Source: an uncultured virus (IMG/VR IMGVR_UViG_3300001580_000009) (taxonomy: Duplodnaviria > Heunggongvirae > Uroviricota > Caudoviricetes). Taken from it: a stretch of 64,000 nt of DNA. Numbering within the stretch: position 1 is the first letter of the stretch; every line of letters begins with the position of its first letter. Below the pieces are notes generated by a model that searched no databases, was not told the origin of the DNA, and saw nothing but the letters and a program-made list of their open reading frames with translations. The stretch lies in the IMG/VR virus record IMGVR_UViG_3300001580_000009. The stretch is one strand, 5' to 3'. Made by a program: the position numbers and the translations under genes. Below are positions 1 through 64,000 of this stretch, one piece after another.

Positions 1-1253
1 TTTCTAAACTCATCCGATTCTTCAATGAAGTGCTTATTCTGAGATAGATAAACTGAATTGACAATTTGAGGTTCTGTTAACCAAGCACGAACTAATTTTA
101 ATGATTCAATAAACCCATGATTAACTTCATGATTTGCTATCGTTTGAATGTCATTTTCTATTTTATTTAACAATCTATCTATTTTATCAATACCTGCCTT
201 ACGATATTCTTCACTTAATAAACTAACTAAAGCATAGTCAGGATGCGACACGCGATTTACAAATGAACCACAATGATGCGCTAATGTATCCCCTTGATCA
301 CCGGTCTTGTAAGTACACAATAGATCATACCAATATTCCAATAGATCAGGTGCTTGAATAGCGTTAAACAAACTAACGGTACAACTCAAACCCATGCTAA
401 ATTGTGTATTACCATCAGATGGATAATTTACAGAATTCTGCACCATCTTAAGCATAGTGTTTAGATTATTATCAATCTTACTCCATTTAAAGGGGTAGCG
501 AATATATTCATTAACTTTCTGATAACCGTCAATTGATACGGAAATATGAACACCCTTAAATGACTTCCAGATATCAATCAATTCATCAGTCAGTCCTGTG
601 AGGTTCGTAACATAGCTTATACGAATGTTCTTACTCTTGCCTTCAGCTACGAGTAATTTCAAGAAAGTATAATGTTCTTCGCTGATAATAGGCTCACCGC
701 CAATGAAAGCGATACGTTCTACGTTAGGGAAATCTTGTACTAATTGTTTGGCCTTACCATCAGTGATACAAACTCGTTTAAACTGTCTTTGTTCTTCAGG
801 CTTGATGCGCCAAATCTTATTCCATTCTTCAGTCCAAAATTCGCTTAGATCGATGTTGCATGTAATACACTTGCTATTGCATTTTGTACTAAATGTTAGA
901 TCCAAATATCTGATATTGTTAGGATCAACGTGTTCCATCATTGGAATATTGAATTCTTCTAACCCTCTATTCCATATCATACGCATAGATCCTACTCCAG
1001 CGTTCTCTGCCTCTTTGCAGTTTTCGCATACTTTAGGCCAATCACCGTTCATTAATGACCTACGAACTTCTTTTAAGTTGTCAGCATTAATTCGGCTGCG
1101 CGGTGGAGATATTAGCATCATTTTATTGTTTGAATCTTTAACATTCTCCCAAGATGTGGTTCTAATATTACAGCAAGGAATATACTCACCGTATGAATTT
1201 ATCGACGCTGAACCAAAGGCCAACGCACAGTATATTGGTTTCTTTTCTTCCAT
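1..1253 (-). CDS. radical SAM protein with N-terminal SPASM-like Cys motif (runs off window start)
   Basis: Translated by hand from ATG at 1253 (MEEKKPIYCALAF...YIPCCN). Contains the CxxxCxxC motif (KCNSKCITC) and FIGGEP. The frame is still open at the window edge. Not in the ORF track. Confidence 0.85.
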   Translation of the reverse strand, partial: MEEKKPIYCALAFGSASINSYGEYIPCCNIRTTSWENVKDSNNKMMLISPPRSRINADNLKEVRRSLMNGDWPKVCENCKEAENAGVGSMRMIWNRGLEEFNIPMMEHVDPNNIRYLDLTFSTKCNSKCITCNIDLSEFWTEEWNKIWRIKPEEQRQFKRVCITDGKAKQLVQDFPNVERIAFIGGEPIISEEHYTFLKLLVAEGKSKNIRISYVTNLTGLTDELIDIWKSFKGVHISVSIDGYQKVNEYIRYPFKWSKIDNNLNTMLKMVQNSVNYPSDGNTQFSMGLSCTVSLFNAIQAPDLLEYWYDLLCTYKTGDQGDTLAHHCGSFVNRVSHPDYALVSLLSEEYRKAGIDKIDRLLNKIENDIQTIANHEVNHGFIESLKLVRAWLTEPQIVNSVYLSQNKHFIEESDEFR

Positions 1254-1561
1254 TATTCCCACCTCAATTTAAACACCATTAATTCTTCGTCATTTTTTAT
1301 ATACAATCGCCTCTCATAATTATCATTATGCCAGCACCAGTGTTCATTTTGACAATATACAGTGCGTATATTAATAGAATTCATTCTAGCATTATCGTAT
1401 ATCCATTCTTCTAGCTCTTTACTGGCACCCCAGGTTTGCCACATCCATTCCCTTAACTCATGAAAGCCTGGACCTTTGAGGTGGTGTAGAAGAATATAAT
1501 ATTTGAAATGACCATATCCTTTATATCGTTTGTCTACTGTTATGATTTTCATTCTTGCCAC
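1253..1561 (-). CDS. small phage protein, C-terminal F-x-L-R/K-W family
   Basis: Ends NDEELMVFKLRWE; tightly packed with neighbours. Confidence 0.7.
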   Translation of the reverse strand: MARMKIITVDKRYKGYGHFKYYILLHHLKGPGFHELREWMWQTWGASKELEEWIYDNARMNSINIRTVYCQNEHWCWHNDNYERRLYIKNDEELMVFKLRWE

Positions 1562-1794
1562 ATTTTATACATAGTTATCAATCTACTAGACCAGATAGAA
1601 ATATCTACTGTTTTACGATTGCCTACAAAATCCCAACCGTCACCTCTGTTGCCAAAGTTTCTACGACACCATTTGATCAATGTGACAGGATCACCGTTAC
1701 AACGAAAAGTTACTCTACCTGTATCGTAAGGGTTTTGAGGTGTATAATCTATACTATCAATATAGGGTGATAGTTGATCAAATACACTTGCCAT
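1549..1794 (-). CDS. small phage protein (same family, divergent)
   Basis: WCRRNFG...GW motif; ends MYKMWQE. Confidence 0.65.
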   Translation of the reverse strand: MASVFDQLSPYIDSIDYTPQNPYDTGRVTFRCNGDPVTLIKWCRRNFGNRGDGWDFVGNRKTVDISIWSSRLITMYKMWQE

Positions 1795-1795
1795 G

Positions 1796-2032
1796 TTATT
1801 GCCATTTCAATGAAAAAAGTACTGCGTCTTCTTGGTTCTTAAAGCTATATCTATATTCACCAAAAGATAGCTGATTTTTGCGATCCCAATTCCAAAAACA
1901 TGCCCAAGTACCTTGACGATTGTCTGTCACAGACCAACGCTTGCCCCAACGTTCTCTGCACCATGCTTCGGCTTCATGATGTACATGTTTTCCTATGATA
2001 ACTTCATAATCTAAATGATATGGATTACTCAT
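1796..2032 (-). CDS. small phage protein, F-x-L-K-W family
   Basis: WCRERWG motif; ends NQEDAVLFSLKWQ; start moved to the ATG overlapping the upstream stop. Confidence 0.7.
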   Translation of the reverse strand: MSNPYHLDYEVIIGKHVHHEAEAWCRERWGKRWSVTDNRQGTWACFWNWDRKNQLSFGEYRYSFKNQEDAVLFSLKWQ

Positions 2033-2274
2033 GACCACTTCAATGTGTACCAAGTTATAAACTTTTGTCTTTCTTCATCAGACGAGAAGAACACTCTGTC
2101 ACCCAAACTAGTTAAGTCAAAGTTATTATGGGCTTCTTTTATGATATGGTCTATTAACTTGTTTTCTTTTTCTGACCTATCCCAAATAGGTCTACCCGGA
2201 GACAAACAAATACAGTACTGATCCCTGTATACAGGATCGTTCAAAAATTCATATGTACGAAATTTCATGACCAC
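2029..2274 (-). CDS. small phage protein, x-L-K-W-S family
   Basis: Ends WYTLKWS. Confidence 0.65.
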   Translation of the reverse strand: MVMKFRTYEFLNDPVYRDQYCICLSPGRPIWDRSEKENKLIDHIIKEAHNNFDLTSLGDRVFFSSDEERQKFITWYTLKWS

Positions 2275-2744
2275 CTCAACATAAACAACATATAATCACG
2301 TTCATTCTTAAAGGCAGCAAAGATATAATCTCCCCCGCCTATTTCATTGATTTCCCAATCGCCCCNNTAATTTTNANNGACTCTTAAGAAATCAAACCTA
2401 TACTTGTCTTTACAATTCTTTTCACACCATTGACTTGCNACATATATTCCGTCTACGGCTATATCCCAATAGTAGATATCATGATTGTGATTTTCAAACA
2501 CATAGACATAAGGATAACCGTGAAAATAATCTTTTACTCTTGACGCTCGATAGTTATGATCAGCATCATATTGTCTCCTATAATGTTCCCAATCCACACA
2601 ACCACTATTTCTTAGTTTTTGTTTTGCTGTCCAAGTTCTCAGTAGTGCGAGGAATCGGCGGGTAATCTTTATCTTTAACAGTAGGCTTCTGCCACGAGTT
2701 TTTAGGTTCCCAGACCAAGAAGAAGGTTGTGTAGTCAATTTCAT
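2265..2744 (-). CDS. small phage protein, F-x-L-R-W-S family (true start probably internal)
   Basis: WCEKNC motif; ends NERDYMLFMLRWS; 5' part overlaps the upstream ORF. Confidence 0.6.
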   Translation of the reverse strand: MKLTTQPSSWSGNLKTRGRSLLLKIKITRRFLALLRTWTAKQKLRNSGCVDWEHYRRQYDADHNYRASRVKDYFHGYPYVYVFENHNHDIYYWDIAVDGIYXASQWCEKNCKDKYRFDFLRVXXNXXGDWEINEIGGGDYIFAAFKNERDYMLFMLRWS

Positions 2745-2919
2745 TTTCTAACCAAACGTTGAATTCGTACCCTTTAGTGTCAGTTCTAATGTTCTTACCG
2801 ATTAGGCCACCGTTTATTATCTCTCGTATTTGTTTCATGATGCCGCCTCTCGTCATGCCCGCTGCCATGCCACCTGCACCACTGGGAAGAGTGAACGATA
2901 GACACTTTTCAGTCATCAA
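2605..2919 (-). CDS. hypothetical protein
   Basis: ATGA overlap with upstream gene; internal ENEIDYTTFFLVW resembles the neighbouring family. Confidence 0.6.
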   Translation of the reverse strand: MMTEKCLSFTLPSGAGGMAAGMTRGGIMKQIREIINGGLIGKNIRTDTKGYEFNVWLENEIDYTTFFLVWEPKNSWQKPTVKDKDYPPIPRTTENLDSKTKTKK

Positions 2920-3605
2920 TAACCACCGACACGCAACAACTCTTTAACTTCACTGACAGATTCTTTTTGTCTATGAAATTTCAATGCCCACTTTTCAGGG
3001 TCAATATAATCAATAACCATCTTGACTTGCGTACTATCTAGCTTTTCCATAAACTCTATGCCACTCTGGCTTTGAAACAGCATCCATGGACTAATCTTGC
3101 CTGTCACAATACTATGGCATATTCTGTATTTGTTACCATAGCGCAATACATCTTTAGCCATTACGCCTTCTTCTTCAGCTAGGTCAATGGTGGTTTCTAT
3201 GCTACGTGCGACGGCGTCCAGAGGATCTTCTTCTCTAAGGTATTCTACTAGAAATCTAGTGTACACTGAATCAGTATTCCATTGGTCGAGTCTGATTTGA
3301 TTTTTCAGTAACCAGTCAACCATACGGCTAACATTCAGTGCTTTGACTTCTACACAATAGTTACCGAACTTTACGAACGCTGCATAGTAAGGGCTTTTGA
3401 TAAATTCAAAGTAATCACGTTTCTTTTTATTGGGTGAGTTCTTTGCGTAAAACTGCAACCAAGATTGAAACCCGATTCTATTACCAGGACGATCTTTTTC
3501 TAGATAACGTCTTTTAGGTTCGCAGACATGACTAAATAAAGTAGAGGGTTTTTTAAACTCACGGCTACAAAAATCACACTTGATAGGATCTGAAAGATGT
3601 TTCAT
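2916..3605 (-). CDS. phage protein with N-terminal zinc-finger-like motif
   Basis: CDFC...HVC near the N-terminus; 229 aa. Confidence 0.7.
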   Translation of the reverse strand: MKHLSDPIKCDFCSREFKKPSTLFSHVCEPKRRYLEKDRPGNRIGFQSWLQFYAKNSPNKKKRDYFEFIKSPYYAAFVKFGNYCVEVKALNVSRMVDWLLKNQIRLDQWNTDSVYTRFLVEYLREEDPLDAVARSIETTIDLAEEEGVMAKDVLRYGNKYRICHSIVTGKISPWMLFQSQSGIEFMEKLDSTQVKMVIDYIDPEKWALKFHRQKESVSEVKELLRVGGY

Positions 3606-4373
3606 GATAACAAATATACTACTTGGTATTATAGCATAATCGAGCGGTCATTCTCACGAAAATTGGACAATAATATCTACTATGAAGAACACCATATTAT
3701 ACCAAAATCACTAGGAGGGACCGATAATAAAAATAATTTGGCTATATTAACTGGAAGAGAACATTTTATATGCCATTGGTTGTTGACTAAGATGACTGAT
3801 GGTGTTTATTACGAAAAAATGGTTTTCGCATTATGTAATATGGAAAGAAAAAATAAACATCAAAAGAGACATTGCACAAAAATAACCAGCAGAGTTTATG
3901 AAAAATATAAAAAGGTAGCATCTAAGGTGTTAAGTAAAAAATACACAGGCTGCACTCAAACAAAAGAATCAAACTTAAAGCGAAGTTTGTCCTTAATCGG
4001 TAGAAAAAAAGGGCCAATGGGGGACGAACATCGAGAAAAAATATCAGTAGCATTAAGCAATAAGCCTAGACCTACTAGGGTAGGAGTACCTACTTCACTC
4101 AAGGGGAAAACATATACGGAAATTATGGGCGAAGACAAAGCTAACGAATTGATTAAAGCCAAGTCACAACTTTGGACAGGGAGAAAAGTATCTGAGCAAA
4201 CTAAGATCAAACAATCACTCTCTAGAAAAGGCAGGAAAACCGGCGGGGAAAATTCAAATGCGAAACCATTTACTTTTAACAATATTGAATATCCGACAAT
4301 TAAAGAAGCCATAGCTGCTTCAGGAATGTCTGAGTATAAATTCAATAAAATTTATAGAGATATCAACAAATAA
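3597..4373 (+). CDS. HNH homing endonuclease (free-standing, antisense to neighbours)
   Basis: YYEEHHIIPKSLGGTDNKNNLAILTGREHFICH motif plus NUMOD3-like repeats; TAAATA box at 3533-3538 upstream. Confidence 0.9.
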   Translation: MFHDNKYTTWYYSIIERSFSRKLDNNIYYEEHHIIPKSLGGTDNKNNLAILTGREHFICHWLLTKMTDGVYYEKMVFALCNMERKNKHQKRHCTKITSRVYEKYKKVASKVLSKKYTGCTQTKESNLKRSLSLIGRKKGPMGDEHREKISVALSNKPRPTRVGVPTSLKGKTYTEIMGEDKANELIKAKSQLWTGRKVSEQTKIKQSLSRKGRKTGGENSNAKPFTFNNIEYPTIKEAIAASGMSEYKFNKIYRDINK

Positions 4374-4375
4374 TT

Positions 4376-4969
4376 TCAGTCGCCGCTTTCTTCTTGGTAT
4401 TTTCTAATGTCGTCATCGGTAACNATTGTGTTAAGAACTTCGATTTCATCATACTTAAGATTGGGGAACTTGTTGGCTAGAAACATCTTACGCTTTTGTT
4501 GAGTAACAAACTCATCCGCAATTTCTTGTANATCNCTGTCNCCAGCTTTNGGATATACCTTCTTAAAGTATTCTTTTAGTTCTTTAGCTTTGGGNANTGT
4601 NTTTAACTTACTAACACTNGGGGTAATGTTAGGTATCCATTGATGNAACTGTTTGCCTAAACCNGGNCTAGCAGCACATAACATCAACCATTGAAGTTTG
4701 GGATGCTTTTGTACATTCTCATTGAACATATGAATGTTAGCATGATGGTTCGTACTCATCAAGTAATATCCCTGTACGCCAGGATTACTTTTTACNGTAC
4801 TCATCCANTGAAGNAGCATGAAAGAAACAAACTTCTTTTGTTGTTCNTCAGTTAGTCTATCNTAATATCCATAGTCNTTTTTGTCTAATGCTACGAGGGC
4901 ATCAAACAAATCGAAGTCTTGTTTTTCAAACTTCTCNTCTTGNGCTAGTTGAGGTTTTTTAGTTGCCAT
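4376..4969 (-). CDS. putative clamp-loader small subunit (T4 gp62-like)
   Basis: Size and pattern (KKFVSFM, KLQWLML, KQxHQWI) reminiscent of gp62 homologues; replication context; many N bases. Confidence 0.4.
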   Translation of the reverse strand: MATKKPQLXQXEKFEKQDFDLFDALVALDKXDYGYXDRLTXEQQKKFVSFMXLXWMSXVKSNPGVQGYYLMSTNHHANIHMFNENVQKHPKLQWLMLCAAXXGLGKQXHQWIPNITXSVSKLXTXPKAKELKEYFKKVYXKAXDXDXQEIADEFVTQQKRKMFLANKFPNLKYDEIEVLNTXVTDDDIRKYQEESGD

Positions 4970-5470
4970 TTAAAATGCCTGATGATAATCTACAATCTCA
5001 CAGTTTCTACTAATTTCTTTAACAAAGTAAGCACATTTNGGTTTATCGCCGTCTTCTAAGGGCACACANAAAAACTGACCATTACGTAGGCGAGGNGCAT
5101 ACCAAGTAACGTCTTGATAAATGTCTACAATTTCNATAGGCAAGAAATCAGGTCTAAAGCTACTCAATGGGTTGAACTCAAATACACTAAATCCTCTATC
5201 GTTCAGGCTACTCAGAGGTAATGTTTCTAAATCACCATGTTCTTTTTCACCGATTAGTACTTGCCAATCTACAGGCATCTTAATAGTATTATTGCCTATA
5301 CGCAAAACTAATGCTGGACTATTAAATGTTTCTAAAAAGATTAATGGGATATAATGATAGTCTACGTTTGATGGATTACTATTATCCAAAATAGCAAATC
5401 TAAGATCGTCCACTTCGTCAGGAAGGTTCTCTAAATTATATTTTGTGTTATCTAATAAAAGTATATTCAT
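4970..5470 (-). CDS. hypothetical phage protein
   Basis: 166-aa ORF in the operon downstream of uvsW. Confidence 0.7.
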   Translation of the reverse strand: MNILLLDNTKYNLENLPDEVDDLRFAILDNSNPSNVDYHYIPLIFLETFNSPALVLRIGNNTIKMPVDWQVLIGEKEHGDLETLPLSSLNDRGFSVFEFNPLSSFRPDFLPXEIVDIYQDVTWYXPRLRNGQFXCVPLEDGDKXKCAYFVKEISRNCEIVDYHQAF

Positions 5471-5496
5471 AATTATAGTTTATTATCTTTCTCTGT

Positions 5497-6291
5497 TTAA
5501 TTCAACTTATTAGGGTTTAATTTACACTTATCACCGTGAAATTGACTAAATGATGACGGGGCGATTCGTCTCCCGCACCACTTGCAATTCTTTTTATTTG
5601 CAGGGTTTCTACTATAATGTTTGTCCCCTGATACTTTTTCTAATATTTTAGGATCATGCATTGGATTGGGTATAGAGGACAATAATTCTTTTAACCGTTG
5701 ATTTTCTTTCGGGTTCTCTTGTAAAAATCTTATCCTAGAATCGCTTTGTTTCCTATTAACATCGGGATTTCTACTAGGATTTTCTGCCCCCTTCATAAAG
5801 TCACTGTGATTTTTTCTTTTAGCTGGATCATTGTTGTTATGATTAATTTTATTGGATTCTCCGATTTTAATTTTAGTAGTTTCTTTGCATGGTCGTTTAG
5901 TGTTGTGTCTAATGTCACTAATCTTTTCTCTTAACTTGCGATACTCGTCCGGTGATAAAACTACTCGTTTCATTCTAGTATTTGACCTCGTTGCCATGTT
6001 CCAATATGCGTTAAACATTGCTTTTTGAGCATCACCTCTTGTAAATAAAGTGAGTAGTTTATGGCACAGTAAATGTTCGTCTGCGGTGAGTAATACCTGA
6101 TTCCATTTTTCTAGACCAAATTCGGGGAACAAGGATCTAGGCAATATATGATGATTTTCATAATAGATAAATTCTACTGAAGACCGTTTGTGTCTTTTTC
6201 GCTTTTGAAGGATTGCGTCAGTTACTATTTTGTAGTATTGTTCTAGCGATTCGGATTCAATAAATAACCCGTTGGTTTGATAAATATTCAT
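5497..6291 (-). CDS. HNH homing endonuclease
   Basis: YYENHHILPRSL...NQVLLTADEHLLCH; C-terminal CKWC...HGDKC; start set at ATG 6291 behind GGAG. Confidence 0.88.
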   Translation of the reverse strand: MNIYQTNGLFIESESLEQYYKIVTDAILQKRKRHKRSSVEFIYYENHHILPRSLFPEFGLEKWNQVLLTADEHLLCHKLLTLFTRGDAQKAMFNAYWNMATRSNTRMKRVVLSPDEYRKLREKISDIRHNTKRPCKETTKIKIGESNKINHNNNDPAKRKNHSDFMKGAENPSRNPDVNRKQSDSRIRFLQENPKENQRLKELLSSIPNPMHDPKILEKVSGDKHYSRNPANKKNCKWCGRRIAPSSFSQFHGDKCKLNPNKLN

Positions 6292-6356
6292 GCTGGTGCT
6301 CCGTAATAGCATTAGAGTAGTTGGGGTTTCCTAGGCCCGCGAACTACACTTATTTA
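6281..6356 (+). ncRNA. endonuclease-associated structured element, copy 1 (predicted fold antisense to the HNH gene)
   Basis: TAAATA-TTCATG-CTGGTGCT ccgtaat AGCATTAG-A-GTAGTT-G-GGGTTT cct AGGCCC-GCG-AACTAC-ACT-TATTTA. The repeat is directly visible; RNA function is inferred. Confidence 0.65.
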
Positions 6357-7814
6357 TCATTTATACTCCAATTTTTCTATCGTAAAGGGATATCGGGCCT
6401 CTTTGTAGAATGACTTTCTCTGAGTGAGGTGCCGTTTAGCGAATTTACAGCTTGACGTAATATCCCATATTACAACTTCGTCCTTGTCCTTAGCCTTTCT
6501 AATACCACGCCCAATTGATTGTATAACCCGTACAAAGCTCTTTCCGGGTTCCAAAAGAACCAGATTAAAAATACGAGGGATATTAATACCCACAGCGGCC
6601 ACACCGTAAGTCGCCACAATAACCTTGTCATCACTAGTCGCAACCTCATCATATTCTTCTTTACGCTCAGTTAGTTTTGTATTACCAGATACAAACACTG
6701 CACCCGGAATTCTATTAATTAATTCTTTGCCTGCATTTACTCTATCAACAAGAATCAGTGTATTCCCGGATGATTTGATATTCAGTACAAGTTGGGCGAT
6801 CATGTCTAAACGTTTTTGATCTTCCAGCAAGTGCTTTAGTTCACTTTGATAATTTGTAAATTCTACCTTATCCTGCAATTGAACAATGTTCACATGACAT
6901 TGTGCTAGAACACCCCGATCTTGTAGTTCACTGGCAGACAACTTGCCGATCACATTACCCAATGACACGAATAATGACTGTGCATTAAACTTTTCTTTGG
7001 GGATAGTACCAGTTAGACCCCAACGAATTGGTACATGTGCAAACACACTTGTTAATAGTGTCTTCAACACTTCAGCCTTTGCCATGTGTACCTCGTCAAC
7101 CATGATACACACTACATCCTCAACAAAGTCTTGAATCGTAAATCCTTCTTTACCTGATTGTGTATCTTTCAGTAGATTGTTCAACGATTGCCAGGTACAA
7201 ATGGTATGCTTCTTACCCCACTCTTTACGCTCACCGAAGTATACACCTACGTCTAATCCTACGTTGATATAATCTTCTTCAGTTTGTGTGACAAGACTTT
7301 TGTTTGGTACGATGACTACACTTCGTCCATATTCCTGTACGCTATAACTAAGAGCAGCAGTAGTAATTGTTTTACCTGCACCTGTTGCTACCTCTTGAAT
7401 AGATTGTGGGTTCTCTAAGAAACGATTGATTACGTCTACTTGATAGTCACGCAACTCAATAGGTTCGTTTTCCTTAGGATGACCTTTAGGCCAAGTGTAT
7501 TTTGAAAATGTGTTTGGCGTGACCTTTGTGAAGTTAAACGATGTGGAATATTCCCGCAGGTCTACTAGTTCAATGTCATACCCAGCTTGATCTAGTAATG
7601 GCAATATCTCGGGTAATAGGTTGATGTATGTTGCACCACCTAAGCTAAAGTAACTTACCTTACCGTTCCATCGACCTAATCGGACACTTGGATGATATCG
7701 AGCGCCGGGCTTCTCGTACTCAAACATGCGTAGCAGGGTTTTTCTGTCAGCTAACTCCAAATTTTCGATTTTACAGTTAACTTCATCCTTAATAATTAGC
7801 GTACACTTTTTCAT
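6357..7814 (-). CDS. uvsW: UvsW-like SF2 DNA helicase
   Basis: Walker A ATGAGKT, DEVH, GLTGT, QSIGRGIR; start trimmed to MKKCTL. Confidence 0.92.
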   Translation of the reverse strand: MKKCTLIIKDEVNCKIENLELADRKTLLRMFEYEKPGARYHPSVRLGRWNGKVSYFSLGGATYINLLPEILPLLDQAGYDIELVDLREYSTSFNFTKVTPNTFSKYTWPKGHPKENEPIELRDYQVDVINRFLENPQSIQEVATGAGKTITTAALSYSVQEYGRSVVIVPNKSLVTQTEEDYINVGLDVGVYFGERKEWGKKHTICTWQSLNNLLKDTQSGKEGFTIQDFVEDVVCIMVDEVHMAKAEVLKTLLTSVFAHVPIRWGLTGTIPKEKFNAQSLFVSLGNVIGKLSASELQDRGVLAQCHVNIVQLQDKVEFTNYQSELKHLLEDQKRLDMIAQLVLNIKSSGNTLILVDRVNAGKELINRIPGAVFVSGNTKLTERKEEYDEVATSDDKVIVATYGVAAVGINIPRIFNLVLLEPGKSFVRVIQSIGRGIRKAKDKDEVVIWDITSSCKFAKRHLTQRKSFYKEARYPFTIEKLEYK

Positions 7815-7860
7815 TATAATATTATATTGTAATTGTTTAGAGAATAAAATTGTTTCGGAA

Positions 7861-7938
7861 TAAATAAAAGTGAGGATCGCGGATCTGGACAATCCCACCC
7901 TCTCTATGATTGTAAAGGAATCACAGCAATGTTATTTA
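7861..7938 (-). ncRNA. endonuclease-associated structured element, copy 2 (most divergent, compensatory changes)
   Basis: Minus strand: CTGTGATT cctttac AATCATAG-A-GAGGGT-G-GGATT gtcca GATCC-GCG-ATCCTC, between TAAATA/TATTTA boxes. Confidence 0.6.
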
Positions 7939-8480
7939 GTAGAAAGCACCCTCCTCCAGGGTTTTATGTGTATGCTTATATAAGAGAAGACGGCACTCCT
8001 TATTATATTGGTAAGGGTCAAAGAAAAAGGGCCTGGGCACTACACAAAACAACTAATCAAAAAATCAATGTACCTAATAATCCCGATAACATCGTGATTC
8101 TAGAAAGTAATCTAACCGAAGTCGGAGCATTTGCGATTGAGCGGAGATTAATCAATTGGTTCGGCCGAAAAAATATCGGCACCGGAACATTATTAAACAA
8201 AACGGAAGGTGGGGAGGGTTTGTCGGGATATAGGCTCACTGAATCTCATAAAGAAAAAATAGGTAAGAGCAACAAAGGTAAAAAGCCTGCTGAAATTACT
8301 ATTCGATTGGCTTCCGAATCCAGAACTAAATTACTAACCGGGGTACCTAGGCCTGAATGGGTCAAAGAAAAGTTAAGAAAACCCAAATACAAAGTTCAAT
8401 GTCCATATTGTAGTTCAGAAGGGGGTGTCAGCGCAATGCGACGTTGGCACTTTACTAATTGCCCTCAAGCTTTACGTTGA
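7929..8480 (+). CDS. GIY-YIG homing endonuclease
   Basis: [19 protein letters not shown]...ERRLI...N-x-TEGGEG, NUMOD3-like region, CPYC. Confidence 0.9.
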   Translation: MLFSRKHPPPGFYVYAYIREDGTPYYIGKGQRKRAWALHKTTNQKINVPNNPDNIVILESNLTEVGAFAIERRLINWFGRKNIGTGTLLNKTEGGEGLSGYRLTESHKEKIGKSNKGKKPAEITIRLASESRTKLLTGVPRPEWVKEKLRKPKYKVQCPYCSSEGGVSAMRRWHFTNCPQALR

Positions 8481-8510
8481 CTTCATCTTTAACAATTATT
8501 TTACACTGTT

Positions 8511-9521
8511 TCATTTAACCTCTACTGGATTGGAGTTTACTATTACTACGATTTTTGAATAACTCTGTACGTCTTGATTTAACGTTATTGTGATAAGAGA
8601 CCTCAATAATACGGGGTTCTTAGCCTGCGCAGGTGAAGTTATAACTGGTATGCCTTGACTCTCGCATTCTTTACAAAAATCAACAACACGTGTACGAACA
8701 TTCATTGGGCGATTTGTTAATCTATAGTTTCTAGGTTCAATACCATCTATATCTAAGTCTTTCATCCACTGGATGATATTAAACAAATCATCTACTTCTA
8801 CGAATACAACACCTGTGCCCGCAAAACGTTTAAAGGATGTATTCAATATTGAATCATGAATCTTTACACCATGTGCCGATAGTGTAAACAATGTTTTGGG
8901 GTCGTCGTTTAGTGTAATGTCTTTGATGGCATTGTCTAAAAATTCATTAGATGCCGCGATCAAGAATCTATCATTTACTTTGATAAGTGTAGGAGCCCAA
9001 TATTGTACATCTTCGTATAACTTAACCTTATTTAGTAACTCAGTAGTTACTGGGCAGAAATTAACCAAGTCATAATTTTTAGTGACTACCTTTACCCCTG
9101 CACGTAATCTGTTGGTCGTGAATGGTGCTTCGTATCTACGTGCTTTCTTATCCCACGTAAAATCACTACCATCATTCTCATACCCACACAAACTGTCAAT
9201 TACTTTTCTGTTGTAGGGACATTTAATAAAGATTGTATTGTTTTCGATTGAAATGAACGCGCCAATATATTCAGGCGCACTTTCCACGACCTGAGTTTTC
9301 CAAGGTAATGTCAGTAACTGCTCAATGTCTACCTTTTGTTTTTCAAATTGCCGATTGTACTTTCTAGCAATCTTTTCAAACAACAAAGATTGGTTAGAGG
9401 TGATCATCTTTTTCTTGTCTATCACCATAAAAATATCAGTGATAAATTTCTCGTCATACCTGCTTAGCCGGTACTTGCCACTAAGCATTAGAGTTAAAAT
9501 ATCTTCGCGGGATTTACACAT
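8511..9521 (-). CDS. hypothetical protein
   Basis: 336-aa ORF, no motif recognised. Confidence 0.7.
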   Translation of the reverse strand: MCKSREDILTLMLSGKYRLSRYDEKFITDIFMVIDKKKMITSNQSLLFEKIARKYNRQFEKQKVDIEQLLTLPWKTQVVESAPEYIGAFISIENNTIFIKCPYNRKVIDSLCGYENDGSDFTWDKKARRYEAPFTTNRLRAGVKVVTKNYDLVNFCPVTTELLNKVKLYEDVQYWAPTLIKVNDRFLIAASNEFLDNAIKDITLNDDPKTLFTLSAHGVKIHDSILNTSFKRFAGTGVVFVEVDDLFNIIQWMKDLDIDGIEPRNYRLTNRPMNVRTRVVDFCKECESQGIPVITSPAQAKNPVLLRSLITITLNQDVQSYSKIVVIVNSNPVEVK

Positions 9522-9563
9522 TTCAATATGATAACATATTTACTAGTAGCAAATAAAGGAAAA

Positions 9564-9581
9564 AGGGGACCGAAGTCCCCT
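9564..9581 (-). terminator. intrinsic terminator, C(UUCG)G hairpin
   Basis: GGGGAC-TTCG-GTCCCC then T-run after the RNA ligase. Confidence 0.8.
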
Positions 9582-9598
9582 ATTGTTTTCAGGTTAAA

Positions 9599-10624
9599 TC
9601 AGTTACCCGTCTTAAGCAAAAACTTGTTAGAAATTGCCTTGAAGGACACTAGACCATTATGCTTGAACACCAATCCTTCACGTTCAAAACCATCGTTAAG
9701 CTTGCTCTTAGCTTCTGCGAACTTCAGAATGTGTTCCACAGATTGGATGCCCAATGTATCGTAAAACTCAGCATTGTACGCAATCACAGGAACATGCTTC
9801 AACCCATTACGCTCAACAAATGCGATACGTTCAGCAGGGCTGAGGTACCGTTGTTCATTGATATCAAACACATCGTAAACATAGAAGTCCTGACCCTTGA
9901 TCTTGTACGGGTTACCCTGAATGCCTTCGCCAATCAGTTCACCTTGAACGGCGAAGTTACCTTCTCGCATGAGAACTTCCTCAAGGTTGTAACGACGGGC
10001 TTGTGCCCAAAGACTGTTACCCGCAGTTTCCTGCAGGGCCCAGTTACGAGAGCAAACGCCAAACTTACCATCCTTGAAGTAGACCGTCATGCTAGAACCG
10101 TCAAGCTTTTCAGTGATTTCCCAACGCATGTCAGTAGCTTGCCAAGCCTTGAATTCTTCAGTCAAGTTTTGGATACGTTCCTGATCTGTCTTGGGAACAA
10201 AGCTGGGAAAGGGACCTTCAACATCACCTGCAAGTTGAGCCGGGATAGGTGCTTCCCACTTTTGGATGCCGAGTAGATCGGTTATATCTCGTCCTTCTTG
10301 AATGTCGATTGGTCCGATTTTTCCGTATACGGCATTGATCGGGATTAGTAGGCCCTGACTGACCTGACCACGCAACTTTACGGTACGCAGGCGCTCACCC
10401 TTCACACCGTTGTACTCGCGTGGTTCACTGCCCTTGCTCAGAAACGGAGCAAGAGCATTTGGTACCCAGCTATCGATTTCCAAATACACAGCAAGGTCAC
10501 TGACCTTGAATTCACCCTTCTTGACAACCACAACCCATCCACCGACTACTGCGGCTTCAATGGCATCAGCACCTTCAATCGGACGCAGTTCAGAAATCTT
10601 ACGAATTGTAGCCATTTTACGCAT
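9599..10624 (-). CDS. ATP-dependent RNA ligase, DRB0094-like family
   Basis: Motif I TEKLDGSS, QGELIG, EGLVFK, FKAIS. Confidence 0.9.
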   Translation of the reverse strand: MRKMATIRKISELRPIEGADAIEAAVVGGWVVVVKKGEFKVSDLAVYLEIDSWVPNALAPFLSKGSEPREYNGVKGERLRTVKLRGQVSQGLLIPINAVYGKIGPIDIQEGRDITDLLGIQKWEAPIPAQLAGDVEGPFPSFVPKTDQERIQNLTEEFKAWQATDMRWEITEKLDGSSMTVYFKDGKFGVCSRNWALQETAGNSLWAQARRYNLEEVLMREGNFAVQGELIGEGIQGNPYKIKGQDFYVYDVFDINEQRYLSPAERIAFVERNGLKHVPVIAYNAEFYDTLGIQSVEHILKFAEAKSKLNDGFEREGLVFKHNGLVSFKAISNKFLLKTGN

Positions 10625-10634
10625 TTTGTTTTCC

Positions 10635-10844
10635 TTACTTCTTCCACAGAGTATTTTCTAGATCGGTGATCATTTGAGACTGCCGTTGCACCTGCGACTT
10701 CAACTTTTCTTCTCTTTTCTTTGAGAACGCATGTTGAGCAGCGTGAAATTCAGCGACAGCAATCGCATCAAAGACTAGTTGATACAAGACAGACGGATCG
10801 TGTGTCTTATTCGCTTCGATTCGAATCTGATCAAGTGTTTTCAT
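10635..10844 (-). CDS. hypothetical early protein
   Basis: ATG at 10844 behind AGGA, downstream of a sigma70 promoter. Confidence 0.6.
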   Translation of the reverse strand: MKTLDQIRIEANKTHDPSVLYQLVFDAIAVAEFHAAQHAFSKKREEKLKSQVQRQSQMITDLENTLWKK

Positions 10845-10878
10845 GTCCTGTCCTGTCCTGTTTTCTAACTTAGATACA

Positions 10879-10907
10879 AGTATAACATTGGTCGGATTTA
10901 TTGTCAA
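10879..10907 (-). promoter_or_regulatory. sigma70-type early promoter
   Basis: TTGACA-ATAAATCCGACCAATGT(17)-TATACT. Confidence 0.85.
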
Positions 10908-10922
10908 CCATATTAATAAAGT

Positions 10923-10944
10923 AAAAAAGGGGACCGAAGTCCCC
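10923..10944 (-). terminator. intrinsic terminator, C(UUCG)G hairpin
   Basis: GGGGAC-TTCG-GTCCCC-TTTTTT. Confidence 0.85.
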
Positions 10945-10961
10945 GTAAAGTAACGGCTAAG

Positions 10962-11747
10962 TTACCAATTGTATTCTCTATGCCCCTCGATAGCTGTCAT
11001 AGGATCAGGGCAGACCCAACCAGTGGGCACTTCAGTGACTTGAACAACCGGCGAAGTACCACCTAGCATGTTCCATGCCTTCTGCCGCCTTTCATTTTCC
11101 TCGTGAACATATTGTGTGCGACGAACAATATCATACATGACAGGGAAGTCAGCAGCCCAGAGTGTAACATCATATTCATATGATTTACAGTTATCTCCAG
11201 TGCCGCCGCCACCAGAACCAGTATGGATAATTGTGTATGAGAAGTAGCTACTGCCCCAACCATCATCCATACACGGCTTACCGCGGTACTTTCTCATCGG
11301 AGGGCGAACCTTGATTACAAGGCGACCCTTCCATCCCGGGTAACCTGTAGGCCTACCTTGGTTGTAAGGTGACTTAGTATCAAAGTTTTGGACACCGCCA
11401 CGCGGAGCACTATGGCTATTCCGAAGCTTTTCACACCAAACAACATTGGTAATATTAACATCAACATATTCGTGGACGCCCGGATTTTCTGCCGCACGCC
11501 AACTTTCATGCTTTGCCCCATTAGCCCAGAACCACTTCCAATTGTCCTTAATGAACTGATTTAGTTCATCAATAGAACGAACTTGGCCCATGAGTTCTAG
11601 AACCTTGACACGCTCAGGCGCCATTTTCTTGAGCCTCTTTTGATGCAGGTTCTTGGCAGCAAGGCTACGAAGGTGCTTAATGTACTTCGTTTTGTCTTCA
11701 AAGAGTTTACCGTCATGGTCACTCTTGTATGCTTGAACGATGCTCAT
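10962..11747 (-). CDS. hypothetical phage protein
   Basis: 261 aa; NSHSAP...GYPGWKG...GSGGG motifs. Confidence 0.75.
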   Translation of the reverse strand: MSIVQAYKSDHDGKLFEDKTKYIKHLRSLAAKNLHQKRLKKMAPERVKVLELMGQVRSIDELNQFIKDNWKWFWANGAKHESWRAAENPGVHEYVDVNITNVVWCEKLRNSHSAPRGGVQNFDTKSPYNQGRPTGYPGWKGRLVIKVRPPMRKYRGKPCMDDGWGSSYFSYTIIHTGSGGGGTGDNCKSYEYDVTLWAADFPVMYDIVRRTQYVHEENERRQKAWNMLGGTSPVVQVTEVPTGWVCPDPMTAIEGHREYNW

Positions 11748-12082
11748 TCTTTGGCTCCAAACTTCTTTTTCAGTCTGAGATATTCTTTGTACTCTTGATC
11801 TTTCTTTTTCTTATCCAAAAGAGCCTTTTTCTCTTGTTCCTTCTTTTCTTCAGTTAGGCGCTTTTCATATTCACGATCGGTTTCTAGGCGACGTTCCCAA
11901 AGTTCTAACTCAAGTCCACCGTCATAACCAAAGCAGCGAACCTTGAAGAAGATATCACGTCCTTCATATGAGGTCTTGAACTCGTGGAGTAATACTCCAA
12001 CATCATCAGGAGTCTTACCATCTAATAGATAGTAAAAACTTTCATCCTTGATAATGGCTTCAACAATTTTACGTTCACTCAT
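11744..12082 (-). CDS. hypothetical protein
   Basis: ETDREY...EYLRLKKKF; overlapping start and stop. Confidence 0.7.
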   Translation of the reverse strand: MSERKIVEAIIKDESFYYLLDGKTPDDVGVLLHEFKTSYEGRDIFFKVRCFGYDGGLELELWERRLETDREYEKRLTEEKKEQEKKALLDKKKKDQEYKEYLRLKKKFGAKE

Positions 12083-12085
12083 TTT

Positions 12086-12316
12086 TTACTCAATTTGCAT
12101 TTCTCTTGCCAAACGGGCAGTCTTAAGCATAGCAGTAGCCACAGCTTCCATTTCTTCAATGCTGCCGAAACTGATGTAAGGTTTATCTTCCCTACCATTT
12201 TCTACATAAACGAGACTAAATTCTCTACCACAATTAACTTCAAAGTGATAATCACGGACCGTGATTAAATCGCGGTCTGCATAAACAGAGATTGTCAAGC
12301 CTGTCTCAATCATCAT
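12086..12316 (-). CDS. hypothetical protein
   Basis: Operon-packed ORF. Confidence 0.65.
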   Translation of the reverse strand: MMIETGLTISVYADRDLITVRDYHFEVNCGREFSLVYVENGREDKPYISFGSIEEMEAVATAMLKTARLAREMQIE

Positions 12317-12585
12317 TCAACTCCGAAATGGCTTTTGATTAGAGCACTGCAATTTTTAGCACCGCCCCACATGCCTTCGTTCAGTAGGCGACCTTCGGGG
12401 GTAACAAACTTGCTTTTAGCCATTTTGTCAGCGCGGTCGGCAACTTTTTCACACTGACTGACACATTCCCTGACAATCAACTCGGCAAAGATTTTATGAC
12501 TAACTACCCGGTGACTGGTTCCAGTTTTCCAATCGTCGTGGATTTCTGTAGCGTCTTCTAGTAGTTGTTTTAGTCGTTCGTTCAT
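12313..12585 (-). CDS. hypothetical phage protein
   Basis: MNERLKQL...FAELIVREC...HFGVE. Confidence 0.7.
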   Translation of the reverse strand: MNERLKQLLEDATEIHDDWKTGTSHRVVSHKIFAELIVRECVSQCEKVADRADKMAKSKFVTPEGRLLNEGMWGGAKNCSALIKSHFGVE

Positions 12586-12586
12586 T

Positions 12587-13606
12587 TTAAAAACCCTTCA
12601 TGCAAGTAGCCTGAGCAAGTGCCTTCCAGTTGCCTGAAATTTTTACTAAATCAGCAATTTTCAAACACATACGCAAAGACATTTCACGCAACTTAGTGTG
12701 ATTTGCCTCAATGTAATTCATAATCTCGTCAACAGTCTCGGGTTGAAAGTCGTAGTCAGCAAACAAACCACCATCAGCATCACGATGAACTTGTTTAATC
12801 CTGAGGAGTTTGTCACGCTCGGTGTTGATAGTCAGGTCCAGATAGTGACAACGAGATTGCAGAGCCTCAAGGTGAGCCTTGATCTTGGCACTCTTACGAT
12901 CACTGAAATTCAGGTTAGTGATGAAAATCACAGAGCCCTTGAAATCAAACTGGTTGGGCACCCCTTCTTCGCGCAACAGTCGGCTATCCTTGTTCCAAGA
13001 AATGCGACGATTCTTACCAGAATCCAATGCACCCTTGAGAACGTTCAATGCATCCTGATCTTCCCAAACGTCACAGTCATCAAAGACCAGAACGTTCTTG
13101 GGATCGGAATACTTGTACAGGGTAGCGAACAGACCGATGCCAGAAATTGCACCCTTGACAATTTGGAAGCGAGAACGCTTGCCCGCAACCTTGTCAAACA
13201 GGCTAGCCTTCTCCATCTGAGTCGTGACACCGAAGCTCTTGCCGACTCCCGGGGGTCCGGACACGATCATAGCACGGATATCGCCATTGATGCACGCCGC
13301 GGACATTTCATCAAGGACTGAGAAACGCTCGGCGATACGATTCATCGCCTGCTCATCAGTTTCGGTAACGGTGACCTCCGCAGGGATAGATTCCTGCGTA
13401 GCCGGGGACGTACCGAATTCAAGGTCGCGAATATCGTTGACCTTGATCTTGACCTCGTCAATATTGAACTCAGGGAAATGACCCTCATTCTTGACGGTCA
13501 CATAGCTACCCTTCTTACCAGTTTGGAAACCCTTGACCAGAGTGAACACTTGGTCAACGACGGGCTTCTTACGATATTCGCCAAACTTGATACGAACTTG
13601 AGACAT
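12587..13606 (-). CDS. AAA+ P-loop ATPase
   Basis: Walker A GPPGVGKS, Walker B VLVFDD, sensor FITN, arginine finger LQSRC. Confidence 0.85.
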   Translation of the reverse strand: MSQVRIKFGEYRKKPVVDQVFTLVKGFQTGKKGSYVTVKNEGHFPEFNIDEVKIKVNDIRDLEFGTSPATQESIPAEVTVTETDEQAMNRIAERFSVLDEMSAACINGDIRAMIVSGPPGVGKSFGVTTQMEKASLFDKVAGKRSRFQIVKGAISGIGLFATLYKYSDPKNVLVFDDCDVWEDQDALNVLKGALDSGKNRRISWNKDSRLLREEGVPNQFDFKGSVIFITNLNFSDRKSAKIKAHLEALQSRCHYLDLTINTERDKLLRIKQVHRDADGGLFADYDFQPETVDEIMNYIEANHTKLREMSLRMCLKIADLVKISGNWKALAQATCMKGF

Positions 13607-13632
13607 TGATGTTCCTTTACAGTACAGACTGT

Positions 13633-13661
13633 AGTATATGTTATTTTGGAATTATTGTCAA
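13633..13661 (-). promoter_or_regulatory. sigma70-type early promoter
   Basis: TTGACA-ATAATTCC...(17)-TATACT. Confidence 0.85.
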
Positions 13662-13718
13662 GAACTGACAATCAAGAGAGTTGCTGAGTTGAATTAGGTT
13701 TTCTCAACTGTTGAGGAA

Positions 13719-13747
13719 ATTATAATACATCTAGAAATTAATGTCAA
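13719..13747 (-). promoter_or_regulatory. sigma70-type promoter (tandem with the one above)
   Basis: TTGACA-17 nt-TATAAT. Confidence 0.85.
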
Positions 13748-13753
13748 CCGTAA

Positions 13754-13777
13754 AAAACGCTCCCTAGGGAGCGTTTT
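13754..13777 (-). terminator. intrinsic terminator
   Basis: AAAACGCTCC-CTAG-GGAGCGTTTT followed by T. Confidence 0.75.
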
Positions 13778-13794
13778 CGTCCAATATTACCTTA

Positions 13795-15465
13795 TTACGG
13801 GCATAATAAATTTTCACATATACAGTCGCCGCATTCATCTATTTTAGGTACCGGTGCGCAACAGCGGCAAAATTCAGTATAGAACCAATCACAATATAGC
13901 TGTACGCAAGATGAGTAGCTCCACCCGTTATTACAACCCCATGTTTCCGTCAACAACATGTTTAACACCGGGTCATTTGTAGTTGGCTCCGTAGGCATAT
14001 TATTTATGTATTCGGGCGGAATAACAACTACTGTAAGAGTCATATCTTCTACCGTAGTTCCGCGATATAGCTTAAACGGGAATGTAAATTCTTTCGATAA
14101 TCCATCAACTAATACGTTGTCGGGCGTCCATTCAAAGAACATATTTTTTACCGAGGCTCCAGGGGGCAATGAAGCATCTACTAATTCGCAACTATCATAT
14201 AGCCATAATGCTCCCAAGAATACACCTGCAGATTTACCATCAAAAACTACAATCTTCTTAGAAGGTTTGAAATATTCATCCTTCGCGGATTCTACTTCGG
14301 TAGCGTGATAAGCTGTGACATAATTAGTAGAGGATGCGTATTTAGGATCAGTTAAACTCAATATTTGATACTTATCGGCTGACCATCGTAATGCCCAAAT
14401 TACAGCAGACAAATTAGGGCCCGTAGTCATTGATGTTGGAATGATACCAGCAGAATCTACATAACTAAAGTTATATGCTACCGCTGCGCTGTGGATAGCA
14501 GCAGCGATACTAGTGCCGAACGCCTTTCTATAGCCCCCGTCTAATGCCGCTACTTTAATATTTTCGCCCGGAGCCCATACATCCAATGCACCGTAATTGG
14601 TAGCTTCGGGCGCAGTTAACAAGTAACTACCAGTGTAGTTTGAAAAAACGCTAGGTTGGAATTCTGTGTTGTATGAACCAACAATATAGCAGTCGGTCAT
14701 TGCAGCAGGAGTGACATTTTCTATGGGCAACCCATCATTGCCTGCTGCCACTACGCAAACAACTCCGGCGTCACGAATCTTTTGAATTTTGCTTTCAATA
14801 TAAGTATTTCTATCTATCGCCCAACTCATGTTTAGTACTGCAAACTTGCCGGGATTCATTTGAACATCAACAAGAACGGCATCTAATGCTGCTACAAGGT
14901 CACTTTGATATAAGTCTACCCCAGTTTGGAATACTTTCACGATTTTTACAGACGGGGAACTTAATGAGCAAGTCTTACCACAGATTAAACTTGCCAACGC
15001 AGTACCGTGGCCATTGTAATCCATGAAATCATTATTAAACGAATGCAGCAAGGTAATATCAGCAGACTCAAATTCTGGGTGCATACGGTCAATACCACTG
15101 TCCATGATGTACACCGATATTCCTGATCCACGTTTAGGGACAGATATTGGATTAACCGTGAAATCAACACCAGTCATACTATAAGTCATCCACCATTGAT
15201 CTTCACTGTTTACATCTAACGTTGTTGAGTCCGTGTAATTGGTTTTGCCCTCGTTGACGAAAACCTCATGAGGTACAATAGTAGACAACGTATCATTAAC
15301 GATTGATTCTACGATACTGGTGGCTGTTAGCTCCTCAGAGGATTCAACCAAATATACATTTTCAAAAGCATTGAAAATTTTCACTACTGAGCAGTTACTA
15401 GCAGTCAAAAAATTCTGTATTTGTTCCGCAGTTGCGTCGTTATAGAAATCAATTAAATATCGCAT
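13795..15465 (-). CDS. subtilisin-like S8 serine peptidase with Cys-rich C-terminus
   Basis: Catalytic motifs IMDSGID, HGTALAS, AAGN, GTSIAAA. Confidence 0.9.
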   Translation of the reverse strand: MRYLIDFYNDATAEQIQNFLTASNCSVVKIFNAFENVYLVESSEELTATSIVESIVNDTLSTIVPHEVFVNEGKTNYTDSTTLDVNSEDQWWMTYSMTGVDFTVNPISVPKRGSGISVYIMDSGIDRMHPEFESADITLLHSFNNDFMDYNGHGTALASLICGKTCSLSSPSVKIVKVFQTGVDLYQSDLVAALDAVLVDVQMNPGKFAVLNMSWAIDRNTYIESKIQKIRDAGVVCVVAAGNDGLPIENVTPAAMTDCYIVGSYNTEFQPSVFSNYTGSYLLTAPEATNYGALDVWAPGENIKVAALDGGYRKAFGTSIAAAIHSAAVAYNFSYVDSAGIIPTSMTTGPNLSAVIWALRWSADKYQILSLTDPKYASSTNYVTAYHATEVESAKDEYFKPSKKIVVFDGKSAGVFLGALWLYDSCELVDASLPPGASVKNMFFEWTPDNVLVDGLSKEFTFPFKLYRGTTVEDMTLTVVVIPPEYINNMPTEPTTNDPVLNMLLTETWGCNNGWSYSSCVQLYCDWFYTEFCRCCAPVPKIDECGDCICENLLCP

Positions 15466-15470
15466 GGATG

Positions 15471-16376
15471 TTACCTTATAATATTTAAGTATTTATCTCT
15501 CTGAATCGTAGTAAACGTTTTAGATGGTAGGATCAACTTCTCACCGATCATGTACCTAAATCGTATGTCAAACACCCGTTTACTCTCGTATTTGGCATAT
15601 TTGATTCGTATCGCAGGGGGCAAGGGCATTACATCATAATACATCTTGTATTTCTCAAAACCACTATATTTTTTGGATTGAGGGATGACGGGGAATCCTA
15701 ACTCCCAATATGTTCTATACCTAATTTCATAATTGCTAAGTCCACCTTGTTTTACCAATGACTCATACTTAGTATAAAAACTTCCTGCTAATTCCGGGGT
15801 ATTACAAAAGAACGTCGGTACCATATTAGCTCTATTTTCCAATTGATATCTACGCAACCCCAAAATGCTATATGTTAATTCTAATGTATTTCCTTTGGCA
15901 GGGCCACCACTATAAATTAACGTTCCGTCCTTTATTGTTTCCCTGTAAAGCATGTGGGTACAAATATGAGGGCTGTCGCAGTTATATCTAATCGCGTAAG
16001 ACTCCATCCGTTCTTCAAAGAAGTCAAATAACGACAAATTAATATATTCGACCTTTAACCCATACTTCTCAGTAAATTCCTTTAAGGTATGAAGATCGTG
16101 TTCATTATAATCTATGTCATATTTGAAGGATACTAATGTATGAGGTACCCCACTTAATTTCCATGCCCATGCTGTGGCTTGTGAATCTATACCACCGCTT
16201 ACAGCTACATAATACGGAGGGAAACAGGTCTTGGTAATTAGTTCAATGTTCTTCAGTGCGTTTACTACACCCTGATTCTCTGAAAACACAATACCAGTGC
16301 CATCAATGTAATAGTCTTCATGTGGGATGGGCTGTTGGGCTAAATCTTTACCCCACCCATGTCTAATCCAATCCAT
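15471..16376 (-). CDS. PP-loop (N-type ATP pyrophosphatase-like) protein
   Basis: VAVSGGIDS motif. Confidence 0.6.
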   Translation of the reverse strand: MDWIRHGWGKDLAQQPIPHEDYYIDGTGIVFSENQGVVNALKNIELITKTCFPPYYVAVSGGIDSQATAWAWKLSGVPHTLVSFKYDIDYNEHDLHTLKEFTEKYGLKVEYINLSLFDFFEERMESYAIRYNCDSPHICTHMLYRETIKDGTLIYSGGPAKGNTLELTYSILGLRRYQLENRANMVPTFFCNTPELAGSFYTKYESLVKQGGLSNYEIRYRTYWELGFPVIPQSKKYSGFEKYKMYYDVMPLPPAIRIKYAKYESKRVFDIRFRYMIGEKLILPSKTFTTIQRDKYLNIIR

Positions 16377-16379
16377 ATA

Positions 16380-16580
16380 TTACCATTTCCTCACTGGGCA
16401 TTTTGCGGCTGACAGTATTGTTTTAACTTTCATAAAACATCCGCATTTAGTACAACTTTGGGTATAACTAAAGAAATGTTCACATTTCTTACAGATACTC
16501 ATTCTTTCTTCAGCTATTTCAGTAGACACCCTAGTTCCTGCAATTGTTTCTTTGATTTTATTTTTCAGGTCACGTAGCAT
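16380..16580 (-). CDS. small Cys-rich protein
   Basis: CKKC...CTKCGCF...CPVRKW. Confidence 0.7.
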   Translation of the reverse strand: MLRDLKNKIKETIAGTRVSTEIAEERMSICKKCEHFFSYTQSCTKCGCFMKVKTILSAAKCPVRKW

Positions 16581-16615
16581 CTTTTATTTATTTCAGTTGA
16601 ACCTACAAAATACTA

Positions 16616-16633
16616 AAGCCCCTTACGGGGCTT
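16616..16633 (-). terminator. intrinsic terminator
   Basis: AAGCCCC-GTAA-GGGGCTT directly after the stop at 16636. Confidence 0.7.
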
Positions 16634-16635
16634 AA

Positions 16636-17409
16636 TTAGAGTACTAGTGACCATTTCTCCTGCAATCGCAAAAATTCCCGATCGTCTTTAAACTCGCGTT
16701 TAAATCGTCCGTTGATGTTTATCGGACCTGATTCTACTAACATGTCAAATAGAACATTGAGCGGGTCTTTGTCAGGTCTGGTCAAACACACACGATCTTT
16801 GTTTGACAATTCAAACCAATATTCATACATGGATACTAGTCGGCGTCTAGCAGTTAGTTTCTTTAGAAACTTCAAAGTGTAAACTTGTTGGGTTTTATCG
16901 TATGGTTTTATTTCACGATTTGAACTTTCAAATACTTTCTCTAGCCCCATGTCATATTCATAGAATTCTGGCAGACGGTGAGCCATACCTTCAAATGATT
17001 CATCAGCGAATCGCCGGTAAGTATCATTTTGTAAGTGAGTCGATACATAAGTGTATCCGCCGTCTTCTAGTTTAGTTGTAATCAATACTACCAAATCATT
17101 TCTAAAATTAGATAGCTTATGACCTTTAAGCTTCAATACCATCAATTTCTTAGAATAATATTCTTTAATTTCTGCGGCATGTTGACGGTCTTCGTCAGTA
17201 ATTTCATTAGGTGTTACTGAAGAAATTCCATATTGTGTTTTTAGTTCACCGTTCTTAAACCTACGATGAACCGAGCAGCTTGCCTCTACTAAGTCTACAC
17301 TGTGTCGTTTATATGGTTGTCTACTTTGAGGCTTAGTATCAAAAATATTGCCAAACGTTGTATTTACGACCTTAGACATATTACTAACAGGGAGAAGTGT
17401 GTTTGCCAT
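16636..17409 (-). CDS. hypothetical protein
   Basis: 257 aa with its own sigma70 promoter. Confidence 0.75.
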   Translation of the reverse strand: MANTLLPVSNMSKVVNTTFGNIFDTKPQSRQPYKRHSVDLVEASCSVHRRFKNGELKTQYGISSVTPNEITDEDRQHAAEIKEYYSKKLMVLKLKGHKLSNFRNDLVVLITTKLEDGGYTYVSTHLQNDTYRRFADESFEGMAHRLPEFYEYDMGLEKVFESSNREIKPYDKTQQVYTLKFLKKLTARRRLVSMYEYWFELSNKDRVCLTRPDKDPLNVLFDMLVESGPININGRFKREFKDDREFLRLQEKWSLVL

Positions 17410-17438
17410 GTGTTAACCTATTGAAATAGCTATAAATG

Positions 17439-17467
17439 AGTATATCTAATTTATTGAATCATGTCAA
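17439..17467 (-). promoter_or_regulatory. sigma70-type promoter
   Basis: TTGACA-17-TATACT. Confidence 0.8.
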
Positions 17468-17479
17468 CACAAACTGGAC

Positions 17480-17556
17480 TAAATAAAAGTGTAGTTCGCG
17501 GAACGGGAATTCCCAACTACTCTAATGCTATAGAGGAGCATCAGCATGTGTATTTA
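17480..17556 (-). ncRNA. endonuclease-associated structured element, copy 3
   Basis: Minus strand: CTGATGCT cctctat AGCATTAG-A-GTAGTT-G-GGAAT tccc GTTCC-GCG-AACTAC, between TAAATA/TATTTA boxes. Confidence 0.65.
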
Positions 17557-18271
17557 TTGCGGAACAACCAAATATCGTAAAATTTACGAAAAACATTACG
17601 GTCTAATTCCAAAAGAAGAAAATGGGAGGAGTTACGAAATCCACCATATTGACGGCGATCATTTTAACAATGATCCAAATAACTTAAAAGCGGTAACATT
17701 GCAGGAACACTACGATATACATTATCGGCAAAAGGATTATGCTGCGTGTATCCTGATTGGAAGGAAACTTAAAGTAGATCCTGAGACTTTGACTGAGCTT
17801 AACCGACAACAAAATAATATAAGAGTACTGGCCGGGACTCATCATCTTTTAGGGGGATCAATACAGAGAAAAGCCAGCCGGGCTAGAGCGAAACAGGGCG
17901 TCTTAGGATTTCAAAATAAAGAAAATTTAATTAAGGCTAATCAAAAAAGAGATATAATCATCCAACAAAAAATTAATGCAGGTGAGTGGATTTTACAGGA
18001 TCCCGAGTTCCATAAAAAACATGTAAGGAATCAGATTAACAAAGGATTACATTGTTCCCAAAAAAAGATGACCTGCATACATTGCGACAAAACATTAGAT
18101 TCTGCTAATTACAGCAGGTCACATGGAGGAAACTGTAAAATGTTCACTGGAATAATTAAAAAGAACAAAAAACATCCACCTAGGCAAAAACTTACATGCG
18201 AGAATTGCGGTAAGATCATGGACTCATCAAACTTCAGCAGACATGGCCACGGACCTACTTGTACTAGATAG
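17546..18271 (+). CDS. HNH homing endonuclease
   Basis: YEIHHIDGDHFNNDPNNLKAVTLQEHYDIH; two C-terminal CxxC...HG..C fingers. Confidence 0.9.
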   Translation: MCIYCGTTKYRKIYEKHYGLIPKEENGRSYEIHHIDGDHFNNDPNNLKAVTLQEHYDIHYRQKDYAACILIGRKLKVDPETLTELNRQQNNIRVLAGTHHLLGGSIQRKASRARAKQGVLGFQNKENLIKANQKRDIIIQQKINAGEWILQDPEFHKKHVRNQINKGLHCSQKKMTCIHCDKTLDSANYSRSHGGNCKMFTGIIKKNKKHPPRQKLTCENCGKIMDSSNFSRHGHGPTCTR

Positions 18272-18719
18272 TAAAATCTTCCATCCCGGCTGTTTTTAAC
18301 CTAACCAAATGACCTAACATAAAATTTTTACTCTCTAATGCCTTCATTATTCCAAGATAGCGATTTCGTAAAAGCGCCACATCATTTATCAATGTGTCAA
18401 AATCAATTACTTCACTTTCACCATCAACATATTTTTCGGCGTCACGGCTTGTTAAAGCCCTATTATACGCTTCTAGGTATTTTTGAAAGTGCTTTCTACG
18501 AATTTGTCGTAGCTTAATATTAAGTAGATTTAATACCGCCTCGATTTCTTGTAAATTACAAAAATGTTTCTCAGTGATGCCAGGAAGATTGGCAATGTTC
18601 TTTTCAACATTGCCATAAATCTTCACTTCTTTTTTGGCTTCATTGAGTTCAGACTCATAATGTACAATGAAATCGGGTATCACGGACAAATCTTGCGAGA
18701 TTCTAGTGTACCAGTTCAT
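18264..18719 (-). CDS. uvsY: UvsY recombination mediator
   Basis: Y...L...D...YVD-E pattern, C-terminal L+..AGMED; adjacent to uvsX. Confidence 0.8.
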   Translation of the reverse strand: MNWYTRISQDLSVIPDFIVHYESELNEAKKEVKIYGNVEKNIANLPGITEKHFCNLQEIEAVLNLLNIKLRQIRRKHFQKYLEAYNRALTSRDAEKYVDGESEVIDFDTLINDVALLRNRYLGIMKALESKNFMLGHLVRLKTAGMEDFTI

Positions 18720-18722
18720 TGA

Positions 18723-18962
18723 TCACCATTCTTCGTCGTCTTCGTATTCTTCGTATTCTTCTTCAACTTCGTGCTGTTCTCGATACTGCTTTAAAGCATT
18801 ACTGATTGCCTTATCACCTCTAAATTCTTCTTTGATATCATCAGCGTCAAAGCCGTTGTCAATCAAAAAAATTACTAGTGTATCGGCAGCATCCTTACGT
18901 TCATTCAAATCTATGTGGTGCATTAACGCATCCCATACTTCTGATACTAAACTTAAACTCAT
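18723..18962 (-). CDS. hypothetical acidic protein
   Basis: Acidic tail; lies between uvsX and uvsY. Confidence 0.7.
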   Translation of the reverse strand: MSLSLVSEVWDALMHHIDLNERKDAADTLVIFLIDNGFDADDIKEEFRGDKAISNALKQYREQHEVEEEYEEYEDDEEW

Positions 18963-20026
18963 TCTGTAACGTCCTCCGTGGTTGTTACAGTACTTAGCTT
19001 AAATGCTGATTTTTTCTGGACTTCAGCCATAACCTTATCCAGACAACCTGCTTCGTTTGATTCCCAACCTTTACGGAAGAACTTTAGAACTTCACCATCT
19101 TCTGTTGTATATGCTAGTCGGTTGCCTTCTTTAGTTAGTAGACCTTGACCTTCAAACAAATCAAGTAAGCCTGAGTAAGGATTCATACCAGTTGAGTAAG
19201 GAATCTTTACTTGTACTGATTCAAAAGGCTTTGCGTAACGAGTCTTCATTACCTTACAGGCACTACGAATACCGCGTACTTCGCTGACCTTGTTACCATC
19301 TTCGTCTTCTTTCAGCTTAAGCTTACGCATAGCTACAACAATACTTGAAGCATAGATAAAGCCTTGACCGCCTGAAATCTTGTCATCAGGATCAAACATA
19401 TCTTGTGATGCATAAGTGTGGTTAGTAGCGACTAGACCAACGTTATGACTACCAAACATGTTCACACAGTTGCGAACAAGTGAAGTCAGTGCTTTAGGCT
19501 TGCGACCCATGTCACCCTTCATATCACCTGCTTCAAACTGATTAACGTCAGTAGGTGTCAATAGCATACCTAGTGAGTCAATAATGAACATGACCTTGGG
19601 GCGATCTTCTAATGTCATCGCCTTATAGCCCTTCATAAACTCACTGATAGTTTTGGCAACGTCATCAATCATTGCCATGTTAAGCTTTAGTAGCTTGTCT
19701 TCACTTGTATCAACACCTAGAGCCTTCAACCAGTCTTCGTCAAGTGCGTTTTCTGAGTCAATGAGAACCACAAAAATGCCTTGCTCCTGCGCATGACGCA
19801 CAAGATTACCTGAACAAATATAGCTCTTGCCTGATCCTGATTCACCTGCAAATACTGTAACCTTACCTAGCGGTACACCTTTGTTAAAGTCACCGCTAAT
19901 GAGATAGTTCAAAGCGTGATTTCCTGTAGATACCCAATCAGTAGGGTCATTAAATCCAATACTAAGTCCTTCAATAGACTTCGTGATGTCCTTCCTAAAT
20001 TTTGCGATATCAAATGGTTTGACCAT
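18959..20026 (-). CDS. uvsX: UvsX/RecA recombinase
   Basis: GESGSGKS, IDSENA, IIDSLG, NHTY, SGGQG. Confidence 0.95.
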   Translation of the reverse strand: MVKPFDIAKFRKDITKSIEGLSIGFNDPTDWVSTGNHALNYLISGDFNKGVPLGKVTVFAGESGSGKSYICSGNLVRHAQEQGIFVVLIDSENALDEDWLKALGVDTSEDKLLKLNMAMIDDVAKTISEFMKGYKAMTLEDRPKVMFIIDSLGMLLTPTDVNQFEAGDMKGDMGRKPKALTSLVRNCVNMFGSHNVGLVATNHTYASQDMFDPDDKISGGQGFIYASSIVVAMRKLKLKEDEDGNKVSEVRGIRSACKVMKTRYAKPFESVQVKIPYSTGMNPYSGLLDLFEGQGLLTKEGNRLAYTTEDGEVLKFFRKGWESNEAGCLDKVMAEVQKKSAFKLSTVTTTEDVTE

Positions 20027-20523
20027 TATATTCTCTCTTTCATGTATTTTACAATTTTTTCCAATTCGTCTAACGTCATATTTGACTTTAGTTTATTTGC
20101 TCTCCACGAAATGATAAACACATTTCCAGGCACATATCCTAATTCAGGTATAACTTTATCAATTGTTGCTTTAGCGGGGTCACGTAAATGCCCAGCCGTT
20201 CCTCCCCATCCATAATTCAGTTTTATGCCCAACACTGGACAGAATTCAGGTTGTGCTAATTCTTCATATTCAATAGTGAAAGGGATTCCGTTTTTGATAG
20301 CAGAGTTTCTGCGCTGCCTAAATTGGTAGAGCAAAGTACTTTCGGCAGTCCTATATCTATCTCTCTCAGTCTTGTATAAATCTAGACGAGAACATTCAAC
20401 ACAAGTATACGTAGACACAAATCTCTCCGCAACGTGCCCCCTCTTACATGGGTTACCAGTAAAATATGTTGGTCTGCCGTTTGCTTTAGCAACTTCTCTT
20501 TCAGAACACATTTGTCTAGCCAA
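20026..20523 (-). CDS. His-Me finger (HNH-like) endonuclease
   Basis: N-terminal YFTGNPCKRGH...CVEC; C-terminal CPVLG...TIDKVIPELGYVPGNV...AN..K. Confidence 0.75.
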   Translation of the reverse strand: MARQMCSEREVAKANGRPTYFTGNPCKRGHVAERFVSTYTCVECSRLDLYKTERDRYRTAESTLLYQFRQRRNSAIKNGIPFTIEYEELAQPEFCPVLGIKLNYGWGGTAGHLRDPAKATIDKVIPELGYVPGNVFIISWRANKLKSNMTLDELEKIVKYMKERI

Positions 20524-20536
20524 TTGTTTCTCCTAG

Positions 20537-20761
20537 TTATTTCTGATAGATTCTATCAGTAAATGATAGTTTGTCAAGGTACTCTGGACATGTATCCGCA
20601 ATACGTTCTAGTTCATAATCGTTTGGGTAATGTCGCAATGCACCCCTAGCACGTTCACGCACAATGCTAGGAACCCGAGGTGTTTTACCCGGGTCACATA
20701 ATTCTTCTAATAGTTTTTTACCTTGCTTGAGGGCACGGTAACGTTCATCTGGTAATGTCAT
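20537..20761 (-). CDS. small hypothetical protein
   Basis: MTLPDER...TPRVP...LRHYP. Confidence 0.75.
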   Translation of the reverse strand: MTLPDERYRALKQGKKLLEELCDPGKTPRVPSIVRERARGALRHYPNDYELERIADTCPEYLDKLSFTDRIYQK

Positions 20762-20775
20762 GATTATCTCCTTAA

Positions 20776-20797
20776 AAAGGGAGCCGAAGCTCCCTTT
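20776..20797 (-). terminator. C(UUCG)G hairpin / terminator after gene 32
   Basis: GGGAGC-TTCG-GCTCCC-TTTTT. Confidence 0.8.
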
Positions 20798-20804
20798 ATT
20801 TCAA

Positions 20805-21791
20805 TCAAGACTTATTTTGACGGGCACGAATTTTAGCTAAAATATCGTGTGCCTTATCGCTTGAAGTTGTCTTTGGTACCTGCACAGGCTGCGATGCTGC
20901 TACAGGCTCTTCACCTTCCCAAGGGGGTGAGGTCTCCGCTACTGGTGCGGGTGCGCTGGTTTCAGCAGTCGCAGTTTGTTGACTCGCACTGTTAGCGGGA
21001 GCCTCTAAACCGTATGGGCGATAGTACGCGCCCCACTTGTCGTTATCGTAAGGACGTCCATCAACTGATGCCTCGAACATTTCCTTGATAACACGTAGTT
21101 CAGCTTCACTGGGCTTCTTGGGCAAGAAGTCAGTTAGATTGAACAAACCATGTGCTTCAATCGCTGCCTGTTCAGCTTCAGTGAGTGCGCTTTCACGGCG
21201 TGCCCAGTTACTGGTGCTGTAATCAGCATACCCACCCTTGCTAGTCTTGCGAATAATGAAGTCAAGACCCTTCATATAATCAGTGGGTAGTTCAGTTAGC
21301 TCTGGATCCATCAGACCAGTGCGAATGATCGGGATGATTTGCGGGCTGATAATGAAACGACGAATTGGATTCGCGGGTGTTTGATCGTCGCCGATCGGAT
21401 TCTGACGAACGAATCCTTGGAAGATATAAGTACGCTTCTTCCAATACTTGTTAGCCATTTCCTTGAGACTTTCATCCTTATACCATGGACGAACTTCTGC
21501 CAGAATCGGGCAATTGTCACCGTACATTTCCACGCAAGGAACCTGTACAACGACTTGCTTCATATTAGAATCGCCCTTCACTCCGTTGAATGGGAGCTTA
21601 ATCATCGCACGTTCTACCCAGAAGAATTCATTCTTGCCATCACCGTCGGGCAAGAAACGAACAGTTGCTGTCGTTCCTTCATCCATATTCCAGTGGGGAT
21701 AGATTGCGTTATCAGATTGGGTGCTAGGACCCTTTTGTTGCTTGTTTTCTTGCGCAGCGAGGCGTGCGCGGATTTCTGCTAGACTTGCCAT
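20805..21791 (-). CDS. single-stranded DNA-binding protein (T4 gp32-like)
   Basis: VRFLP, C...CP, G-DF...GY-DY-S-W pattern; flexible tail; next to uvsX. Confidence 0.88.
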   Translation of the reverse strand: MASLAEIRARLAAQENKQQKGPSTQSDNAIYPHWNMDEGTTATVRFLPDGDGKNEFFWVERAMIKLPFNGVKGDSNMKQVVVQVPCVEMYGDNCPILAEVRPWYKDESLKEMANKYWKKRTYIFQGFVRQNPIGDDQTPANPIRRFIISPQIIPIIRTGLMDPELTELPTDYMKGLDFIIRKTSKGGYADYSTSNWARRESALTEAEQAAIEAHGLFNLTDFLPKKPSEAELRVIKEMFEASVDGRPYDNDKWGAYYRPYGLEAPANSASQQTATAETSAPAPVAETSPPWEGEEPVAASQPVQVPKTTSSDKAHDILAKIRARQNKS

Positions 21792-21874
21792 TTGTTTTCT
21801 CCTTTAAAAATGTGCCTAATTTGAGCCTAAGTGTGATATATGTTTTGTTGTCAGGAGACAACTAACATGAAGAC

Positions 21875-21913
21875 AGTATAGATTGATACTAGCATCATGT
21901 CAAGAGTATTTAT
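21875..21913 (-). promoter_or_regulatory. sigma70 promoter plus adjacent late TAAATA box for the gp32 gene
   Basis: ATAAATA-CTC-TTGACA-17-TATACT. Confidence 0.75.
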
Positions 21914-21950
21914 CACCGAATACTTGAAAAACATTTTTTACGGGTAAATT

Positions 21951-22757
21951 TCAACGTTTCCAATGTGAGAAATCTTTACCCAAGATTTCGGATAACTGGT
22001 CAATTTCTCTGTTAACGGTCAATATATGATCAGGATAAAATAAAAAATGTGTAAGATTAGATTTGTTGTGTATTTTATTCAGCCCTTCACTATCGTTAAC
22101 GATTTCGGGAATCGGGCTGTTGAATGGTATCCCGATAAACTCACACACCGAGTTATAGAAAGCATTAGGATTATGTACCAAATCTTCATAATAAAATACT
22201 TTAAACTTATTTTTAAAATTTAGCCATCTACGAACGGTATTCGCAAAACTAAAACGGTAAATATAAAAATTTAAAACGTCTGATTGATTACTACCCGACA
22301 CTTCAGGATATAATAACTTATATGCTTTCCACTCATCACCTAAACTGGTAGTTTGAACAATATTCTTGTCCAAATCATCTTGAAAAAGATGCTGCATATT
22401 ATAAAAACTATCCAATACTTCGTATGGATTTCTGATGATTATAGAGGCATGCGTTGTATATTCTGCTATTTTTTCTATGGCAGCATCTGAAATCATAAAT
22501 GTAAAGGGTCTAAAATTCATCGATACATCATATTTTGAGTATATGTTTATATACTCAGATGGATCATCGATTAACTTCTCTACATTATCTTCTTGCCAAG
22601 AATTTTCTTTGTTATCTAACGCAAATTTTCTTGTTTTTAGTCGCAACGAAAAGTTATCTACTTTAAATACAGCCGGATTATCAATCAATGATCTCCACAA
22701 CCATGTTGTACCGGTACGAGGGAACCCTACATTTTGATAATGTATCTTTTTCATCAA
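21951..22757 (-). CDS. sulfotransferase-family protein
   Basis: 5'-PSB GFPRTGTTWL, 3'-PB IRNP...S, YEDL. Confidence 0.85.
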   Translation of the reverse strand: MMKKIHYQNVGFPRTGTTWLWRSLIDNPAVFKVDNFSLRLKTRKFALDNKENSWQEDNVEKLIDDPSEYINIYSKYDVSMNFRPFTFMISDAAIEKIAEYTTHASIIIRNPYEVLDSFYNMQHLFQDDLDKNIVQTTSLGDEWKAYKLLYPEVSGSNQSDVLNFYIYRFSFANTVRRWLNFKNKFKVFYYEDLVHNPNAFYNSVCEFIGIPFNSPIPEIVNDSEGLNKIHNKSNLTHFLFYPDHILTVNREIDQLSEILGKDFSHWKR

Positions 22758-22802
22758 GTAATAATACAGCTATGAAGAAGTTAAATCAAGAATAAAGGTA
22801 GG

Positions 22803-22824
22803 AAACCGCACAGAAGTGCGGTTT
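22803..22824 (-). terminator. intrinsic terminator
   Basis: AAACCGCAC-TTCT-GTGCGGTTT after the stop at 22834. Confidence 0.65.
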
Positions 22825-22833
22825 TAGTAGAGA

Positions 22834-25800
22834 TTATTTACCCAATAATCTCTTTATTGCGGCTAACTCATCGTGTTCAACACTTTCATTGGCTCCAACA
22901 AGTTTACCTACGGTACCTTTAGATCCTACCTTCTCGGTTGGGCCTAATTGTCCTACACGCTTTTGATTAGCATCTAGGTCTTCCGCCACACCTTTCTTGT
23001 TTATACGATCAACATATGCCTGTGCTTGATCCATTGTTTTGAATTTTCTTACTTCTTTCGTGACCCAATAACTATCACCGCGTAGAGTATTGTGTTTGAA
23101 TACTTGAACTTGTACAGTTGGTTGTTGAGTATTCATCAGATTAGCCTTTACAGTTCCTAACTCTGGCCCGGAGCCTTCTGCCATACCTTCTGCCATACCT
23201 TCTGTAGCACTACGGCCACTTAATTTATAACGGCTCTTGATTGTGTTCTTTCTGTAGTCGCTATCCTGCTTGTACATTTTGCCTGCTTTGGTAATACGGT
23301 CAGCGGGCTTTTTCCAACCTAGAGGGTCGCTGCGTTGAATACCATGACGAGGGTAGTGCATCTTGGCTGCGCCTGCTTGAACTTGGTCAGCAACCTTATC
23401 ACCAAACTCTTGCCTGATAGTAGCAATCACTTCGTCTTCATCATAGATATCATCGCCACTATAATAATCCTGTTCTGGATCAATAGCGTCACGATATTGA
23501 CTAATTAGGTCATCTAGTCTTGCACGCTTCTCTGTATCTAAACCCTCTGTTACATCTTTTTGATCATATGCTTTCTTAAAAGCCTTGATTGCGCCACTTT
23601 CACGCTTATCAAATTTCTTGGTTGGAACATCGCCCTTAGTCAATTGTCCAACTGCTTTCTTATGATATGACTTTAATGTTTCTGAGCTTAGTTCATCTAG
23701 TTGTTCTTCTTGACCTAAACCACGCTTTTTCAATTCACGGCTGATAGCCTTTTGTTGTAATTCAGCAGGTGACCCTTTCCCGGTAGAGCCTGGATTGCTT
23801 AATGTTTTTAGTGTATCTGTATCTTGACCCTTGACTCGGTTTACAACATCAGCAGGTTTGTCTTTATCAAATACTCCCCAGCCTTTCATACCACGACTAA
23901 GTTTCTTGACACCTTTCTTAACAGTGTCAACCACATTTTCAGGGATACCAACTGGGTTAACTGCTGCTAGACCTTCATCTTCTATTAAACCTGATGCCCA
24001 TTCTTCTAGGTCTTGAACTTCTTTCATTTCACCTAAATTCTTTTGTAATTTGCTTAGTATGGGCATTACACTTTCAATTCTAGGATCAATGGTTTCTTGA
24101 ACAAACAATTCATTCAAGTTAGAAGTATCGGTGTCGTCTTCCATTAATGGGGGAGTCCAGTTTTCAAAGTAAGCATTGTAGCCTCTATGACCACGCATCT
24201 TACCTAGTGTTTCACGTAATGACTGATAGTGATTGATACCCTCACTAATTAAACGTTGGGTAGCTTCGTTGAATTGACCATTACGTGTAGCACGAACGAA
24301 ACCAGCCATCTTAGAATATTCTTCGCACATAGCTTTAATGTGATTCCAACGTTCGTCGTTAACCATTCCACCTTCTGCTAAATGACGAGCATATACCTGT
24401 GCAATGCCTGGGCGATTTGTAGGTGCTAGAATTCTTTCACCTTGTTGATTCTCTAAGAAAATCTTAGCGACATTGCGATAACGTTGTTCACCTTCTTGCA
24501 TTTGTCTGTTATGCTGTAAAATAATCTTTACTGAAGGAACATTATCATTATAGCTTGCATTCTTACCCATTGGGTAATAACCCTCTTCAATTTTCTTCAT
24601 TCTCGATCCTTCCGTAACACCTTTACCTTGTGTAGCAGCACGTGCCCATTCAGCACTATTTTTGAAACCAAGATTCTGTGCTAATTGGTCGAGTTCATAC
24701 GAGCCCCAACCAAATTTATGTGCTATCATATCAATTGGATCACGACCTTGCTTGACTAGTTTTTCAAACATGTTTATTACTGCGGTTTCATCAGTTTCTT
24801 CGTAGCCTTCCGCCACACCTTTCTTAGCAATCTTATCTGCTAGTTTTTTACCAGGTTCGGCAGCAGCGTCATTGGCCATTTGCTGTTTTTGCTTGGCGGC
24901 TGCTGCTCTGTATTCAGCACTGGTTATATCTCTGTAAGGAGTCTTTTGTTTTTCTTTAGGACCTGAGCCTTCCGCCACACCTTGCCCTAGACCTTTTAGT
25001 TTACCTATGCTGGTTGATTTGCGTAACCTAACTTCGTCATACGGCAACGCTAATACGCGACCTTCGTCTCCAGGGAATTCACTGGGATTTGGTTCAAACG
25101 CAACCATTTTCCCGCTTTTACCATAAGGATCGTCATATACCTTGCCTGTGGTCCAACCTGCGAATCGGCCTTTATACCATACTTCCGCTCCGGGTTGAAC
25201 TGCGGTAAAATCGTGCGGCATGCCCGGATTACCTGTTGCCTCCGCCATACCTTGCTCTTTTACTGCTAATCTATCCCAAGCACGATCCTGAGTTTGTTGA
25301 GCCTTGCGAGCGTATGCTGGATCTTTATCAGCCTGCTTGCTTGTTACTCTGTTAGCAGCACGATGATGAACCTTAGCCAACATCTTTTGACCTTTGGCAG
25401 TATCTCCGTATTCCTCTAAGAAGCCTTCCGCCACACCTTGATCGCCATATTCTCTTTTCATTGAATCCCAGTAATCATACATATCTTCGTAGCCGTTTTT
25501 CTTAGCAGCCTTGTCAATGATTTCACCAACTTTAAAATCTGTAATACCATGTTGCTTGAACCATGGAATCATGTAATCAATAGGATCACCATCTGGGAAT
25601 ATTTGACTGACAACATCTTCGACCTTACGCCAAACCATGTCATATGTAAGTTTAGNTTTCTTAGGNGCAGCAGGNGCCTTAACTGGTGNGGGCAANGGTN
25701 CACCTGTTCTAGGATCTAATTTTGCNCCAGTTTTAGCATTGATTGTGAACTTACCTTCACGTATGCTTTCTTTTTTCTTTGTGTATTCTCTTTGAGCCAT

Positions 25801-26160
25801 GTCATTTGCCAATCTATCTTTATTTTTTAGTTCAAAGCTTAGTTGTCTACGCTTTGCCCAATTCTTTAAGTGATTTAATAATCCTGTCCATGTGTCAGGA
25901 TACTCTGTGCCAGAAGTATTGTCACTAGGACTATCAGCTACATCATCGTCATAATACACGACAAGATTCTCGGCATCATCGACAGTGAGCCAAACTTCGC
26001 CGTAATCTTCACCATTCTTGATGAAGTTAAATCTAAAAACGTCGGCGTCTTGTGACACTTGTTCTTTTTCACCGCGTGAATTCATAGGAACAGGATTGTA
26101 GCCTCTTGTTCTTAGTAAATCGTATAATCTATTGTTGAGAGATTCTGTNTTAATAGGCAT
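22834..26160 (-). CDS. large late protein with repeated GVAEG linkers (putative head/internal polyprotein)
   Basis: 1108 aa; CTAAATA box just upstream; about 8 G(V/M)(A/T)EG linkers. Confidence 0.75.
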   Translation of the reverse strand: MPIXTESLNNRLYDLLRTRGYNPVPMNSRGEKEQVSQDADVFRFNFIKNGEDYGEVWLTVDDAENLVVYYDDDVADSPSDNTSGTEYPDTWTGLLNHLKNWAKRRQLSFELKNKDRLANDMAQREYTKKKESIREGKFTINAKTXAKLDPRTGXXLPXPVKXPAXPKKXKLTYDMVWRKVEDVVSQIFPDGDPIDYMIPWFKQHGITDFKVGEIIDKAAKKNGYEDMYDYWDSMKREYGDQGVAEGFLEEYGDTAKGQKMLAKVHHRAANRVTSKQADKDPAYARKAQQTQDRAWDRLAVKEQGMAEATGNPGMPHDFTAVQPGAEVWYKGRFAGWTTGKVYDDPYGKSGKMVAFEPNPSEFPGDEGRVLALPYDEVRLRKSTSIGKLKGLGQGVAEGSGPKEKQKTPYRDITSAEYRAAAAKQKQQMANDAAAEPGKKLADKIAKKGVAEGYEETDETAVINMFEKLVKQGRDPIDMIAHKFGWGSYELDQLAQNLGFKNSAEWARAATQGKGVTEGSRMKKIEEGYYPMGKNASYNDNVPSVKIILQHNRQMQEGEQRYRNVAKIFLENQQGERILAPTNRPGIAQVYARHLAEGGMVNDERWNHIKAMCEEYSKMAGFVRATRNGQFNEATQRLISEGINHYQSLRETLGKMRGHRGYNAYFENWTPPLMEDDTDTSNLNELFVQETIDPRIESVMPILSKLQKNLGEMKEVQDLEEWASGLIEDEGLAAVNPVGIPENVVDTVKKGVKKLSRGMKGWGVFDKDKPADVVNRVKGQDTDTLKTLSNPGSTGKGSPAELQQKAISRELKKRGLGQEEQLDELSSETLKSYHKKAVGQLTKGDVPTKKFDKRESGAIKAFKKAYDQKDVTEGLDTEKRARLDDLISQYRDAIDPEQDYYSGDDIYDEDEVIATIRQEFGDKVADQVQAGAAKMHYPRHGIQRSDPLGWKKPADRITKAGKMYKQDSDYRKNTIKSRYKLSGRSATEGMAEGMAEGSGPELGTVKANLMNTQQPTVQVQVFKHNTLRGDSYWVTKEVRKFKTMDQAQAYVDRINKKGVAEDLDANQKRVGQLGPTEKVGSKGTVGKLVGANESVEHDELAAIKRLLGK

Positions 26161-26184
26161 GATAGTAATATTTAGTCCAAAGTC

Positions 26185-27243
26185 TTAACTGAGGACNGCA
26201 AAGAANGGCAAGGGAGCTATGAACTCATCGTGGTCTCGTATCTGCGTTTCTAAATCAAAGTGGTAGTCACTTAACTGCTGCAAAATTCTAACAACTAGCA
26301 GCGAAGCCATAACCAAATCATCAGTTTCGCCCACTTTAGCTTCATAACTCCCACCCGACGCAATGAAAGCTTTCAGTTCAGAAATCAACGAATGACTATG
26401 CACCTTCATTTTCTTACTTTCGAGCAAATACTTAAACTTAGCACATGCTGCTAACTTAACCTTATGTGTCGTGTTGAATCCTTTGCGCTTCTTTCCTGAT
26501 TCACTAATAAATATTCCGGGGATATTGCTTTCACCGTACTCATTAAGTGATATTAATGCCGCTTCACCGATGCTATTATTTTCAATGGAATAATACAGGT
26601 TATTNGGCTCNCCGGTATGCTCTACGATATATTTGTTTATTTGTGCNAATAACTTAATCTGACTGGGAATATCAGTCTTGTTGTGCTTCCACTCACCTAT
26701 CTGCTCNGTAGTNTTAGCATNAAATATTTGAATAGCTGCNGGGTCACTACCAGTTCCTAAACTTGGGTCTAACGCTACTACGTGAATATGACCTTTTTGT
26801 GGTTTTTTGTACCAACGAACCTGACCCATTCTATGAATAGGCTCTGTGCCCTCTAATTCAATTAGCGTGGTAGGGGCTATTAATGTTTCATCTGCAATAA
26901 TAAATTCGCAATTAGAACAAAGAATATCATTGGCAAAGAATCGCTTGTTAGAACCTACATTAACGATATCATACACGATTTCAATGCAGTTTTCAGTTAC
27001 ACTAACAACTTTTTGAGTACCATTCAATGTCAATACAATGTCGCCGACTTTTAACTGGTCGGCGGGAATTTTTTCCATAGTCTCTAAAAATACATGATGA
27101 TCTGGGGTAAGTGTTATCGAAGTATTTTCCAATTTTACCGTAACGGTGTGCATAGCACCTTTATTTACAACACCAGTAAATGATTGCCAACCGGTATCCG
27201 TTAATATTTCCAAACCTAACTTATTTTTTATTAATTCTTCCAT
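26185..27243 (-). CDS. terL: terminase large subunit C-terminal part fused to split-intein C fragment
   Basis: 111-aa IntC (TPDH block B, VYDIVNV block F, ILCSN end), then CEFII...ALDPSLG...DDLVM nuclease domain. Confidence 0.9.
26911..27243 (-). mobile_element. split intein, C fragment (111 aa)
   Basis: Blocks B, F and G; ends Ser-Asn followed by Cys+1. Confidence 0.85.
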
Positions 27244-27895
27244 GCACAAATCCTTCGGGCTGCATTCCTTCTCTAAACTGTTTGTTAACATTTCCGTCAG
27301 TGAACCATCTCATTCCAATTTTAGATGAATTATTTATTAATCTACCTTTAGTAAATCCATCAGGAATTTGGTTTCCATAATATTCGGTGATCCCATCATT
27401 ATACCATACCTTACCCAACGAAGTTCCTATTCTGCCTCTCTGAGAACTACTTATCCGCTCACATCTTTTAGCGTCTTTTAGAAAGTCATAATAACCTGGT
27501 TCTGATCGTAAAGAAAGTTGCACTTTTCTTTCTGCATCTGACCATTTGGTCCCTTTCTTTCTTCCACCGGTACCAGGTAATTTAAGCCCTTTATTCCATG
27601 GCGTTTTGTTTCCTCCGCCATCCCCGCCGTCGGTAAGGTTTCGTAATATTCCAGTATTTAAATCTTTTCTACCGTACCACCTAATAAGCCGTCTCTCCAG
27701 TGCCAGAGCACCTATTTCAGTTAATGATTGTTCTATGATAACAATTCTTTTACACGGAGGTCTCTTTATAGTTTCATGTAACTGCCACGCCCGTTTTTCT
27801 TTTCCCTTACCTATATAATAAGGAGTTCCATCACTCCTGAGGTAGGCGTAAACATAATATCCATGCGGAAGATATCGTGTCGAATAAATATTCAT
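27221..27895 (-). CDS. GIY-YIG homing endonuclease between the terL halves
   Basis: [19 protein letters not shown]...[10 protein letters not shown]; two W(Y/F)xDG repeats; start at ATG 27895 behind GGAG. Confidence 0.9.
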
Positions 27896-27963
27896 GCTGA
27901 TTGCTCCTTGTAGCGTTAGAGTAGTTGGGGAGGTGAGATTCCCGCGAACTACACCGTTATTTA
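27885..27963 (+). ncRNA. endonuclease-associated structured element, copy 4
   Basis: CTGATTGCT ccttgt AGCGTTAG-A-GTAGTT-G-GGGAG gtgaga TTCCC-GCG-AACTAC, between TAAATA/TATTTA boxes. Confidence 0.65.
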
Positions 27964-28880
27964 TCAGCATTTAATATTTTCTCCAATTCAGCCATAGTGG
28001 CTGTAAATATTTTACCATTATTATCTCGTAAGGTCATCGATGTATTGCTGCTGAAGCACCCGATTTCTCGACGGAATCTTTCTTCGCCCAATTGGGCCTG
28101 CATCTCAGCCGCCCATTTTTCATCTCTGCCGGGCTGTTCATTCCAGTATGCTCGATAAGACTTGAATCCGTTAACACCTAATTCAGTTTTGTTTCCGTAT
28201 TCGTCTAGGCACTTATTAGCACCCTTCCAAATCAATGCAAATTGATCTTCATCACTGTTAGGAGTACTAGTAATAATTGCTTTACCACCAGTAGACAAAG
28301 TAGGCGTGATTGAGGTCCAGAATAACTCAGCTATGGAAGGCCTAACGAATGCGAACTCGTCTAAGTATAGCAATGAAATAGACATACCACGACCCGTATT
28401 TTCTGTCGTGGTAGCTGAAACGATGCGAGAACCGTTCTCGAAATCGAGCGAACCCTTGTTATAAGTAGTCACGCCTGCTTTGATATGATCAGGGCAGTTT
28501 TCATACGCATAACGTATGCGCTGCATAATTTCCTGCGCGCCTGAATACTTGTGTGCTGCGATAAGAATGGTACTATCGGGCACAAACATAGCATACCATA
28601 ATAAATAACCTGCTGCGCTGGTTGATTTACCAGACTGTCTAGGCATCAGGCTAATACTATAACGATAATTGTGATATGTTTCAATTAATCGTTTTTGATA
28701 ATCCCATGGGTGGTAGAGCATACTACCTTTTGTGGGGTGCTGTATATAGAAATAATTATCCATAAAGTATAAGTAACCCGTCTTGGGGTCACAGCACTTT
28801 ATGAAATCCTGTAGTTCTTGGTCATTCTTAAAATGAGTCTTTACGTACGGATCTTTAACTAATGATGGTGCTCCGCTCAT
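27957..28880 (-). CDS. terL: terminase large subunit N-terminal ATPase part fused to split-intein N fragment
   Basis: [27 protein letters not shown] then CFSSNT (intein block A). Confidence 0.93.
27960..28058 (-). mobile_element. split intein, short N fragment (33 aa)
   Basis: [33 protein letters not shown]. Confidence 0.85.
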
Positions 28881-28919
28881 GCCAAAAAATACTCTCAAAA
28901 TATGAGAGTATTTATCACG

Positions 28920-29621
28920 TTACTTAATGTCTAAAGGTCTTTGTTTAGTGGCTACTATAACGTAGAATTTTTCTTGAACGCCTGCAGGTTCACCATCGGA
29001 TCGTTGCATGTTCAAAGTAAATTCTAAGGTGTTGAATAACTCTACTTTGAACCCCGTACGATCAAGTAAAGCAGCCAGTTGTGCTTCCCCGAAGATACTA
29101 TAATGATTCAAATTGAACTCATGTTTTCTAGCGCAATCGGGGGCAGGGACTTCAATGTAAATCTTACCGAATTGTTTTAGCACACGGTTGTATTCCATTA
29201 AACTAAAGATGGGATAAGGACTATGTTCTAGCGCATGGCGCAAAAAGATAAAATCCACTGACTCATCATAATATCCGTCTTTCTGCGGGAGAAAGCTTAG
29301 GTCGTATTTTTTAATTGTATGACCTTTATCTTCACATAGCTTAATATCGCCAGGACTTAAAGTAACCCCAGTCAACTTCTCGTATCCACGTGATTTCATT
29401 TCATCTAAGAAATATCCAGGGCCACATCCCAGATCAAGAATAACTGATTCTTTGGGTAAATTAAGAGGGTCTACGTATTTCTTTACGACTTCGGAAGTTA
29501 AAACTTTGTGAAATTGTTCGCTTTCACCTTCATCATAGATGTGGGCGGTGTAAAGCCATTCATTATATAGTTTTAGTTTAACTAGGTCTAGGGTGTTATT
29601 AATGTCAATTAGGTTTTGCAT
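28920..29621 (-). CDS. class I SAM-dependent methyltransferase
   Basis: ILDLGCGPG, HALEH, RVLK..G. Confidence 0.9.
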   Translation of the reverse strand: MQNLIDINNTLDLVKLKLYNEWLYTAHIYDEGESEQFHKVLTSEVVKKYVDPLNLPKESVILDLGCGPGYFLDEMKSRGYEKLTGVTLSPGDIKLCEDKGHTIKKYDLSFLPQKDGYYDESVDFIFLRHALEHSPYPIFSLMEYNRVLKQFGKIYIEVPAPDCARKHEFNLNHYSIFGEAQLAALLDRTGFKVELFNTLEFTLNMQRSDGEPAGVQEKFYVIVATKQRPLDIK

Positions 29622-29671
29622 TCAGAATCCTGTATTGTTGTAACGATACTTATTCTGATTTTGCTCCCCTA

Positions 29672-30049
29672 TTATTTTTTCTTGTACCCTTTGAAAGGTT
29701 TTAAAGTACTTTTTGTATTTGTACTTTGTAATTCTTCGCTATCCAAATCTCCGTGATTCAGGTCATGGAATACTGCACCAGTAGCTTTATATGCTTTTTC
29801 AAGCATTCTTTGCTCTACTTCTGTATAAGGTGCAGAGATATTGTTTCTTCCGGCCCACGATTCCGCATCAACAACCTCAACGAAATCATCGCCATCATTA
29901 CATGCAGCAGCCATCATGACTCGATTTAATTCATAAATTCTATCTGCAAATTCCTTATCTCGGAATTTGTTGAGTCCTCTAGTGGCGGCAGAACGGCGTT
30001 TACCCACTTTACCGACTTTACTTTCATTTATAAATTCATTTGCTCTCAT
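29672..30049 (-). CDS. hypothetical late protein with capsid-targeting-like N-terminus
   Basis: Starts MRANEFINE-S. Confidence 0.65.
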   Translation of the reverse strand: MRANEFINESKVGKVGKRRSAATRGLNKFRDKEFADRIYELNRVMMAAACNDGDDFVEVVDAESWAGRNNISAPYTEVEQRMLEKAYKATGAVFHDLNHGDLDSEELQSTNTKSTLKPFKGYKKK

Positions 30050-30579
30050 GGGTTTTCCGTCGTAATAGTTTGATTATTTTCAGTACCTAAATAAGTGCCA
30101 GTAGGATATCCATCTAGTTGTAGGGGTACACCTTCTGTAACAGGGCCTGAATATGTTACCTGTGCTTCAATGAAATGAAACAAACTTAAATCATTTAATG
30201 GATTGCACAACAAACGAACATTTCCGTTAGAAACATCCATACTGTAACTCGACAATGCATTACCAAAGAATGTAGTCCCGTATGCAGTAAACTTTACATC
30301 GTCAGCCGTGTTATTAACTTGTGCAGAAATAGTTATAGATTGCGAATCAGGGGTGCCTAAATCTGTAGTTCTAACTTGAAACTTCCCTTGCGTGAATGTG
30401 GCTGCAGGGGTCTCAAAAATGACTGCAGGAGATGCCCCAATAGTATAAGAATTTGCCGTTAATGTGGATGTAGAAAATAATTGTGTGAAATTATTATTAA
30501 TTTTCGCAAACGCAACACGTAACGGATCGCCCTCTCCATCGTTAGGTAACGTGCCTATATTGATGATTTCTTGAGACAT
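30046..30579 (-). CDS. virion structural protein with T4 gp9/gp10-like N-terminal motif
   Basis: INIGTLPNDGEGDPLRVAFAKINNNF; TAAATA upstream. Confidence 0.75.
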   Translation of the reverse strand: MSQEIINIGTLPNDGEGDPLRVAFAKINNNFTQLFSTSTLTANSYTIGASPAVIFETPAATFTQGKFQVRTTDLGTPDSQSITISAQVNNTADDVKFTAYGTTFFGNALSSYSMDVSNGNVRLLCNPLNDLSLFHFIEAQVTYSGPVTEGVPLQLDGYPTGTYLGTENNQTITTENP

Positions 30580-30616
30580 GTTTAGTATTCCAATCTATAT
30601 TGTATTTATCAAAATA

Positions 30617-30883
30617 CTAAGGGTTTGCTTTGTCCGAAATGTCTTTTTGCTTCTTATACCATTCTTGCCATGCATTAACTCTGTCAGCACATTCATGGTA
30701 TTTGGTGTAGTTTTTTACTACTGTCTTAATAAACTCTGACATTGTTACTTCAGGCTTATCTATAGTGTCTAGTTTGGGGCAGATTTCCTGTAGATATTCT
30801 GAGCTATCAGGAAATTTCTGTGCTATAGGGGCTGTCGTAGCACAACCTGACAATAACAAACATAATATGAGTATATTTTTCAT
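30617..30883 (-). CDS. putative o-spanin (Rz1-like lipoprotein)
   Basis: Lipobox LLLSGC, short, extra Cys, downstream of a membrane/coiled-coil gene. Confidence 0.7.
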   Translation of the reverse strand: MKNILILCLLLSGCATTAPIAQKFPDSSEYLQEICPKLDTIDKPEVTMSEFIKTVVKNYTKYHECADRVNAWQEWYKKQKDISDKANP

Positions 30884-31392
30884 TTCTTAGGAAATATTAG
30901 AGGGTTAGCAGCATTATTATGCGCTTTTGTATCGATGATAGAATCTGGCTTCAATATCTCATCTACTGTTTTGTTTTCTGCCGCTGCGTTATGCGCTGCT
31001 ATTACTGGTGCGGGAATAGGGCAAGTCTTGTCATACACTGTTACTTCTCTGTCGATATATTCAACGACTTTTTCACCCTTTTCTTTTATTACCTGTCTTT
31101 TTGTAATGTATTTGGTGACTATTTCTGTATTGACGATTGCTGATTTTTCTCTAGCTTCAGCTAACTTTACCTTCAGTTGAGAAATTTCTAATTCATTTTC
31201 TTTTTTGACCGACAATCCACCTTGCAAATAAATGCCTGCAACTAATAACAGTATCCCTAGTATTTGTGCAGGTAATTGATATTTGTTGATGAATGGGATT
31301 TTGCCCAATAAGAAACCAGCAAATGTAATGACTACACCTGCTAAAGTCAGTGCATGAATTAGATATTCAGTGAAGTGAGATAGTAGCCACAT
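30880..31392 (-). CDS. putative i-spanin (Rz-like)
   Basis: Two N-terminal TM segments, coiled coil, C-terminal Cys. Confidence 0.65.
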   Translation of the reverse strand: MWLLSHFTEYLIHALTLAGVVITFAGFLLGKIPFINKYQLPAQILGILLLVAGIYLQGGLSVKKENELEISQLKVKLAEAREKSAIVNTEIVTKYITKRQVIKEKGEKVVEYIDREVTVYDKTCPIPAPVIAAHNAAAENKTVDEILKPDSIIDTKAHNNAANPLIFPKK

Positions 31393-31398
31393 AGTCTA

Positions 31399-32445
31399 CT
31401 ATTTATTAAAATATTCGTGTACCCTATCCGAAATATACTCTACTTCATTGTCAGTTAACTCTGGGTAAATGGGCAAGCTTAACACACCTCTAAGAAGCAT
31501 TACACTTGTACTCAATAGATCGGGTTTTACGAGATTTTTAGCAATAGGCAAATCACCAAGATTATAGTCATAATGAATTTTTGAATCAATCCCGTCTAAT
31601 ATTAGATTAGAATGAAGTTCATTGCGATCTGGGGTATATAGAACGAATTTTTGATATGCGTGAGGTACGTCAGTGTCTGCTAAACATGTAACAGGCAAAT
31701 CTTTAAAACTTTCACACCAGTATTTTGCTATGTCTTTCCTACGCTGTTGCCATTCATTAATGTACTTTGCTCTTACTAAAATCTGAGCGCAATCCTGCTC
31801 ACTCATCTTAGAATTTGTACCTATTTCATCAAAATAGGGCTTAAAGTTATCCCTGTATCTAGCAGCATACAGATATAAATTATGATCATTCGTGACAATT
31901 GCACCACCATTACCTGATGAGGGTAGATTTTTTGTAGGATCGAAACTGATTGCCATAGCACAACCTACTTGCCCTTCAGCAACTAACCAATGTTGGGCAC
32001 CATCGACAATAATATTTTCAGCATTTTCAATTCTAGCTTGCTGCCACGGTTGCATACCATAAAGACCAACTAGACATATATAGTCAGTTCTTTTCTGGGG
32101 TTTATTGTTCATAGTCATGATACCATATTTGTCAGTATCTACTAATTCAACATCCCATCCAGTATTCATAAATGCGTTCAGTGTTGCAGGATAGGTTATA
32201 TTAGGTATACTTATTAAATGTTTGCCTGCTTTTTTGTACTTAGCAATAATCTCAAGTGCCTGTGTACCTGAATGCACGGTAACCGCGTATTTTGTTTTTG
32301 TTCTATGACGCAGCCATTCTTCAAATGCACGGGTATAATGTCCATTAACTAATTGACCATCTTTCAAGGCACGGTGAGTTGCATCAAGCAACTCATCCTT
32401 TAAATTTTTATATTGCCTTACTAAACCAAAATGAGGTATCTTCAT
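31399..32445 (-). CDS. DegT/DnrJ/EryC1/StrS PLP aminotransferase
   Basis: SGTQAL, DGAQ, SFDPTKNL...GGA. Confidence 0.9.
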   Translation of the reverse strand: MKIPHFGLVRQYKNLKDELLDATHRALKDGQLVNGHYTRAFEEWLRHRTKTKYAVTVHSGTQALEIIAKYKKAGKHLISIPNITYPATLNAFMNTGWDVELVDTDKYGIMTMNNKPQKRTDYICLVGLYGMQPWQQARIENAENIIVDGAQHWLVAEGQVGCAMAISFDPTKNLPSSGNGGAIVTNDHNLYLYAARYRDNFKPYFDEIGTNSKMSEQDCAQILVRAKYINEWQQRRKDIAKYWCESFKDLPVTCLADTDVPHAYQKFVLYTPDRNELHSNLILDGIDSKIHYDYNLGDLPIAKNLVKPDLLSTSVMLLRGVLSLPIYPELTDNEVEYISDRVHEYFNK

Positions 32446-33419
32446 TCAGATAGTTTCTTTTGCCAATATTCAGATGAACTTAGCCAATCATAATACATTT
32501 GAAAGCCTTCTTCCACATCTACTTTGGGATCATAATCAAAGTCATTTCGTGCAGCTTCAATATTCAATGCGCCACGGCTAGGGAAATCACTATCTTTCTC
32601 ACGTACTTCAATCGTACCCTTACCAACAATCTTCACAGCTAATTTTGCTGCATCAAGCAAGCTTCTGCTGTGGCTCTTAGTAATATTATATGTTTTATTG
32701 TTAGTGTTAGGGCTTAAACTCGCTCTAACGATTCCTTCGGCTGCGTCTTCAACGAAGGTGAAGTCGAGGGTTTCGTTGGCTCCATTAACTCTAAGATTAC
32801 CTCCGCGCATTGCTGTGAGCATGAATTTTGCAATAACTCTATCTTCCACATCAAGCGGGCCGTAAACAGCACTAGGGCGAATGATAACATGATCAAAACA
32901 GCCTCTGCGAGTGTAATCTTTAACCAGGTTCTCCCCTGCGAGTTTGAGAATTCCATATTGTCCTTGTGGTCTGCAATTATAATCTTCTTTTACGTCATCT
33001 GTAAAATCTCCGTAAACCATGCTTGAGCTAATGTAAACAAATTTCTTTACATTATGTCGTGCGCTTAGTTCACATAAATTTACAAGCCCTTCGACCATCA
33101 CTCTGCTGCTAGTGATAGGTTCTAATCCAACTACCTTCTGACGAGGGAAGCTAGCCAAATGTATTACTGTGTCAATTCCACCATAAAAATGAAATAACCA
33201 TTTCATGTTCCCTTGATCACAAATGTCATATTTGTACACTTTGGGAGTCTTAATCTTCTTTTTGCGCTCGTTGACTAAGTATGCTAGTTCATCTTGCGGA
33301 ACAGACTTATAATTAGTCTGATTATCTACTACAATGACCTCATGTCCTAGCCTTTCAAGCTTAGACGCAACATGATGACCAATTAGACCTAGACCACCAG
33401 TGACTAAGATTCTACTCAT
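32442..33419 (-). CDS. NAD-dependent epimerase/dehydratase
   Basis: TGGLGLIG, SSSMVYG, YGILK. Confidence 0.92.
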   Translation of the reverse strand: MSRILVTGGLGLIGHHVASKLERLGHEVIVVDNQTNYKSVPQDELAYLVNERKKKIKTPKVYKYDICDQGNMKWLFHFYGGIDTVIHLASFPRQKVVGLEPITSSRVMVEGLVNLCELSARHNVKKFVYISSSMVYGDFTDDVKEDYNCRPQGQYGILKLAGENLVKDYTRRGCFDHVIIRPSAVYGPLDVEDRVIAKFMLTAMRGGNLRVNGANETLDFTFVEDAAEGIVRASLSPNTNNKTYNITKSHSRSLLDAAKLAVKIVGKGTIEVREKDSDFPSRGALNIEAARNDFDYDPKVDVEEGFQMYYDWLSSSEYWQKKLSE

Positions 33420-33657
33420 ACTTTAATTTCCAATATGTATAATTTTCAGGGGTGAATGTCGCTTGAATAATATATTCAAACCCAAATATATTTGGGTCTA
33501 ACATACGATGCCAAGTAGGTCTATCGACAGAATTATTCATTACCCATTGACCCTTTTCGCTTTTTTCCCAATTGATCATGGGTTCGGCAGCGATTAAATC
33601 AGGGTCTTCTGAATCTAATAATGAAAATCTATGTACGATAACCTTAACTGTTTTCAT
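33412..33657 (-). CDS. small hypothetical protein
   Basis: Ends TYWKLKYE. Confidence 0.65.
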   Translation of the reverse strand: MKTVKVIVHRFSLLDSEDPDLIAAEPMINWEKSEKGQWVMNNSVDRPTWHRMLDPNIFGFEYIIQATFTPENYTYWKLKYE

Positions 33658-34577
33658 ACTGCCATTACAGCCTTAATAGGACCATGACTTTGATAGTTCA
33701 CTAATTCTATATCATTCATTGTGAACTTGTCAATGTTTACAATATCCTTATTCAGTTGTAATGTAGGTAATGGGAATTCTTCCCTAGTCAATTGTTCTTT
33801 AACTTGCTCAATATGGTCTTTATAGATATGGGTATCACCAGTGCTAATTACAAGTTCGCCCACACCATAATCACATACTTGAGCAATCATATGAGTAAAC
33901 AATGAGTAGCTAGCAATATTGAATGGTAAACCCAAAAAAACATCCACTGATCTTTGGTACATATGGCAGCTTAGTTCTTTGTTTTTATTTACATAGAACT
34001 GTGCCATCATATGACAGGGCGGCAGTGCCATTTGATCTAATTCGCCCGGATTCCAAGCAGTAATGATATGACGACGACCATTAGGATCGTTCTTCAACCC
34101 ATTAATGAGATTTTTTAACTGATCCGTTTCCTTTTCATGGAAGTAACTTTGACGGTTGTATTGGCTACCGAACGAATCCTTGTACGTTTCTTGTGCGTGT
34201 TCAATGGGCGTTTTCCAGTGCCGCCACTGTACCCCGTAGACTCTGCCCAAGTCACCTTCGAACTTAGCCTTAGGCTTCCAGTAAGGCGCGAGGGCGTTCG
34301 GCGTCCAGATCGTAACTTTACCCTCACGGGATCCATGGGTGAGTTCTGCCAATCTACGTTCATCGGATGATCCTTCTAAAAACCACAACAACTCCCCGAC
34401 TACTGCCCTCCAAGCTAATTTTTTAGTAGTAATAGCCGGAAATCCGTGCCGCAAGTCAAACCGAAGTTGCCTACCAAATACTGACAGTGTTCCTGTTCCA
34501 GTACGATCTCCTTTTTCTTCCCCATTTTCTAAAATATCTACGAGTAGATTATGGTATTGTTTCATATATTCTTTCAT
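33654..34577 (-). CDS. thyA: thymidylate synthase
   Basis: [35 protein letters not shown]. Confidence 0.97.
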
Positions 34578-35230
34578 TTAGTCCAGCGCAAAAAGTTTCC
34601 GAGATTCATTTCTTTTCTATCAGAAATTCTGCAGACGGTCTTCATCTGTGGTTTACCCTTCATCGGTGATTGTTTACCTTTTTGTGATTTTGATTTTTCT
34701 TTTGCGAGTATAGCATACTTATCGGGATTGTCAAGTCTGTCACAGTATTGTCGGAAATTAGGCATGTCCATTTCTTTCTTATCAGATAATCTACATACCG
34801 TCTTTGCTTTCTTTACTCCCAATTGTCTTTTTGTAGTCCATGGGTTTTTTCTACCCTTCAGAGCCTTGGAAACATTATTTCCATGACCATTGCATTTTTT
34901 CTTGCGTTGTTTTTGTTTATGATCTTCGGATTTAGGTCCGTGGGCACCATCTCCTCCGTCAGTGCGATTCATTAGAATTCCTGTTCCCAAATCTTTTCTA
35001 CCATACCACCGAATAAGACGGCGTTCTAACGCTAACGATCCTGTTAATGTTAACCGGTGTTCTATTATTACTATTTTGGTAGGATCGTCAGGTACACTAA
35101 CAGCATGGTCCTTTGACCATGCTCTTTTGCGTTGCCCTTTGCCTATATAATATGGTGTATTGTTTGACTGACGCAAATAAGCGTAAACATAGAATCCAGT
35201 AGGCGGATTTGATTTTGAATAAATACTCAT
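34574..35230 (-). CDS. GIY-YIG homing endonuclease between DHFR and thyA
   Basis: FYVYAYLR...PYYIGKG...NRTDGGDG; duplicated KTVCR(L/I)SD-KEM. Confidence 0.9.
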
Positions 35231-35296
35231 GCTGGTGCTCCGTAATAGCATTAGAGTAGTTGGGGAGTGGACGCCCGCGAACTACACTATTATTTA
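35220..35296 (+). ncRNA. endonuclease-associated structured element, copy 5
   Basis: CTGGTGCT ccgtaat AGCATTAG-A-GTAGTT-G-GGG agtggacg CCC-GCG-AACTAC, between TAAATA/TATTTA boxes. Confidence 0.65.
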
Positions 35297-35368
35297 TCAC
35301 CGAACACACTTCAAAGCTGTATATAAGTTGAAGACAATCAACAGTATTGTTAATATTTCAACTGTCAC
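35297..35368 (-). CDS. possible 23-aa hydrophobic mini-ORF
   Basis: GTG overlapping the DHFR stop, GGAG upstream; MTVEILTILLIVFNLYTALKCVR*. Confidence 0.3.
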   Translation of the reverse strand: MTVEILTILLIVFNLYTALKCVR

Positions 35369-35820
35369 CTACGTCTCCAAATTTCGTAATCATGATCTGT
35401 GTGCCGTTCTTTAAAGTGGCACATAAATTCTTGCTCTAATTTTACTAAATCGATAAACGTATCGCAAGTATATTCGGCTAGGGTGCGGGTAAGATGTATT
35501 TCTTTGATTTGATACCAACATGTCTCAATTAGTTTAGCACCGCCAATTAGCCAAACGTTTTGTAGTTTGTACAATTCTTTTAGCTCATTGATACAGACTG
35601 CACCTTTGGGCGGCAAGAAAAGTCTATTCGTAACAATGTAATTTGTTCTTTTGGGTAAGGGTTTAATAGGTAAACTGTCCCACGTATTTCTACCCATAGC
35701 CACAACTTGGCCTGATGTTAATTGTTTGAATCTAGGCAAATCACCCTGGATATTGTCCCAGGGTAATTTATTGTTGTAGCCTATTCCCCCGTTAGGATCA
35801 CAAGCAACGATTAATTTCAT
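35365..35820 (-). CDS. folA: dihydrofolate reductase
   Basis: IG..NKLPW, D..RFK, MGRNTWDSL, PLPKRTN, IGGA. Confidence 0.95.
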   Translation of the reverse strand: MKLIVACDPNGGIGYNNKLPWDNIQGDLPRFKQLTSGQVVAMGRNTWDSLPIKPLPKRTNYIVTNRLFLPPKGAVCINELKELYKLQNVWLIGGAKLIETCWYQIKEIHLTRTLAEYTCDTFIDLVKLEQEFMCHFKERHTDHDYEIWRRR

Positions 35821-35827
35821 ATAGAGG

Positions 35828-36124
35828 TTATAGGTTCTTTAATAATCTATCAGTAGTAGGTTGTACCGTATCAGCAATATTTTGAACATTCAAAATAAAT
35901 TCAACACTAACAATTTTGTCATCCAACTCATGTAGTTTTCTACCTACTGCCTCTTCTACTTGTTCGGGGTCTAATCCTTGTTCTAAGAACTTTTGAATGT
36001 TGATTGTTTGTTGCTTCTTTCCCTGTAGTCTAAGAACTAACTTCTTAATAAATTGTACGGGGATTTTCTGCTTTTCAACATCTTCGAGGATATGCTCCCA
36101 CTTAGCGATGAATTCAGGTGACAT
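35828..36124 (-). CDS. hypothetical protein
   Basis: Operon-packed ORF. Confidence 0.7.
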   Translation of the reverse strand: MSPEFIAKWEHILEDVEKQKIPVQFIKKLVLRLQGKKQQTINIQKFLEQGLDPEQVEEAVGRKLHELDDKIVSVEFILNVQNIADTVQPTTDRLLKNL

Positions 36125-36821
36125 TTACTTTCTTAGCTCTAGTAGTCTTTGCTTTTGGTGTTGCTTCAGCAACTGGTGCCTTTTTAACTTTGGGAGCCTT
36201 CATTGCGGCAGGTTTTACAGGATCTAGACTAGCCGCCTCCTGGAGTAGACGATCAGCTTCTGCCATTAGACCTTTAGCCTCGCGAGCCATTTTTTCCGCC
36301 TGTTGACGTAAATTGTTTGCTAGTTGATTGTCCCCCAATAGGTCGTTAGTTGAGGGTGTAACTGGCGCCTGTTTTGTCGCTTCGCCGCGCATACGACGAG
36401 CAACATCAGCAGGATCCTGTAGACCAGTACTCTTATCCATTTCAGCAAGACGCTTTACAGCCTGCTCTCCCTGCTTCATTTCATCTAGAATCTTGTTTAG
36501 TTCACTAAGCTTGATTCTTGTATTTGGTTGTGGGGTCATCACAATCATTTCAGTTTGAATTTTCTTGAGTTGACCTTCCATGTGTAGGACCTGCAATATG
36601 GGTCTACCATCTTTGGTGTACGTGCGATTTAATGCGTCGGCTAGGCTCTCGCTATTCTGACCAATGTCACTCTCGATACATTGGATGAGGGGGTCATGAA
36701 TATGCTGGTTCAATGTCTCGGTATACGCTACCAAGCACATATGAGGTTCGCCGGGCACTTCACGAAAAATTACTGCTACTTTTCGGTCTCCGTGCTTACC
36801 GACATGTCTGATAAAACTCAT
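36114..36821 (-). CDS. hypothetical protein
   Basis: 235 aa with a strong AAGGAG RBS. Confidence 0.75.
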   Translation of the reverse strand: MSFIRHVGKHGDRKVAVIFREVPGEPHMCLVAYTETLNQHIHDPLIQCIESDIGQNSESLADALNRTYTKDGRPILQVLHMEGQLKKIQTEMIVMTPQPNTRIKLSELNKILDEMKQGEQAVKRLAEMDKSTGLQDPADVARRMRGEATKQAPVTPSTNDLLGDNQLANNLRQQAEKMAREAKGLMAEADRLLQEAASLDPVKPAAMKAPKVKKAPVAEATPKAKTTRAKKVNVT

Positions 36822-36879
36822 ATTGCGTTCTCCTTGTTTTATGAATTATTTAATACGCAATATACAGAATAAAAAATAT

Positions 36880-37116
36880 TTAAGACCAGGTTAATTCGTA
36901 ATAAACTGCCTCTTTAGGATCTTCAAATGCAGGTACTAATTGGGGGAACATTTCTTCCCCCGTTTTATACAGAATAAAATATCTACCTGTTAGGTTTTCT
37001 TCGATCCAACGTTCGGCATCAGAGTGCATAACGGTACGTGCAATGATGAAATGTTTAGGCAACACCCCTTCTATTTTTCTAGCATTGTACCATGTGTAAA
37101 CATTAATATCTGGCAT
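36880..37116 (-). CDS. small protein, x-L-x-W-S family
   Basis: WIEENL..R, ends DPKEAVYYELTWS. Confidence 0.65.
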   Translation of the reverse strand: MPDINVYTWYNARKIEGVLPKHFIIARTVMHSDAERWIEENLTGRYFILYKTGEEMFPQLVPAFEDPKEAVYYELTWS

Positions 37117-37460
37117 TAAACAATCACCCTATCTTGCATTAGTCTATTACTATATAGCTTCATACCCTTCTCTCGTATCGTATCTACCATAGTTTGAGGG
37201 CACTCGGAGAACAGTTCACGAATCGCTTCTTCATCTATGTCTTCAGCTTCAAACACGTAGATTTCATAGTTGCGATGGGAGTTGGCAGTAGCCCGTAAGA
37301 TCAAAACTTTGAGGGAAGGCAACTGGTATTTAGATTGTTCTTCAGTTAACTTAGACCACATCATTTCCTGTTCCCATTTAGTAATGTTGCCTAGATATTC
37401 TAGTCCATACATATCCCACATTACAAGGAACTTAGTTATTTTCTTTTCGTTTGAGGGCAT
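37116..37460 (-). CDS. hypothetical protein
   Basis: WDMYGLE...N.HRNYEIY. Confidence 0.7.
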   Translation of the reverse strand: MPSNEKKITKFLVMWDMYGLEYLGNITKWEQEMMWSKLTEEQSKYQLPSLKVLILRATANSHRNYEIYVFEAEDIDEEAIRELFSECPQTMVDTIREKGMKLYSNRLMQDRVIV

Positions 37461-37689
37461 ATAACATCTCCAACTTTGTCAGAGCATCATTCAGTGTAGG
37501 ATCAGTGTCCGCCATAAAAACGGCTTCTTTAAGCTTTGCCCATCTTTCTGTTAGCTCTTGTTCTTTTTTCCAAGCAGGATCTACTGAATGTAATTGGCGG
37601 GCGGTCTCGCCCATTTTACGGGCGTAGACCGTTTTCCCTCCGTCAGGAGATTCGTAGATTATAATCTCCTCAGTTTTACTTATGATCAT
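37432..37689 (-). CDS. hypothetical phage protein
   Basis: IYESPDGGKTVYAR motif. Confidence 0.7.
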   Translation of the reverse strand: MIISKTEEIIIYESPDGGKTVYARKMGETARQLHSVDPAWKKEQELTERWAKLKEAVFMADTDPTLNDALTKLEMLYALKRKENN

Positions 37690-38965
37690 TGTACAGTGCG
37701 AATGTTCCAAACGGGGGATTCGGATTGGGGTCTCCGTGAATGACCCACGTAGTATCGCAGTAGTCAGGATCGCCCCAAGAACCGCAAGGGTAGCCGTCAG
37801 TGAAGACGATCAGCCGCTTGGGCACATTGCCGATTTCCTTCAAGTAGTTGAAGATAGCATCAAAGTCAGTGCCACCGCCGCCTTGAGGATCGTAGTTGTC
37901 AATCGTATCGAGGTTCTCACTAGTGAAGTCTTGAGGGTTGTAGATTTCAGTATCAAAACAGAATACATGAACCTTGTAACCATCAAAAGCATCCATCATA
38001 CCAGAGATTTCACCCAAGAAAGCTTGCGCTTGTTGGTTGGAGATAGAACCTGACATATCGATAGCAACCACAACGTCGATTTCTTCCCCGGGAGTCATAC
38101 CGGGCATGACCGCATCCATGTGCCAACTGCGACGAGAAGGACGCATCCAAGAGAAGTCGGTACGAATAGCACTGGTCAAGTTAGTCTGAATCAGTTCGCG
38201 CCAGGGCATAACTGGGTCAGTCATTTGCTTGATCAGGCGTTCAATACCAAGAGGTACAGTGCCTGCCTCAGCCGTTTGAGCCGCATTGAGTACAGCCTGC
38301 TTGATTTCTTGACGGACACGTTCACGTTCTTCGTCAGACATTTTGGGGCGCTTACCCTTGCCCTCTTTGTCACCGTCACCATCCTCATCTCCATCGTCGC
38401 CCTCACCATCCATGTGATCATCGATCATTTGATCTACGAGGTCATCGATGGAAATCTTCTTAACATTCTGCATCAGGTCGTCATAGACTTCCTCAGCACT
38501 CTTGCCATCGTATTTTTGTTCGTACAGGCAAGGAACAGTGGTGATGAATTGACCTACCTTGTGGCGCTTGAGGTCAGCGTTGACAACGTAGTCATCGGCG
38601 ATATTCCAGAGTTGAGGATCACGGGTACCACGACGACCCATATGGTCGTAGACAACGTGAAGAACCTCGTGACCAACCAAAAACTCAACCTCTTTGGGCT
38701 TGAGTTTCATAATGAAACGACTATTGTAGTAGAACTTGAGACCATCAGTTGCTGCCGTAGAACACCATTCGTCGGCGTTTACCAGGGTTAGACGGGTCGC
38801 AAGATTACCAAAGAAAGAGTGCCGAAGCAGAAGACCGATACGGGCAGTCACCAGACGTTCACGAGCCTGGTGATCGATTGCCGGATCAGTCGGTCCGACC
38901 AGATTTTCAAAGTCCTTGCTGCGGCGCTTTTTGCTAGTCTTCTTCGGGGAAATAACGTCACTCAT
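37676..38965 (-). CDS. metallopeptidase-like plus VWA domain protein (DUF2201-type)
   Basis: TAATDG, HEVLH, MIDAS DMSGS, GGGGTDF, FTDG. Confidence 0.9.
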   Translation of the reverse strand: MSDVISPKKTSKKRRSKDFENLVGPTDPAIDHQARERLVTARIGLLLRHSFFGNLATRLTLVNADEWCSTAATDGLKFYYNSRFIMKLKPKEVEFLVGHEVLHVVYDHMGRRGTRDPQLWNIADDYVVNADLKRHKVGQFITTVPCLYEQKYDGKSAEEVYDDLMQNVKKISIDDLVDQMIDDHMDGEGDDGDEDGDGDKEGKGKRPKMSDEERERVRQEIKQAVLNAAQTAEAGTVPLGIERLIKQMTDPVMPWRELIQTNLTSAIRTDFSWMRPSRRSWHMDAVMPGMTPGEEIDVVVAIDMSGSISNQQAQAFLGEISGMMDAFDGYKVHVFCFDTEIYNPQDFTSENLDTIDNYDPQGGGGTDFDAIFNYLKEIGNVPKRLIVFTDGYPCGSWGDPDYCDTTWVIHGDPNPNPPFGTFALYNDHK

Positions 38966-38994
38966 ATCGAAATCCTTTTCTACTGTATAGAAGA

Positions 38995-39023
38995 ATTATA
39001 GCAGGTCTTGGAATTATTGTCAA
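38995..39023 (-). promoter_or_regulatory. sigma70-type early promoter
   Basis: TTGACA-ATAATTCCAAGACCTGC-TATAAT. Confidence 0.9.
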
Positions 39024-39029
39024 AAAAAT

Positions 39030-39051
39030 AACGGGAGATTTCTCTCCCGTT
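39030..39051 (-). terminator. intrinsic terminator
   Basis: AACGGGAGA-GAAA-TCTCCCGTT then T-run. Confidence 0.8.
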
Positions 39052-39063
39052 GTTAGCAGACTA

Positions 39064-40158
39064 TCAACCTGCTTCCACGATGTACTTGCCGTACTTCTTA
39101 TGGAAAGTGTCGAAGTTCTTCAGTTGACTGGGCTCGATCGGCAGACGATAGGTCTTGAGTGCGATCTTNGCGCCCATNACNACCAGTTCAGTCTCAAAGT
39201 TTGCCATGATGTAGCTGAAGAANTTATCAGCCATTTCATGGAANTGCTTGCTGTTGACTCGCTTGTTNTCCAGAGCGTCCTTCAGTTCGTAGCACATAGA
39301 AATCGTCAGGGAGTACATNGCCGAGATTTCCTTGACCTGCAGATCCTTGACCTTACCCGANAGAATGTCAGTCGGNTCGGGCATCTTNCCAGCNATCTTN
39401 CGGTGAGCCATGAACTTGACAGCCAGACCTTCACCAACTGCACCTGCTACCAGGTTGTACAGGGTATCGTAGTCAACATCCTCGTCCTTGAGCAGGTCAC
39501 TAACGAAAACCCAAGAACGGGGCGTAGCAAAAGCACGGCTAGAGGACTTACTGTTGAAGTCATAGATATCCTGCTTGGCGAACGACAGATAACCAACCAC
39601 GTCCTTGTGGATACCTTTGGTCACTGCCCAGTTCTGCCACGAAGTAAAGTCGGGGCGCATTTCAAGGTGAATGAAACGATTCGCCAGGGGCATCGGCATG
39701 CGGAACGTCACGCCCTTGTCACTGTCGCGGTTACCTGCTGCAACGATAACCACGTTATCGGGCAGAGTGTACTTACCGACTCGGCGGTTAAGAATCAGTT
39801 GATAACCTGCAGCCTGAACAGCGGGTGGGGCAGAGTTCATTTCATCGAGGAACAGAACCACGATCGGGTACTGAGCCGCGAAGTCTTCGTCGGGCAGATC
39901 AACGGGCGGGGCCCAGTCCATCTTGCCGAGGTCCTTGTTGAAGAACGGGATACCGCGAATGTCAGTCGGCTCCATCTGCGCCATACGCAGGTCAATCATC
40001 GCACCGCCGAGTTCGTCGGCGATTTCAGACACGACCTCAGACTTACCGATTCCCGGGGGACCCCACAGAAATACGGGGCGCTTAGATTGAAACGCCTTGA
40101 GGATCGCCTTGCGGGCTTGAACGGAAGTGATAGTGAGGTTGTCAGAAACTTGAGACAT
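39064..40158 (-). CDS. MoxR-like AAA+ ATPase
   Basis: GPPGIGKS, LFLDEMN, AAGN, NRF, TPRSW; paired with the VWA gene. Confidence 0.9.
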   Translation of the reverse strand: MSQVSDNLTITSVQARKAILKAFQSKRPVFLWGPPGIGKSEVVSEIADELGGAMIDLRMAQMEPTDIRGIPFFNKDLGKMDWAPPVDLPDEDFAAQYPIVVLFLDEMNSAPPAVQAAGYQLILNRRVGKYTLPDNVVIVAAGNRDSDKGVTFRMPMPLANRFIHLEMRPDFTSWQNWAVTKGIHKDVVGYLSFAKQDIYDFNSKSSSRAFATPRSWVFVSDLLKDEDVDYDTLYNLVAGAVGEGLAVKFMAHXKXAXKMPXPTDIXSGKVKDLQVKEISXMYSLTISMCYELKDALXNKRVNSKXFHEMADXFFSYIMANFETELXXMGXKIALKTYRLPIEPSQLKNFDTFHKKYGKYIVEAG

Positions 40159-40189
40159 GTTTTCTCCTGTTGAATGTCAGTGTTTGATT

Positions 40190-40218
40190 AGTATAAGATA
40201 CCTTGGATTTATTGTCAA
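40190..40218 (-). promoter_or_regulatory. sigma70-type early promoter
   Basis: TTGACA-ATAAATCC..(17)-TATACT. Confidence 0.85.
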
Positions 40219-40226
40219 ATCCTGAG

Positions 40227-40532
40227 TTAAAGAATCTCGGCGAGAATGCGATTGTACACATCCGCTTTGGACATGTAATAATCGTAGTCACGCTCACCGG
40301 GGCGAAAATTCTTCCACTGATTTTGACCAGCGTAAGAAACTAGTTCACGCTTGAGCGAACCATCACTGTATGCTTCCTGAAAACCATACAGGTCGTAGTG
40401 GGCAATAAAACCGCTGCACTGGTTCAGAAAGTTATAACCCGTCTTATTTAGCGAGTCAATGTTCCTGCAAGCCTTGACCACATTGTTCACAATGCGAGTC
40501 TTTTGCTGTTCGGTGAGGGGAGTTAGTGCCAT
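40227..40532 (-). CDS. hypothetical early protein
   Basis: ORF behind an early promoter. Confidence 0.7.
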   Translation of the reverse strand: MALTPLTEQQKTRIVNNVVKACRNIDSLNKTGYNFLNQCSGFIAHYDLYGFQEAYSDGSLKRELVSYAGQNQWKNFRPGERDYDYYMSKADVYNRILAEIL

Positions 40533-40565
40533 TTCTCAATCCGTGTTCTAATCTTCAATACAAGT

Positions 40566-40594
40566 ATTGTATCAGGATTTGGAATTATTGTCAA
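40566..40594 (-). promoter_or_regulatory. sigma70-type early promoter
   Basis: TTGACA-ATAATTCC..(17)-TACAAT. Confidence 0.8.
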
Positions 40595-40596
40595 AT

Positions 40597-40815
40597 TTAT
40601 TCAGTGACCAGACCGCGGTTGGTTTCCTTGAGGACACGATCGGCCCATTTGAGCATTTCGGGAGTAGCAGGCTTAACGAGAACTTCCTCGCCGGCTTCTA
40701 CATCTTGGCGCAGGAACCCCCAGTCATAACGGTTACCTTCGGATGTGTACAGAACGCCCATCATAGTACCGGACTTGTAATAGTATTCTTCACCGAAATA
40801 GTAAACAGTCTTCAT
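40597..40815 (-). CDS. hypothetical early protein
   Basis: MKTVYYFGE...RYDWG. Confidence 0.65.
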   Translation of the reverse strand: MKTVYYFGEEYYYKSGTMMGVLYTSEGNRYDWGFLRQDVEAGEEVLVKPATPEMLKWADRVLKETNRGLVTE

Positions 40816-40817
40816 TT

Positions 40818-40991
40818 TCAATCCAATTCGTAGGTGTTAAAAGCCAACATGATACCAAGCACAGTCCAAATTAGTGCTAGACCGGTATCGCCGAAAAAAG
40901 CAAATACGGCGGCTAGAATTAGATTAGCTGCTGCGCCTGCGTACCCAATCGGCTTACGATTTAGAATAAGCCACTCAGAAATTTTATTCAT
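40818..40991 (-). CDS. small membrane protein (57 aa, below ORF-track cutoff)
   Basis: AAGGAG RBS; MNKISEWLILNRKPIGYAGAAANLILAAVFAFFG..., two hydrophobic segments. Confidence 0.65.
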   Translation of the reverse strand: MNKISEWLILNRKPIGYAGAAANLILAAVFAFFGDTGLALIWTVLGIMLAFNTYELD

Positions 40992-41008
40992 TTTGTCTCC
41001 TTAAAAAT

Positions 41009-41269
41009 TCACATTGTCCAGTACGTTTCGGACGACGGATCGCAACACAGGGGGGTGTTACTAGGAATCTCAACCTCAGCCCCGGTCATCAGGTTCTTGA
41101 CTTTCACCTTTGCCACGATCTTGGTGTTGTACGTTTCCTCATCAGTATACGCATACGCAGCATGTTCCGCGTTACGGTTCATACAGGTCGTGCTACGCTT
41201 TGCCGCACTCTCAAGATTAAACATCTTGATCATTTGGGTAGACTTTACATGATATACGACGAATGCCAT
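41009..41269 (-). CDS. hypothetical early protein
   Basis: Ends NTPLCCDPSSETYWTM. Confidence 0.75.
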   Translation of the reverse strand: MAFVVYHVKSTQMIKMFNLESAAKRSTTCMNRNAEHAAYAYTDEETYNTKIVAKVKVKNLMTGAEVEIPSNTPLCCDPSSETYWTM

Positions 41270-41278
41270 GATATTTCC

Positions 41279-41614
41279 TTAGTGGACAGTGCGATAGATA
41301 CGATACGTGACACCTTGATTGGTCACACGCTTTTCGTAACCTTCTTTTTCGTAGTCACTTTCAAGCAGGGCAAGAGTCTTACGGTCGCGAACCAGGGCAC
41401 CATCGACCTTGACGCTGATAAACTTCTTTCGATATTCAATGTGAACTTCCTTGGCAGCGTAGACCATTTCCAGGGCAAGCTTGGCACGTTCAGCCTTGAT
41501 TTTGTCTCGGTCGGAATACAGACTAGAATTCACAGCACTACGCATGCGGGCATCGCGGGCCGCAAACCAAGCATACTGACCTGCAGCCTTGTTTTCCAGT
41601 TCCTTAACAAACAT
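41279..41614 (-). CDS. hypothetical early protein
   Basis: GGAG RBS, behind an early promoter. Confidence 0.7.
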   Translation of the reverse strand: MFVKELENKAAGQYAWFAARDARMRSAVNSSLYSDRDKIKAERAKLALEMVYAAKEVHIEYRKKFISVKVDGALVRDRKTLALLESDYEKEGYEKRVTNQGVTYRIYRTVH

Positions 41615-41647
41615 TTCGTACTCCGTTATTTAACTGTCTAAGACTCT

Positions 41648-41676
41648 ATTATATACGAAACCGGATTTATCGTCAA
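41648..41676 (-). promoter_or_regulatory. sigma70-type early promoter
   Basis: TTGACG-ATAAATCC..(17)-TATAAT. Confidence 0.8.
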
Positions 41677-41679
41677 ATT

Positions 41680-42090
41680 TTACTTCTCGCCAATCGCTCG
41701 GCGAAGTAGAATTTCCTGCTTACTGTATGCTTCAATTTCCCAAGGCCGATCCAAATAGTTGACTTTCTTGCTATACTTCTTGCCAGCCCAAATGATAGAA
41801 CCGTTCTTTTCGTACCGCATCGTGCCCTTGGCCATTTGTTTAACATGAACCATTTCGTGGGCAAGGGTGATGCCCAAATCTTTGAGATTCTTGACAGGGC
41901 GCAATACGATCAAGTAAATCCCGGTAGCTTCGGTGAGGTCAATAGCGACACCATCATGTTCGCATTCAGGGGAAAACAAAACTTGTACCATTTTGCGGCA
42001 ATTGTCTAGCTTCAACTGGCTAATAATGGACGGCATGATCGCTTCCGCGAACTTCTTATTGCGACCACGACCTTCAATTAGATATTCCAT
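41680..42090 (-). CDS. zincin-like metallopeptidase
   Basis: LAHEMVHVKQ ... PWEIEAY. Confidence 0.8.
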   Translation of the reverse strand: MEYLIEGRGRNKKFAEAIMPSIISQLKLDNCRKMVQVLFSPECEHDGVAIDLTEATGIYLIVLRPVKNLKDLGITLAHEMVHVKQMAKGTMRYEKNGSIIWAGKKYSKKVNYLDRPWEIEAYSKQEILLRRAIGEK

Positions 42091-42111
42091 AATTAGCTCC
42101 TGATTAATTAC

Positions 42112-42140
42112 ATTCTATATTAACCAGGAATTATTGTCAA
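42112..42140 (-). promoter_or_regulatory. sigma70-type early promoter
   Basis: TTGACA-ATAATTCC..(17)-TAGAAT. Confidence 0.8.
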
Positions 42141-42141
42141 G

Positions 42142-42399
42142 TTAGTCCATTATTCTTGCCATGAGTATCAGACTATTAAGATGGTTTAATGAACTATTGA
42201 TTTTATCAAGTTGGTCTTGTACATGAATACTTGACTTTAATCGTCGGCTATTCACTTCAAGCTTGCTAAGTTCAGTAACCATACTGTCAATGTTTCTAAG
42301 CATTTTTTGAAGGTCGGGATTGTAACTTAACTGTGACAGTTCTTTTCGCAAATTGTCACAGGCTTCCCGACCCTCAGAAACATTATGTACGGTTATCAT
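42142..42399 (-). CDS. hypothetical coiled-coil protein
   Basis: 85 aa; TTGACA-17-TAGCAT at 42406-42434 just upstream. Confidence 0.65.
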   Translation of the reverse strand: MITVHNVSEGREACDNLRKELSQLSYNPDLQKMLRNIDSMVTELSKLEVNSRRLKSSIHVQDQLDKINSSLNHLNSLILMARIMD

Positions 42400-42430
42400 A
42401 GTAGAATGCTACTACCAAATTCGTTTAATG

Positions 42431-44386
42431 TCAAGGTGGGCATGTTCCCCAAACTGGTCTTGATAAAGTCCAGGATGTCGCTCCGGTGTCGAAATCTACT
42501 GGCAACACTGGTATTAAACTGACGCACCATGTACTAAGGTCTTGATTGAATGCTGTTGCATTTCTAAACATATAATTCATGTTAGATACCGATATAGTGT
42601 TCCATGCACTGATATCCTGATTAAATTGTTGTGCTCCGCTGAACATATTACTCATGGTAGAGACTTTACTAACGTTCCAGTTGCCAATTGGTTGATTGAA
42701 CTCTGAATTAACAAACATGCTACGCATGTCAGTCACGTTGCCAGTATTCCATGTATTAAGAGGCTGATCAAATACGGATATATTAAACATCGAAGACATA
42801 TTCGTAACTTTACTAACATCCCAATTACCGATAGGTTGATTGAACAAACTAGGTCCAGTGAACAAGCTTCCAGCAAACATAGCTTGCATATCAGTGACAT
42901 TGCCAGTATTCCAGCTGCCAATCGATGGGTGATTGAATACGGATGCCCCAAACATTTGAGCCATATTTGTGACAGAACTGGTGTTCCATCCGCTTAAGTC
43001 TTGGTTAAAGGCCAATGAGCTATTAAACATATATCTCATATCAGTAACTTTACTGACATCCCAAGATCCAATTGGCTGATTAAAAGCCTTTGCCTGAGCG
43101 AACATATTAGACATAGAAGTAGCATTACTAACGTTCCATGTACCAATTGGTTGGTTAAATACCCATGTTCTGAAGAACAGGCCGGCAAATTCAGTAACAT
43201 TACTCACGTCCCAATCTAATACATTTGGATGATTGAATTTTTCGGTTCCTGACAACATGTACAACAAGCTAGTCATTGTTGATGGTATATAGTTAGGCAA
43301 ATATTCTAAATTTTTACAACCGTCAAACATCCAATCAGCTAGTATAATATCTAATGTACCCCAATCAGTAACACCGGTTATATTATAGTTCCATGACATT
43401 TCTAACGAATTCGTTTTTCCATATAACTTAGCAGTGTAAATGGCAGGTGTGCTATAGGTGTGTGAAATATAATCTTCTGGATTCGTGTATTGTTCTATTA
43501 CACCATCGCCCCAATCGACTGTAAGATTTGCATCACTCGCCGCTAGCATGTATATACCAGTGTCAATATTAGCGTCGATTGTTAAAATCATTGGTTGCGG
43601 GCATGTACCCCATACTGGTTTAGGCAATGTCCACAAATTAGCACCCATATCAAATGCGCTCGGTGCCGTTGGTATCAATGACACACACCAGTTACTCAAA
43701 TCTTGATTAAATGCTGATGCTACGTTAAACATATAATTCATGTTTGTGACAGAAGAAGTATCCCAACCGCTAATGTCTTGATTAAATGCGGTAGCATAAC
43801 TAAACATGTAACTCATATCAGTGACATTACTAACATTCCAATTGCCAATTGGTTGGTTGAATATAGTAGCCTGATAGAACATATTATTCATGTTGGTGAC
43901 GTTTGAGGTATCCCAACTCAGAACGTTAGGGTCATTAAAACTAGCCGTATATAAAAACATACCACTAGTATCTGTCACGGTAGATGGAAGGTAGTTAGGG
44001 ACTTTCGTTAAGTTTACCCACTGCCTAAAGGCATAACTTAAACTCGTCATTCCCAAATTACCCCAATCAACAACTTCAATAAAACTTGCTAACCAACTAA
44101 TTCCGCCGTATTGTGCTCCTATCCGATCTGTTGTTCCAGTAACACTGATGGTAAAGACCTCATCCGTCGAGTAATAATGATTGGCTGGCCCGTATGCGGG
44201 TTCAATCGTCCCATCTCCCCAATCAATTGTAACTTCCGTAGTCCACCCAAACGGAATTTGAACAGTTCTCCCGTAGTTCGTGTCAACTTTCAGTGTGAAC
44301 GCCGAAGTCGGAGGAGGGGGCGGAGGAGGATCTCCACTAAACGATATGTACACACCATTCAAAAATACATTGTCTAAGTTAATCAT
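42431..44386 (-). CDS. BspA-like/DUF285 repeat surface protein with PKD-like domains
   Basis: Many W(D/N)(T/V)S.VT.M..MF...FNQ repeats; two (I/V)DWGDG domains; TATAAATA upstream. Confidence 0.85.
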   Translation of the reverse strand: MINLDNVFLNGVYISFSGDPPPPPPPTSAFTLKVDTNYGRTVQIPFGWTTEVTIDWGDGTIEPAYGPANHYYSTDEVFTISVTGTTDRIGAQYGGISWLASFIEVVDWGNLGMTSLSYAFRQWVNLTKVPNYLPSTVTDTSGMFLYTASFNDPNVLSWDTSNVTNMNNMFYQATIFNQPIGNWNVSNVTDMSYMFSYATAFNQDISGWDTSSVTNMNYMFNVASAFNQDLSNWCVSLIPTAPSAFDMGANLWTLPKPVWGTCPQPMILTIDANIDTGIYMLAASDANLTVDWGDGVIEQYTNPEDYISHTYSTPAIYTAKLYGKTNSLEMSWNYNITGVTDWGTLDIILADWMFDGCKNLEYLPNYIPSTMTSLLYMLSGTEKFNHPNVLDWDVSNVTEFAGLFFRTWVFNQPIGTWNVSNATSMSNMFAQAKAFNQPIGSWDVSKVTDMRYMFNSSLAFNQDLSGWNTSSVTNMAQMFGASVFNHPSIGSWNTGNVTDMQAMFAGSLFTGPSLFNQPIGNWDVSKVTNMSSMFNISVFDQPLNTWNTGNVTDMRSMFVNSEFNQPIGNWNVSKVSTMSNMFSGAQQFNQDISAWNTISVSNMNYMFRNATAFNQDLSTWCVSLIPVLPVDFDTGATSWTLSRPVWGTCPP

Positions 44387-44439
44387 TACTAATCCTCGTA
44401 GGGCTTTAGTATTTATATAGTTTTGCTATCCATTAAAAT

Positions 44440-44455
44440 AGGCACCTAAGTGCCT
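44440..44455 (-). terminator. intrinsic terminator
   Basis: AGGCAC-TTAG-GTGCCT-ATTTT. Confidence 0.7.
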
Positions 44456-44460
44456 TATTT

Positions 44461-45330
44461 TTAGAGTTTGCCTTCTTGTTTCATTTTTTCTCGTATCTTT
44501 GTTGCCGAGATAGAATGAATACTTTCATCAAACGTTTCTTGTTCAATCTTATAACCTACATCACGACCATATGTAATGTTCACAATGTTAGGTACAACTA
44601 AGATTTCATATTGCCCCTGAAATAGTGGGTCTAAATCTCTACGAATATAGCTTTTAACTTGCTCAATAGCGAATGGATTACTGTTATTCCAACCTTGACA
44701 ATCACGTATCATGATAACGACTTGTCCAGTCTTGGCAATTGCTCGTTCAAACAACGCACGATGCCCTTCATGCCATGGTTGCCAACGCCCGAGCATTTGA
44801 ACTGTTTCTTTCTTCCAATCAAATACCGGACGGCGCCGTTCTTCTAAGATATGATTGCCTACAAATTCTACCCACTTTTCAGCGTTTTGCTCTGTGATTC
44901 TAAAATCATACATGTCAGGCGGGACAAACGCTTTGTTGGTGTCTTCATAACGACCTTGATCAATTGTGTCCATCCAAATCGTCCAGTCTGCTTTGAAGTT
45001 GTGACGCATTTCGGGCAGCGGCGCGACGAAATCACAGATAACAAAGTCACCGGTACACTTCAACGCAAACTCAAACATGCGTAGACTTTGACGAATGCGA
45101 CCTTCACGGCTGAAATCCCAGTCATTAAAACGACGACGAATTTCGTCAGCATTAAACCAATCTACTTTTACATCATAGAAATGCTTAGGTGGGATACCCT
45201 CATACATTGCAAAACGTATCGGGTCAATCTTTTCTGCATCACCATTTTCTTCTAAATACTTCTTTAGACGTTCAGCGAAGTATGTTTTGCCCGAGCCTGG
45301 CAGACCCATAATTAAAATTCTTTTTGCCAT
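44461..45330 (-). CDS. adenylyl-sulfate kinase-like domain fused to a HIGH-type nucleotidyltransferase domain
   Basis: GLPGSGKT...NADEIRR...DFS.EGR; C-terminal GRWQPWHEGH...ISATKIR. Confidence 0.8.
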   Translation of the reverse strand: MAKRILIMGLPGSGKTYFAERLKKYLEENGDAEKIDPIRFAMYEGIPPKHFYDVKVDWFNADEIRRRFNDWDFSREGRIRQSLRMFEFALKCTGDFVICDFVAPLPEMRHNFKADWTIWMDTIDQGRYEDTNKAFVPPDMYDFRITEQNAEKWVEFVGNHILEERRRPVFDWKKETVQMLGRWQPWHEGHRALFERAIAKTGQVVIMIRDCQGWNNSNPFAIEQVKSYIRRDLDPLFQGQYEILVVPNIVNITYGRDVGYKIEQETFDESIHSISATKIREKMKQEGKL

Positions 45331-45400
45331 ATAATTCTCCTTGAACTATTATAGCAATATTTAAGGTCTATGTATATAGTTTGATTAAAACTATTCGCCC

Positions 45401-45586
45401 TTACTTGCGTAATAATGGGGGAATACCTGCTCCACTGACATTGAACCCAAATGCTTTAGCATTCTTTTTTATTGTGTCTGGCTTGATGTCCACTGTTAAC
45501 GCCATGCAGTATCTATGGTCGTTTTTCTCTTTCTCTGAGGGAATATAACCAGATGCGGATTCTTTTATTATTTCATTTATTTTCAT
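45401..45586 (-). CDS. re-started C-terminal module of the 46351-47700 gene
   Basis: MKINEIIKE-SASGYIPSEKEKNDHRY..ALTV duplicates the upstream gene end; own TAAATA box. Confidence 0.75.
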   Translation of the reverse strand: MKINEIIKESASGYIPSEKEKNDHRYCMALTVDIKPDTIKKNAKAFGFNVSGAGIPPLLRK

Positions 45587-45597
45587 TAAACTATTTA

Positions 45598-46287
45598 TTA
45601 TTTACAATATTTTCCCTTTAGATGCCTTGATAATTGACTCATCCCTTTTCCCTGCTTGCCACATTTTTCACAGGTCCATGTTTTATGAGCAGGATGAGTT
45701 CCGGTTTCTAACATTTTTTGTATAGGATGCGTCCCCTCTTCAAATTTCTTTTTATTTAAAGTTGAACCTAAAAAATTATGTGTTCCGTCTTTTACTCTTT
45801 TGAAATTAGTTTCCTTACCAACAGATGATCCGTCTTTGTTCTTTAAGAAGGGGTGTGTGCCTTTTTTGACTTTATTAAGTTCTTTTTCTCTAGCCCAATC
45901 TTTGTCTAAAAAATGAAAAGTACCCTCATTTATTTTTTGATAAATTGATTCTAATTGCGCTTTTCTAGAATTCGAACCTGATAAAAAATTATGCGACCCG
46001 TCAGCAATTCTTTGTTTAGCATTTTTTCTAGATAATTCAGACCTTTGCTCGTCTGTCAAAGTTAAATTTCTAGCAATCAAATTACAGGCTCCCCAATCTT
46101 CTTGTAAATAATGAATATCAAAATGTTCTTTTATAGATACTGCTTTTAAATTTTCAGGGGAATTATTGGAACGATTTCCATCAATATGATGTATTTCAAA
46201 TGACCTTCCGTTTGAATCTTTTGGTATGGGGCCATTATGGTTGATATAGATTCTACGGTACTTATTAGTACCACAATAAATACACAT
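45598..46287 (-). CDS. HNH homing endonuclease (paralogue of 17546-18271)
   Basis: MCIYCGT...FEIHHIDGNRSNNSPENLKAVSIKEHFDIH; G(T/S)H(N/P)F repeats. Confidence 0.9.
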   Translation of the reverse strand: MCIYCGTNKYRRIYINHNGPIPKDSNGRSFEIHHIDGNRSNNSPENLKAVSIKEHFDIHYLQEDWGACNLIARNLTLTDEQRSELSRKNAKQRIADGSHNFLSGSNSRKAQLESIYQKINEGTFHFLDKDWAREKELNKVKKGTHPFLKNKDGSSVGKETNFKRVKDGTHNFLGSTLNKKKFEEGTHPIQKMLETGTHPAHKTWTCEKCGKQGKGMSQLSRHLKGKYCK

Positions 46288-46353
46288 GCTGTAACTCCTT
46301 ATCAGTTATAGAGTAGTTGGGTGTTAGCGCACCGCGAACTACACTTTTATTTA
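46277..46353 (+). ncRNA. endonuclease-associated structured element, copy 6
   Basis: CTGTAACT ccttatc AGTTATAG-A-GTAGTT-G-GGTGT tagc GCACC-GCG-AACTAC, between TAAATA/TATTTA boxes. Confidence 0.65.
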
Positions 46354-47700
46354 TCTTTTTCTTACCGTTAATGCTGTCTTAAATCTTGGATCATTTTTCT
46401 CAGCATTGCTAGGAATGTATCCTGAAGCACTTTCTTGTAAATCTTCATCTTCTAAATCTACTAAATCAACATATTTTATTGGAACATTTTTTATTGCTGC
46501 TGCTAATGCTCTGTGATTACCGTCAATGATTCTATCACCAGAAATAACTATTATTTTATCCGATAAATTTGGATCTTTAGTATATGACTCAACATGATCT
46601 TTTTGTTCCTCATCCATCATGTCAAATAATTCGTCTATGTGTTCTACACGATATTGACTGGTCAACATTATCTTTAACATGTGCTTTGGTAATACTTTAA
46701 CGTCTAAGGGTGTTTCCAATTCGCCAGGTCTGACTTCATCCCAAAATAATTCATCTCTATCTGGATAGTTTCCGTTATATAACTGTTTTAATGTGATAGT
46801 GTTATTATTCTCGCTGATTGATCCGCGAAACTGTCTATCTTTCATTCCACCGTACGGATTTACTGCCGGTGTTTTCTCGGCTGCAAATTGTAGTGTTTCA
46901 TCTTCTGTTACATCAAACGTTTCGAATTCTTTAGCAAATCTCTCTGCTAATTGTTCTTCGTCAGTTAAGGGCATTGTAGGAAGATGTGCGCTTTCTATGC
47001 TCAACTCCTCGCTATGTAGCTCGTCACGTAATTGATATAATTTTGTAATTAATCCCTGACTACGAATTGCTTTGAAAGCTAAATTTTCAGGACCAAATTC
47101 ACCGCCCTTTTCTAATCCTGCTTGTCTATATCGTTTGATTGTCTTTAATGCTTCTTGGATCTTGTCAAGATTTTTAGACTTTAATGCTAATTCAATAACC
47201 TTAGCTAGTTTTTCAAACTTTGCTTTTGTAGCTGTTTGATCAAAATTTGCTCTACGCTTTGTAGGGAATTTAATCCACTCGTTTCTTAATAAACTATACT
47301 CACCTAAACTCTTTACAGGTTCTCTTGAATCTTGAACATATAATTCTACTGGTACACCATGAACCTTAACATCATGACTATCGTTATACAATGTCTTTTT
47401 AGCGTTGAACAATTCTTTGTAGACCTCATCGTTAGGTAATTTACCCATATCAACAATGATATGTAAATCCAAGTCACTATGAGNTGTATAGCTATACGCT
47501 GCGTTTGAGCCTGACACAGTAATATCTTCTACATTCAACCCACTGATACCCAATTCTGNCATAAAGTCTTCAGCAATGATTTGTAATTGCTTTTCAACTT
47601 CGTGACGAAGGTGCATGCCACTCCATAATTTTGGGTTCAGTTTATCGTGAAATGTCACGGCATCAGACATTTTAAATGAGTCTAGTTCTTTGAGGTTCAT
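46351..47700 (-). CDS. late protein: Pol-beta-type nucleotidyltransferase domain plus ParB/Srx-like domain
   Basis: SGSNA...SDLDLH motif; IIDGNHRA motif; CATAAATA just upstream. Confidence 0.75.
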   Translation of the reverse strand: MNLKELDSFKMSDAVTFHDKLNPKLWSGMHLRHEVEKQLQIIAEDFMXELGISGLNVEDITVSGSNAAYSYTXHSDLDLHIIVDMGKLPNDEVYKELFNAKKTLYNDSHDVKVHGVPVELYVQDSREPVKSLGEYSLLRNEWIKFPTKRRANFDQTATKAKFEKLAKVIELALKSKNLDKIQEALKTIKRYRQAGLEKGGEFGPENLAFKAIRSQGLITKLYQLRDELHSEELSIESAHLPTMPLTDEEQLAERFAKEFETFDVTEDETLQFAAEKTPAVNPYGGMKDRQFRGSISENNNTITLKQLYNGNYPDRDELFWDEVRPGELETPLDVKVLPKHMLKIMLTSQYRVEHIDELFDMMDEEQKDHVESYTKDPNLSDKIIVISGDRIIDGNHRALAAAIKNVPIKYVDLVDLEDEDLQESASGYIPSNAEKNDPRFKTALTVRKR

Positions 47701-47724
47701 AGTGTATTTATGATAGCCAAATTG

Positions 47725-47744
47725 GAAGGCACCGAAGTGCCTTC
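47725..47744 (-). terminator. C(UUCG)G hairpin
   Basis: GAAGGCAC-TTCG-GTGCCTTC. Confidence 0.7.
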
Positions 47745-47763
47745 ATTGTTTTCTAACCTAAGA

Positions 47764-48315
47764 TTAGAATGCTACGCGAAGATTTACACCATAAGAGGTT
47801 TCCTTGATATCAAGATAACTCTTGCTGGCCGTAACACCTACTGCCAATTGCTTGGTAACAGCGAAATCAACGCCACCAAATACTAGTGCTTGATTAGGAT
47901 TACCGTGATCCCAATTAATACGAGTCTTTGCTCCAACGTAAGGGGTTAGATTACCGACAGGTAGAGCAGCAGTTGCACCAACTACGCCATAATCAAAACC
48001 AGTACCACCACCTTGACCATTGTCATGACCTACACCAACGTAAGGGGCAACTGCGACTTTCCCAAGTGCGAAGCCCTTACCGACAGAAAGTTCTAGGCTG
48101 TTACCTAGGCCGCCGGCATTGTCAGTAGCTTGAGTACGTGCTTGTAGCCCGAAGTTCAATCCTGCTAGATCCTTGCCAACACGAACTGTTTGAACAGTTC
48201 CCTTGACGTCGGTTACATCGTCCTTAACTGACTCAACAGTTAGACTAGCAAAATCACTGGCTTGTGCGCCAAATGCTGCAAGAGAGATACCGAGTGCTAA
48301 AAGTAGTTTCTTCAT
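47764..48315 (-). CDS. outer-membrane beta-barrel protein
   Basis: Sec signal peptide (AQA), amphipathic beta strands, C-terminal YGVNLRVAF. Confidence 0.8.
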   Translation of the reverse strand: MKKLLLALGISLAAFGAQASDFASLTVESVKDDVTDVKGTVQTVRVGKDLAGLNFGLQARTQATDNAGGLGNSLELSVGKGFALGKVAVAPYVGVGHDNGQGGGTGFDYGVVGATAALPVGNLTPYVGAKTRINWDHGNPNQALVFGGVDFAVTKQLAVGVTASKSYLDIKETSYGVNLRVAF

Positions 48316-48433
48316 AAATTTTCCTTTTAAAAGTTGAAAATGTCCGCTTGATAACGGACCAGAATAATATTTAGTTAATTATTCATGTGTAAAAGAATAA
48401 CAGTTTTTACGCAGGGAATCAATGAGAAACGGG

Positions 48434-49426
48434 TTAATTTAAAACTAACGTTCCTGCATAACCCTTATTTACCGGGTCAGCAAGAACGATAACTCCGTTT
48501 GCGGTAGTTGCTATGCTTGCTTTATCTAAATTTGACGGTGGTGTTATCAAAGTCCAATTAATTTTATCGGTGCTCTTGGCATAATAATAAGTAGCTCCTA
48601 CGTTACCTATGATGAACCAATATCCATTCACATATGATAATGAGTTCACATTCCAATAAGCGGATACCGGCAATGTACAAGTCTGCCACGAAACCGCATC
48701 ATCAGTACTAAATTTCAGTGAGTTAACGCCTTGAGTTAAGGTATTTACCCAGAATACACTGTTGACATATTTGCTACCGAACGGATTGAATACGGTATTC
48801 GTTGAACTCCAAGTAACTCCGTTATCCGTTGACCTGAATGCTGCGCCAGAACTATTTCTGTAGGTGTTCAACCAAACTCCATTCCCGTATGTTAGGCAAT
48901 CACTTCCATCACCATAAGTCACTGTTCTAGATTGCCATGATACACCTGCGTCAGTGCTATATGCTAACGTAGTACTACTAAACGCGCCGGCTAAGAAAGT
49001 GCCTCCTCCACCGCCACAACCATACCAATATTGTAGTGCTGGCAATGTTCCACCATTCACCCATGTTAAACCGTTACTCGACCTGGCAGAAACGTTGCGT
49101 GTACTGTTTACCCCGGTCACAGCAACTAAATTTCCGGTTGACGCATCATACGCAACGTCACGATATTCACTTACTAAACCAGAGACATTGGCTAAGGTCC
49201 AGGTAGCACCGTTGTCGGATGAATACAAATTAATTGCCTGGTTTGAGCTAGTATTGTAGCCGAATCCGGTGATCACATTGCTGAAAGAATTATACCACAA
49301 CCTTTCAATAGACGCTGTAGCTAACGGTGCTGACAATGCGTATTCTGTCCATACTTCAGGAGCGCCTCCTGATTCTCTGATAATTCCAATACCACCTAAA
49401 ATTTGAATACCTTGACCTAATATCAT
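48434..49426 (-). CDS. BNR/Asp-box beta-propeller virion-associated protein
   Basis: Repeated S-x-D/N-x-G-x-T/S-W; start trimmed to MILGQG. Confidence 0.75.
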   Translation of the reverse strand: MILGQGIQILGGIGIIRESGGAPEVWTEYALSAPLATASIERLWYNSFSNVITGFGYNTSSNQAINLYSSDNGATWTLANVSGLVSEYRDVAYDASTGNLVAVTGVNSTRNVSARSSNGLTWVNGGTLPALQYWYGCGGGGGTFLAGAFSSTTLAYSTDAGVSWQSRTVTYGDGSDCLTYGNGVWLNTYRNSSGAAFRSTDNGVTWSSTNTVFNPFGSKYVNSVFWVNTLTQGVNSLKFSTDDAVSWQTCTLPVSAYWNVNSLSYVNGYWFIIGNVGATYYYAKSTDKINWTLITPPSNLDKASIATTANGVIVLADPVNKGYAGTLVLN

Positions 49427-49427
49427 A

Positions 49428-50171
49428 TTATACTCCGTAACGTCCGCGCAAAGCGTTGAAGTTTTGTGTAATTTCTGCCGAAGACAATGCTCGATTATAA
49501 ATGAATAAATTACCAACATTGCAATTTGATGCGTAAACTGAACTGGGATTACCAGCTGGTTTCCATGCAATAGTTGGGTTGAAGACATCCCAATAATTAT
49601 TCAATGATGCCGAATTATTAATTACTCCATTAATGTATATAGTACCATTGTTAATATTGTTTGAAGCCGCGATACAATACCAAGTATTCAGGTCTAATTT
49701 CGTAATTGAACGTACACCGTTCGGCGACGCAAATTCAGCGGAATGTTGTAGTTTAATAGTTCTGTCATCCATAAATAAAAATCTCATAGGGGAGGGCGTG
49801 CCGGAGCCACTATCGACGATTGAACTTCCATATCCCCCTATCAGTGTCGTATTAGTCAAAAAATTAACAAATAAAAATAATGTGTAATTTTGAGTTGTGC
49901 CTAAGTTTTGATTTTTTAAGATACTAGTATAATCATCAACCCCGTCGTATGTAAAATACCCGCCGGGTCCACTAGTATAAGTGGGATTATTTACTAGCGT
50001 GCCATTGTTCCCATTCCCACTTAAATCGTACCACGTTGTGCCTGCGCCCGAGTAACTAGCGGGATTTGCTGCATCCAAATTCAATACTAACCCGTCAGTG
50101 ACGATTGAAGATCCGCTTCCGCCTGTTACTACTAATCCACTGGTTATGTTTAATCCTGCGCCTAATAACAT
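49428..50171 (-). CDS. LamG/ConA-like lectin domain protein (tail-associated)
   Basis: IVTDGLVLNLDAAN..SY.G.GTTWYDLSG...YNRALSSAEI. Confidence 0.85.
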   Translation of the reverse strand: MLLGAGLNITSGLVVTGGSGSSIVTDGLVLNLDAANPASYSGAGTTWYDLSGNGNNGTLVNNPTYTSGPGGYFTYDGVDDYTSILKNQNLGTTQNYTLFLFVNFLTNTTLIGGYGSSIVDSGSGTPSPMRFLFMDDRTIKLQHSAEFASPNGVRSITKLDLNTWYCIAASNNINNGTIYINGVINNSASLNNYWDVFNPTIAWKPAGNPSSVYASNCNVGNLFIYNRALSSAEITQNFNALRGRYGV

Positions 50172-50209
50172 AGTTTTCCTATAAGTTTATAGTATATTTA
50201 TGACCATAG

Positions 50210-50309
50210 GAATAGGTCCCGAAGGACCTATTCTGGCTATTGGGTAAGAAGGTTGCCAACCCCCTCGGGTTTACGCTGTATTACGCTGCTAAATCATAAT
50301 TTTTGTCAT
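50210..50309 (-). pseudogene. displaced remnant of the tmRNA coding-piece 3' end (old tag ...DKNYDLAA* and terminator)
   Basis: GAC AAA AAT TAT GAT TTA GCA GCG TAA, then CGAGGG..CCTT..AATA.CC and a UUCG terminator, paralleling 51118-51215. Confidence 0.75.
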
Positions 50310-50338
50310 AATTTTATAAATAAAATAAAGGATAAATT

Positions 50339-51124
50339 ATGTTTTTGCCATATGTTTACATTGTAAGAAATCGAGTTGATAAAAAGTTTTATATCGGAAT
50401 GAGATCCGCAAATAAAGTAGTTGCTGAACAAGATTTAGGGATTCATTATTTTACTTCATCTAAGCATGTCAAAAATAATTTTTCAGATTACGATATAGAA
50501 ATCAAAGCATATTTCATAGATCAAATTTCGGCATTTGAATTTGAAAATGAATTAATAAAACAGAATTGGGGTGATCCTTTATTACTGAATAGACATTATC
50601 AAAAATCAATGTCTAAATTTTCTATGACTGGTGCTAAACGTGCGGATCTGGCTGAATATAATAGAAAAGCAAAATCTAAGCCTAAGGAAGAAAGAAAATA
50701 TCAATGCTCTAATTGCCAATCGGATTTAACTCGTATTGAATTTTGTCACCATAGTCCTAAGGAAAATTACTTCTGTGATGCTAAGTGTAGAAATCATTAT
50801 TTCATTTTCCAATCAAAAACCAAAAGTTCTTTATGTAAGCCGAAATTGAAAAAGGATTTCNTCATAAGGCCTTGTGAACGTTGCAAAAAATTATTTGAAA
50901 TGATTTCTACTTCTAAATCAAAATTTAAATGCTGCTCACAAAGTTGCAGAATGAAATTAGTTCTCAAAGNCGGTGGGCACCCGGCTTGGAATAAAGGGTT
51001 AGAAAATCCACAATCAGCAATTAATGGTAGAAATAGTGCTAAAAAACAATCAAAAACAGTAACTGGAAGAAAAAGAAAATATTTAGCAGACGGTACTTGG
51101 ACTTGGGAGTACCCAAACAAATAG
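50339..51124 (+). CDS. GIY-YIG-like (Seg-type) homing endonuclease inserted in the tmRNA locus
   Basis: YVYIVRN...KFYIGMR...YFTSSK...E..LI...LLN; Cys-rich C-terminus; TATAAATA at 50315-50322. Confidence 0.8.
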   Translation: MFLPYVYIVRNRVDKKFYIGMRSANKVVAEQDLGIHYFTSSKHVKNNFSDYDIEIKAYFIDQISAFEFENELIKQNWGDPLLLNRHYQKSMSKFSMTGAKRADLAEYNRKAKSKPKEERKYQCSNCQSDLTRIEFCHHSPKENYFCDAKCRNHYFIFQSKTKSSLCKPKLKKDFXIRPCERCKKLFEMISTSKSKFKCCSQSCRMKLVLKXGGHPAWNKGLENPQSAINGRNSAKKQSKTVTGRKRKYLADGTWTWEYPNK

Positions 51125-51143
51125 GGACCGAAGTCCCTATTTG
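51118..51143. terminator. probable bidirectional UUCG terminator between tmRNA and endonuclease
   Basis: CAAATAGGGAC-TTCG-GTCCCTATTTG. Confidence 0.75.
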
Positions 51144-51460
51144 GGTTATTCTTTGACAAGGGCACCACCCTCGCTATTAGGCGTTTGCTGCTAATAGATA
51201 TGTATCGTCGTTTGCAGATACTTGTTTTATGCGATTTACGGTCGTCACCTACCGTGTTGTCCACTCTGTTACTCTTTGCCCTGTCGAAACCAGTCACCCC
51301 CATCAAAAGCACACATTAAGCAGATATTACTTCACCACTATCATCTGTACCATCGCACTATTTCAGGTGAGTAGCGATGTATGTGCTTTTGGTGGAGGTG
51401 GGGAGAATCGAACTCCCGTCCAAGACCTGTTTCACTTCACTTCATACAACAATAACTTAC
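51118..51460 (-). ncRNA. ssrA: circularly permuted (two-piece) tmRNA
   Basis: Acceptor piece ...GGACGGGAGTTCGATTCTCCCCACCTCCACCA ends at 51390, then a self-pairing intervening segment. Coding piece starts GGGGGTGACTGGTTTCGAC at 51301. G3-U70 pair present. Tag ANDDTYLLAANA* at 51215-51177. Outer ends are approximate. Confidence 0.92.
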
Positions 51461-51466
51461 AGTATA

Positions 51467-51474
51467 TATTTATA
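51467..51474 (-). promoter_or_regulatory. T4-type late promoter for tmRNA
   Basis: TATAAATA. Confidence 0.75.
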
Positions 51475-51485
51475 CTCTAACCTAG

Positions 51486-51695
51486 TCAAACGTTTCGGAT
51501 ATCCTGTACCCAACCCAAACAAAAACCATTGTAAACAACTTTATCAACGATCATAAAGTTATACAATGGTTTCTTATATATAGTTTCGAGTTTATGTTTC
51601 AAGTCGTTCGGATCGGTGAAATCAAGTGGGTCAATTAACCCACTTGACTCAACTTGTTTTCTATTAATCAATAAATCTCTAGGAATAAATTTCAC
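51486..51695 (-). CDS. hypothetical protein
   Basis: 69-aa ORF with GTG start. Confidence 0.5.
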   Translation of the reverse strand: MKFIPRDLLINRKQVESSGLIDPLDFTDPNDLKHKLETIYKKPLYNFMIVDKVVYNGFCLGWVQDIRNV

Positions 51696-51713
51696 AAATA
51701 ATCTCTAAAGAGA

Positions 51714-54700
51714 TTATTTATATTTTTTGTTGAAATAATCCTGTAGCCAACTCCATTCATAGCTTAATTTCAACTTAGCCATGTCACCCTTCACTGATTC
51801 AAAGTACTCAATAGCGTCTTTAGCCCCATTGATACTATATTCGGCGAAGTCACCCTTAGCTTTAGTTAACCAATCACGCAATCTTTGCTTACTGACCTCA
51901 GAACTATCAGCATGAAGTTTCAACACTTCTCTAAATGCTGTACGCCAAGTACTGAACTCGTCAGTGTTAAACATCGCAACACCTGATAATATTTCAATTA
52001 CCTCGTGTTCGTCATCTAGGGTGAAGTCAAGACCTTTACTACCGTCATTAGCTAAAACAAGTTTCTTGTTGTAAGCAATCATAGCTTGGTGACCGTATAC
52101 TAAATCATTCACGGGGTTCTTCGCGTGAAAGATGTAATGCTTAGGTACTTGAAGCCTATCTGGTTGCCAACCCCAGTCAAACTTATTACTAACTTTTAAC
52201 TTAGCGAATACTGTGAACGCCCATGGGGTGTTACTTGCATTCACTGCTGCATGATAAGCTTGAACACGCCCATTAATACCGTCAACTCTTACAACACGAT
52301 TCGGTAAACCCTTAACTGTGTCTAATAGATGTTCATAGTTTTCATCAGCACACTTTTCGCCATTACTTAAGAATACAATGTCCATTGGATTACTAGACTG
52401 CAATCTACTAACTGGTTTAATGTATGGATAATCGTACAATTCTTTCTTGATGTAGTCTTTTACATCGCGAGGGACAGTGATACTTGTGCCACCTGAACTA
52501 GAAATAATGATGTTGCGTTTGTTAGGTGCCCATAATGCCATTGGTTCATCATTATTAACTTTGATATTTTGATTGTCTTCCGTAACTAATACAGCATACG
52601 GGAAATCAAACTCTTTGTTAACAATGTCAACATGTGTGTCACCTGTCACAATTACTGGAGCAGGCAAACGTCTAACTCTTTGATGTTGATTGTAGTTAAC
52701 CTTCTTGTATTCATCAAGTAATGTTAGATCATCAATCAATGTCTTAGTCTTTGTTACATCAACTAAGAATGTGTCACCGAACTTTTGCCTATCACTAGGG
52801 AACACATGTAGTTGATCTTTTGCGAATGGGTCAGGTACATAGTTAAATTGGAACTCTGTGTAGTCGCAAACACTACTACATATCCACAGATAGTTTTCTT
52901 TTCTGTCTGGAACACGATGTATAAAATTCTGGAATGTCTTTAGATAACTATCGTCAAACTTGACAACAGAAATATCCTTGTACAGAACCTTCTTCTTCAA
53001 TAACTCCAAAACTGTTTCAGTCTCTTTGTTACCGTGATCAACCAACACAATGTCATATAAGCAATTGGTAGCAATAGCAATACGGTTCTTAACAAAGTTA
53101 AGATTGCTCAAGTGTTCAATGATCTTAATGTACTTGGTATCATTAGCAAATGTTTCACGATTGACCATAAAGGTCGTGCCCCAATGTGACCACTGAGTAC
53201 CAAATACATGAACTAATTGCATCTGCCAGGGGTTAGGGTAATAGTTAAAATCAAAATTACTGTAATCTAAATTACTATCTAAAATCCAGCACAAATTACT
53301 ATCTGCTCTGTTAATACAACGATTGATTGTGTCAACCCATGTGTTAAGGAATCTAGTTTTCTGAATGCTAGGAAATTTAGCCTTCAATGCTTGGTAACGA
53401 TCATTACTTTGTACATTACCTCTATCTACAAAGAACATATCTGGTTTCTTGAATAGCTTGAATAATGTTTCGTCATCCAATGCTTTATCTTCGACCCAGT
53501 TGATATCTCTATGACCTTGTTCCCACATGTAGGCGTTAACAAAATATGTTTGAGTCAATTCACTTGCGCTAGAACCGAATGCGTGAACATATCTTGCTTG
53601 CTCAATACTAGGTCTCCAGTCAAAGTTAAAGTCTGAATAATCTAACTTAGGATTCAATGCCCAGAAGATTTCATTCGGGTGCTGTTTAACTAGGTCTTCT
53701 AATGTAGTTTCTACAAAATACTTCGGAATTACCTTAAATTCATCCTCTGTTTTTTCTTTTTCTACACGAACTAGCTTAACAACTTCCCCGTTGTTATCGG
53801 GGTGAATGTAACGGGGACCGTCTTCGTCGTTAGCAATAGTACCGAACTGATATATATAAGGTGGGCTACCAGGATCAGGGCGCCAGCTGAAATCAAATGT
53901 AGATACATCTATACCTTCTTTGATTTCCCATTTAGTCATATCCGGTAATGCATATGCGGTTATAGCATTGATATACTTCTTTTGAGTAGCACCGGGAACA
54001 CGATATTCTATAGTAGGTTCTTTTTCGGCAGAGAACCATTGGTTACCGAACACATAGATATAAGGAGGACTATCAGGATGGGGCACCCATGAATAATCAA
54101 ACTTGCTTTCATCAATTGGTATCAGAGGATACCAATTTGCCTTATTACGTTTCGTATTCCCCACAATATCAGTCATGTACTTGTACTGTGTTGCACCCGG
54201 TACCCTATACTCTGGTCCGCCTCGCTCATTCCATTGGGTCCCGAAATGATAGATGTACGGTTGCTCTGTTTCATCAGGGTGCCAACTATAATCAATTGAT
54301 TCCGGGTCTACGTTTGCCGGTACATGCCAATGATCGCGGTTAGGGAGCTTCTTCGCTTTTAATACTCGCGTATCAATGTACTTGACAAAACTAGTTTCAT
54401 CAGCATCAGGTCCTATATACTTAGGACCGCCCGTCTTTTGCCATTGAGTTCCAAATTGATAGACATAGGGTTGATCTTCAGCATAAGGATGCCAGCTAAA
54501 GTCAAAACTAGCAGTATCAATATCGTTCGGCACTACCCAATACTTCATTGAAGGAGCAGCTTTAGCGACAGGTTCATCCATGTACTTAACTTCAGTGGCT
54601 TCCGGTGCTATATATTTCGGACCTCCTGTTAATGCCCATTGAGTACCGAACTGATAAATGTATGGTTTCTCAGTGGCATCCGGGTGCCAGCTAAAGTCAA

Positions 54701-57482
54701 AACTCTTTACATCAATGTCTCTAGGAATTACCCAATTATTTCTGTTAGCTAATCTCTTAACACGACAGTTATCCATGTATTTAACTGGAGTGTTTTCGTC
54801 AGCATCAGCAGGAACATAACGAGGGCCGCCTGTCTTTTGCCACTGTGTTCCCCACTCATAGATAAATGTCGGATCTTTAGGATTTGGTTTCCATGTGAAA
54901 TCAAAATCAGTCGTATCAACGTCATCTGGTATATGCCAGTTGAGCATATCGGTATCTAATGTAGCAACCACATCATTGATATACTTAACCTGCGTTGCTC
55001 CGGGGACACGATATTCAATCGTAGGCATTATTTCAGCAGGATACTGATTATTACCGAACACATAGATATATGGCTCTTCCGTTTCATCAGGATGCCAGCT
55101 AAAGTCAAAATCTTTAATCTTTAGGTTATCTAGGATAGCGAATCTCTGTTTATTTGGCAGTCTAGTTGCCTTAAGAATTCTACTATCAATATACTTCACC
55201 GGTGAGGCAGTAGTGGCTCCGGGCGTTACGTACTTAGGACCGCCGGTCTTTTGCCATTGTGTGCCGAATTGATATACATATGGTTGGTCTTCTACGTATG
55301 GGTGCCAACTGAAGTCAAAACTTTCAGCATCAACATCATTAGGTACTACCCAATTAGTTCTATCCGGTAATGCAATAGCCATCGGGTATTCAACATATGT
55401 TGTCTCCGTAGCACCAGGCACTGTATAGATAGGACCACCAGTCATTGCCCACTGAGTTGCGAAATTATAAATGTATGCCGGACTAGTGTTGTCTGGGTGC
55501 CAGCTAAAGTCAAAGCCTGACACATCGCAATTTTTCGGAACAGTCCAATTCTCAGTAGTCGGCAATGCTTTAACCTGATGAGTCGTGACATACTTTGTTT
55601 CAGTGGCGCCATCTACAACATAACGAGGTCCACCAGTCTTCTGCCATTGTGTACCGAATTCGTAGATATATGCAGGATCTTTGGGATTTGGCTTCCAACT
55701 AAAATCAAAGCCAGTTGTGTCGATGTTCTCAGGGATTTCCCAATTAGACATGTCTACGTCTAGGGTCGCTACAATATCATTAACATATTTGATTTGCGTT
55801 GCGCCTGATACAGCATATTCAATCGTAGGCATGATTTCAGCCGGGTACTGATTGTTGCCGAACACGTAAATATAAGGTTCTTCAGTTTCATCAGGGTGCC
55901 AACTGAAGTCAAAATCTTTAATTTTAAGATTGTCTAATATAGCAAATCTCTTTTTATTGGGCAGACGTATTGCTTTTAAGATTCTAACATCAATATATTT
56001 AACCGGCGAGGCTGAAGTTGCACCCGGTGTCACGTACTTAGGGCCACCTGTCTTTTGATGTTGAGTGCCAAATTGATAGATATAAGGTTGATCTTCTACA
56101 TAAGGATGCCAACTGAAGTCAAAACTGGCTGCGTCAACATCATTAGGTACTACCCAATTGGTCCGGTCTGGCAATGCGATTGCCATTGGAAATTCAACAT
56201 ATGTAACTTCAGTGGCACCAGGCACAGTGTACGTGGGTCCACCGGTCATTGCCCACTGAGTTGCAAAATTGTAGATATATGCAGGGCTCGTAGAATCAGG
56301 ATGCCAACTAAAATCAAACCCAGTTACATCACAATTGACAGGGACGGTCCAATTTCCTCTAGAGGGAAGTGCTTTAGCTTTTTGAATATCAATGTACTTG
56401 ATTTCTGTTGCTCCATCTACTACATATCGCGGTCCACCTGTCTTTTGCCATTGTGTTCCGAATTCGTAGATATATGCAGGATCATGCGGATTAGGTTCCC
56501 AGCTAAAATCAAAATCACTTACGTCAACGTTGGCAGGAATTTCCCAGTTATCCATACATGGTTTGCGAATTGCTCGTTCTTCCATGTATTTGTATTCTGT
56601 TGCTCCTTCAACAACATATTGAATGCTGATTTTGTCTTCTGGTTTATTCCATTGGTTGCCCCATGCATATATATAGGGCGGACTCGTTGGATCAGGACGC
56701 CATGAATAATCTATACCGTGACTGTCTTCCAGATGCTGAAATAATTCTGATTTCGCAGCCAGCTTTGGCTGCATTCCATGCGTTTCTATAAATTTACGTT
56801 CGCCGGCGCCCGGCAAATGATACTCAATTGTGGGCATCACTCTGCCTGAATGCTGTTTATTCCCAAATACCCAAATTAGATTAGGCTCTCTTGGATCTGG
56901 TCTCCAAGTAAAGTCAAATGAACCTTCTTCTATATCTTCTAAAAAGACCCAACGTTCTTTTTCGGGTACTACCGCCACCACATCGGACATGTATTTTTCT
57001 TGAGTAGCGCCCTCTACATGATATTTAAGAGTTGGCTTTAATTCTGCAGGTATCCACTTATTACCCCACACATAGATATAAGGTGGACTTGTAGGATCCG
57101 GATGCCATCCAAAATCAAACTTAGATTCATCAATAGGTTGTAGTATTTCCCAATGTGAATTCTTTTCGTTCTTGCGCTTTAGCGGGTCAACGTCACCACG
57201 ATAGATAATTATATCGCTATCATTTTTGCTACACAACCATGTGCCACTATCTTTTTGGTAGACACTAGGCCATACATTATTATGATCTTCTGCCCATACA
57301 TCTTCGTCAGGCAGGAAATCGAAATCAAAATCCCAATCGAAATTTTTATAATCACAAAACTCGTTTATGATCCAAAAATGTTCAGTGGTAGATTGATTTC
57401 TAGCATCTTGGAGGGAGGTAGCGAATCTCTCTCTTGGGTGGACGTTGGGTTTTTTTCCGTAATAAAAGACATCTCTAAGCAT
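51714..57482 (-). CDS. giant repeat protein (about 20 FDFxWxP units) with glycosyltransferase-like terminal domains
   Basis: 1922 aa; repeats FDFSWHP...PYIYxFGxQW...GGPxY; C-terminal DIVFLSNGE...AWRTAFRE-like domain. Confidence 0.75.
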   Translation of the reverse strand: MLRDVFYYGKKPNVHPRERFATSLQDARNQSTTEHFWIINEFCDYKNFDWDFDFDFLPDEDVWAEDHNNVWPSVYQKDSGTWLCSKNDSDIIIYRGDVDPLKRKNEKNSHWEILQPIDESKFDFGWHPDPTSPPYIYVWGNKWIPAELKPTLKYHVEGATQEKYMSDVVAVVPEKERWVFLEDIEEGSFDFTWRPDPREPNLIWVFGNKQHSGRVMPTIEYHLPGAGERKFIETHGMQPKLAAKSELFQHLEDSHGIDYSWRPDPTSPPYIYAWGNQWNKPEDKISIQYVVEGATEYKYMEERAIRKPCMDNWEIPANVDVSDFDFSWEPNPHDPAYIYEFGTQWQKTGGPRYVVDGATEIKYIDIQKAKALPSRGNWTVPVNCDVTGFDFSWHPDSTSPAYIYNFATQWAMTGGPTYTVPGATEVTYVEFPMAIALPDRTNWVVPNDVDAASFDFSWHPYVEDQPYIYQFGTQHQKTGGPKYVTPGATSASPVKYIDVRILKAIRLPNKKRFAILDNLKIKDFDFSWHPDETEEPYIYVFGNNQYPAEIMPTIEYAVSGATQIKYVNDIVATLDVDMSNWEIPENIDTTGFDFSWKPNPKDPAYIYEFGTQWQKTGGPRYVVDGATETKYVTTHQVKALPTTENWTVPKNCDVSGFDFSWHPDNTSPAYIYNFATQWAMTGGPIYTVPGATETTYVEYPMAIALPDRTNWVVPNDVDAESFDFSWHPYVEDQPYVYQFGTQWQKTGGPKYVTPGATTASPVKYIDSRILKATRLPNKQRFAILDNLKIKDFDFSWHPDETEEPYIYVFGNNQYPAEIMPTIEYRVPGATQVKYINDVVATLDTDMLNWHIPDDVDTTDFDFTWKPNPKDPTFIYEWGTQWQKTGGPRYVPADADENTPVKYMDNCRVKRLANRNNWVIPRDIDVKSFDFSWHPDATEKPYIYQFGTQWALTGGPKYIAPEATEVKYMDEPVAKAAPSMKYWVVPNDIDTASFDFSWHPYAEDQPYVYQFGTQWQKTGGPKYIGPDADETSFVKYIDTRVLKAKKLPNRDHWHVPANVDPESIDYSWHPDETEQPYIYHFGTQWNERGGPEYRVPGATQYKYMTDIVGNTKRNKANWYPLIPIDESKFDYSWVPHPDSPPYIYVFGNQWFSAEKEPTIEYRVPGATQKKYINAITAYALPDMTKWEIKEGIDVSTFDFSWRPDPGSPPYIYQFGTIANDEDGPRYIHPDNNGEVVKLVRVEKEKTEDEFKVIPKYFVETTLEDLVKQHPNEIFWALNPKLDYSDFNFDWRPSIEQARYVHAFGSSASELTQTYFVNAYMWEQGHRDINWVEDKALDDETLFKLFKKPDMFFVDRGNVQSNDRYQALKAKFPSIQKTRFLNTWVDTINRCINRADSNLCWILDSNLDYSNFDFNYYPNPWQMQLVHVFGTQWSHWGTTFMVNRETFANDTKYIKIIEHLSNLNFVKNRIAIATNCLYDIVLVDHGNKETETVLELLKKKVLYKDISVVKFDDSYLKTFQNFIHRVPDRKENYLWICSSVCDYTEFQFNYVPDPFAKDQLHVFPSDRQKFGDTFLVDVTKTKTLIDDLTLLDEYKKVNYNQHQRVRRLPAPVIVTGDTHVDIVNKEFDFPYAVLVTEDNQNIKVNNDEPMALWAPNKRNIIISSSGGTSITVPRDVKDYIKKELYDYPYIKPVSRLQSSNPMDIVFLSNGEKCADENYEHLLDTVKGLPNRVVRVDGINGRVQAYHAAVNASNTPWAFTVFAKLKVSNKFDWGWQPDRLQVPKHYIFHAKNPVNDLVYGHQAMIAYNKKLVLANDGSKGLDFTLDDEHEVIEILSGVAMFNTDEFSTWRTAFREVLKLHADSSEVSKQRLRDWLTKAKGDFAEYSINGAKDAIEYFESVKGDMAKLKLSYEWSWLQDYFNKKYK

Positions 57483-57490
57483 ATCACTAC

Positions 57491-58972
57491 TTATGAGATG
57501 ACTTTTACTCCATAAAGTTTTTCAAATCGTTCAGCGTCGTTTAGATCATTGACCATAGGTTCGCCGCGAATGTTCAGTGATGTATTCAACAACATTGGAC
57601 AACCTGTAGCATGATACCATCGTTCTAGTAGTCTTCGTATTCCTGATCCATCATTCGGAACAGTTTGTACACGACTAGTGCCATCAAAGTGAGTGATAGC
57701 AGGAAATAAGTCAGGACGCCTGCAACTAGCGATGACTTGCATATACCTACTATTACCCCAACCACGAGGCATGTCAAAGAAATCATGAACCAACTCTTCC
57801 AGAATAACTGGAGCAAAGGGTCTGAATTTTTGTCTGCGTTTAATTTCATTTACTTTATCTTTAATTAAGGGACCTCTAGGATCTGCTAGTAAGCTACGAT
57901 TACCTAATGCTCTAGGACCGAACTCTGCTCTACCACTAGCAACGCCTACCATTTGATTTTCTAATAGTTCTTTTACTATAGATTCTACAGGGTATTCACC
58001 TTCAATTTCATAGCCTAAATAGGCATTTTCCCAGTTTAATTTTTTACCGTAACCTAATGCTGCTGCGCCTAAACTATTACCAGCATCACCGGGGTTAGGC
58101 ATAATCCAAATGCTACTAAAATAATTACCTAGTAAACGATTAGCTAAACAGTTTAATGCTACACCACCACCATATACTAAGTTTCTACTTGTGCCTAGTA
58201 AACTGGCCCGATTCATGACTAGTTTAATCATTGATTCTACAACAGCCTGACTAGATGCAGCAATATCCATAGGATCGGCACCTTTTAAGAAATCTTCATC
58301 TACACCTAAATGAAGATTACGCTTGAATTCTAATGATGTTCTATGTTCTAATAACTCTGCTTCTATTTCGGCTGCATGTATCGCTTTACCGTACGCCGCC
58401 ATACCCATAAGAATATATTCTTCATCTAATGGTACTAAACCTGCACGTTTAGTCATTGCGCTATAGAATAAGCCTATACTATCAGGGTATGTTTTAGACC
58501 ACAACTTTTTATATACTGCTTTACCACTGTAATCATATCTAGCGTCCCAAATAGTGATAGTGTCTAGCTCGCCGATAGCGTCAATAATTACAACCGTTGC
58601 ATCCTTATAAGGACTTGTTTGAAAACCTGCTGCAGCATGACACAAATGATGACTATGCGTATGAACTCGCCTGTTCTCAAATTTCTCTTTGGCGACCTGT
58701 CCAATTATAGACGTAGTTGAAAGTGGTCCTATAAATTGACCAGCACGTAGCTGACGCAATGCTTTTACTAGAGGTTTCTCATAATAATGAAGTTGATAAT
58801 CGGCATCTATAACATAAGATAGTGCGTCACTGATCATATCAGTGGACATTTCTTTGTCATGCTTCATTTTTGTATAGCGTTCGCTATGTCCAGCAAACAA
58901 TATATCTCCGTTGTTACTAACAACGGATAATCCGGCGTCATGGAAGCCGCAACTTAATCCAATGTAATTCAT
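57491..58972 (-). CDS. carbamoyltransferase (NodU/CmcH/TobZ family)
   Basis: HDAG, HHLCHA, GGVALNC, GDAG, EFGPRALGNRS, RPFAP, LNTSLN. Confidence 0.95.
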   Translation of the reverse strand: MNYIGLSCGFHDAGLSVVSNNGDILFAGHSERYTKMKHDKEMSTDMISDALSYVIDADYQLHYYEKPLVKALRQLRAGQFIGPLSTTSIIGQVAKEKFENRRVHTHSHHLCHAAAGFQTSPYKDATVVIIDAIGELDTITIWDARYDYSGKAVYKKLWSKTYPDSIGLFYSAMTKRAGLVPLDEEYILMGMAAYGKAIHAAEIEAELLEHRTSLEFKRNLHLGVDEDFLKGADPMDIAASSQAVVESMIKLVMNRASLLGTSRNLVYGGGVALNCLANRLLGNYFSSIWIMPNPGDAGNSLGAAALGYGKKLNWENAYLGYEIEGEYPVESIVKELLENQMVGVASGRAEFGPRALGNRSLLADPRGPLIKDKVNEIKRRQKFRPFAPVILEELVHDFFDMPRGWGNSRYMQVIASCRRPDLFPAITHFDGTSRVQTVPNDGSGIRRLLERWYHATGCPMLLNTSLNIRGEPMVNDLNDAERFEKLYGVKVIS

Positions 58973-59067
58973 TTGTAAATAAACGGGTCTCTTTTACGTA
59001 ACTCTTTTAATTTCTTACGATACTTATATTCTCTTATAAGTTTTTTAATTAGTCTGGTGATAAACAT
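58969..59067 (-). CDS. 32-aa basic peptide ending KRDPFIYK
   Basis: MFITRLIKKLIREYKYRKKLKELRKRDPFIYK*; ATGA-coupled to the carbamoyltransferase. Confidence 0.6.
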   Translation of the reverse strand: MFITRLIKKLIREYKYRKKLKELRKRDPFIYK

Positions 59068-59804
59068 TTGTTTCTTTCTATAAAATCGTACAAATCTTCA
59101 CTGTACATCTTATGCGGAATTTCTCCGTGATGCCAGTACTTTGCTTTTTCATTGACGAATCCTAAATTCTTATATTTCCAAAAGAATGCCTGATCATTGT
59201 TATTCCAATCAATGTAATGCGATTTATCGATTAGGTCTGTGTAGAACTCTAGATGCGTATTGGGCAATGTAAACATATGCATACTGTTGCACATGACATA
59301 ATCTGCCTCAATACTTCTTAAGAAATATTGCATTTGCAATACATAATTGGCGCTAAGTATTTCCATCAATGTATTATTGCTAGCGATGAATCTATGAAAA
59401 TAAGGGTACATTTCTTTTTCTTCAGCATTCCCTCCCTCATAACCTAGATTGATTCTATGAAAATGTTTACCGGTCTCATCAAACCAGTCCGTGCTATGGC
59501 TAGATCCTTCATACCAAAAAGCATTATTGCTAGGTGCTTCTATACGTGTACTTTCAGTCCAACCTATTAATACGAACAACTTCATATTATCGGGATCATA
59601 AAATTTATCGCACCATTGCAAGACGCTTCGTGCTATACCACTGTTAGTAGCACCATTTTGTGCAACGTTGACTCTACGATAACCCATTTTTTCTGCTAAT
59701 TGCCCACCGAAGGATCGCTGGCGATTGTATTTGCTATCTTCATTACCATCTATTTCAGAACCCGCGGTGTGACTACATCCCGCGATTAGCATTACTTTTT
59801 CCAT
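59049..59804 (-). CDS. SGNH/GDSL-like protein
   Basis: GCSHTAG, G.TN, IGWT...R, C-terminal HH...H. Confidence 0.7.
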   Translation of the reverse strand: MEKVMLIAGCSHTAGSEIDGNEDSKYNRQRSFGGQLAEKMGYRRVNVAQNGATNSGIARSVLQWCDKFYDPDNMKLFVLIGWTESTRIEAPSNNAFWYEGSSHSTDWFDETGKHFHRINLGYEGGNAEEKEMYPYFHRFIASNNTLMEILSANYVLQMQYFLRSIEADYVMCNSMHMFTLPNTHLEFYTDLIDKSHYIDWNNNDQAFFWKYKNLGFVNEKAKYWHHGEIPHKMYSEDLYDFIERNKCLSPD

Positions 59805-61537
59805 TAGCGATCTTCCAATCTATAAGTCGGCGTTGCAAAGACCTGCTCAAACACTTCAAGGTTATGGTTTAAAATTAACTGCATGTCCCTGTAAATTTCT
59901 CGCAATTCTTCTATTGACTTATTATTTATAAAGTCTATTACATCAAAAATTTTTACCAAACGCTTCTCGTGGTCTTCTTCAAGATCATAGCTCTCGTCCC
60001 AATAATCGCTGAAAGTTCTAAACCCATATGACTTCACATATTCAAGTGTATACGGTGGTGCTACTAAAATAAACGGCTTTTTATACTGCATGGGCTGAAA
60101 TGTCTTTTCGCTAAAATTGCCCGTCGGTTGCGCGAATCTAGACTCAGTAACTACATCTACAAATATATCTCTATAGTACGGTTCTAAATGATTGTCAACT
60201 CCGTTAAACAATGCAGGTGTCACCCCTGGATCTATTCCTTGTACTTGAGGCCATATTGTCATCGGTACATTAGGGGCTATCCAATTTGCTGTCACTGTTT
60301 TTTTATCCACGGTTAATGGTCCGTTTTCGTTTATATAACTTGCGTTTTCTAATAGACGGTGATAATGATGTGGATACTTAGTTGCCCAAGAGTTCAAATC
60401 AAAGTTTAAATGACTACCTAGATGTTCAGGCAAGCACTTGAAATACCAACTATAATAACCAGAACATTGTGCGAGGAACGTACTTATCATGTGTCGATGA
60501 TTGGTAAATCTCCAATTCAAAGATATAAATTTCTTTTCAAATTCATAGTTTGTAGTTGGATCAACTCCTTTGATCTTTTTCTGAGTTTTTAAGAACAAAT
60601 CATTAGTAACTAATTCCATTCTCGTATAATAAGGGTAGTATTTTTGTACGTTATACTCACCAGTAGCTACCGTGACTTTTTCTAACTTGTTACGAATAAC
60701 ATATTCTTGAATACTATCCAATTCTTCTGCTCGTAAATTATGAGCAGGTTCTGTGTGCGAGAATTCTGAATAAAACCCTTGAGTATGTTTAGTACCATAT
60801 ATTGTTCTTTCAGATTGTGTTATTGAATAACTACATATAGGTTCGAACAAATGAATTTTCAATCCATGTTTATTCAAGTAATCTATCCCATGTCTGGTAT
60901 GATTTAAATGAGCCAAATCTTTGATATAAGAATTACCAAAGTAAACCATTTGACTAGTAAATGATTCATCGTCTATTGCAGGTATAATTGTGTGTTGGAT
61001 GAACGGGTGCGATACTCTGCCGTCAGCAGGAATATCTACTAAGTTGTAATAGCATAATCCTGTAAGAGTACCTGTATAAATGCTTAAGCCATTTACATAC
61101 ATTAAATACCATGGCTTATTGCCTATATTTGAGTACCCATATTCAACATCTGACTTGAAACTAAACCAGGTACCTTTAACCCATTTCGTGTAAGGTACAT
61201 TATCGATTTCTAAATATTGCCCCGGCTCCCAATCCTCTAGCATTAAAAGTGCGATGTGAGTTATGTTCGGATCGACACGCTTTTCTTTAATATACTCATC
61301 ACAGTCGTCAGTATGAATCGGTAACAAATCAAGCGGTTCGACTTTGATGAATGAATATGTTTGGTTATACAAGCCAAACGCATTAGACATATGTTGTGTC
61401 CATCGAGGCATTATACGATTTTTGTAAACGCTGCGAGAATGAAATTTAACATTAACTATTGGTGTTATGTCATACGGCAATAAGGTAAAATCCTGTTGCC
61501 AAATACAACCAAACACCCCTGTTTGTACTCTGTTCAT
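59804..61537 (-). CDS. two-domain protein: dioxygenase-like N-terminus plus glycosyltransferase-like C-terminus
   Basis: IHTD...LEDWEPGQYLE N-domain; VTESRF...FSEKTFQP..YKKPF...GFRTF...DESYD C-domain. Confidence 0.55.
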   Translation of the reverse strand: MNRVQTGVFGCIWQQDFTLLPYDITPIVNVKFHSRSVYKNRIMPRWTQHMSNAFGLYNQTYSFIKVEPLDLLPIHTDDCDEYIKEKRVDPNITHIALLMLEDWEPGQYLEIDNVPYTKWVKGTWFSFKSDVEYGYSNIGNKPWYLMYVNGLSIYTGTLTGLCYYNLVDIPADGRVSHPFIQHTIIPAIDDESFTSQMVYFGNSYIKDLAHLNHTRHGIDYLNKHGLKIHLFEPICSYSITQSERTIYGTKHTQGFYSEFSHTEPAHNLRAEELDSIQEYVIRNKLEKVTVATGEYNVQKYYPYYTRMELVTNDLFLKTQKKIKGVDPTTNYEFEKKFISLNWRFTNHRHMISTFLAQCSGYYSWYFKCLPEHLGSHLNFDLNSWATKYPHHYHRLLENASYINENGPLTVDKKTVTANWIAPNVPMTIWPQVQGIDPGVTPALFNGVDNHLEPYYRDIFVDVVTESRFAQPTGNFSEKTFQPMQYKKPFILVAPPYTLEYVKSYGFRTFSDYWDESYDLEEDHEKRLVKIFDVIDFINNKSIEELREIYRDMQLILNHNLEVFEQVFATPTYRLEDR

Positions 61538-61545
61538 TAATTACC

Positions 61546-62526
61546 TCAATAATTGCCGCGTACTAAATCTAACGTAACACAATGAAAGCATCCACCCAAT
61601 GTTCTTGCATGGCGCATGGGTAACATCGCACATTCTATTTTATGCTTTTCTAGTTCGATTCTTAGATTATGTTGATTTTCTTCTACGACAGCTAAGTTTG
61701 GACTGACGCTGAATAAATTCATATTGATCCAGGTGCTAGCATTGCAATAGCCCGGATAATGACCAATATCAACTGGCTCAGGGCACCAAATAACATCCCA
61801 GTTACGTAACGATGCAGGTAGTTGATCAACGCTCTTAATTCGTGATGGGTTCAATAGCATCAATCCTTCACGCAAGAATGCTATCGTGCTGTCAAGGTGC
61901 ATATAACTGTAAATGCCCTTGATAGTGTGAACTTTCTTGTTTGGCATTAATTCTTGCAAGAACAACGCACCCTGCTCGTTACCACTATTGCTTACCAAAT
62001 AGTAAATGTCATCATTAGCTCTTAGTATGTTAGCAGCATCAAAGGCAGGTTCAGTTTCGTTAAGTGCCAATATATCAGGGTTACCGATACAATTCTTATT
62101 GTATAATTTTGTTGGGTCAGGTCTTAACGCATATGTTATGTCACCAAACATATGCAACGCTTCTTCCATACTAGTGTATTCATTTACTCTTGATAACAAT
62201 GGAGTAGGTGTCGCTAGTATCAAATTTTCATGTATGAATGTGTCTCTTGGGCAATAGTTGTAATATTCTGGTATTACATTTTTGTTCGGGCGATATACCA
62301 CAACACCTAAACTTATTAAGAATTCAGTGAGTGTTTGTAAGTCTTCATTTGCTTCATCAATTACTTGTTGTGGATAAGGTCCTTGAGGTATTAAGTTGAC
62401 ATTATCAACGTGTGCGTAATTAACAGTTCTCAAGCTGTCATCTAAAAAAGGTATTGTTGCGTAATCTGCTCTACCAACGATAACTGATTTTAACGGGTCC
62501 CATTCATTTTTACTTAACATGGTCAA
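61546..62526 (-). CDS. amidinotransferase (glycine / inosamine-phosphate StrB1-like)
   Basis: NEWDPLK, CPRD, FDAAN, HLDST, GGCFHC. Confidence 0.92.
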   Translation of the reverse strand: MTMLSKNEWDPLKSVIVGRADYATIPFLDDSLRTVNYAHVDNVNLIPQGPYPQQVIDEANEDLQTLTEFLISLGVVVYRPNKNVIPEYYNYCPRDTFIHENLILATPTPLLSRVNEYTSMEEALHMFGDITYALRPDPTKLYNKNCIGNPDILALNETEPAFDAANILRANDDIYYLVSNSGNEQGALFLQELMPNKKVHTIKGIYSYMHLDSTIAFLREGLMLLNPSRIKSVDQLPASLRNWDVIWCPEPVDIGHYPGYCNASTWINMNLFSVSPNLAVVEENQHNLRIELEKHKIECAMLPMRHARTLGGCFHCVTLDLVRGNY

Positions 62527-63103
62527 ATACTTTCAATTCACTAATATCAGGATAATCTTTGTATGACCATTGTCTAGGTGGAGTATCTTTTACTTCATGA
62601 AATCGTTGTATACCTAGCATAGCCGTTTCAGGTGTCATATAATAATGATAACCTAGCATGTCTACATCTTGTTCAGCCCATGGTATATCAGGACTACGAC
62701 CATCGTAACTCATCTTTTTCAACTTAACGTAGTCTTCATCATTATCTACCAATATCATTCCACCGCGACTTAAACCTAAATGTTTCTTAAACTGAAAACT
62801 TAAACACATTAATGTGCCGGGTATATATCCATCTTCTTGCCAATGTACCGCAGCATCAACGATGTTTGAGTTGCCAATGAAATAATACTTCTCCCATTGG
62901 TTATCAACGAATGCCCAGTTTAAATTTAACTTCTCAAAAGTCATAGGTATACTTAGGTAAGTATGTTTAGGGCATGAAGTTTGTTTTATTCCTAGAAAAC
63001 GTAAACACAATTCAATTGCATGTGTGCAACTATCAGTAGCCACAGCATAAGGAGCATTGTAATAATCTGCTATTAATTCTTCAAATTGTTTTACTAGTTT
63101 CAT
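62510..63103 (-). CDS. short DegT-family PLP protein
   Basis: DSCTHAIEL, DAA, SFQFKKHL...GGMI; only 197 aa. Confidence 0.8.
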   Translation of the reverse strand: MKLVKQFEELIADYYNAPYAVATDSCTHAIELCLRFLGIKQTSCPKHTYLSIPMTFEKLNLNWAFVDNQWEKYYFIGNSNIVDAAVHWQEDGYIPGTLMCLSFQFKKHLGLSRGGMILVDNDEDYVKLKKMSYDGRSPDIPWAEQDVDMLGYHYYMTPETAMLGIQRFHEVKDTPPRQWSYKDYPDISELKVFDHVK

Positions 63104-63987
63104 AATGGAAATTGTGCTTTTCTTGCTCTGCGAATGTCCGCAATAGAAACGCTTTGAACTGCAGGTTCTATCTTAGGTGGAGCAAAATCTTCAGATTGAT
63201 ATGCTTGTTTTTCTGGAATCTCAGCACGTTTAACATTAGAAACTTCTACATGAAATTCTGAGAAGTTGCCCCAATCACCATGACCTTTCCAATGTAGTTC
63301 AAATGAAAAATCAACTGTGGCATTTAATTCCGCTTCCTCACGTAATAAATCAGAGAAGTCTTGACCACTACGTCCCTCGTCGTCACTCCATTTTGGCTTT
63401 GCTAGTTTTCTAGCGCGTTTTGCGGTGTTACTTTGTAAACGTGAGTAGTCTTGCGCGTAGAAAGGACCCTTACGGCCTGCAGGTGGACGCTCACGTTCAT
63501 CATATGGATTATCGATCTGATCAAACTTAATGTTGAAGTCAGCTTCCCATTTACCAGCCTCGTCAATCTTAAATTTATAAACAGCATTGTACATGCCCGG
63601 ACCATACTGTGTTCCGAACTCTTTTAGATCAATCTCAGGGTTGAAATATACCTCAGCAGTGTAACCACCGCGAATCTTCCATAACATACGGAAGAACGGC
63701 CACATTTCATTTACTAAATGATCCGCAAAAGTATTGATATTAGGTTTGATTATCATGTAATCAAACTTTTCGTACTCAATCTCACGCATCAAGGTAGGAT
63801 TGTCGAACTCAATCTTATAATGTTCTTTAGCAAGGTTAACTCTTACGGGATATGAGATAGGCACTTCGGTTAAACCCTGAAACATATCTAACCACATGTG
63901 AATTGTTTTCACTCGGGTCATAACATGTGTGCCGCCCTTTGTAAAGTCATTGCTAATCCAGTGACCTTGATATTTGTGCCATGACAC
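63100..63987 (-). CDS. hypothetical protein
   Basis: 295-aa ORF, ATGA-coupled to the DegT-like gene. Confidence 0.7.
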   Translation of the reverse strand: MSWHKYQGHWISNDFTKGGTHVMTRVKTIHMWLDMFQGLTEVPISYPVRVNLAKEHYKIEFDNPTLMREIEYEKFDYMIIKPNINTFADHLVNEMWPFFRMLWKIRGGYTAEVYFNPEIDLKEFGTQYGPGMYNAVYKFKIDEAGKWEADFNIKFDQIDNPYDERERPPAGRKGPFYAQDYSRLQSNTAKRARKLAKPKWSDDEGRSGQDFSDLLREEAELNATVDFSFELHWKGHGDWGNFSEFHVEVSNVKRAEIPEKQAYQSEDFAPPKIEPAVQSVSIADIRRARKAQFPL

Positions 63988-64000
63988 ATTGTAGTCATGA

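Follow-up and report, generated by a model that had tools for sequence, protein, structure and literature searches.

A conserved cassette heading homing-endonuclease genes of uncultured T4-like phages, with two convergent late-promoter boxes and a predicted cis-antisense RNA

Six cassette copies and the genes behind them

The window analysed here, a stretch of 64,000 nucleotides from an uncultured virus (IMG/VR IMGVR_UViG_3300001580_000009), carries six copies of a conserved element, each spanning the start of an open reading frame (ORF) from the Shine-Dalgarno sequence (SD) through the ATG to codons 2-4 (Table 1). All six had been located by the first-pass annotation, and a covariance model, trained on 116 relatives and then run over the window, recovered exactly these (78-97 bits, E 3e-19 to 9e-25); beyond them it matched only copy 5 on its opposite strand (21 bits). 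Exact matches to the 13-mer GTGTAGTTCGCGG number five in the window, and allowing up to three mismatches raises the count to 19, versus 7.5 ± 2.7 in shuffles. The edges are sharp, from NTAAATA to TATTTA[T/G], and similarity stops outside them.

Table 1. Positions in the window of the cassette copies, the genes that they head and the predicted antisense RNAs
Feature	Position	Strand	Remarks
Copy 1	6281..6356	-	model match 6279-6361(-), 84.7 bits; sense box TAAATA 6356-6351; P1/P2 hairpin 6347-6317; UCUA 6316-6313; RBS hairpin 6312-6296; CAGC 6295-6292; ATG 6291-6289; inverted box TATTTA 6286-6281
Copy 2	7861..7938	+	model match 7856-7940(+), 78.0 bits; P1 variant GAGGAT/ACCCTC; sense box 7861-7866; P1/P2 7872-7902; RBS hairpin 7907-7923; CAGC 7924-7927; ATG 7929-7931; inverted box 7933-7938
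Copy 3	17480..17556	+	model match 17475-17558(+), 97.2 bits; sense box 17480-17485; P1/P2 17491-17520; UCUA 17521-17524; RBS hairpin 17525-17541; CAGC 17542-17545; ATG 17546-17548; inverted box 17551-17556
Copy 4	27885..27963	-	model match 27883-27968(-), 79.6 bits; between two large-terminase gene halves
Copy 5	35220..35296	-	model match 35218-35301(-), 87.0 bits; between dihydrofolate reductase and thymidylate synthase genes
Copy 6	46277..46353	-	model match 46275-46358(-), 94.6 bits
Homing endonuclease 1 (copy 1)	5497..6291	-	HNH type, 264 aa; phrog_655 E 4.9e-22, phrog_12434 E 6.6e-17
Homing endonuclease 2 (copy 2)	7929..8480	+	GIY-YIG-like, 183 aa; phrog_15526/10829
Homing endonuclease 3 (copy 3)	17546..18271	+	HNH_3, 241 aa; PF13392 E 4.9e-9
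Homing endonuclease 4 (copy 4)	27221..27895	-	GIY-YIG-like, 224 aa; phrog_15526/10829
Homing endonuclease 5 (copy 5)	34574..35230	-	GIY-YIG-like, 218 aa; phrog_15526/10829
Homing endonuclease 6 (copy 6)	45598..46287	-	HNH_3, 229 aa; PF13392 E 3.7e-12
Predicted antisense RNA, copy 1	6292..6355	+	~64 nt; from opposite the last C of CAGC to the U-rich complement of the sense box
Predicted antisense RNA, copy 2	7862..7927	-	~66 nt; folding energy, terminator scan
Predicted antisense RNA, copy 3	17481..17545	-	~65 nt; folding energy
Predicted antisense RNA, copy 4	27896..27962	+	~67 nt; deduced
Predicted antisense RNA, copy 5	35231..35295	+	~65 nt; deduced
Predicted antisense RNA, copy 6	46288..46352	+	~65 nt; folding energy

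Each copy heads a homing endonuclease. The earlier assignment to three HNH and three GIY-YIG proteins was borne out by Pfam, PHROGs and profile comparisons, which give one HNH type, two HNH_3 and three GIY-YIG-like. The two families matched by the ORF of copy 1 are annotated as homing/HNH endonuclease. The ORF of copy 2 additionally matches phrog_314/655 and, weakly, NUMOD3, and the profile of the family formed by the ORFs of copies 2, 4 and 5 displays a Y..YIG..R..E..N pattern, with GIY-YIG proteins as its best PDB matches (E 8.5e-4). Homing endonuclease 4 splits the terminase gene, its 3′ end overlapping the ORF of the terminase C-half, and the stop codon of homing endonuclease 5 overlaps the start of thyA. 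At least two homing-endonuclease-like genes of the window are without the cassette, at 3597-4373(+) (phrog_655, E 1.8e-36) and 50339-51124(+) (phrog_314).

The link of the cassette with nucleases is exclusive, as the annotation had suggested from the window: neither there nor among the other loci examined does a copy precede a clearly non-nuclease gene. Nuclease or HEG-type Pfam matches were obtained for 41 of 73 downstream ORFs; 18 of 28 further ones matched PHROGs, 10 in families described as endonuclease and the remaining 8 only in phrog_15526/10829, which is labelled as of unknown function and is the GIY-YIG-like family of copies 2, 4 and 5; and all 26 leftover unassigned downstream ORFs, those of model-found copies included, resemble assigned ones in BLASTP. 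At least three nuclease families are joined to the cassette at the same codon. The proposal of a portable module common to unrelated homing endonucleases is supported.

The cassette is present in at least 124 IMG/VR stretches and has matches in five MAG contigs. Five large phage records, two of which are genomes complete at 360 kb and 195 kb, hold 13, 8, 3, 8 and 1 copies, and a search of 50,697 GenBank phage records did not find it. That it belongs to no described family, as first supposed, is supported by the Rfam search, which gave no match even at E up to 10 with all self-cleaving ribozymes and riboswitches included, and by a full-text literature search with the core strings, which returned unrelated papers only. 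The element is best explained as a portable cassette of ~80 bp for expression control, which uncultured T4-like jumbo phages carry fused to the 5′ end of free-standing homing-endonuclease genes.

Promoter boxes, covariation and the strand favoured by the fold

The T4-type late-promoter box ascribed to the cassette was recovered as sense-strand TAAATA in 104 of 105 sequences. Read on the other strand, the TATTTA that follows the ATG is this same box, and antisense TAAATA is accordingly present in 102 of 105; about five copies read TACTTA instead of TATTTA. The distance from box to hairpin base is 5 nt on both strands (sense 92/105, antisense 76/105), matching the position of the T4 late box, which is placed at -13 to -6 in the excerpted text of PMC2988020; an identical box precedes non-nuclease genes of the window by 10-35 nt, those for the terminase and a virion protein among them. 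TATTTA occupies each of the three reading frames (81, 11 and 10 of 102), and is probably better read, judging from sequence, as a second, inward-facing late promoter. As both predicted promoters are of the late class, no simple on/off role in timing suggests itself.

The compensatory changes listed in the annotation are real, and the signal of structural selection became much stronger once relatives were added. In alignment A3 (116 sequences), cells changed on both sides numbered 187 versus 43.5 ± 5.1 in shuffles, the covariation score was 0.196 versus 0.074 in shuffles, and 92.6% of the cells were paired versus 27-48% with the partner slid. All stems covary in this larger alignment, and the TAAATA/TATTTA closing helix is without compensation. 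The model-found copies add the P1 variants GTAGTT/AACTAC, GTGAGT/ACTCAC, GTTAGT/ACTAAC, GTCAGT/ACTGAC and GTAGGC/GCCTAC, as well as variants in which the G-C pair separating two bulged Cs swaps to A-U.

The annotation had interpreted the element as a sense-strand three-way-junction leader or cofactor fold, but the opposite strand accommodates its RBS hairpin and supposed invariant junction bases much better. Among 106 distinct sequences, standard pairing of the RBS hairpin reaches 98.7% on the antisense strand and 88.6% on the sense strand, because the non-Watson-Crick cells of the latter comprise 54 A·C, 1 G·U and 6 other. UCUA and CAGC, nearly invariant as claimed, pair with each other (C-G in 105 and one compensated U-A; U-A in 106; A·C in 106/106); the invariant A·C is G·U on the antisense strand, and the helix therefore runs continuously over 8 bp there only. 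Of 104 sequences, 96 have a more stable antisense than sense core (mean -17.8 versus -14.2 kcal/mol), the 104 values coming from related sequences and hence not being independent. Antisense and sense folds gave -21.8 (z -3.07) and -10.5 kcal/mol (z +0.41) for copy 2, -18.7 (z -4.18) and -13.9 (z -1.28) for copy 3, and -18.8 (z -3.05) and -14.6 (z -1.89) for copy 6. The P1/P2 hairpin is strand-neutral (14 A·C versus 11 G·U) and could serve the sense mRNA equally well.

These results bear on a leader acting in the sense strand, wherein P1/P2 and the RBS hairpin would form a junction in the mRNA 5′ UTR and the read-through RNA copy of the promoter box would pair with TATTTA past the AUG, shutting translation in early/middle transcripts and opening it in late ones by the logic of T4 I-TevI/segB/mobE. 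RNAalifold predicts the fold from the six copies, all stems covary, neutrally as to strand where the changes are Watson-Crick, and the T4 precedent is solid (PMC2988022, as excerpted). Moreover, the late +1 is predicted immediately 3′ of the promoter arm, which would restrict the closing helix to longer transcripts; in the window, four of the six nuclease genes run in the same direction as their upstream neighbour; and P1/P2 at the extreme 5′ end of a late mRNA could stabilise it. However, the closing helix has a high probability in only one of the six window copies (±40-nt context), its arms are never compensated, the TACTTA variants retaining the upstream TAAATA, and the invariant A·C adjoins a hairpin already rich in A·C cells. 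The sense folding z-scores are unremarkable, and the RBS hairpin, with its two arms downstream of the predicted +1, could not tell the transcript classes apart. We therefore consider such a leader unlikely.

Another conceivable reading is an RNA that binds a ligand or protein (as a riboswitch, a ribozyme, or the site of a phage translational repressor or of the nuclease) by way of the bulged Cs and junction bases, for the two single-C bulges around a G-C pair, UCUA and CAGC are almost invariant in more than 100 copies. The mutual pairing of UCUA and CAGC explains their conservation, though, the Rfam search, self-cleaving ribozymes and riboswitches included, gave no match, and nuclease autoregulation is unlikely because one element is common to unrelated nuclease families; we regard this reading as highly improbable.

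A predicted cis-antisense RNA and comparable systems

With somewhat more belief than doubt, we propose that the element is a convergent-promoter cassette making a cis-antisense RNA of ~65 nt that restrains the nuclease in the manner of IS10 RNA-OUT. It carries two convergent T4-type late-promoter boxes (N-TAAATA): the outer box could drive the nuclease mRNA, starting at the base of the P1/P2 hairpin, while the inner box, written into nuclease codons 2-4 and facing backwards, could drive the antisense RNA. This RNA would begin with GCUG, the complement of the invariant CAGC, form a hairpin 1 of 8 bp with the anti-Shine-Dalgarno as its loop, and continue through the P1/P2 hairpin into a U-rich tail complementary to the A-rich spacer and outer box, P1/P2 and tail together having the form of a putative intrinsic terminator. 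The RNA predicted for copy 3 thus consists of hairpin 1 (8 bp, anti-SD loop CCUCUAU), 1 nt, hairpin 2 and the tail ACUUUUAUUUA. Being complementary to the entire 5′ UTR of the nuclease mRNA, the antisense RNA would most likely block ribosome binding and/or trigger duplex cleavage upon pairing, and the nuclease dose would be kept low, as RNA-OUT does for the IS10 transposase.

The candidate terminator has 5-7 U within 9 nt past hairpin 2 in 116 of 117 copies. The U tail is broken by an A, and a simple terminator scanner flagged one of the three copies in the scanned stretch, copy 2 at 7896-7873(-). Four copies (L073, L106, L110, L120) have a poor U tail because their sense box is displaced by 9-11 nt. 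The A-rich spacer, the source of the tail, could instead reflect AT-richness downstream of T4 late boxes, to go by the same excerpt of PMC2988020.

A module working at the level of DNA or transcription, with no functional antisense RNA, would act either as an insulator, the convergent boxes and hairpin producing transcriptional interference or collision and stopping antisense transcription, or as a recombination handle, whose conserved core lets nuclease genes swap and spread. The sharp boundaries and the joining of several nuclease families at one codon speak for it, as does the near-invariance of P1, UCUA and CAGC while P2 and RBS-hairpin alleles recombine freely between contigs. Nevertheless, pairing-preserving changes in three helices and strand-specific tolerance of G·U are RNA signatures, unexpected for a DNA site, and a recombination handle does not need a fixed 5-nt spacing from box to hairpin on both strands, making a module of this kind quite doubtful.

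The proposed antisense cassette most resembles IS10/Tn10 in design. According to the portion of PMC5006887 used here, RNA-OUT is a 69-nt antisense RNA against the transposase translation-initiation region, and its pairing with RNA-IN keeps ribosomes from binding and curbs activity with increasing copy number. Both are selfish elements with an outward-facing promoter, predicted in the cassette, just inside their own gene and a short stem-loop antisense RNA, which in the cassette would be of ~65 nt, cover the whole 5′ UTR including the SD and exist in multiple copies per genome. The cassette differs in that its gene encodes a homing endonuclease and not a transposase, its promoters are T4-type late boxes and not sigma-70, its RNA has two predicted hairpins and a terminator-like end whereas that of IS10 has one hairpin, and its overlap ends just before the AUG; it is known here from sequence alone.

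For T-even I-TevI, I-TevII, I-TevIII and segB and Aeh1 mobE, the excerpt of PMC2988022 describes a late promoter with an RBS-sequestering hairpin, which recalls the cassette in the late box immediately upstream, the SD hairpin and the tight control of a selfish nuclease. The T4 hairpins, however, are gene-specific and enclose the promoter, so that late transcripts lack the 5′ arm, whereas a single conserved cassette serves many nuclease families, has both SD-hairpin arms downstream of the predicted start, conserves a second, inverted box and favours folding of the opposite strand.

CfrI, an antisense RNA of the likewise T4-like cyanophage S-PM2, is expressed together with a homing-endonuclease gene that it overlaps, and the late box of this group, NATAAATA, has the form of the cassette box; CfrI, though, is ~225 nt long, links the endonuclease gene to psbA and belongs to a single locus, not to a portable multi-copy cassette (PMC2984593, in the part available). 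A catalogue of more than 10,000 structured viral RNAs from viral metagenome contigs includes candidates, DNAVirus_8080 and DNAVirus_8377 among them, that, compared by neighbouring genes only, likewise have a mixture of HNH, HNH_3 and GIY-YIG genes no more than 25 bp downstream; the core strings of the cassette are absent from the supplement files searched, and the main text discusses no endonuclease-linked motif (PMC10690425).

In ocean metagenomes, Dassa et al. (2009; PMC2677866) reported hairpins with TATAAATA ahead of gene-fracturing endonucleases. Their motifs differ in sequence (as in the motif tables for gp41-1, NrdA and DnaE) and form simple sense-strand hairpins, and the excerpted text proposes no inverted promoter or antisense RNA. 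Shared with the cassette are environmental phage-like loci, free-standing endonucleases, GIY-YIG and others, that interrupt host genes, and a late-promoter box with a conserved pair of complementary motifs in the 5′ UTR; copy 4 of the window likewise splits a terminase gene.

Cassette copies and the genes behind them

A covariance model recovers from the 64-kb window exactly the six cassette copies that the first-pass annotation had located (78-97 bits, E 3e-19 to 9e-25), each carrying on the nuclease strand the sense box TAAATA, the P1/P2 hairpin, UCUA, the RBS hairpin, CAGC, the ATG and the inverted box TATTTA. Alignment of the six copies reveals abrupt edges on this strand, from N-TAAATA to TATTTA followed by T or G, with unrelated flanking DNA, and each of them takes in the SD and ATG of an ORF together with its codons 2-4. 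The assignment of these ORFs to three nuclease groups stands because of their Pfam, PHROG and structure-profile matches, namely Pfam HNH_3, PHROG HNH and a GIY-YIG-like profile (table below). The family with this profile shows a conserved Y..YIG..R..E..N pattern, and its top matches among solved structures are GIY-YIG proteins, weakly (E 8.5e-4). The window belongs to the genome of a large T4-like phage; among its genes are those for a helicase, RNA ligase, UvsX, UvsY, a gp32-like SSB, endonuclease VII, a T4-type terminase, ThyA, DHFR and a baseplate wedge connector.

Positions of the cassettes and of other features in the window
Feature	Position	Strand	Match or remark
Cassette copy 1	6281-6356	-	Nuclease: PHROG homing/HNH endonuclease families
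Cassette copy 2	7861-7938	+	Nuclease: phrog_15526/10829 (one family with copies 4 and 5); also phrog_314/655
Cassette copy 3	17480-17556	+	Nuclease: HNH_3 (Pfam)
Cassette copy 4	27885-27963	-	Nuclease: phrog_15526/10829
Cassette copy 5	35220-35296	-	Nuclease: phrog_15526/10829
Cassette copy 6	46277-46353	-	Nuclease: HNH_3 (Pfam)
Homing-endonuclease-like gene, no cassette	3597-4373	+	phrog_655, E 1.8e-36
Homing-endonuclease-like gene, no cassette	50339-51124	+	phrog_314, E 1.5e-10
Large terminase gene split by nuclease 4	26185-28898	-	
Terminase N-half	27957-28898	-	Terminase_6N
Terminase C-half ORF	26185-27291	-	Terminase_6C
Nuclease 5 locus	34574-35820	-	
DHFR	35365-35820		
ThyA	33654-34577		
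Sigma-70 consensus site	13747-13719	-	
Sigma-70 consensus site	13661-13633	-	
Sigma-70 consensus site	10907-10879	-	
Sigma-70 consensus site	17467-17439	-	
Permuted two-piece tmRNA gene	51086-51503	-	Rfam tmRNA_permuted 119 bits, beta_tmRNA 110 bits
TATAAATA box	51473	-	Within or just upstream of tmRNA gene
1922-aa ORF	51714-57482	-	No PHROG match at E 0.001
Single N	about 26144		Inside start region of 1108-aa virion-protein ORF

Two homing-endonuclease-like genes of the window have no cassette. In front of the one at 50339-51124 stands just a TATAAATA box, at 50316 and 15 nt short of the ATG; a degenerate cassette considered upstream of the other (CTAAATA at 3532) was rejected, as the covariance model finds no copy there.

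The survey of downstream genes took in 73 ORFs, each 85 aa or longer, that follow pattern matches with enough flank. Nuclease or homing-endonuclease-type Pfam families occur in 41 of them (NUMOD3, GIY-YIG, SegE, I-TevI DNA-binding, HNH, HNH_3, AHH, Endonuclease_7, DUF7487 and DUF723). When 28 other ORFs were searched against PHROGs, 18 matched, ten to families described as endonuclease or homing endonuclease and eight only to phrog_15526/10829, which PHROGs labels 'unknown function' and which is the GIY-YIG-like family of copies 2, 4 and 5. All 26 remaining ORFs, model-found copies included, resemble assigned ORFs by BLASTP, and for four of them (L134, L151, L157 and L024) the similarity is limited to C-terminal parts, most weakly for L157 (E 9e-5 over 34 aa). 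About 12 copies precede ORFs of just 4-75 aa, as expected of decaying nuclease genes. The claim that no copy precedes a non-nuclease gene is borne out to the extent that none is clearly non-nuclease among the window copies and the downstream ORFs surveyed by Pfam, PHROGs and BLASTP. On one stretch (L128:438-743, minus strand) the cassette stands before a 102-aa Endonuclease_7 protein (E 1.4e-23), a resolvase-type enzyme and not a homing endonuclease of the classic kind; late-promoter/hairpin control also applies to T4 gene 49, as stated in an excerpt of PMC2988022.

The surroundings of two of the window nucleases were noted as well. Nuclease 5 lies between DHFR and ThyA, and its stop codon overlaps the thyA start codon. 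The same gene neighbourhood in T4 carries the td intron with I-TevI. At the split terminase, the nuclease 4 ORF and the C-half ORF overlap by about 70 nt, and the C-half has a weak, sub-threshold Intein_splicing match (E 1.9e-4); the arrangement resembles the 'fractured gene' of Dassa et al. 2009 (PMC2677866).

Covariation and the strand that carries the fold

The secondary structure of the cassette is real. The compensatory stem changes noticed in the six copies extend to P1, P2 and the RBS hairpin across 116 sequences with covariation above shuffles: standard pairs fill 92.6% of the proposed helices versus 27-48% with the 3′ partner slid, 187 cells are changed on both sides versus 43.5 +/- 5.1 in shuffles, and the covariation score is 0.196 versus 0.074. 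All five pairs of the RBS hairpin covary, and the P2 pair 30-42 occurs as AU (61), GC (31), UA (12) and CG (9). The P1 sequence is fixed by the search pattern and its variation is visible only in model-found copies, which include the compensated variants GTGAGT/ACTCAC, GTTAGT/ACTAAC, GTCAGT/ACTGAC, GTAGGT/ACCTAC and GTAGGC/GCCTAC, and some of which replace the G-C pair between two bulged Cs by A-U. The outer two P1 pairs proposed by RNAalifold (A-U and G-C beside UCUA) were dropped because one is non-Watson-Crick in 38 of 106 copies without compensation and because they compete with UCUA/CAGC pairing.

The first-pass annotation had read the fold as a sense-strand three-way junction with UCUA and CAGC as invariant junction bases. 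These two segments pair mutually, with C-G in 105 copies and a compensated U-A in one, U-A in every one of the 106, and an equally constant A·C (106 of 106); on the opposite strand the invariant A·C is G·U, which makes a continuous 8-bp hairpin helix there. The same bias is found in the RBS hairpin, where the non-Watson-Crick cells of 106 distinct model-aligned copies are 54 A·C, 1 G·U and 6 other, so that standard pairing amounts to 88.6% for a sense RNA versus 98.7% for an antisense RNA, while P1/P2 is strand-neutral (14 A·C versus 11 G·U). In 96 of 104 copies the antisense core has the greater stability (mean -17.8 versus -14.2 kcal/mol), although these copies are related and do not amount to 104 independent trials. 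Folding z-scores for three window copies are -4.18, -3.05 and -3.07 for antisense versus -1.28, -1.89 and +0.41 for sense. The helix between the box and TATTTA that was to close the junction, the sole transcript-specific helix, reaches high probability in only one of the six copies (with 40-nt flanks) and shows no compensation, and copies with TACTTA keep TAAATA upstream. The idea of a portable control module is retained, while a sense-strand junction or cofactor is disfavoured by wobble pairs, stability and z-scores, and the modelling indicates that the cassette is most likely of an antisense-RNA type. If this holds, it would be a clean example of strand assignment of a covarying structure altering the biology inferred.

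Convergent late-promoter boxes and the predicted antisense RNA

Of 105 copies, 104 carry the sense box, and in 92 it is separated by 5 nt from the base at which P1 begins. The reverse complement of this box, TATTTA, occupies codons 2-4 in 102, lying 5 nt from the G opposite CAGC (GCUG) in 76. In T4 late promoters the 8-bp box precedes the start by about one helical turn and its first position is numbered -13 (PMC2988020, in part), which leaves five bases between box and +1, as on both cassette strands. The cyanomyovirus late box given in an excerpt of PMC2984593, NATAAATA, is the form seen in the cassette, and the same box stands 10-35 nt upstream of non-nuclease window genes, among them the genes for the terminase N-half and the 1108-aa virion protein. 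Each of the three reading frames is represented for TATTTA (81, 11 and 10 of 102) at a nearly constant distance to CAGC, hence the constraint is on nucleotides and not on protein; the M-x-I-Y start common to most of the unrelated nucleases is a side effect of the inner box within codons 2-4. A T4-type late box, a predicted promoter, thus lies directly upstream of the nuclease genes, and a second, outward-facing predicted promoter lies inside the 5′ end of the ORF, as in IS10.

In IS10, a promoter inside the transposase gene produces the 69-nt RNA-OUT, which pairs with the translation-initiation region of RNA-IN and leads to multicopy inhibition (PMC5006887, excerpt). The cassette parallels this in its inner promoter and in an antisense RNA over the translation-initiation region, both as predictions. 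The predicted RNA, about 64-67 nt in the six window copies, would start with GCUG, form hairpin 1 (8 bp, with the anti-SD in a 7-nt loop) and, after one unpaired base, hairpin 2 (P1/P2), and finish in a U-rich tail; the stretch of mRNA opposite it includes the SD and stops 0-3 nt short of the AUG. As modelled, it would be stable, structured and complementary to the initiation region of the mRNA. The tail, which is the complement of the A-rich spacer and sense box, has 5-7 U in the 9 nt after hairpin 2 in 116 of 117 copies, in an interrupted run, and a simple terminator scanner flagged one of three copies scanned (copy 2, not 1 or 3). Because an AT-rich spacer is expected downstream of any T4 late box (PMC2988020, in part), the tail is a weak argument for a terminator.

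Under the antisense-RNA reading, both boxes would fire late, the antisense RNA would pair along the entire 5′ UTR of the nuclease transcript, and the duplex would block the SD or become an RNase III substrate, so capping nuclease synthesis; P1/P2 may have a part in both RNAs, forming a 5′-terminal hairpin in the mRNA and terminating the antisense RNA. We tentatively propose, as a joint reading that is doubtful in its entirety, a plug-in antisense-RNA governor common to the homing endonucleases found throughout a large clade of uncultured jumbo T4-like phages, a counterpart of IS10 multicopy inhibition. It comprises a common scaffold, the invariant stem and junction, and hypervariable covarying P2 and RBS-hairpin alleles that would act as address labels, such that each of the 6-13 cassettes per genome would be controlled mainly by its own antisense RNA; alternatively, co-infecting phages could cross-silence each other's nucleases. 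Unrelated nucleases would, in the same proposal, be forced to begin M-x-I-Y because their codons 2-4 also have to spell the inner promoter of the cassette.

Among the selfish elements of large phages, homing endonucleases are the main ones, and to our knowledge the way they are kept in check is understood for just a few T4 genes, all with individual hairpins. If the proposal is true, one mobile RNA control unit would serve at least three nuclease families in hundreds of uncultured phage genomes, and antisense copy-number control, known in transposons and plasmids, would extend to homing endonucleases. The cassette would also be a compact natural part, packing an antisense RNA, a terminator and two late promoters into 80 bp, and a sequence tag for free-standing nuclease genes and late promoters in metagenomic phages.

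Other described systems come close. The T-even scheme, in the excerpt of PMC2988022, places a late promoter inside an RBS-sequestering hairpin that forms only on upstream-promoter transcripts; it has purpose and promoter in common with the cassette, but not geometry, as both SD-hairpin arms here lie 3′ of the predicted +1. Dassa et al. 2009 (PMC2677866, in part) describe hairpins with TATAAATA before gene-fracturing endonucleases, and motifs 1 and 2 in the Figure S4 tables of the supplement are unrelated in sequence to the cassette core. In S-PM2, the antisense RNA CfrI overlies a homing-endonuclease gene, as predicted here, but, as excerpted in PMC2984593, it is long and confined to a single locus.

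Spread of the cassette and other window features

The exact gapped core pattern matches at least 124 IMG/VR stretches and five MAG contigs, and five records hold 13, 8, 3, 8 and 1 model-counted copies, two of them complete genomes (360 kb and 195 kb). In the complete 195-kb phage (G004; copies L134, L138, L142, L145, L148, L151, L154 and L157), all eight cassettes belong to a sub-type in which the RBS hairpin is longer (GAACU/AGUUC, with a 17-20-nt loop) and the P1 stems vary, while UCUA, CAGC and both boxes are kept. The element is absent from 50,697 GenBank phage records by blastn at E 0.01, with only 18-23-nt chance pieces at E 10, and megablast of 12 kb found no close relatives among them.

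No already described Rfam family matched the cassette: at gathering score, Rfam 15 returned tmRNA models only for the whole window, and at E-values up to 10 it gave nothing over copy 3 and, in 1.8 kb over copies 1-2, three matches, none of which is to the cassette as such. One of them, to GOLLD, is weak (16.5 bits, where the gathering score is 150) and overlaps copy 2 on its antisense side. A ribozyme or riboswitch reading was rejected, with no Rfam support. Full-text literature searches for the core strings returned unrelated papers only, and a 2023 viral structured-RNA catalogue, in the portion available (PMC10690425), contains unnamed candidates with mixed nuclease neighbours, some of which may be this motif.

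Four sites with the sigma-70 consensus TTGACA-17-TATAAT/TATACT (one perfect 12/12, three 11/12) stand on the gene strand and probably act as early promoters; overall, promoter-like sites in the window are no more numerous than in shuffles. A hairpin-like sequence follows the 1922-aa ORF and adjoins a TATAAATA box at 51721. The tag peptide of the permuted tmRNA is predicted by ARAGORN as ANDDTYLLAANA.

Follow-up and report, generated by a model that had tools for sequence, protein, structure and literature searches.

A two-hairpin leader of phage homing-endonuclease genes with wobble pairs that fit the antisense strand

Homing-endonuclease genes in the genome of an uncultured virus are headed by a short leader with two hairpins, the second of which carries a pattern of wobble pairs that fits only the strand antisense to the nuclease. 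The pattern was found in a 64,000-nucleotide stretch of DNA from a T4-like member of the Caudoviricetes (IMG/VR record IMGVR_UViG_3300001580_000009), which we refer to as the window, and in related leaders on other contigs. As an explanation, to which we give slightly less than an even chance, we propose that the leader serves as the control module in a mobile homing-endonuclease cassette and that an antisense RNA of roughly 60 to 65 nt, resembling RNA-OUT of IS10, would be made from a late promoter located in codons 2 to 4 of the nuclease. Large phages carry homing endonucleases as their main selfish genes. To our knowledge, the way in which a phage tolerates a dozen nucleases, some of them in essential genes like that for the terminase, is understood in only a few T4 cases, all of which concern the mRNA strand. 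The module described here is short, widespread, and common to many nuclease families, and its evolutionary record points to the opposite strand.

Organization of the cassette

The focal copy of the cassette lies at 46276-46354 and heads an HNH_3 homing-endonuclease gene on the - strand (45598..46287; Pfam HNH_3, E 3.7e-12; phrog_12324, intron-like DNA endonuclease), the + strand being antisense. In the direction of the nuclease, the cassette consists of an ATAAATA box, hairpin 1, a single base, hairpin 2 with the Shine-Dalgarno sequence in its loop, the ATG, and a TATTTA box. Together, these elements make up a module of about 79 nt that is bounded by two ATAAATA boxes facing each other, with 65 nt between the facing motifs and conserved spacings.

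The outer ATAAATA box (46348..46354, - strand) matches the T4-type late-promoter motif and is a candidate promoter for the nuclease mRNA. The TAA at 46351-46353 within this box doubles as the stop codon of the truncated upstream gene. Hairpin 1 (46313..46342, both strands) has a 6-bp outer stem, GTAGTT/AACTAC, followed by inner pairs and a loop; in its interior, the G of CGCGG is paired across two bulged bases, and GG/CC, two variable pairs, and the loop come after it. Hairpin 2 (46289..46311, both strands) has an 8-bp stem and a 7-nt loop that holds the Shine-Dalgarno sequence on the mRNA strand. This sequence, AAGGAG (46295..46300, - strand), extends across the loop and the 3' arm and corresponds on the antisense strand to an anti-SD, CUCCUU. 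The HNH_3 nuclease starts with the ATG at 46285..46287 (- strand), and a backward ATAAATA box, TATTTAT in nuclease codons 2 to 4 (46276..46282, + strand), is a candidate antisense late promoter on the grounds of its motif and spacing.

Read on the + strand, CTGTAACT/AGTTATAG form the 8-bp stem at 46289-46311 with a G·T at pair 3. The second hairpin follows at 46313-46342, and the tail ACTTTTATTTAT occupies 46343-46354. The predicted antisense RNA (46288..46354, + strand) would thus run through hairpin 2', an A, hairpin 1', and ACUUUUAUUUAU, for a length of about 58 to 67 nt with both ends placed by prediction.

Distribution and insertion sites

The window contains six copies of the cassette, precisely the number recovered by covariance model R1 at E<=5e-18. 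Besides the focal copy, these are located at 6275..6359 (- strand; 85.6 bits with the covariance model; ATG of the nuclease ORF at about 6291), at 7858..7944 (+ strand; heading nuclease 7929-8480), at 17477..17562 (+ strand; heading HNH_3 nuclease 17546-18271), at 27879..27966 (- strand; inside a split large-terminase gene), and at 35214..35299 (- strand; between the dihydrofolate reductase and thymidylate synthase genes). Five of the six share the same hairpin 1 sequence, the variant being the copy at 7858..7944. Its outer stem, GAGGAT/ACCCTC, does contain the G·U that had been claimed for copy 2. A pattern search with hairpin 2 of copy 6 alone matched only copy 6 because the stems differ between copies. 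All six nuclease ORFs have TATTTA within their first codons, as originally predicted.

Outside the window, the cassette is present in at least 124 IMG/VR loci, and the covariance model found 33 further matches on five large contigs. We left three unparsed elements out of the element counts (L022 and L068, with a different second hairpin, and L113, with no second hairpin), and L046, which contains an N, was left out of alignment A1. The 86-nt module had no blastn match in 50,697 cultured-phage records at E<=1e-3, and the 2.4-kb surroundings matched cultured phages only over a short part of the nuclease, in five records of Salmonella phages. At the gathering threshold, Rfam gave only tmRNA matches across the window and no family for the cassette; at E<=10, the stretch 46200-46420 gave three chance-level matches. 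A hammerhead-like three-way junction, considered by eye, was rejected: neither its junction lengths (6, 1, and 5 nt) nor its sequences agree with one, and there was no Rfam match.

The ORFs downstream of the cassettes are nucleases with HNH_3, NUMOD3, or GIY-YIG-like features. When clustered on the first 100 amino acids, their products fell into 12 N-terminal clusters, ahead of which the TATTTA box is kept; single linkage of whole products merged nearly everything. Contigs that carry other cassettes align with those of the window from box to box only (27884-27929 and 35219-35296), which indicates a shared module bounded by both boxes. The cassettes are also mobile, being missing from the same site in relatives.

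At the focal copy, the upstream host gene, phrog_36119 (46351..47700, - strand), is truncated by the insertion after ...TALTV, and its separated C-terminal remainder lies at 45401..45586 (- strand). The remainder carries a duplicated ESASGYIPS..KND..ALTV segment and has an ATAAATA box just upstream, at 45592-45598. Covariance model R1 found no cassette in the 58 homologous phrog_36119 loci searched (80 fetched). At the 27879-27966 copy, the N part of the split terminase ends with a 33-amino-acid piece beginning with C, and the C part opens with about 127 amino acids ending in SN before C, with a weak Intein_splicing match (E 1.9e-4) that is below the cut-off. A relative's contig joins 26907 to 28056. 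This copy is the only one at which the two halves of a split intein flank a free-standing endonuclease with TATAAATA and an upstream hairpin. We rejected a group I intron in the split terminase, given that Rfam gave no intron match and the space next to the ORF is too small for a ribozyme core.

Covariation and strand asymmetry of the hairpins

Both hairpins covary. In the first set of elements, which was selected with a pattern on GTAGTTCGCGG / CCCAACTACTCTA, the covariation score was 0.213 compared with 0.069 in shuffles, none of 500 shuffles reaching 0.213. In an independent set, made up of 32 distinct copies found by the covariance model on five other contigs, the score was 0.523 compared with 0.167, and 15 of 19 pairs changed on both sides. 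For hairpin 1, this was the case for 9 of 11 pairs in the model-gathered set. Without pattern selection, the outer stem included the compensated variants GTGAGT/ACTCAC, GTTAGT/ACTAAC, and GTCAGT/ACTGAC, among others.

The departures from Watson-Crick pairing in hairpin 2 fall almost entirely on one side. Across 117 elements read on the sense strand, we counted 759 Watson-Crick cells, 185 A·C, 1 G·U, and 4 other, and each sense A·C is a G·U on the antisense strand. Strand asymmetry was thus borne out in a larger alignment. Excluding the invariant pair 3, the counts were 68 A·C and 1 G·U. These cell counts are not independent events, as the elements are related; among 45 distinct stem haplotypes, there were 27 sense A·C and 1 G·U (binomial P = 2e-7). 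In the model-found set, the corresponding numbers were 43 and 1. In hairpin 2, standard pairs made up 76.4% of the sense-strand cells and 96% of those read on the antisense strand. Pair 3 is a sense A·C in 6/6 copies, 117/117 elements, and 45/45 stem haplotypes, in line with the claim that an antisense G-U occupies this position of the 8-bp stem in every copy. At pair 5, the antisense strand has U-A in 43 elements, U·G in 49, and C-G in 10, states that make up the usual wobble path.

Over the first ten pairs of hairpin 1, the model-found set had 4 sense A·C and no G·U. The original prediction also pointed to wobbles in the inner stem of copies 1, 2, 3, 4, and 6. That description is literally true, but these pairs are adjacent to the loop and show only a weak asymmetry in the wide data set (21 A·C versus 9 G·U).

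Folding energies agree with the pair counts. The RNA minimum free energy of hairpin 2 was -5.32 kcal/mol on the antisense strand versus -2.52 kcal/mol on the sense strand, with the antisense strand better in 107 of the 117 elements; for the core, it was better in 104. Hairpin 1 was alike on both strands (-9.03 versus -9.32). When RNAalifold was used to compare the two strands, as had been suggested, the antisense strand was again the better one (-35.3 versus -26.9). The focal copy folded at -19.0 kcal/mol on the antisense strand (z = -2.81) and at -14.6 kcal/mol on the mRNA strand (z = -1.80). With DNA parameters, in contrast, the strands do not differ (core, -6.23 versus -6.39; antisense better in 65 of 117), and hairpin 2 reaches about -1.3 kcal/mol on either strand. 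The lack of a strand difference under DNA parameters means that the asymmetry points to RNA. The placement of the fold on the strand antisense to the nuclease was therefore upheld by hairpin 2 in 117 elements and 45 haplotypes. We rejected mutational bias as the source of the asymmetry on logical grounds, since such a bias would have to produce T>C and G>A without A>G and C>T on one strand, at about 27 to 1 and on both arms.

Spacing of the boxes and orientation of the cassettes

Both boxes keep a fixed distance from the hairpins. TAAATA lies 5 nt ahead of hairpin 1 in 102 of 117 elements, and in 98 of 117 the distance between hairpin 2 and TATTTA is exactly 6 nt, with the box at an offset of 5, 4, or 3 nt from the ATG. 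Because the spacing of 6 nt is fixed while the box occurs in three reading frames, TATTTA is conserved at the nucleotide level and is no coding accident. T4 late transcripts start about 6 to 7 nt after the box, and this distance sets the predicted start of the antisense RNA. We infer a promoter role for both boxes from the T4 consensus and from other boxes near ORF starts: elsewhere in the window, ATAAATA boxes stand 5 to 25 nt upstream of ORF starts, including those of the terminase and a baseplate gene. The motif is not enriched across the window (30 found, 25 expected). Five elements have TACTTA in place of TATTTA, a poor late-promoter match that would permit a G·U on an antisense RNA spanning both boxes. 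The base pair flanking the boxes was A-T in 66 elements, A/C in 11, and C/T in 8, with no clear covariation; C-G (3) and G-C (2) compare with about 1.5 expected in total, some of these elements being related.

In 115 of 119 elements, the antisense tail has a T-rich tract, with five or more T residues within 8 nt, beginning 0 to 2 nt after the stem. This follows automatically from its being the complement of the outer box. A simple terminator scan of 45300-47000 found none, possibly because of bulges in the stem.

Among 101 elements with enough flanking sequence, the upstream neighbor is on the opposite strand (divergent) in 52 and co-oriented in 31; it is divergent for the copies at 7858-7944 and 17477-17562. 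The TATTTA box is kept in 30 of 31 co-oriented and 48 of 51 divergent elements, and the fold asymmetry is similar (-3.04 versus -2.46 kcal/mol; P = 0.49). Since box and asymmetry are equal in both classes, host read-through is no source of antisense RNA in the co-oriented class, and we rejected it as the origin of the antisense fold.

An antisense RNA and its alternatives

We hypothesize that the two boxes drive transcripts toward each other. The outer box would act as a late promoter for the nuclease mRNA, which would begin at the base of hairpin 1. On this mRNA, hairpin 2 would be weak (about -2.5 kcal/mol), leaving the Shine-Dalgarno sequence open. The inner box, in nuclease codons 2 to 4, would start an antisense RNA of ~60 to 65 nt at the foot of hairpin 2'. 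This RNA is predicted to fold into two stable hairpins and to end in the U-rich complement of the outer box. It would be fully complementary to the mRNA leader, the Shine-Dalgarno sequence, and the AUG, with the loop of hairpin 2' presenting the anti-SD. Pairing with the nuclease mRNA would block ribosome entry or lead to cleavage of the duplex, and the nuclease would be restrained. The antisense RNA may also act across copies, as in IS10 RNA-OUT multicopy inhibition; such action is possible because five of six copies have the same hairpin 1 sequence. If both promoters are late, the antisense RNA cannot account for silencing of early read-through transcripts.

More tentative still is the wider proposal that these leaders represent, in uncultured T4-like phages, a new family of late cis-antisense RNAs, made from a portable bidirectional module, with copy-number-dependent cross-repression of unrelated nucleases. 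If true, phages would have their own equivalent of the multicopy inhibition described for IS10. The antisense RNA, should it exist, would define a new structured RNA family that is absent from Rfam, provide the second documented link between antisense RNA and a homing endonuclease in T4-like phages, and constitute a compact element for bidirectional expression that might be useful in phage engineering. Without it, the 27-to-1 wobble asymmetry needs another cause, which would itself hold a lesson for strand-calling methods.

The fixed spacing of both boxes could instead reflect pairing between them. On a read-through transcript, AUAAAUA could pair with the UAUUUAU that follows the AUG, and the resulting three-way junction with hairpins 1 and 2 would hide the start region. 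Transcripts from the late promoter would lack the 5' partner and be translated, and TATTTA would be a pairing partner rather than a promoter. This is the known logic of I-TevI, I-TevII, I-TevIII, segB, and Aeh1 mobE (PMC2988022), and the same reading has been given to hairpins upstream of metagenomic free-standing endonucleases (PMC2677866). Such masking would supply the early-phase silencing that is missing from the antisense model. It is also viable, with a pair probability for the closing helix of 0.40 when 15-nt flanks are included (>0.5 in 45 of 110) and 0.68 for the box-to-box RNA. The UAAAUA/UAUUUA pairing raised in the original prediction holds up to this extent, but it leaves the wobble asymmetry unexplained, being silent on why mismatches in hairpin 2 are nearly all A·C and why the A·C at pair 3 is invariant. 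Furthermore, with 7 to 8 A-U pairs at the base of a multiloop, the helix would be much weaker than the T4 hairpins, which are described as "very stable," and the Shine-Dalgarno sequence lies outside it. The box-flanking pair without clear covariation and the TACTTA variants, which are uncompensated in the promoter box, also argue against masking, and we consider it unlikely. An inner box that is a promoter might, on the other hand, serve the neighboring gene. From it, late transcription would run outward, with hairpins 2' and 1' as a structured leader that stabilizes the neighbor's message, so that either orientation of insertion would be harmless to the host and nuclease repression would be a by-product or absent. 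Consistent with this, the outward RNA would be sense to the upstream neighbor in the 52 divergent elements, two copies of the window included; endonuclease genes are described as carrying promoters for neighboring genes (PMC2988022, T4 review); and ATAAATA boxes are found where nuclease ORFs end, ahead of the following gene (45592-45598 and 27331-27337). Yet in the 31 co-oriented elements and in four of the six copies, including the focal one, such an RNA would run antisense to the gene upstream, and neither the box nor the fold asymmetry is weaker in the co-oriented class. With a U-rich tract after a hairpin, the transcript would tend to end before the neighbor, and the neighbor of 17477-17562 has, by eye, an apparent sigma-70-type promoter of its own, located between the module and its ATG. 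We regard this outward role as quite unlikely.

G·T is the least harmful mismatch in DNA, and the asymmetry could in principle mark one strand of an attC-like or IS200-end-like single-stranded structure that functions in cassette movement or recombination-dependent replication. In favor of this are the short inverted repeat at the borders of the module and the mobility of the cassettes. The absence of a strand preference under DNA parameters and the low stability of hairpin 2 as DNA weaken this proposal, which the original prediction had listed among its alternatives. Cassettes have no integrase, TnpA, or HUH transposase alongside, the downstream ORFs being nucleases, and homing by double-strand-break repair requires no such hairpin structure. 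A role as single-stranded DNA is, in our judgment, extremely improbable. The leader could also be a site for protein binding or processing in mRNA or duplex DNA, such as an operator or an RNase site, with the wobbles arising from sequence-specific contacts. In favor of this, GTAGTTCGCGG / CCCAACTACTCTA are conserved beyond what the hairpin needs, though the first set was selected on that pattern, and I-TevI binds an operator and represses its own late promoter (PMC2988022). However, the occurrence of 12 N-terminal nuclease clusters on one module makes per-nuclease autoregulation unlikely, and the outer stem varies freely with full compensation, which favors structure over contacts. We therefore think a protein site very improbable.

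Comparison with known systems

Hairpin leaders on nuclease genes of this kind have been known since 2009 in a sense-strand reading (PMC2677866). In that study, Dassa et al. described metagenomic phage loci in which hairpins with TATAAATA and two complementary conserved motifs lie upstream of free-standing endonucleases in "fractured genes," one of which is a terminase, from a freshwater sample, whose intein is split in an unusual way. The copy at 27879-27966 sits in a split terminase of just this kind. Going by the text description, the fractured genes resemble the present case in having an endonuclease between gene halves, a leader hairpin, and a late-promoter motif. Their hairpins were read as translational attenuators on the mRNA strand, and the word "antisense" is missing from the main text; strand asymmetry, the wobble pattern of hairpin 2, and the inner box are likewise not in the passages concerned (PMC2677866).

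Control by a late promoter and a hairpin at the ribosome-binding site is described for the homing-endonuclease genes I-TevI, I-TevII, I-TevIII, segB, and mobE of T-even phages and Aeh1 (PMC2988022). As described there, these genes share with the cassette the late-promoter motif TATAAATA directly upstream of the ORF, hairpins near the ribosome-binding site, and surroundings of host genes. In contrast, their box lies inside the masking stem, whereas here it is upstream of both hairpins, and their hairpin at the ribosome-binding site is very stable, whereas the hairpin holding the Shine-Dalgarno sequence here is weak on the mRNA strand (-2.52 kcal/mol). The cassette further differs from that description in having wobbles that fit the opposite strand, a backward box in the ORF, and one module for many families.

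On the DNA side, attC sites and the ends of IS200-IS605 elements combine a strand-specific single-stranded fold with a recombinase, a combination that was not found at the cassette. In the T4-like cyanophage S-PM2, the antisense RNA CfrI lies opposite a homing-endonuclease gene (PMC2984593). According to that account, CfrI is about 225 nt long and spans the endonuclease gene and psbA, which is different from a small portable leader module.

The type I antitoxins invoked in the original prediction bear only a loose likeness to the proposed RNA, and art200 of IS200 and RNA-OUT of IS10 are better analogues. The cis-encoded small RNA art200 lies opposite the structured 5' UTR of tnpA (PMC4513863). 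In the system as reported, the structure on the mRNA strand is itself repressive, whereas here the mRNA-strand hairpin is the weak one. RNA-OUT is described as a structured antisense RNA of about 69 nt that arises between facing promoters and exerts multicopy inhibition in trans (PMC5006887). As in that description, the cassette places the 5' end of a selfish gene between facing promoters, here promoter motifs, with complementarity to the initiation region. IS10 has sigma-70 promoters and a transposase, whereas the control proposed here concerns phage late-promoter motifs and a homing endonuclease. Compared with IS10 as reported, the complementarity predicted here would span the whole leader, with its two hairpins.

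RESULTS

Layout, copies, and insertion sites of the module

The focal module (46276 to 46354) lies between the stop codon of a 449-amino-acid ORF (46351 to 47700, minus strand) and, on its other side, the opening codons of a 229-amino-acid ORF encoding an HNH_3 endonuclease (45598 to 46287, minus strand; Pfam E = 3.7e-12; phrog_12324). On the mRNA (minus) strand, it opens with an outer ATAAATA box (46354 to 46348), whose TAA also serves the upstream ORF as its stop. Next come 5 nt of spacer, hairpin 1 (46342 to 46313), a single T, and hairpin 2 (46311 to 46289), with the Shine-Dalgarno sequence AAGGAG (46300 to 46295) in the loop and 3' arm of hairpin 2. After one C comes the nuclease ATG (46287 to 46285, minus strand) and then, in the minus-strand sequence, the inner box TATTTAT (complement of 46276 to 46282). 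The original prediction had placed a fold on the plus strand, antisense to the nuclease, and all of its features were found between 46276 and 46354: an 8-bp stem (CTGTAACT/AGTTATAG) whose third pair is G·T, a second hairpin, and the tail ACTTTTATTTAT.

Repeat families D7 and D18, together with a regular-expression search, gave six copies of the module in the window. A covariance model (R1) recovered exactly those six at E ≤ 5e-18, along with a single faint palindromic echo (E = 0.076). At least 124 IMG/VR loci match a pattern drawn from hairpin 1. From 120 distinct 180-nt segments, 117 were parsed into the full layout, leaving out L022, L068, and L113 as unparsed. Because this first set was chosen by its hairpin 1 sequence, we built R1 and ran it on five large contigs behind the loci, where its 13, 8, 3, 8, and 1 matches yielded 30 distinct full-length copies gathered independently of the hairpin 1 pattern. 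The module was not found in 50,697 cultured-phage records, and no Rfam family matches it. By their first 100 residues, the downstream ORFs (134 distinct products) form 12 clusters (39, 35, 23, 18, 8, 3, and 3 members and five singletons), with features that include HNH_3, NUMOD3, and weak GIY-YIG matches.

At the focal site, the cassette has inserted into a conserved gene (phrog_36119) close to the 3' end of that gene. Seven homologues from related loci end in ...ASGYIPSEKEKNDPRFKTALTVDV...AGIPP..., and the upstream ORF in the window stops after TALTV plus RKR. The remainder of the host gene lies in a 61-amino-acid ORF (45401 to 45586, minus strand) that repeats ESASGYIPS...ALTV, such that a segment of about 22 amino acids (ESASGYIPS..KND..ALTV) occurs on both sides of the insert (45401 to 45586 and 46351 to 46430, minus strand). 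R1 found the module in none of the 58 homologous loci of the interrupted gene that were searched (80 gathered). Another copy (27879 to 27966) sits inside a large terminase gene in two pieces (26185 to 28898, minus strand) with an atypically split intein: the closing 33-amino-acid piece of the N part starts with C, and the opening stretch of about 127 amino acids of the C part, a weak Intein_splicing match, ends in SN before C. A relative's contig from metagenome run X6 joins 26907 directly to 28056, without the 1,148-nt insert. One cassette lies between the dihydrofolate reductase and thymidylate synthase genes (33654 to 35820, minus strand); in a related contig from the same run, 459 other nucleotides replace 34364 to 35365.

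Elsewhere, the phage carries a permuted tmRNA gene of betaproteobacterial type (51118 to 51503, minus strand; Rfam beta_tmRNA, 110 bits; tmRNA_permuted, 119 bits), a type that hints at a betaproteobacterial host. Two ORFs contain repeats of families D1 to D11: one of 1,922 amino acids (51714 to 57482, minus strand; about ten repeats of about 200 nt), for which a PHROG search gave no match, and one of 651 amino acids (42431 to 44386, minus strand; repeats of about 75 nt) that matches PHROGs of unknown function. Single Ns at 63 window positions (e.g., 4424 to 5135, 25656 to 26740, and 39169 to 39400), often at third-codon spacing, suggest a consensus of mixed strains.

Covariation and strand asymmetry of the hairpins

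The two-hairpin structure is real, far beyond chance. In the first alignment (A1; 117 sequences), it gives 89% standard pairs in the mRNA reading and a covariation score of 0.213, compared with 0.069 for shuffled alignments (0 of 500 reach it) and at most 0.060 with partners slid. In the model-gathered alignment (A2), both sides change in 15 of 19 pairs, and the score is 0.523 versus 0.167 when shuffled (none of 500 shuffles reach it), with sliding giving no more than 0.094. The outer hairpin 1 stem, invariant in the first set, undergoes fully compensated switches in the model-gathered set (GTAGTT/AACTAC, GTGAGT/ACTCAC, GTTAGT/ACTAAC, GTCAGT/ACTGAC, GTAGGT/ACCTAC, and GTAGGC/GCCTAC). In those copies, the G of CGCGG, paired over two bulged bases, is G-C in 25, A-T in 4, and A·C in 1.

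Hairpin 2 is asymmetric between strands. Its stem was placed by a scoring that gives equal weight to G·U and A·C. On the mRNA strand, the cells of the 117 elements comprise 759 Watson-Crick pairs, 185 A·C, 1 G·U, and 4 other mismatches; without the invariant pair 3, which is A·C in 45 of 45 stem haplotypes, A·C outnumbers G·U by 68 to 1. The asymmetry on which the original prediction depended persists in this larger alignment when each stem haplotype (45, from 122 distinct hairpins) is counted once (27 A·C versus 1 G·U, 7 other; binomial P = 2e-7), and it recurs in the model-gathered set (43 versus 1). With one fixed structure for A1, standard pairs in hairpin 2 rise from 76.4% on the mRNA strand to 96.0% on the antisense strand, and G·U cells from 8 to 191. 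Pair 5, read on the antisense strand, is U-A in 43, U·G in 49, and C-G in 10, the ordinary compensatory route via wobble; read on the mRNA strand, its commonest state would appear as a C·A mismatch. Hairpin 1 differs little between strands (98.2% standard pairs for mRNA versus 98.6% for antisense in A1), with 4 A·C and 0 G·U in its first ten pairs in the unconstrained set.

RNA folding energies also differ by strand. Hairpin 2 has −2.52 kcal/mol on the mRNA strand versus −5.32 kcal/mol on the antisense strand, which is better in 107 of 117 elements; hairpin 1 has −9.03 versus −9.32 kcal/mol. The core fold is better on the antisense strand in 104 of 117. RNAalifold across homologues, a check proposed with the original prediction, gave −26.9 for the mRNA strand and −35.3 for the antisense strand. 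The focal copy folds at −19.0 antisense (z = −2.81) versus −14.6 (z = −1.80), and the copy at 7866 to 7936 at −21.1 (z = −2.63) versus −10.5 (z = +0.92). With DNA energy parameters, the strand difference vanishes, and hairpin 2 reaches merely about −1.3 kcal/mol. Strand-biased mutation was rejected as a cause on reasoning alone, since it would need a bias of about 27:1 acting on both arms. A fold on the strand antisense to the nuclease is thus well supported by the A·C versus G·U counts and the RNA energies.

Two boxes bound the module

Of 117 elements, 102 have TAAATA 5 nt ahead of hairpin 1, and 98 have TATTTA exactly 6 nt past hairpin 2 (5 to 7 nt in 108). Relative to the ATG, TATTTA is offset by 5 nt in 80 elements, 4 nt in 16, and 3 nt in 13, and it is read in three frames (M-x-I-Y, M-I-F, and M-Y-L). 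The steady spacing from hairpin 2 and the three frames mark it as a nucleotide-level element. In contigs from four metagenome runs, other cassettes match the window only at 27884 to 27929 and 35219 to 35296 and are dissimilar beyond on both sides, so the shared module is bounded by the two boxes. Among the elements there is no synonymous loss of the inner box; in five (L062, L071, L110, L116, and L150; at least three nuclease clusters), the same single transition, in the first codons of the nuclease, gives TACTTA. On an antisense RNA spanning both boxes, TACTTA would form a G·U pair in the closing helix.

T4 late promoters have the sequence TATAAATA, and transcription starts a few bases downstream. 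ATAAATA shows no overall enrichment across the window (30 found versus 25 expected). Minus-strand boxes precede ORF starts by 5 to 25 nt at 15490, 28909 (terminase), 30603 (baseplate), 31400, 44410, 45592, 47705, and 50195, and the terminase of the phage, like its replication and recombination genes, is of T4 type; together these fit a late-promoter reading. ATAAATA also occurs at 45592 to 45598 and 27331 to 27337 (minus strand), at or inside the 3' ends of nuclease ORFs and just ahead of the next host gene piece, so that cassettes appear to carry a promoter for the downstream gene.

DISCUSSION

Our best reading, held tentatively and at somewhat short of even confidence, takes both boxes to be late promoters, the inner one driving an antisense RNA that restrains the nuclease. 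The outer box would yield a nuclease mRNA starting at the foot of hairpin 1, in which the Shine-Dalgarno hairpin is weak. From the inner box, an antisense RNA would start at the foot of the complement of hairpin 2, fold well, present an anti-Shine-Dalgarno sequence in a loop, and finish with a U-rich stretch complementary to the outer box. If the two RNAs paired, initiation would be blocked. Of the original interpretation, the strand of the fold therefore stands, and the antisense RNA and its action keep the status of a proposal. A terminator scan of the module region found none; the tail is T-rich in 115 of 119 elements, as complementarity to the box dictates. The antisense model does not handle early read-through, as both promoters would be late, and the five elements with TACTTA also tell against it.

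The inner box could instead serve other ends. It may be the partner of late-promoter sequence in read-through RNA, masking the start region as described for T-even phages and Aeh1 in the account at PMC2988022. For a closing helix between the boxes, the predicted pair probability is 0.40 when flanks are included and 0.68 box to box (0.73 on the antisense strand), but such a translational mask leaves the wobble pattern unexplained, and we regard it as unlikely. Neighbor orientation bears on a further reading, in which the inner box and the leader serve outward transcription of the neighboring gene. Of 101 elements having 700 nt or more of upstream flank (window and loci), 52 have a divergent upstream neighbor and 31 a co-oriented one; for the other 18 the orientation is unclear. 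Most cassettes are thus antisense to the adjoining host gene, since the nuclease points away from it in 52 of 101, as an outward promoter would have it. However, that reading is at odds with equal conservation in co-oriented cassettes and seems to us improbable: the inner box is kept in 48 of 51 divergent and 30 of 31 co-oriented cassettes, and the fold asymmetry is −2.46 versus −3.04 kcal/mol (P = 0.49). Because both are alike in the two classes, host-gene read-through cannot be the source of an antisense RNA; this equality speaks for a promoter that belongs to the module itself.

Full-text literature searches found no paper on a facing-promoter module; antisense RNA, late promoters, and homing endonucleases were linked only in papers on cyanophage CfrI (review, PMC2984593). 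The module would be kin to two known kinds of system: selfish genes governed by a cis-antisense RNA, and the leader hairpins of homing endonucleases. Hairpin 1 is common to most copies, so action between copies is conceivable for the proposed RNA, as described for IS10 RNA-OUT (PMC5006887). The split terminase with its divided intein has the terminase locus arrangement that Dassa et al. (2009; PMC2677866) describe from freshwater metagenome reads. They also report hairpins in 15 of 16 endonuclease 5' untranslated regions, ten with TATAAATA, and two conserved motifs paired in a stem; "antisense" was not found in the main text. The two motifs may be the same as those of the present module. Dassa et al. 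read their hairpins on the mRNA strand, as attenuators, whereas the wobbles of hairpin 2 fit the antisense strand.
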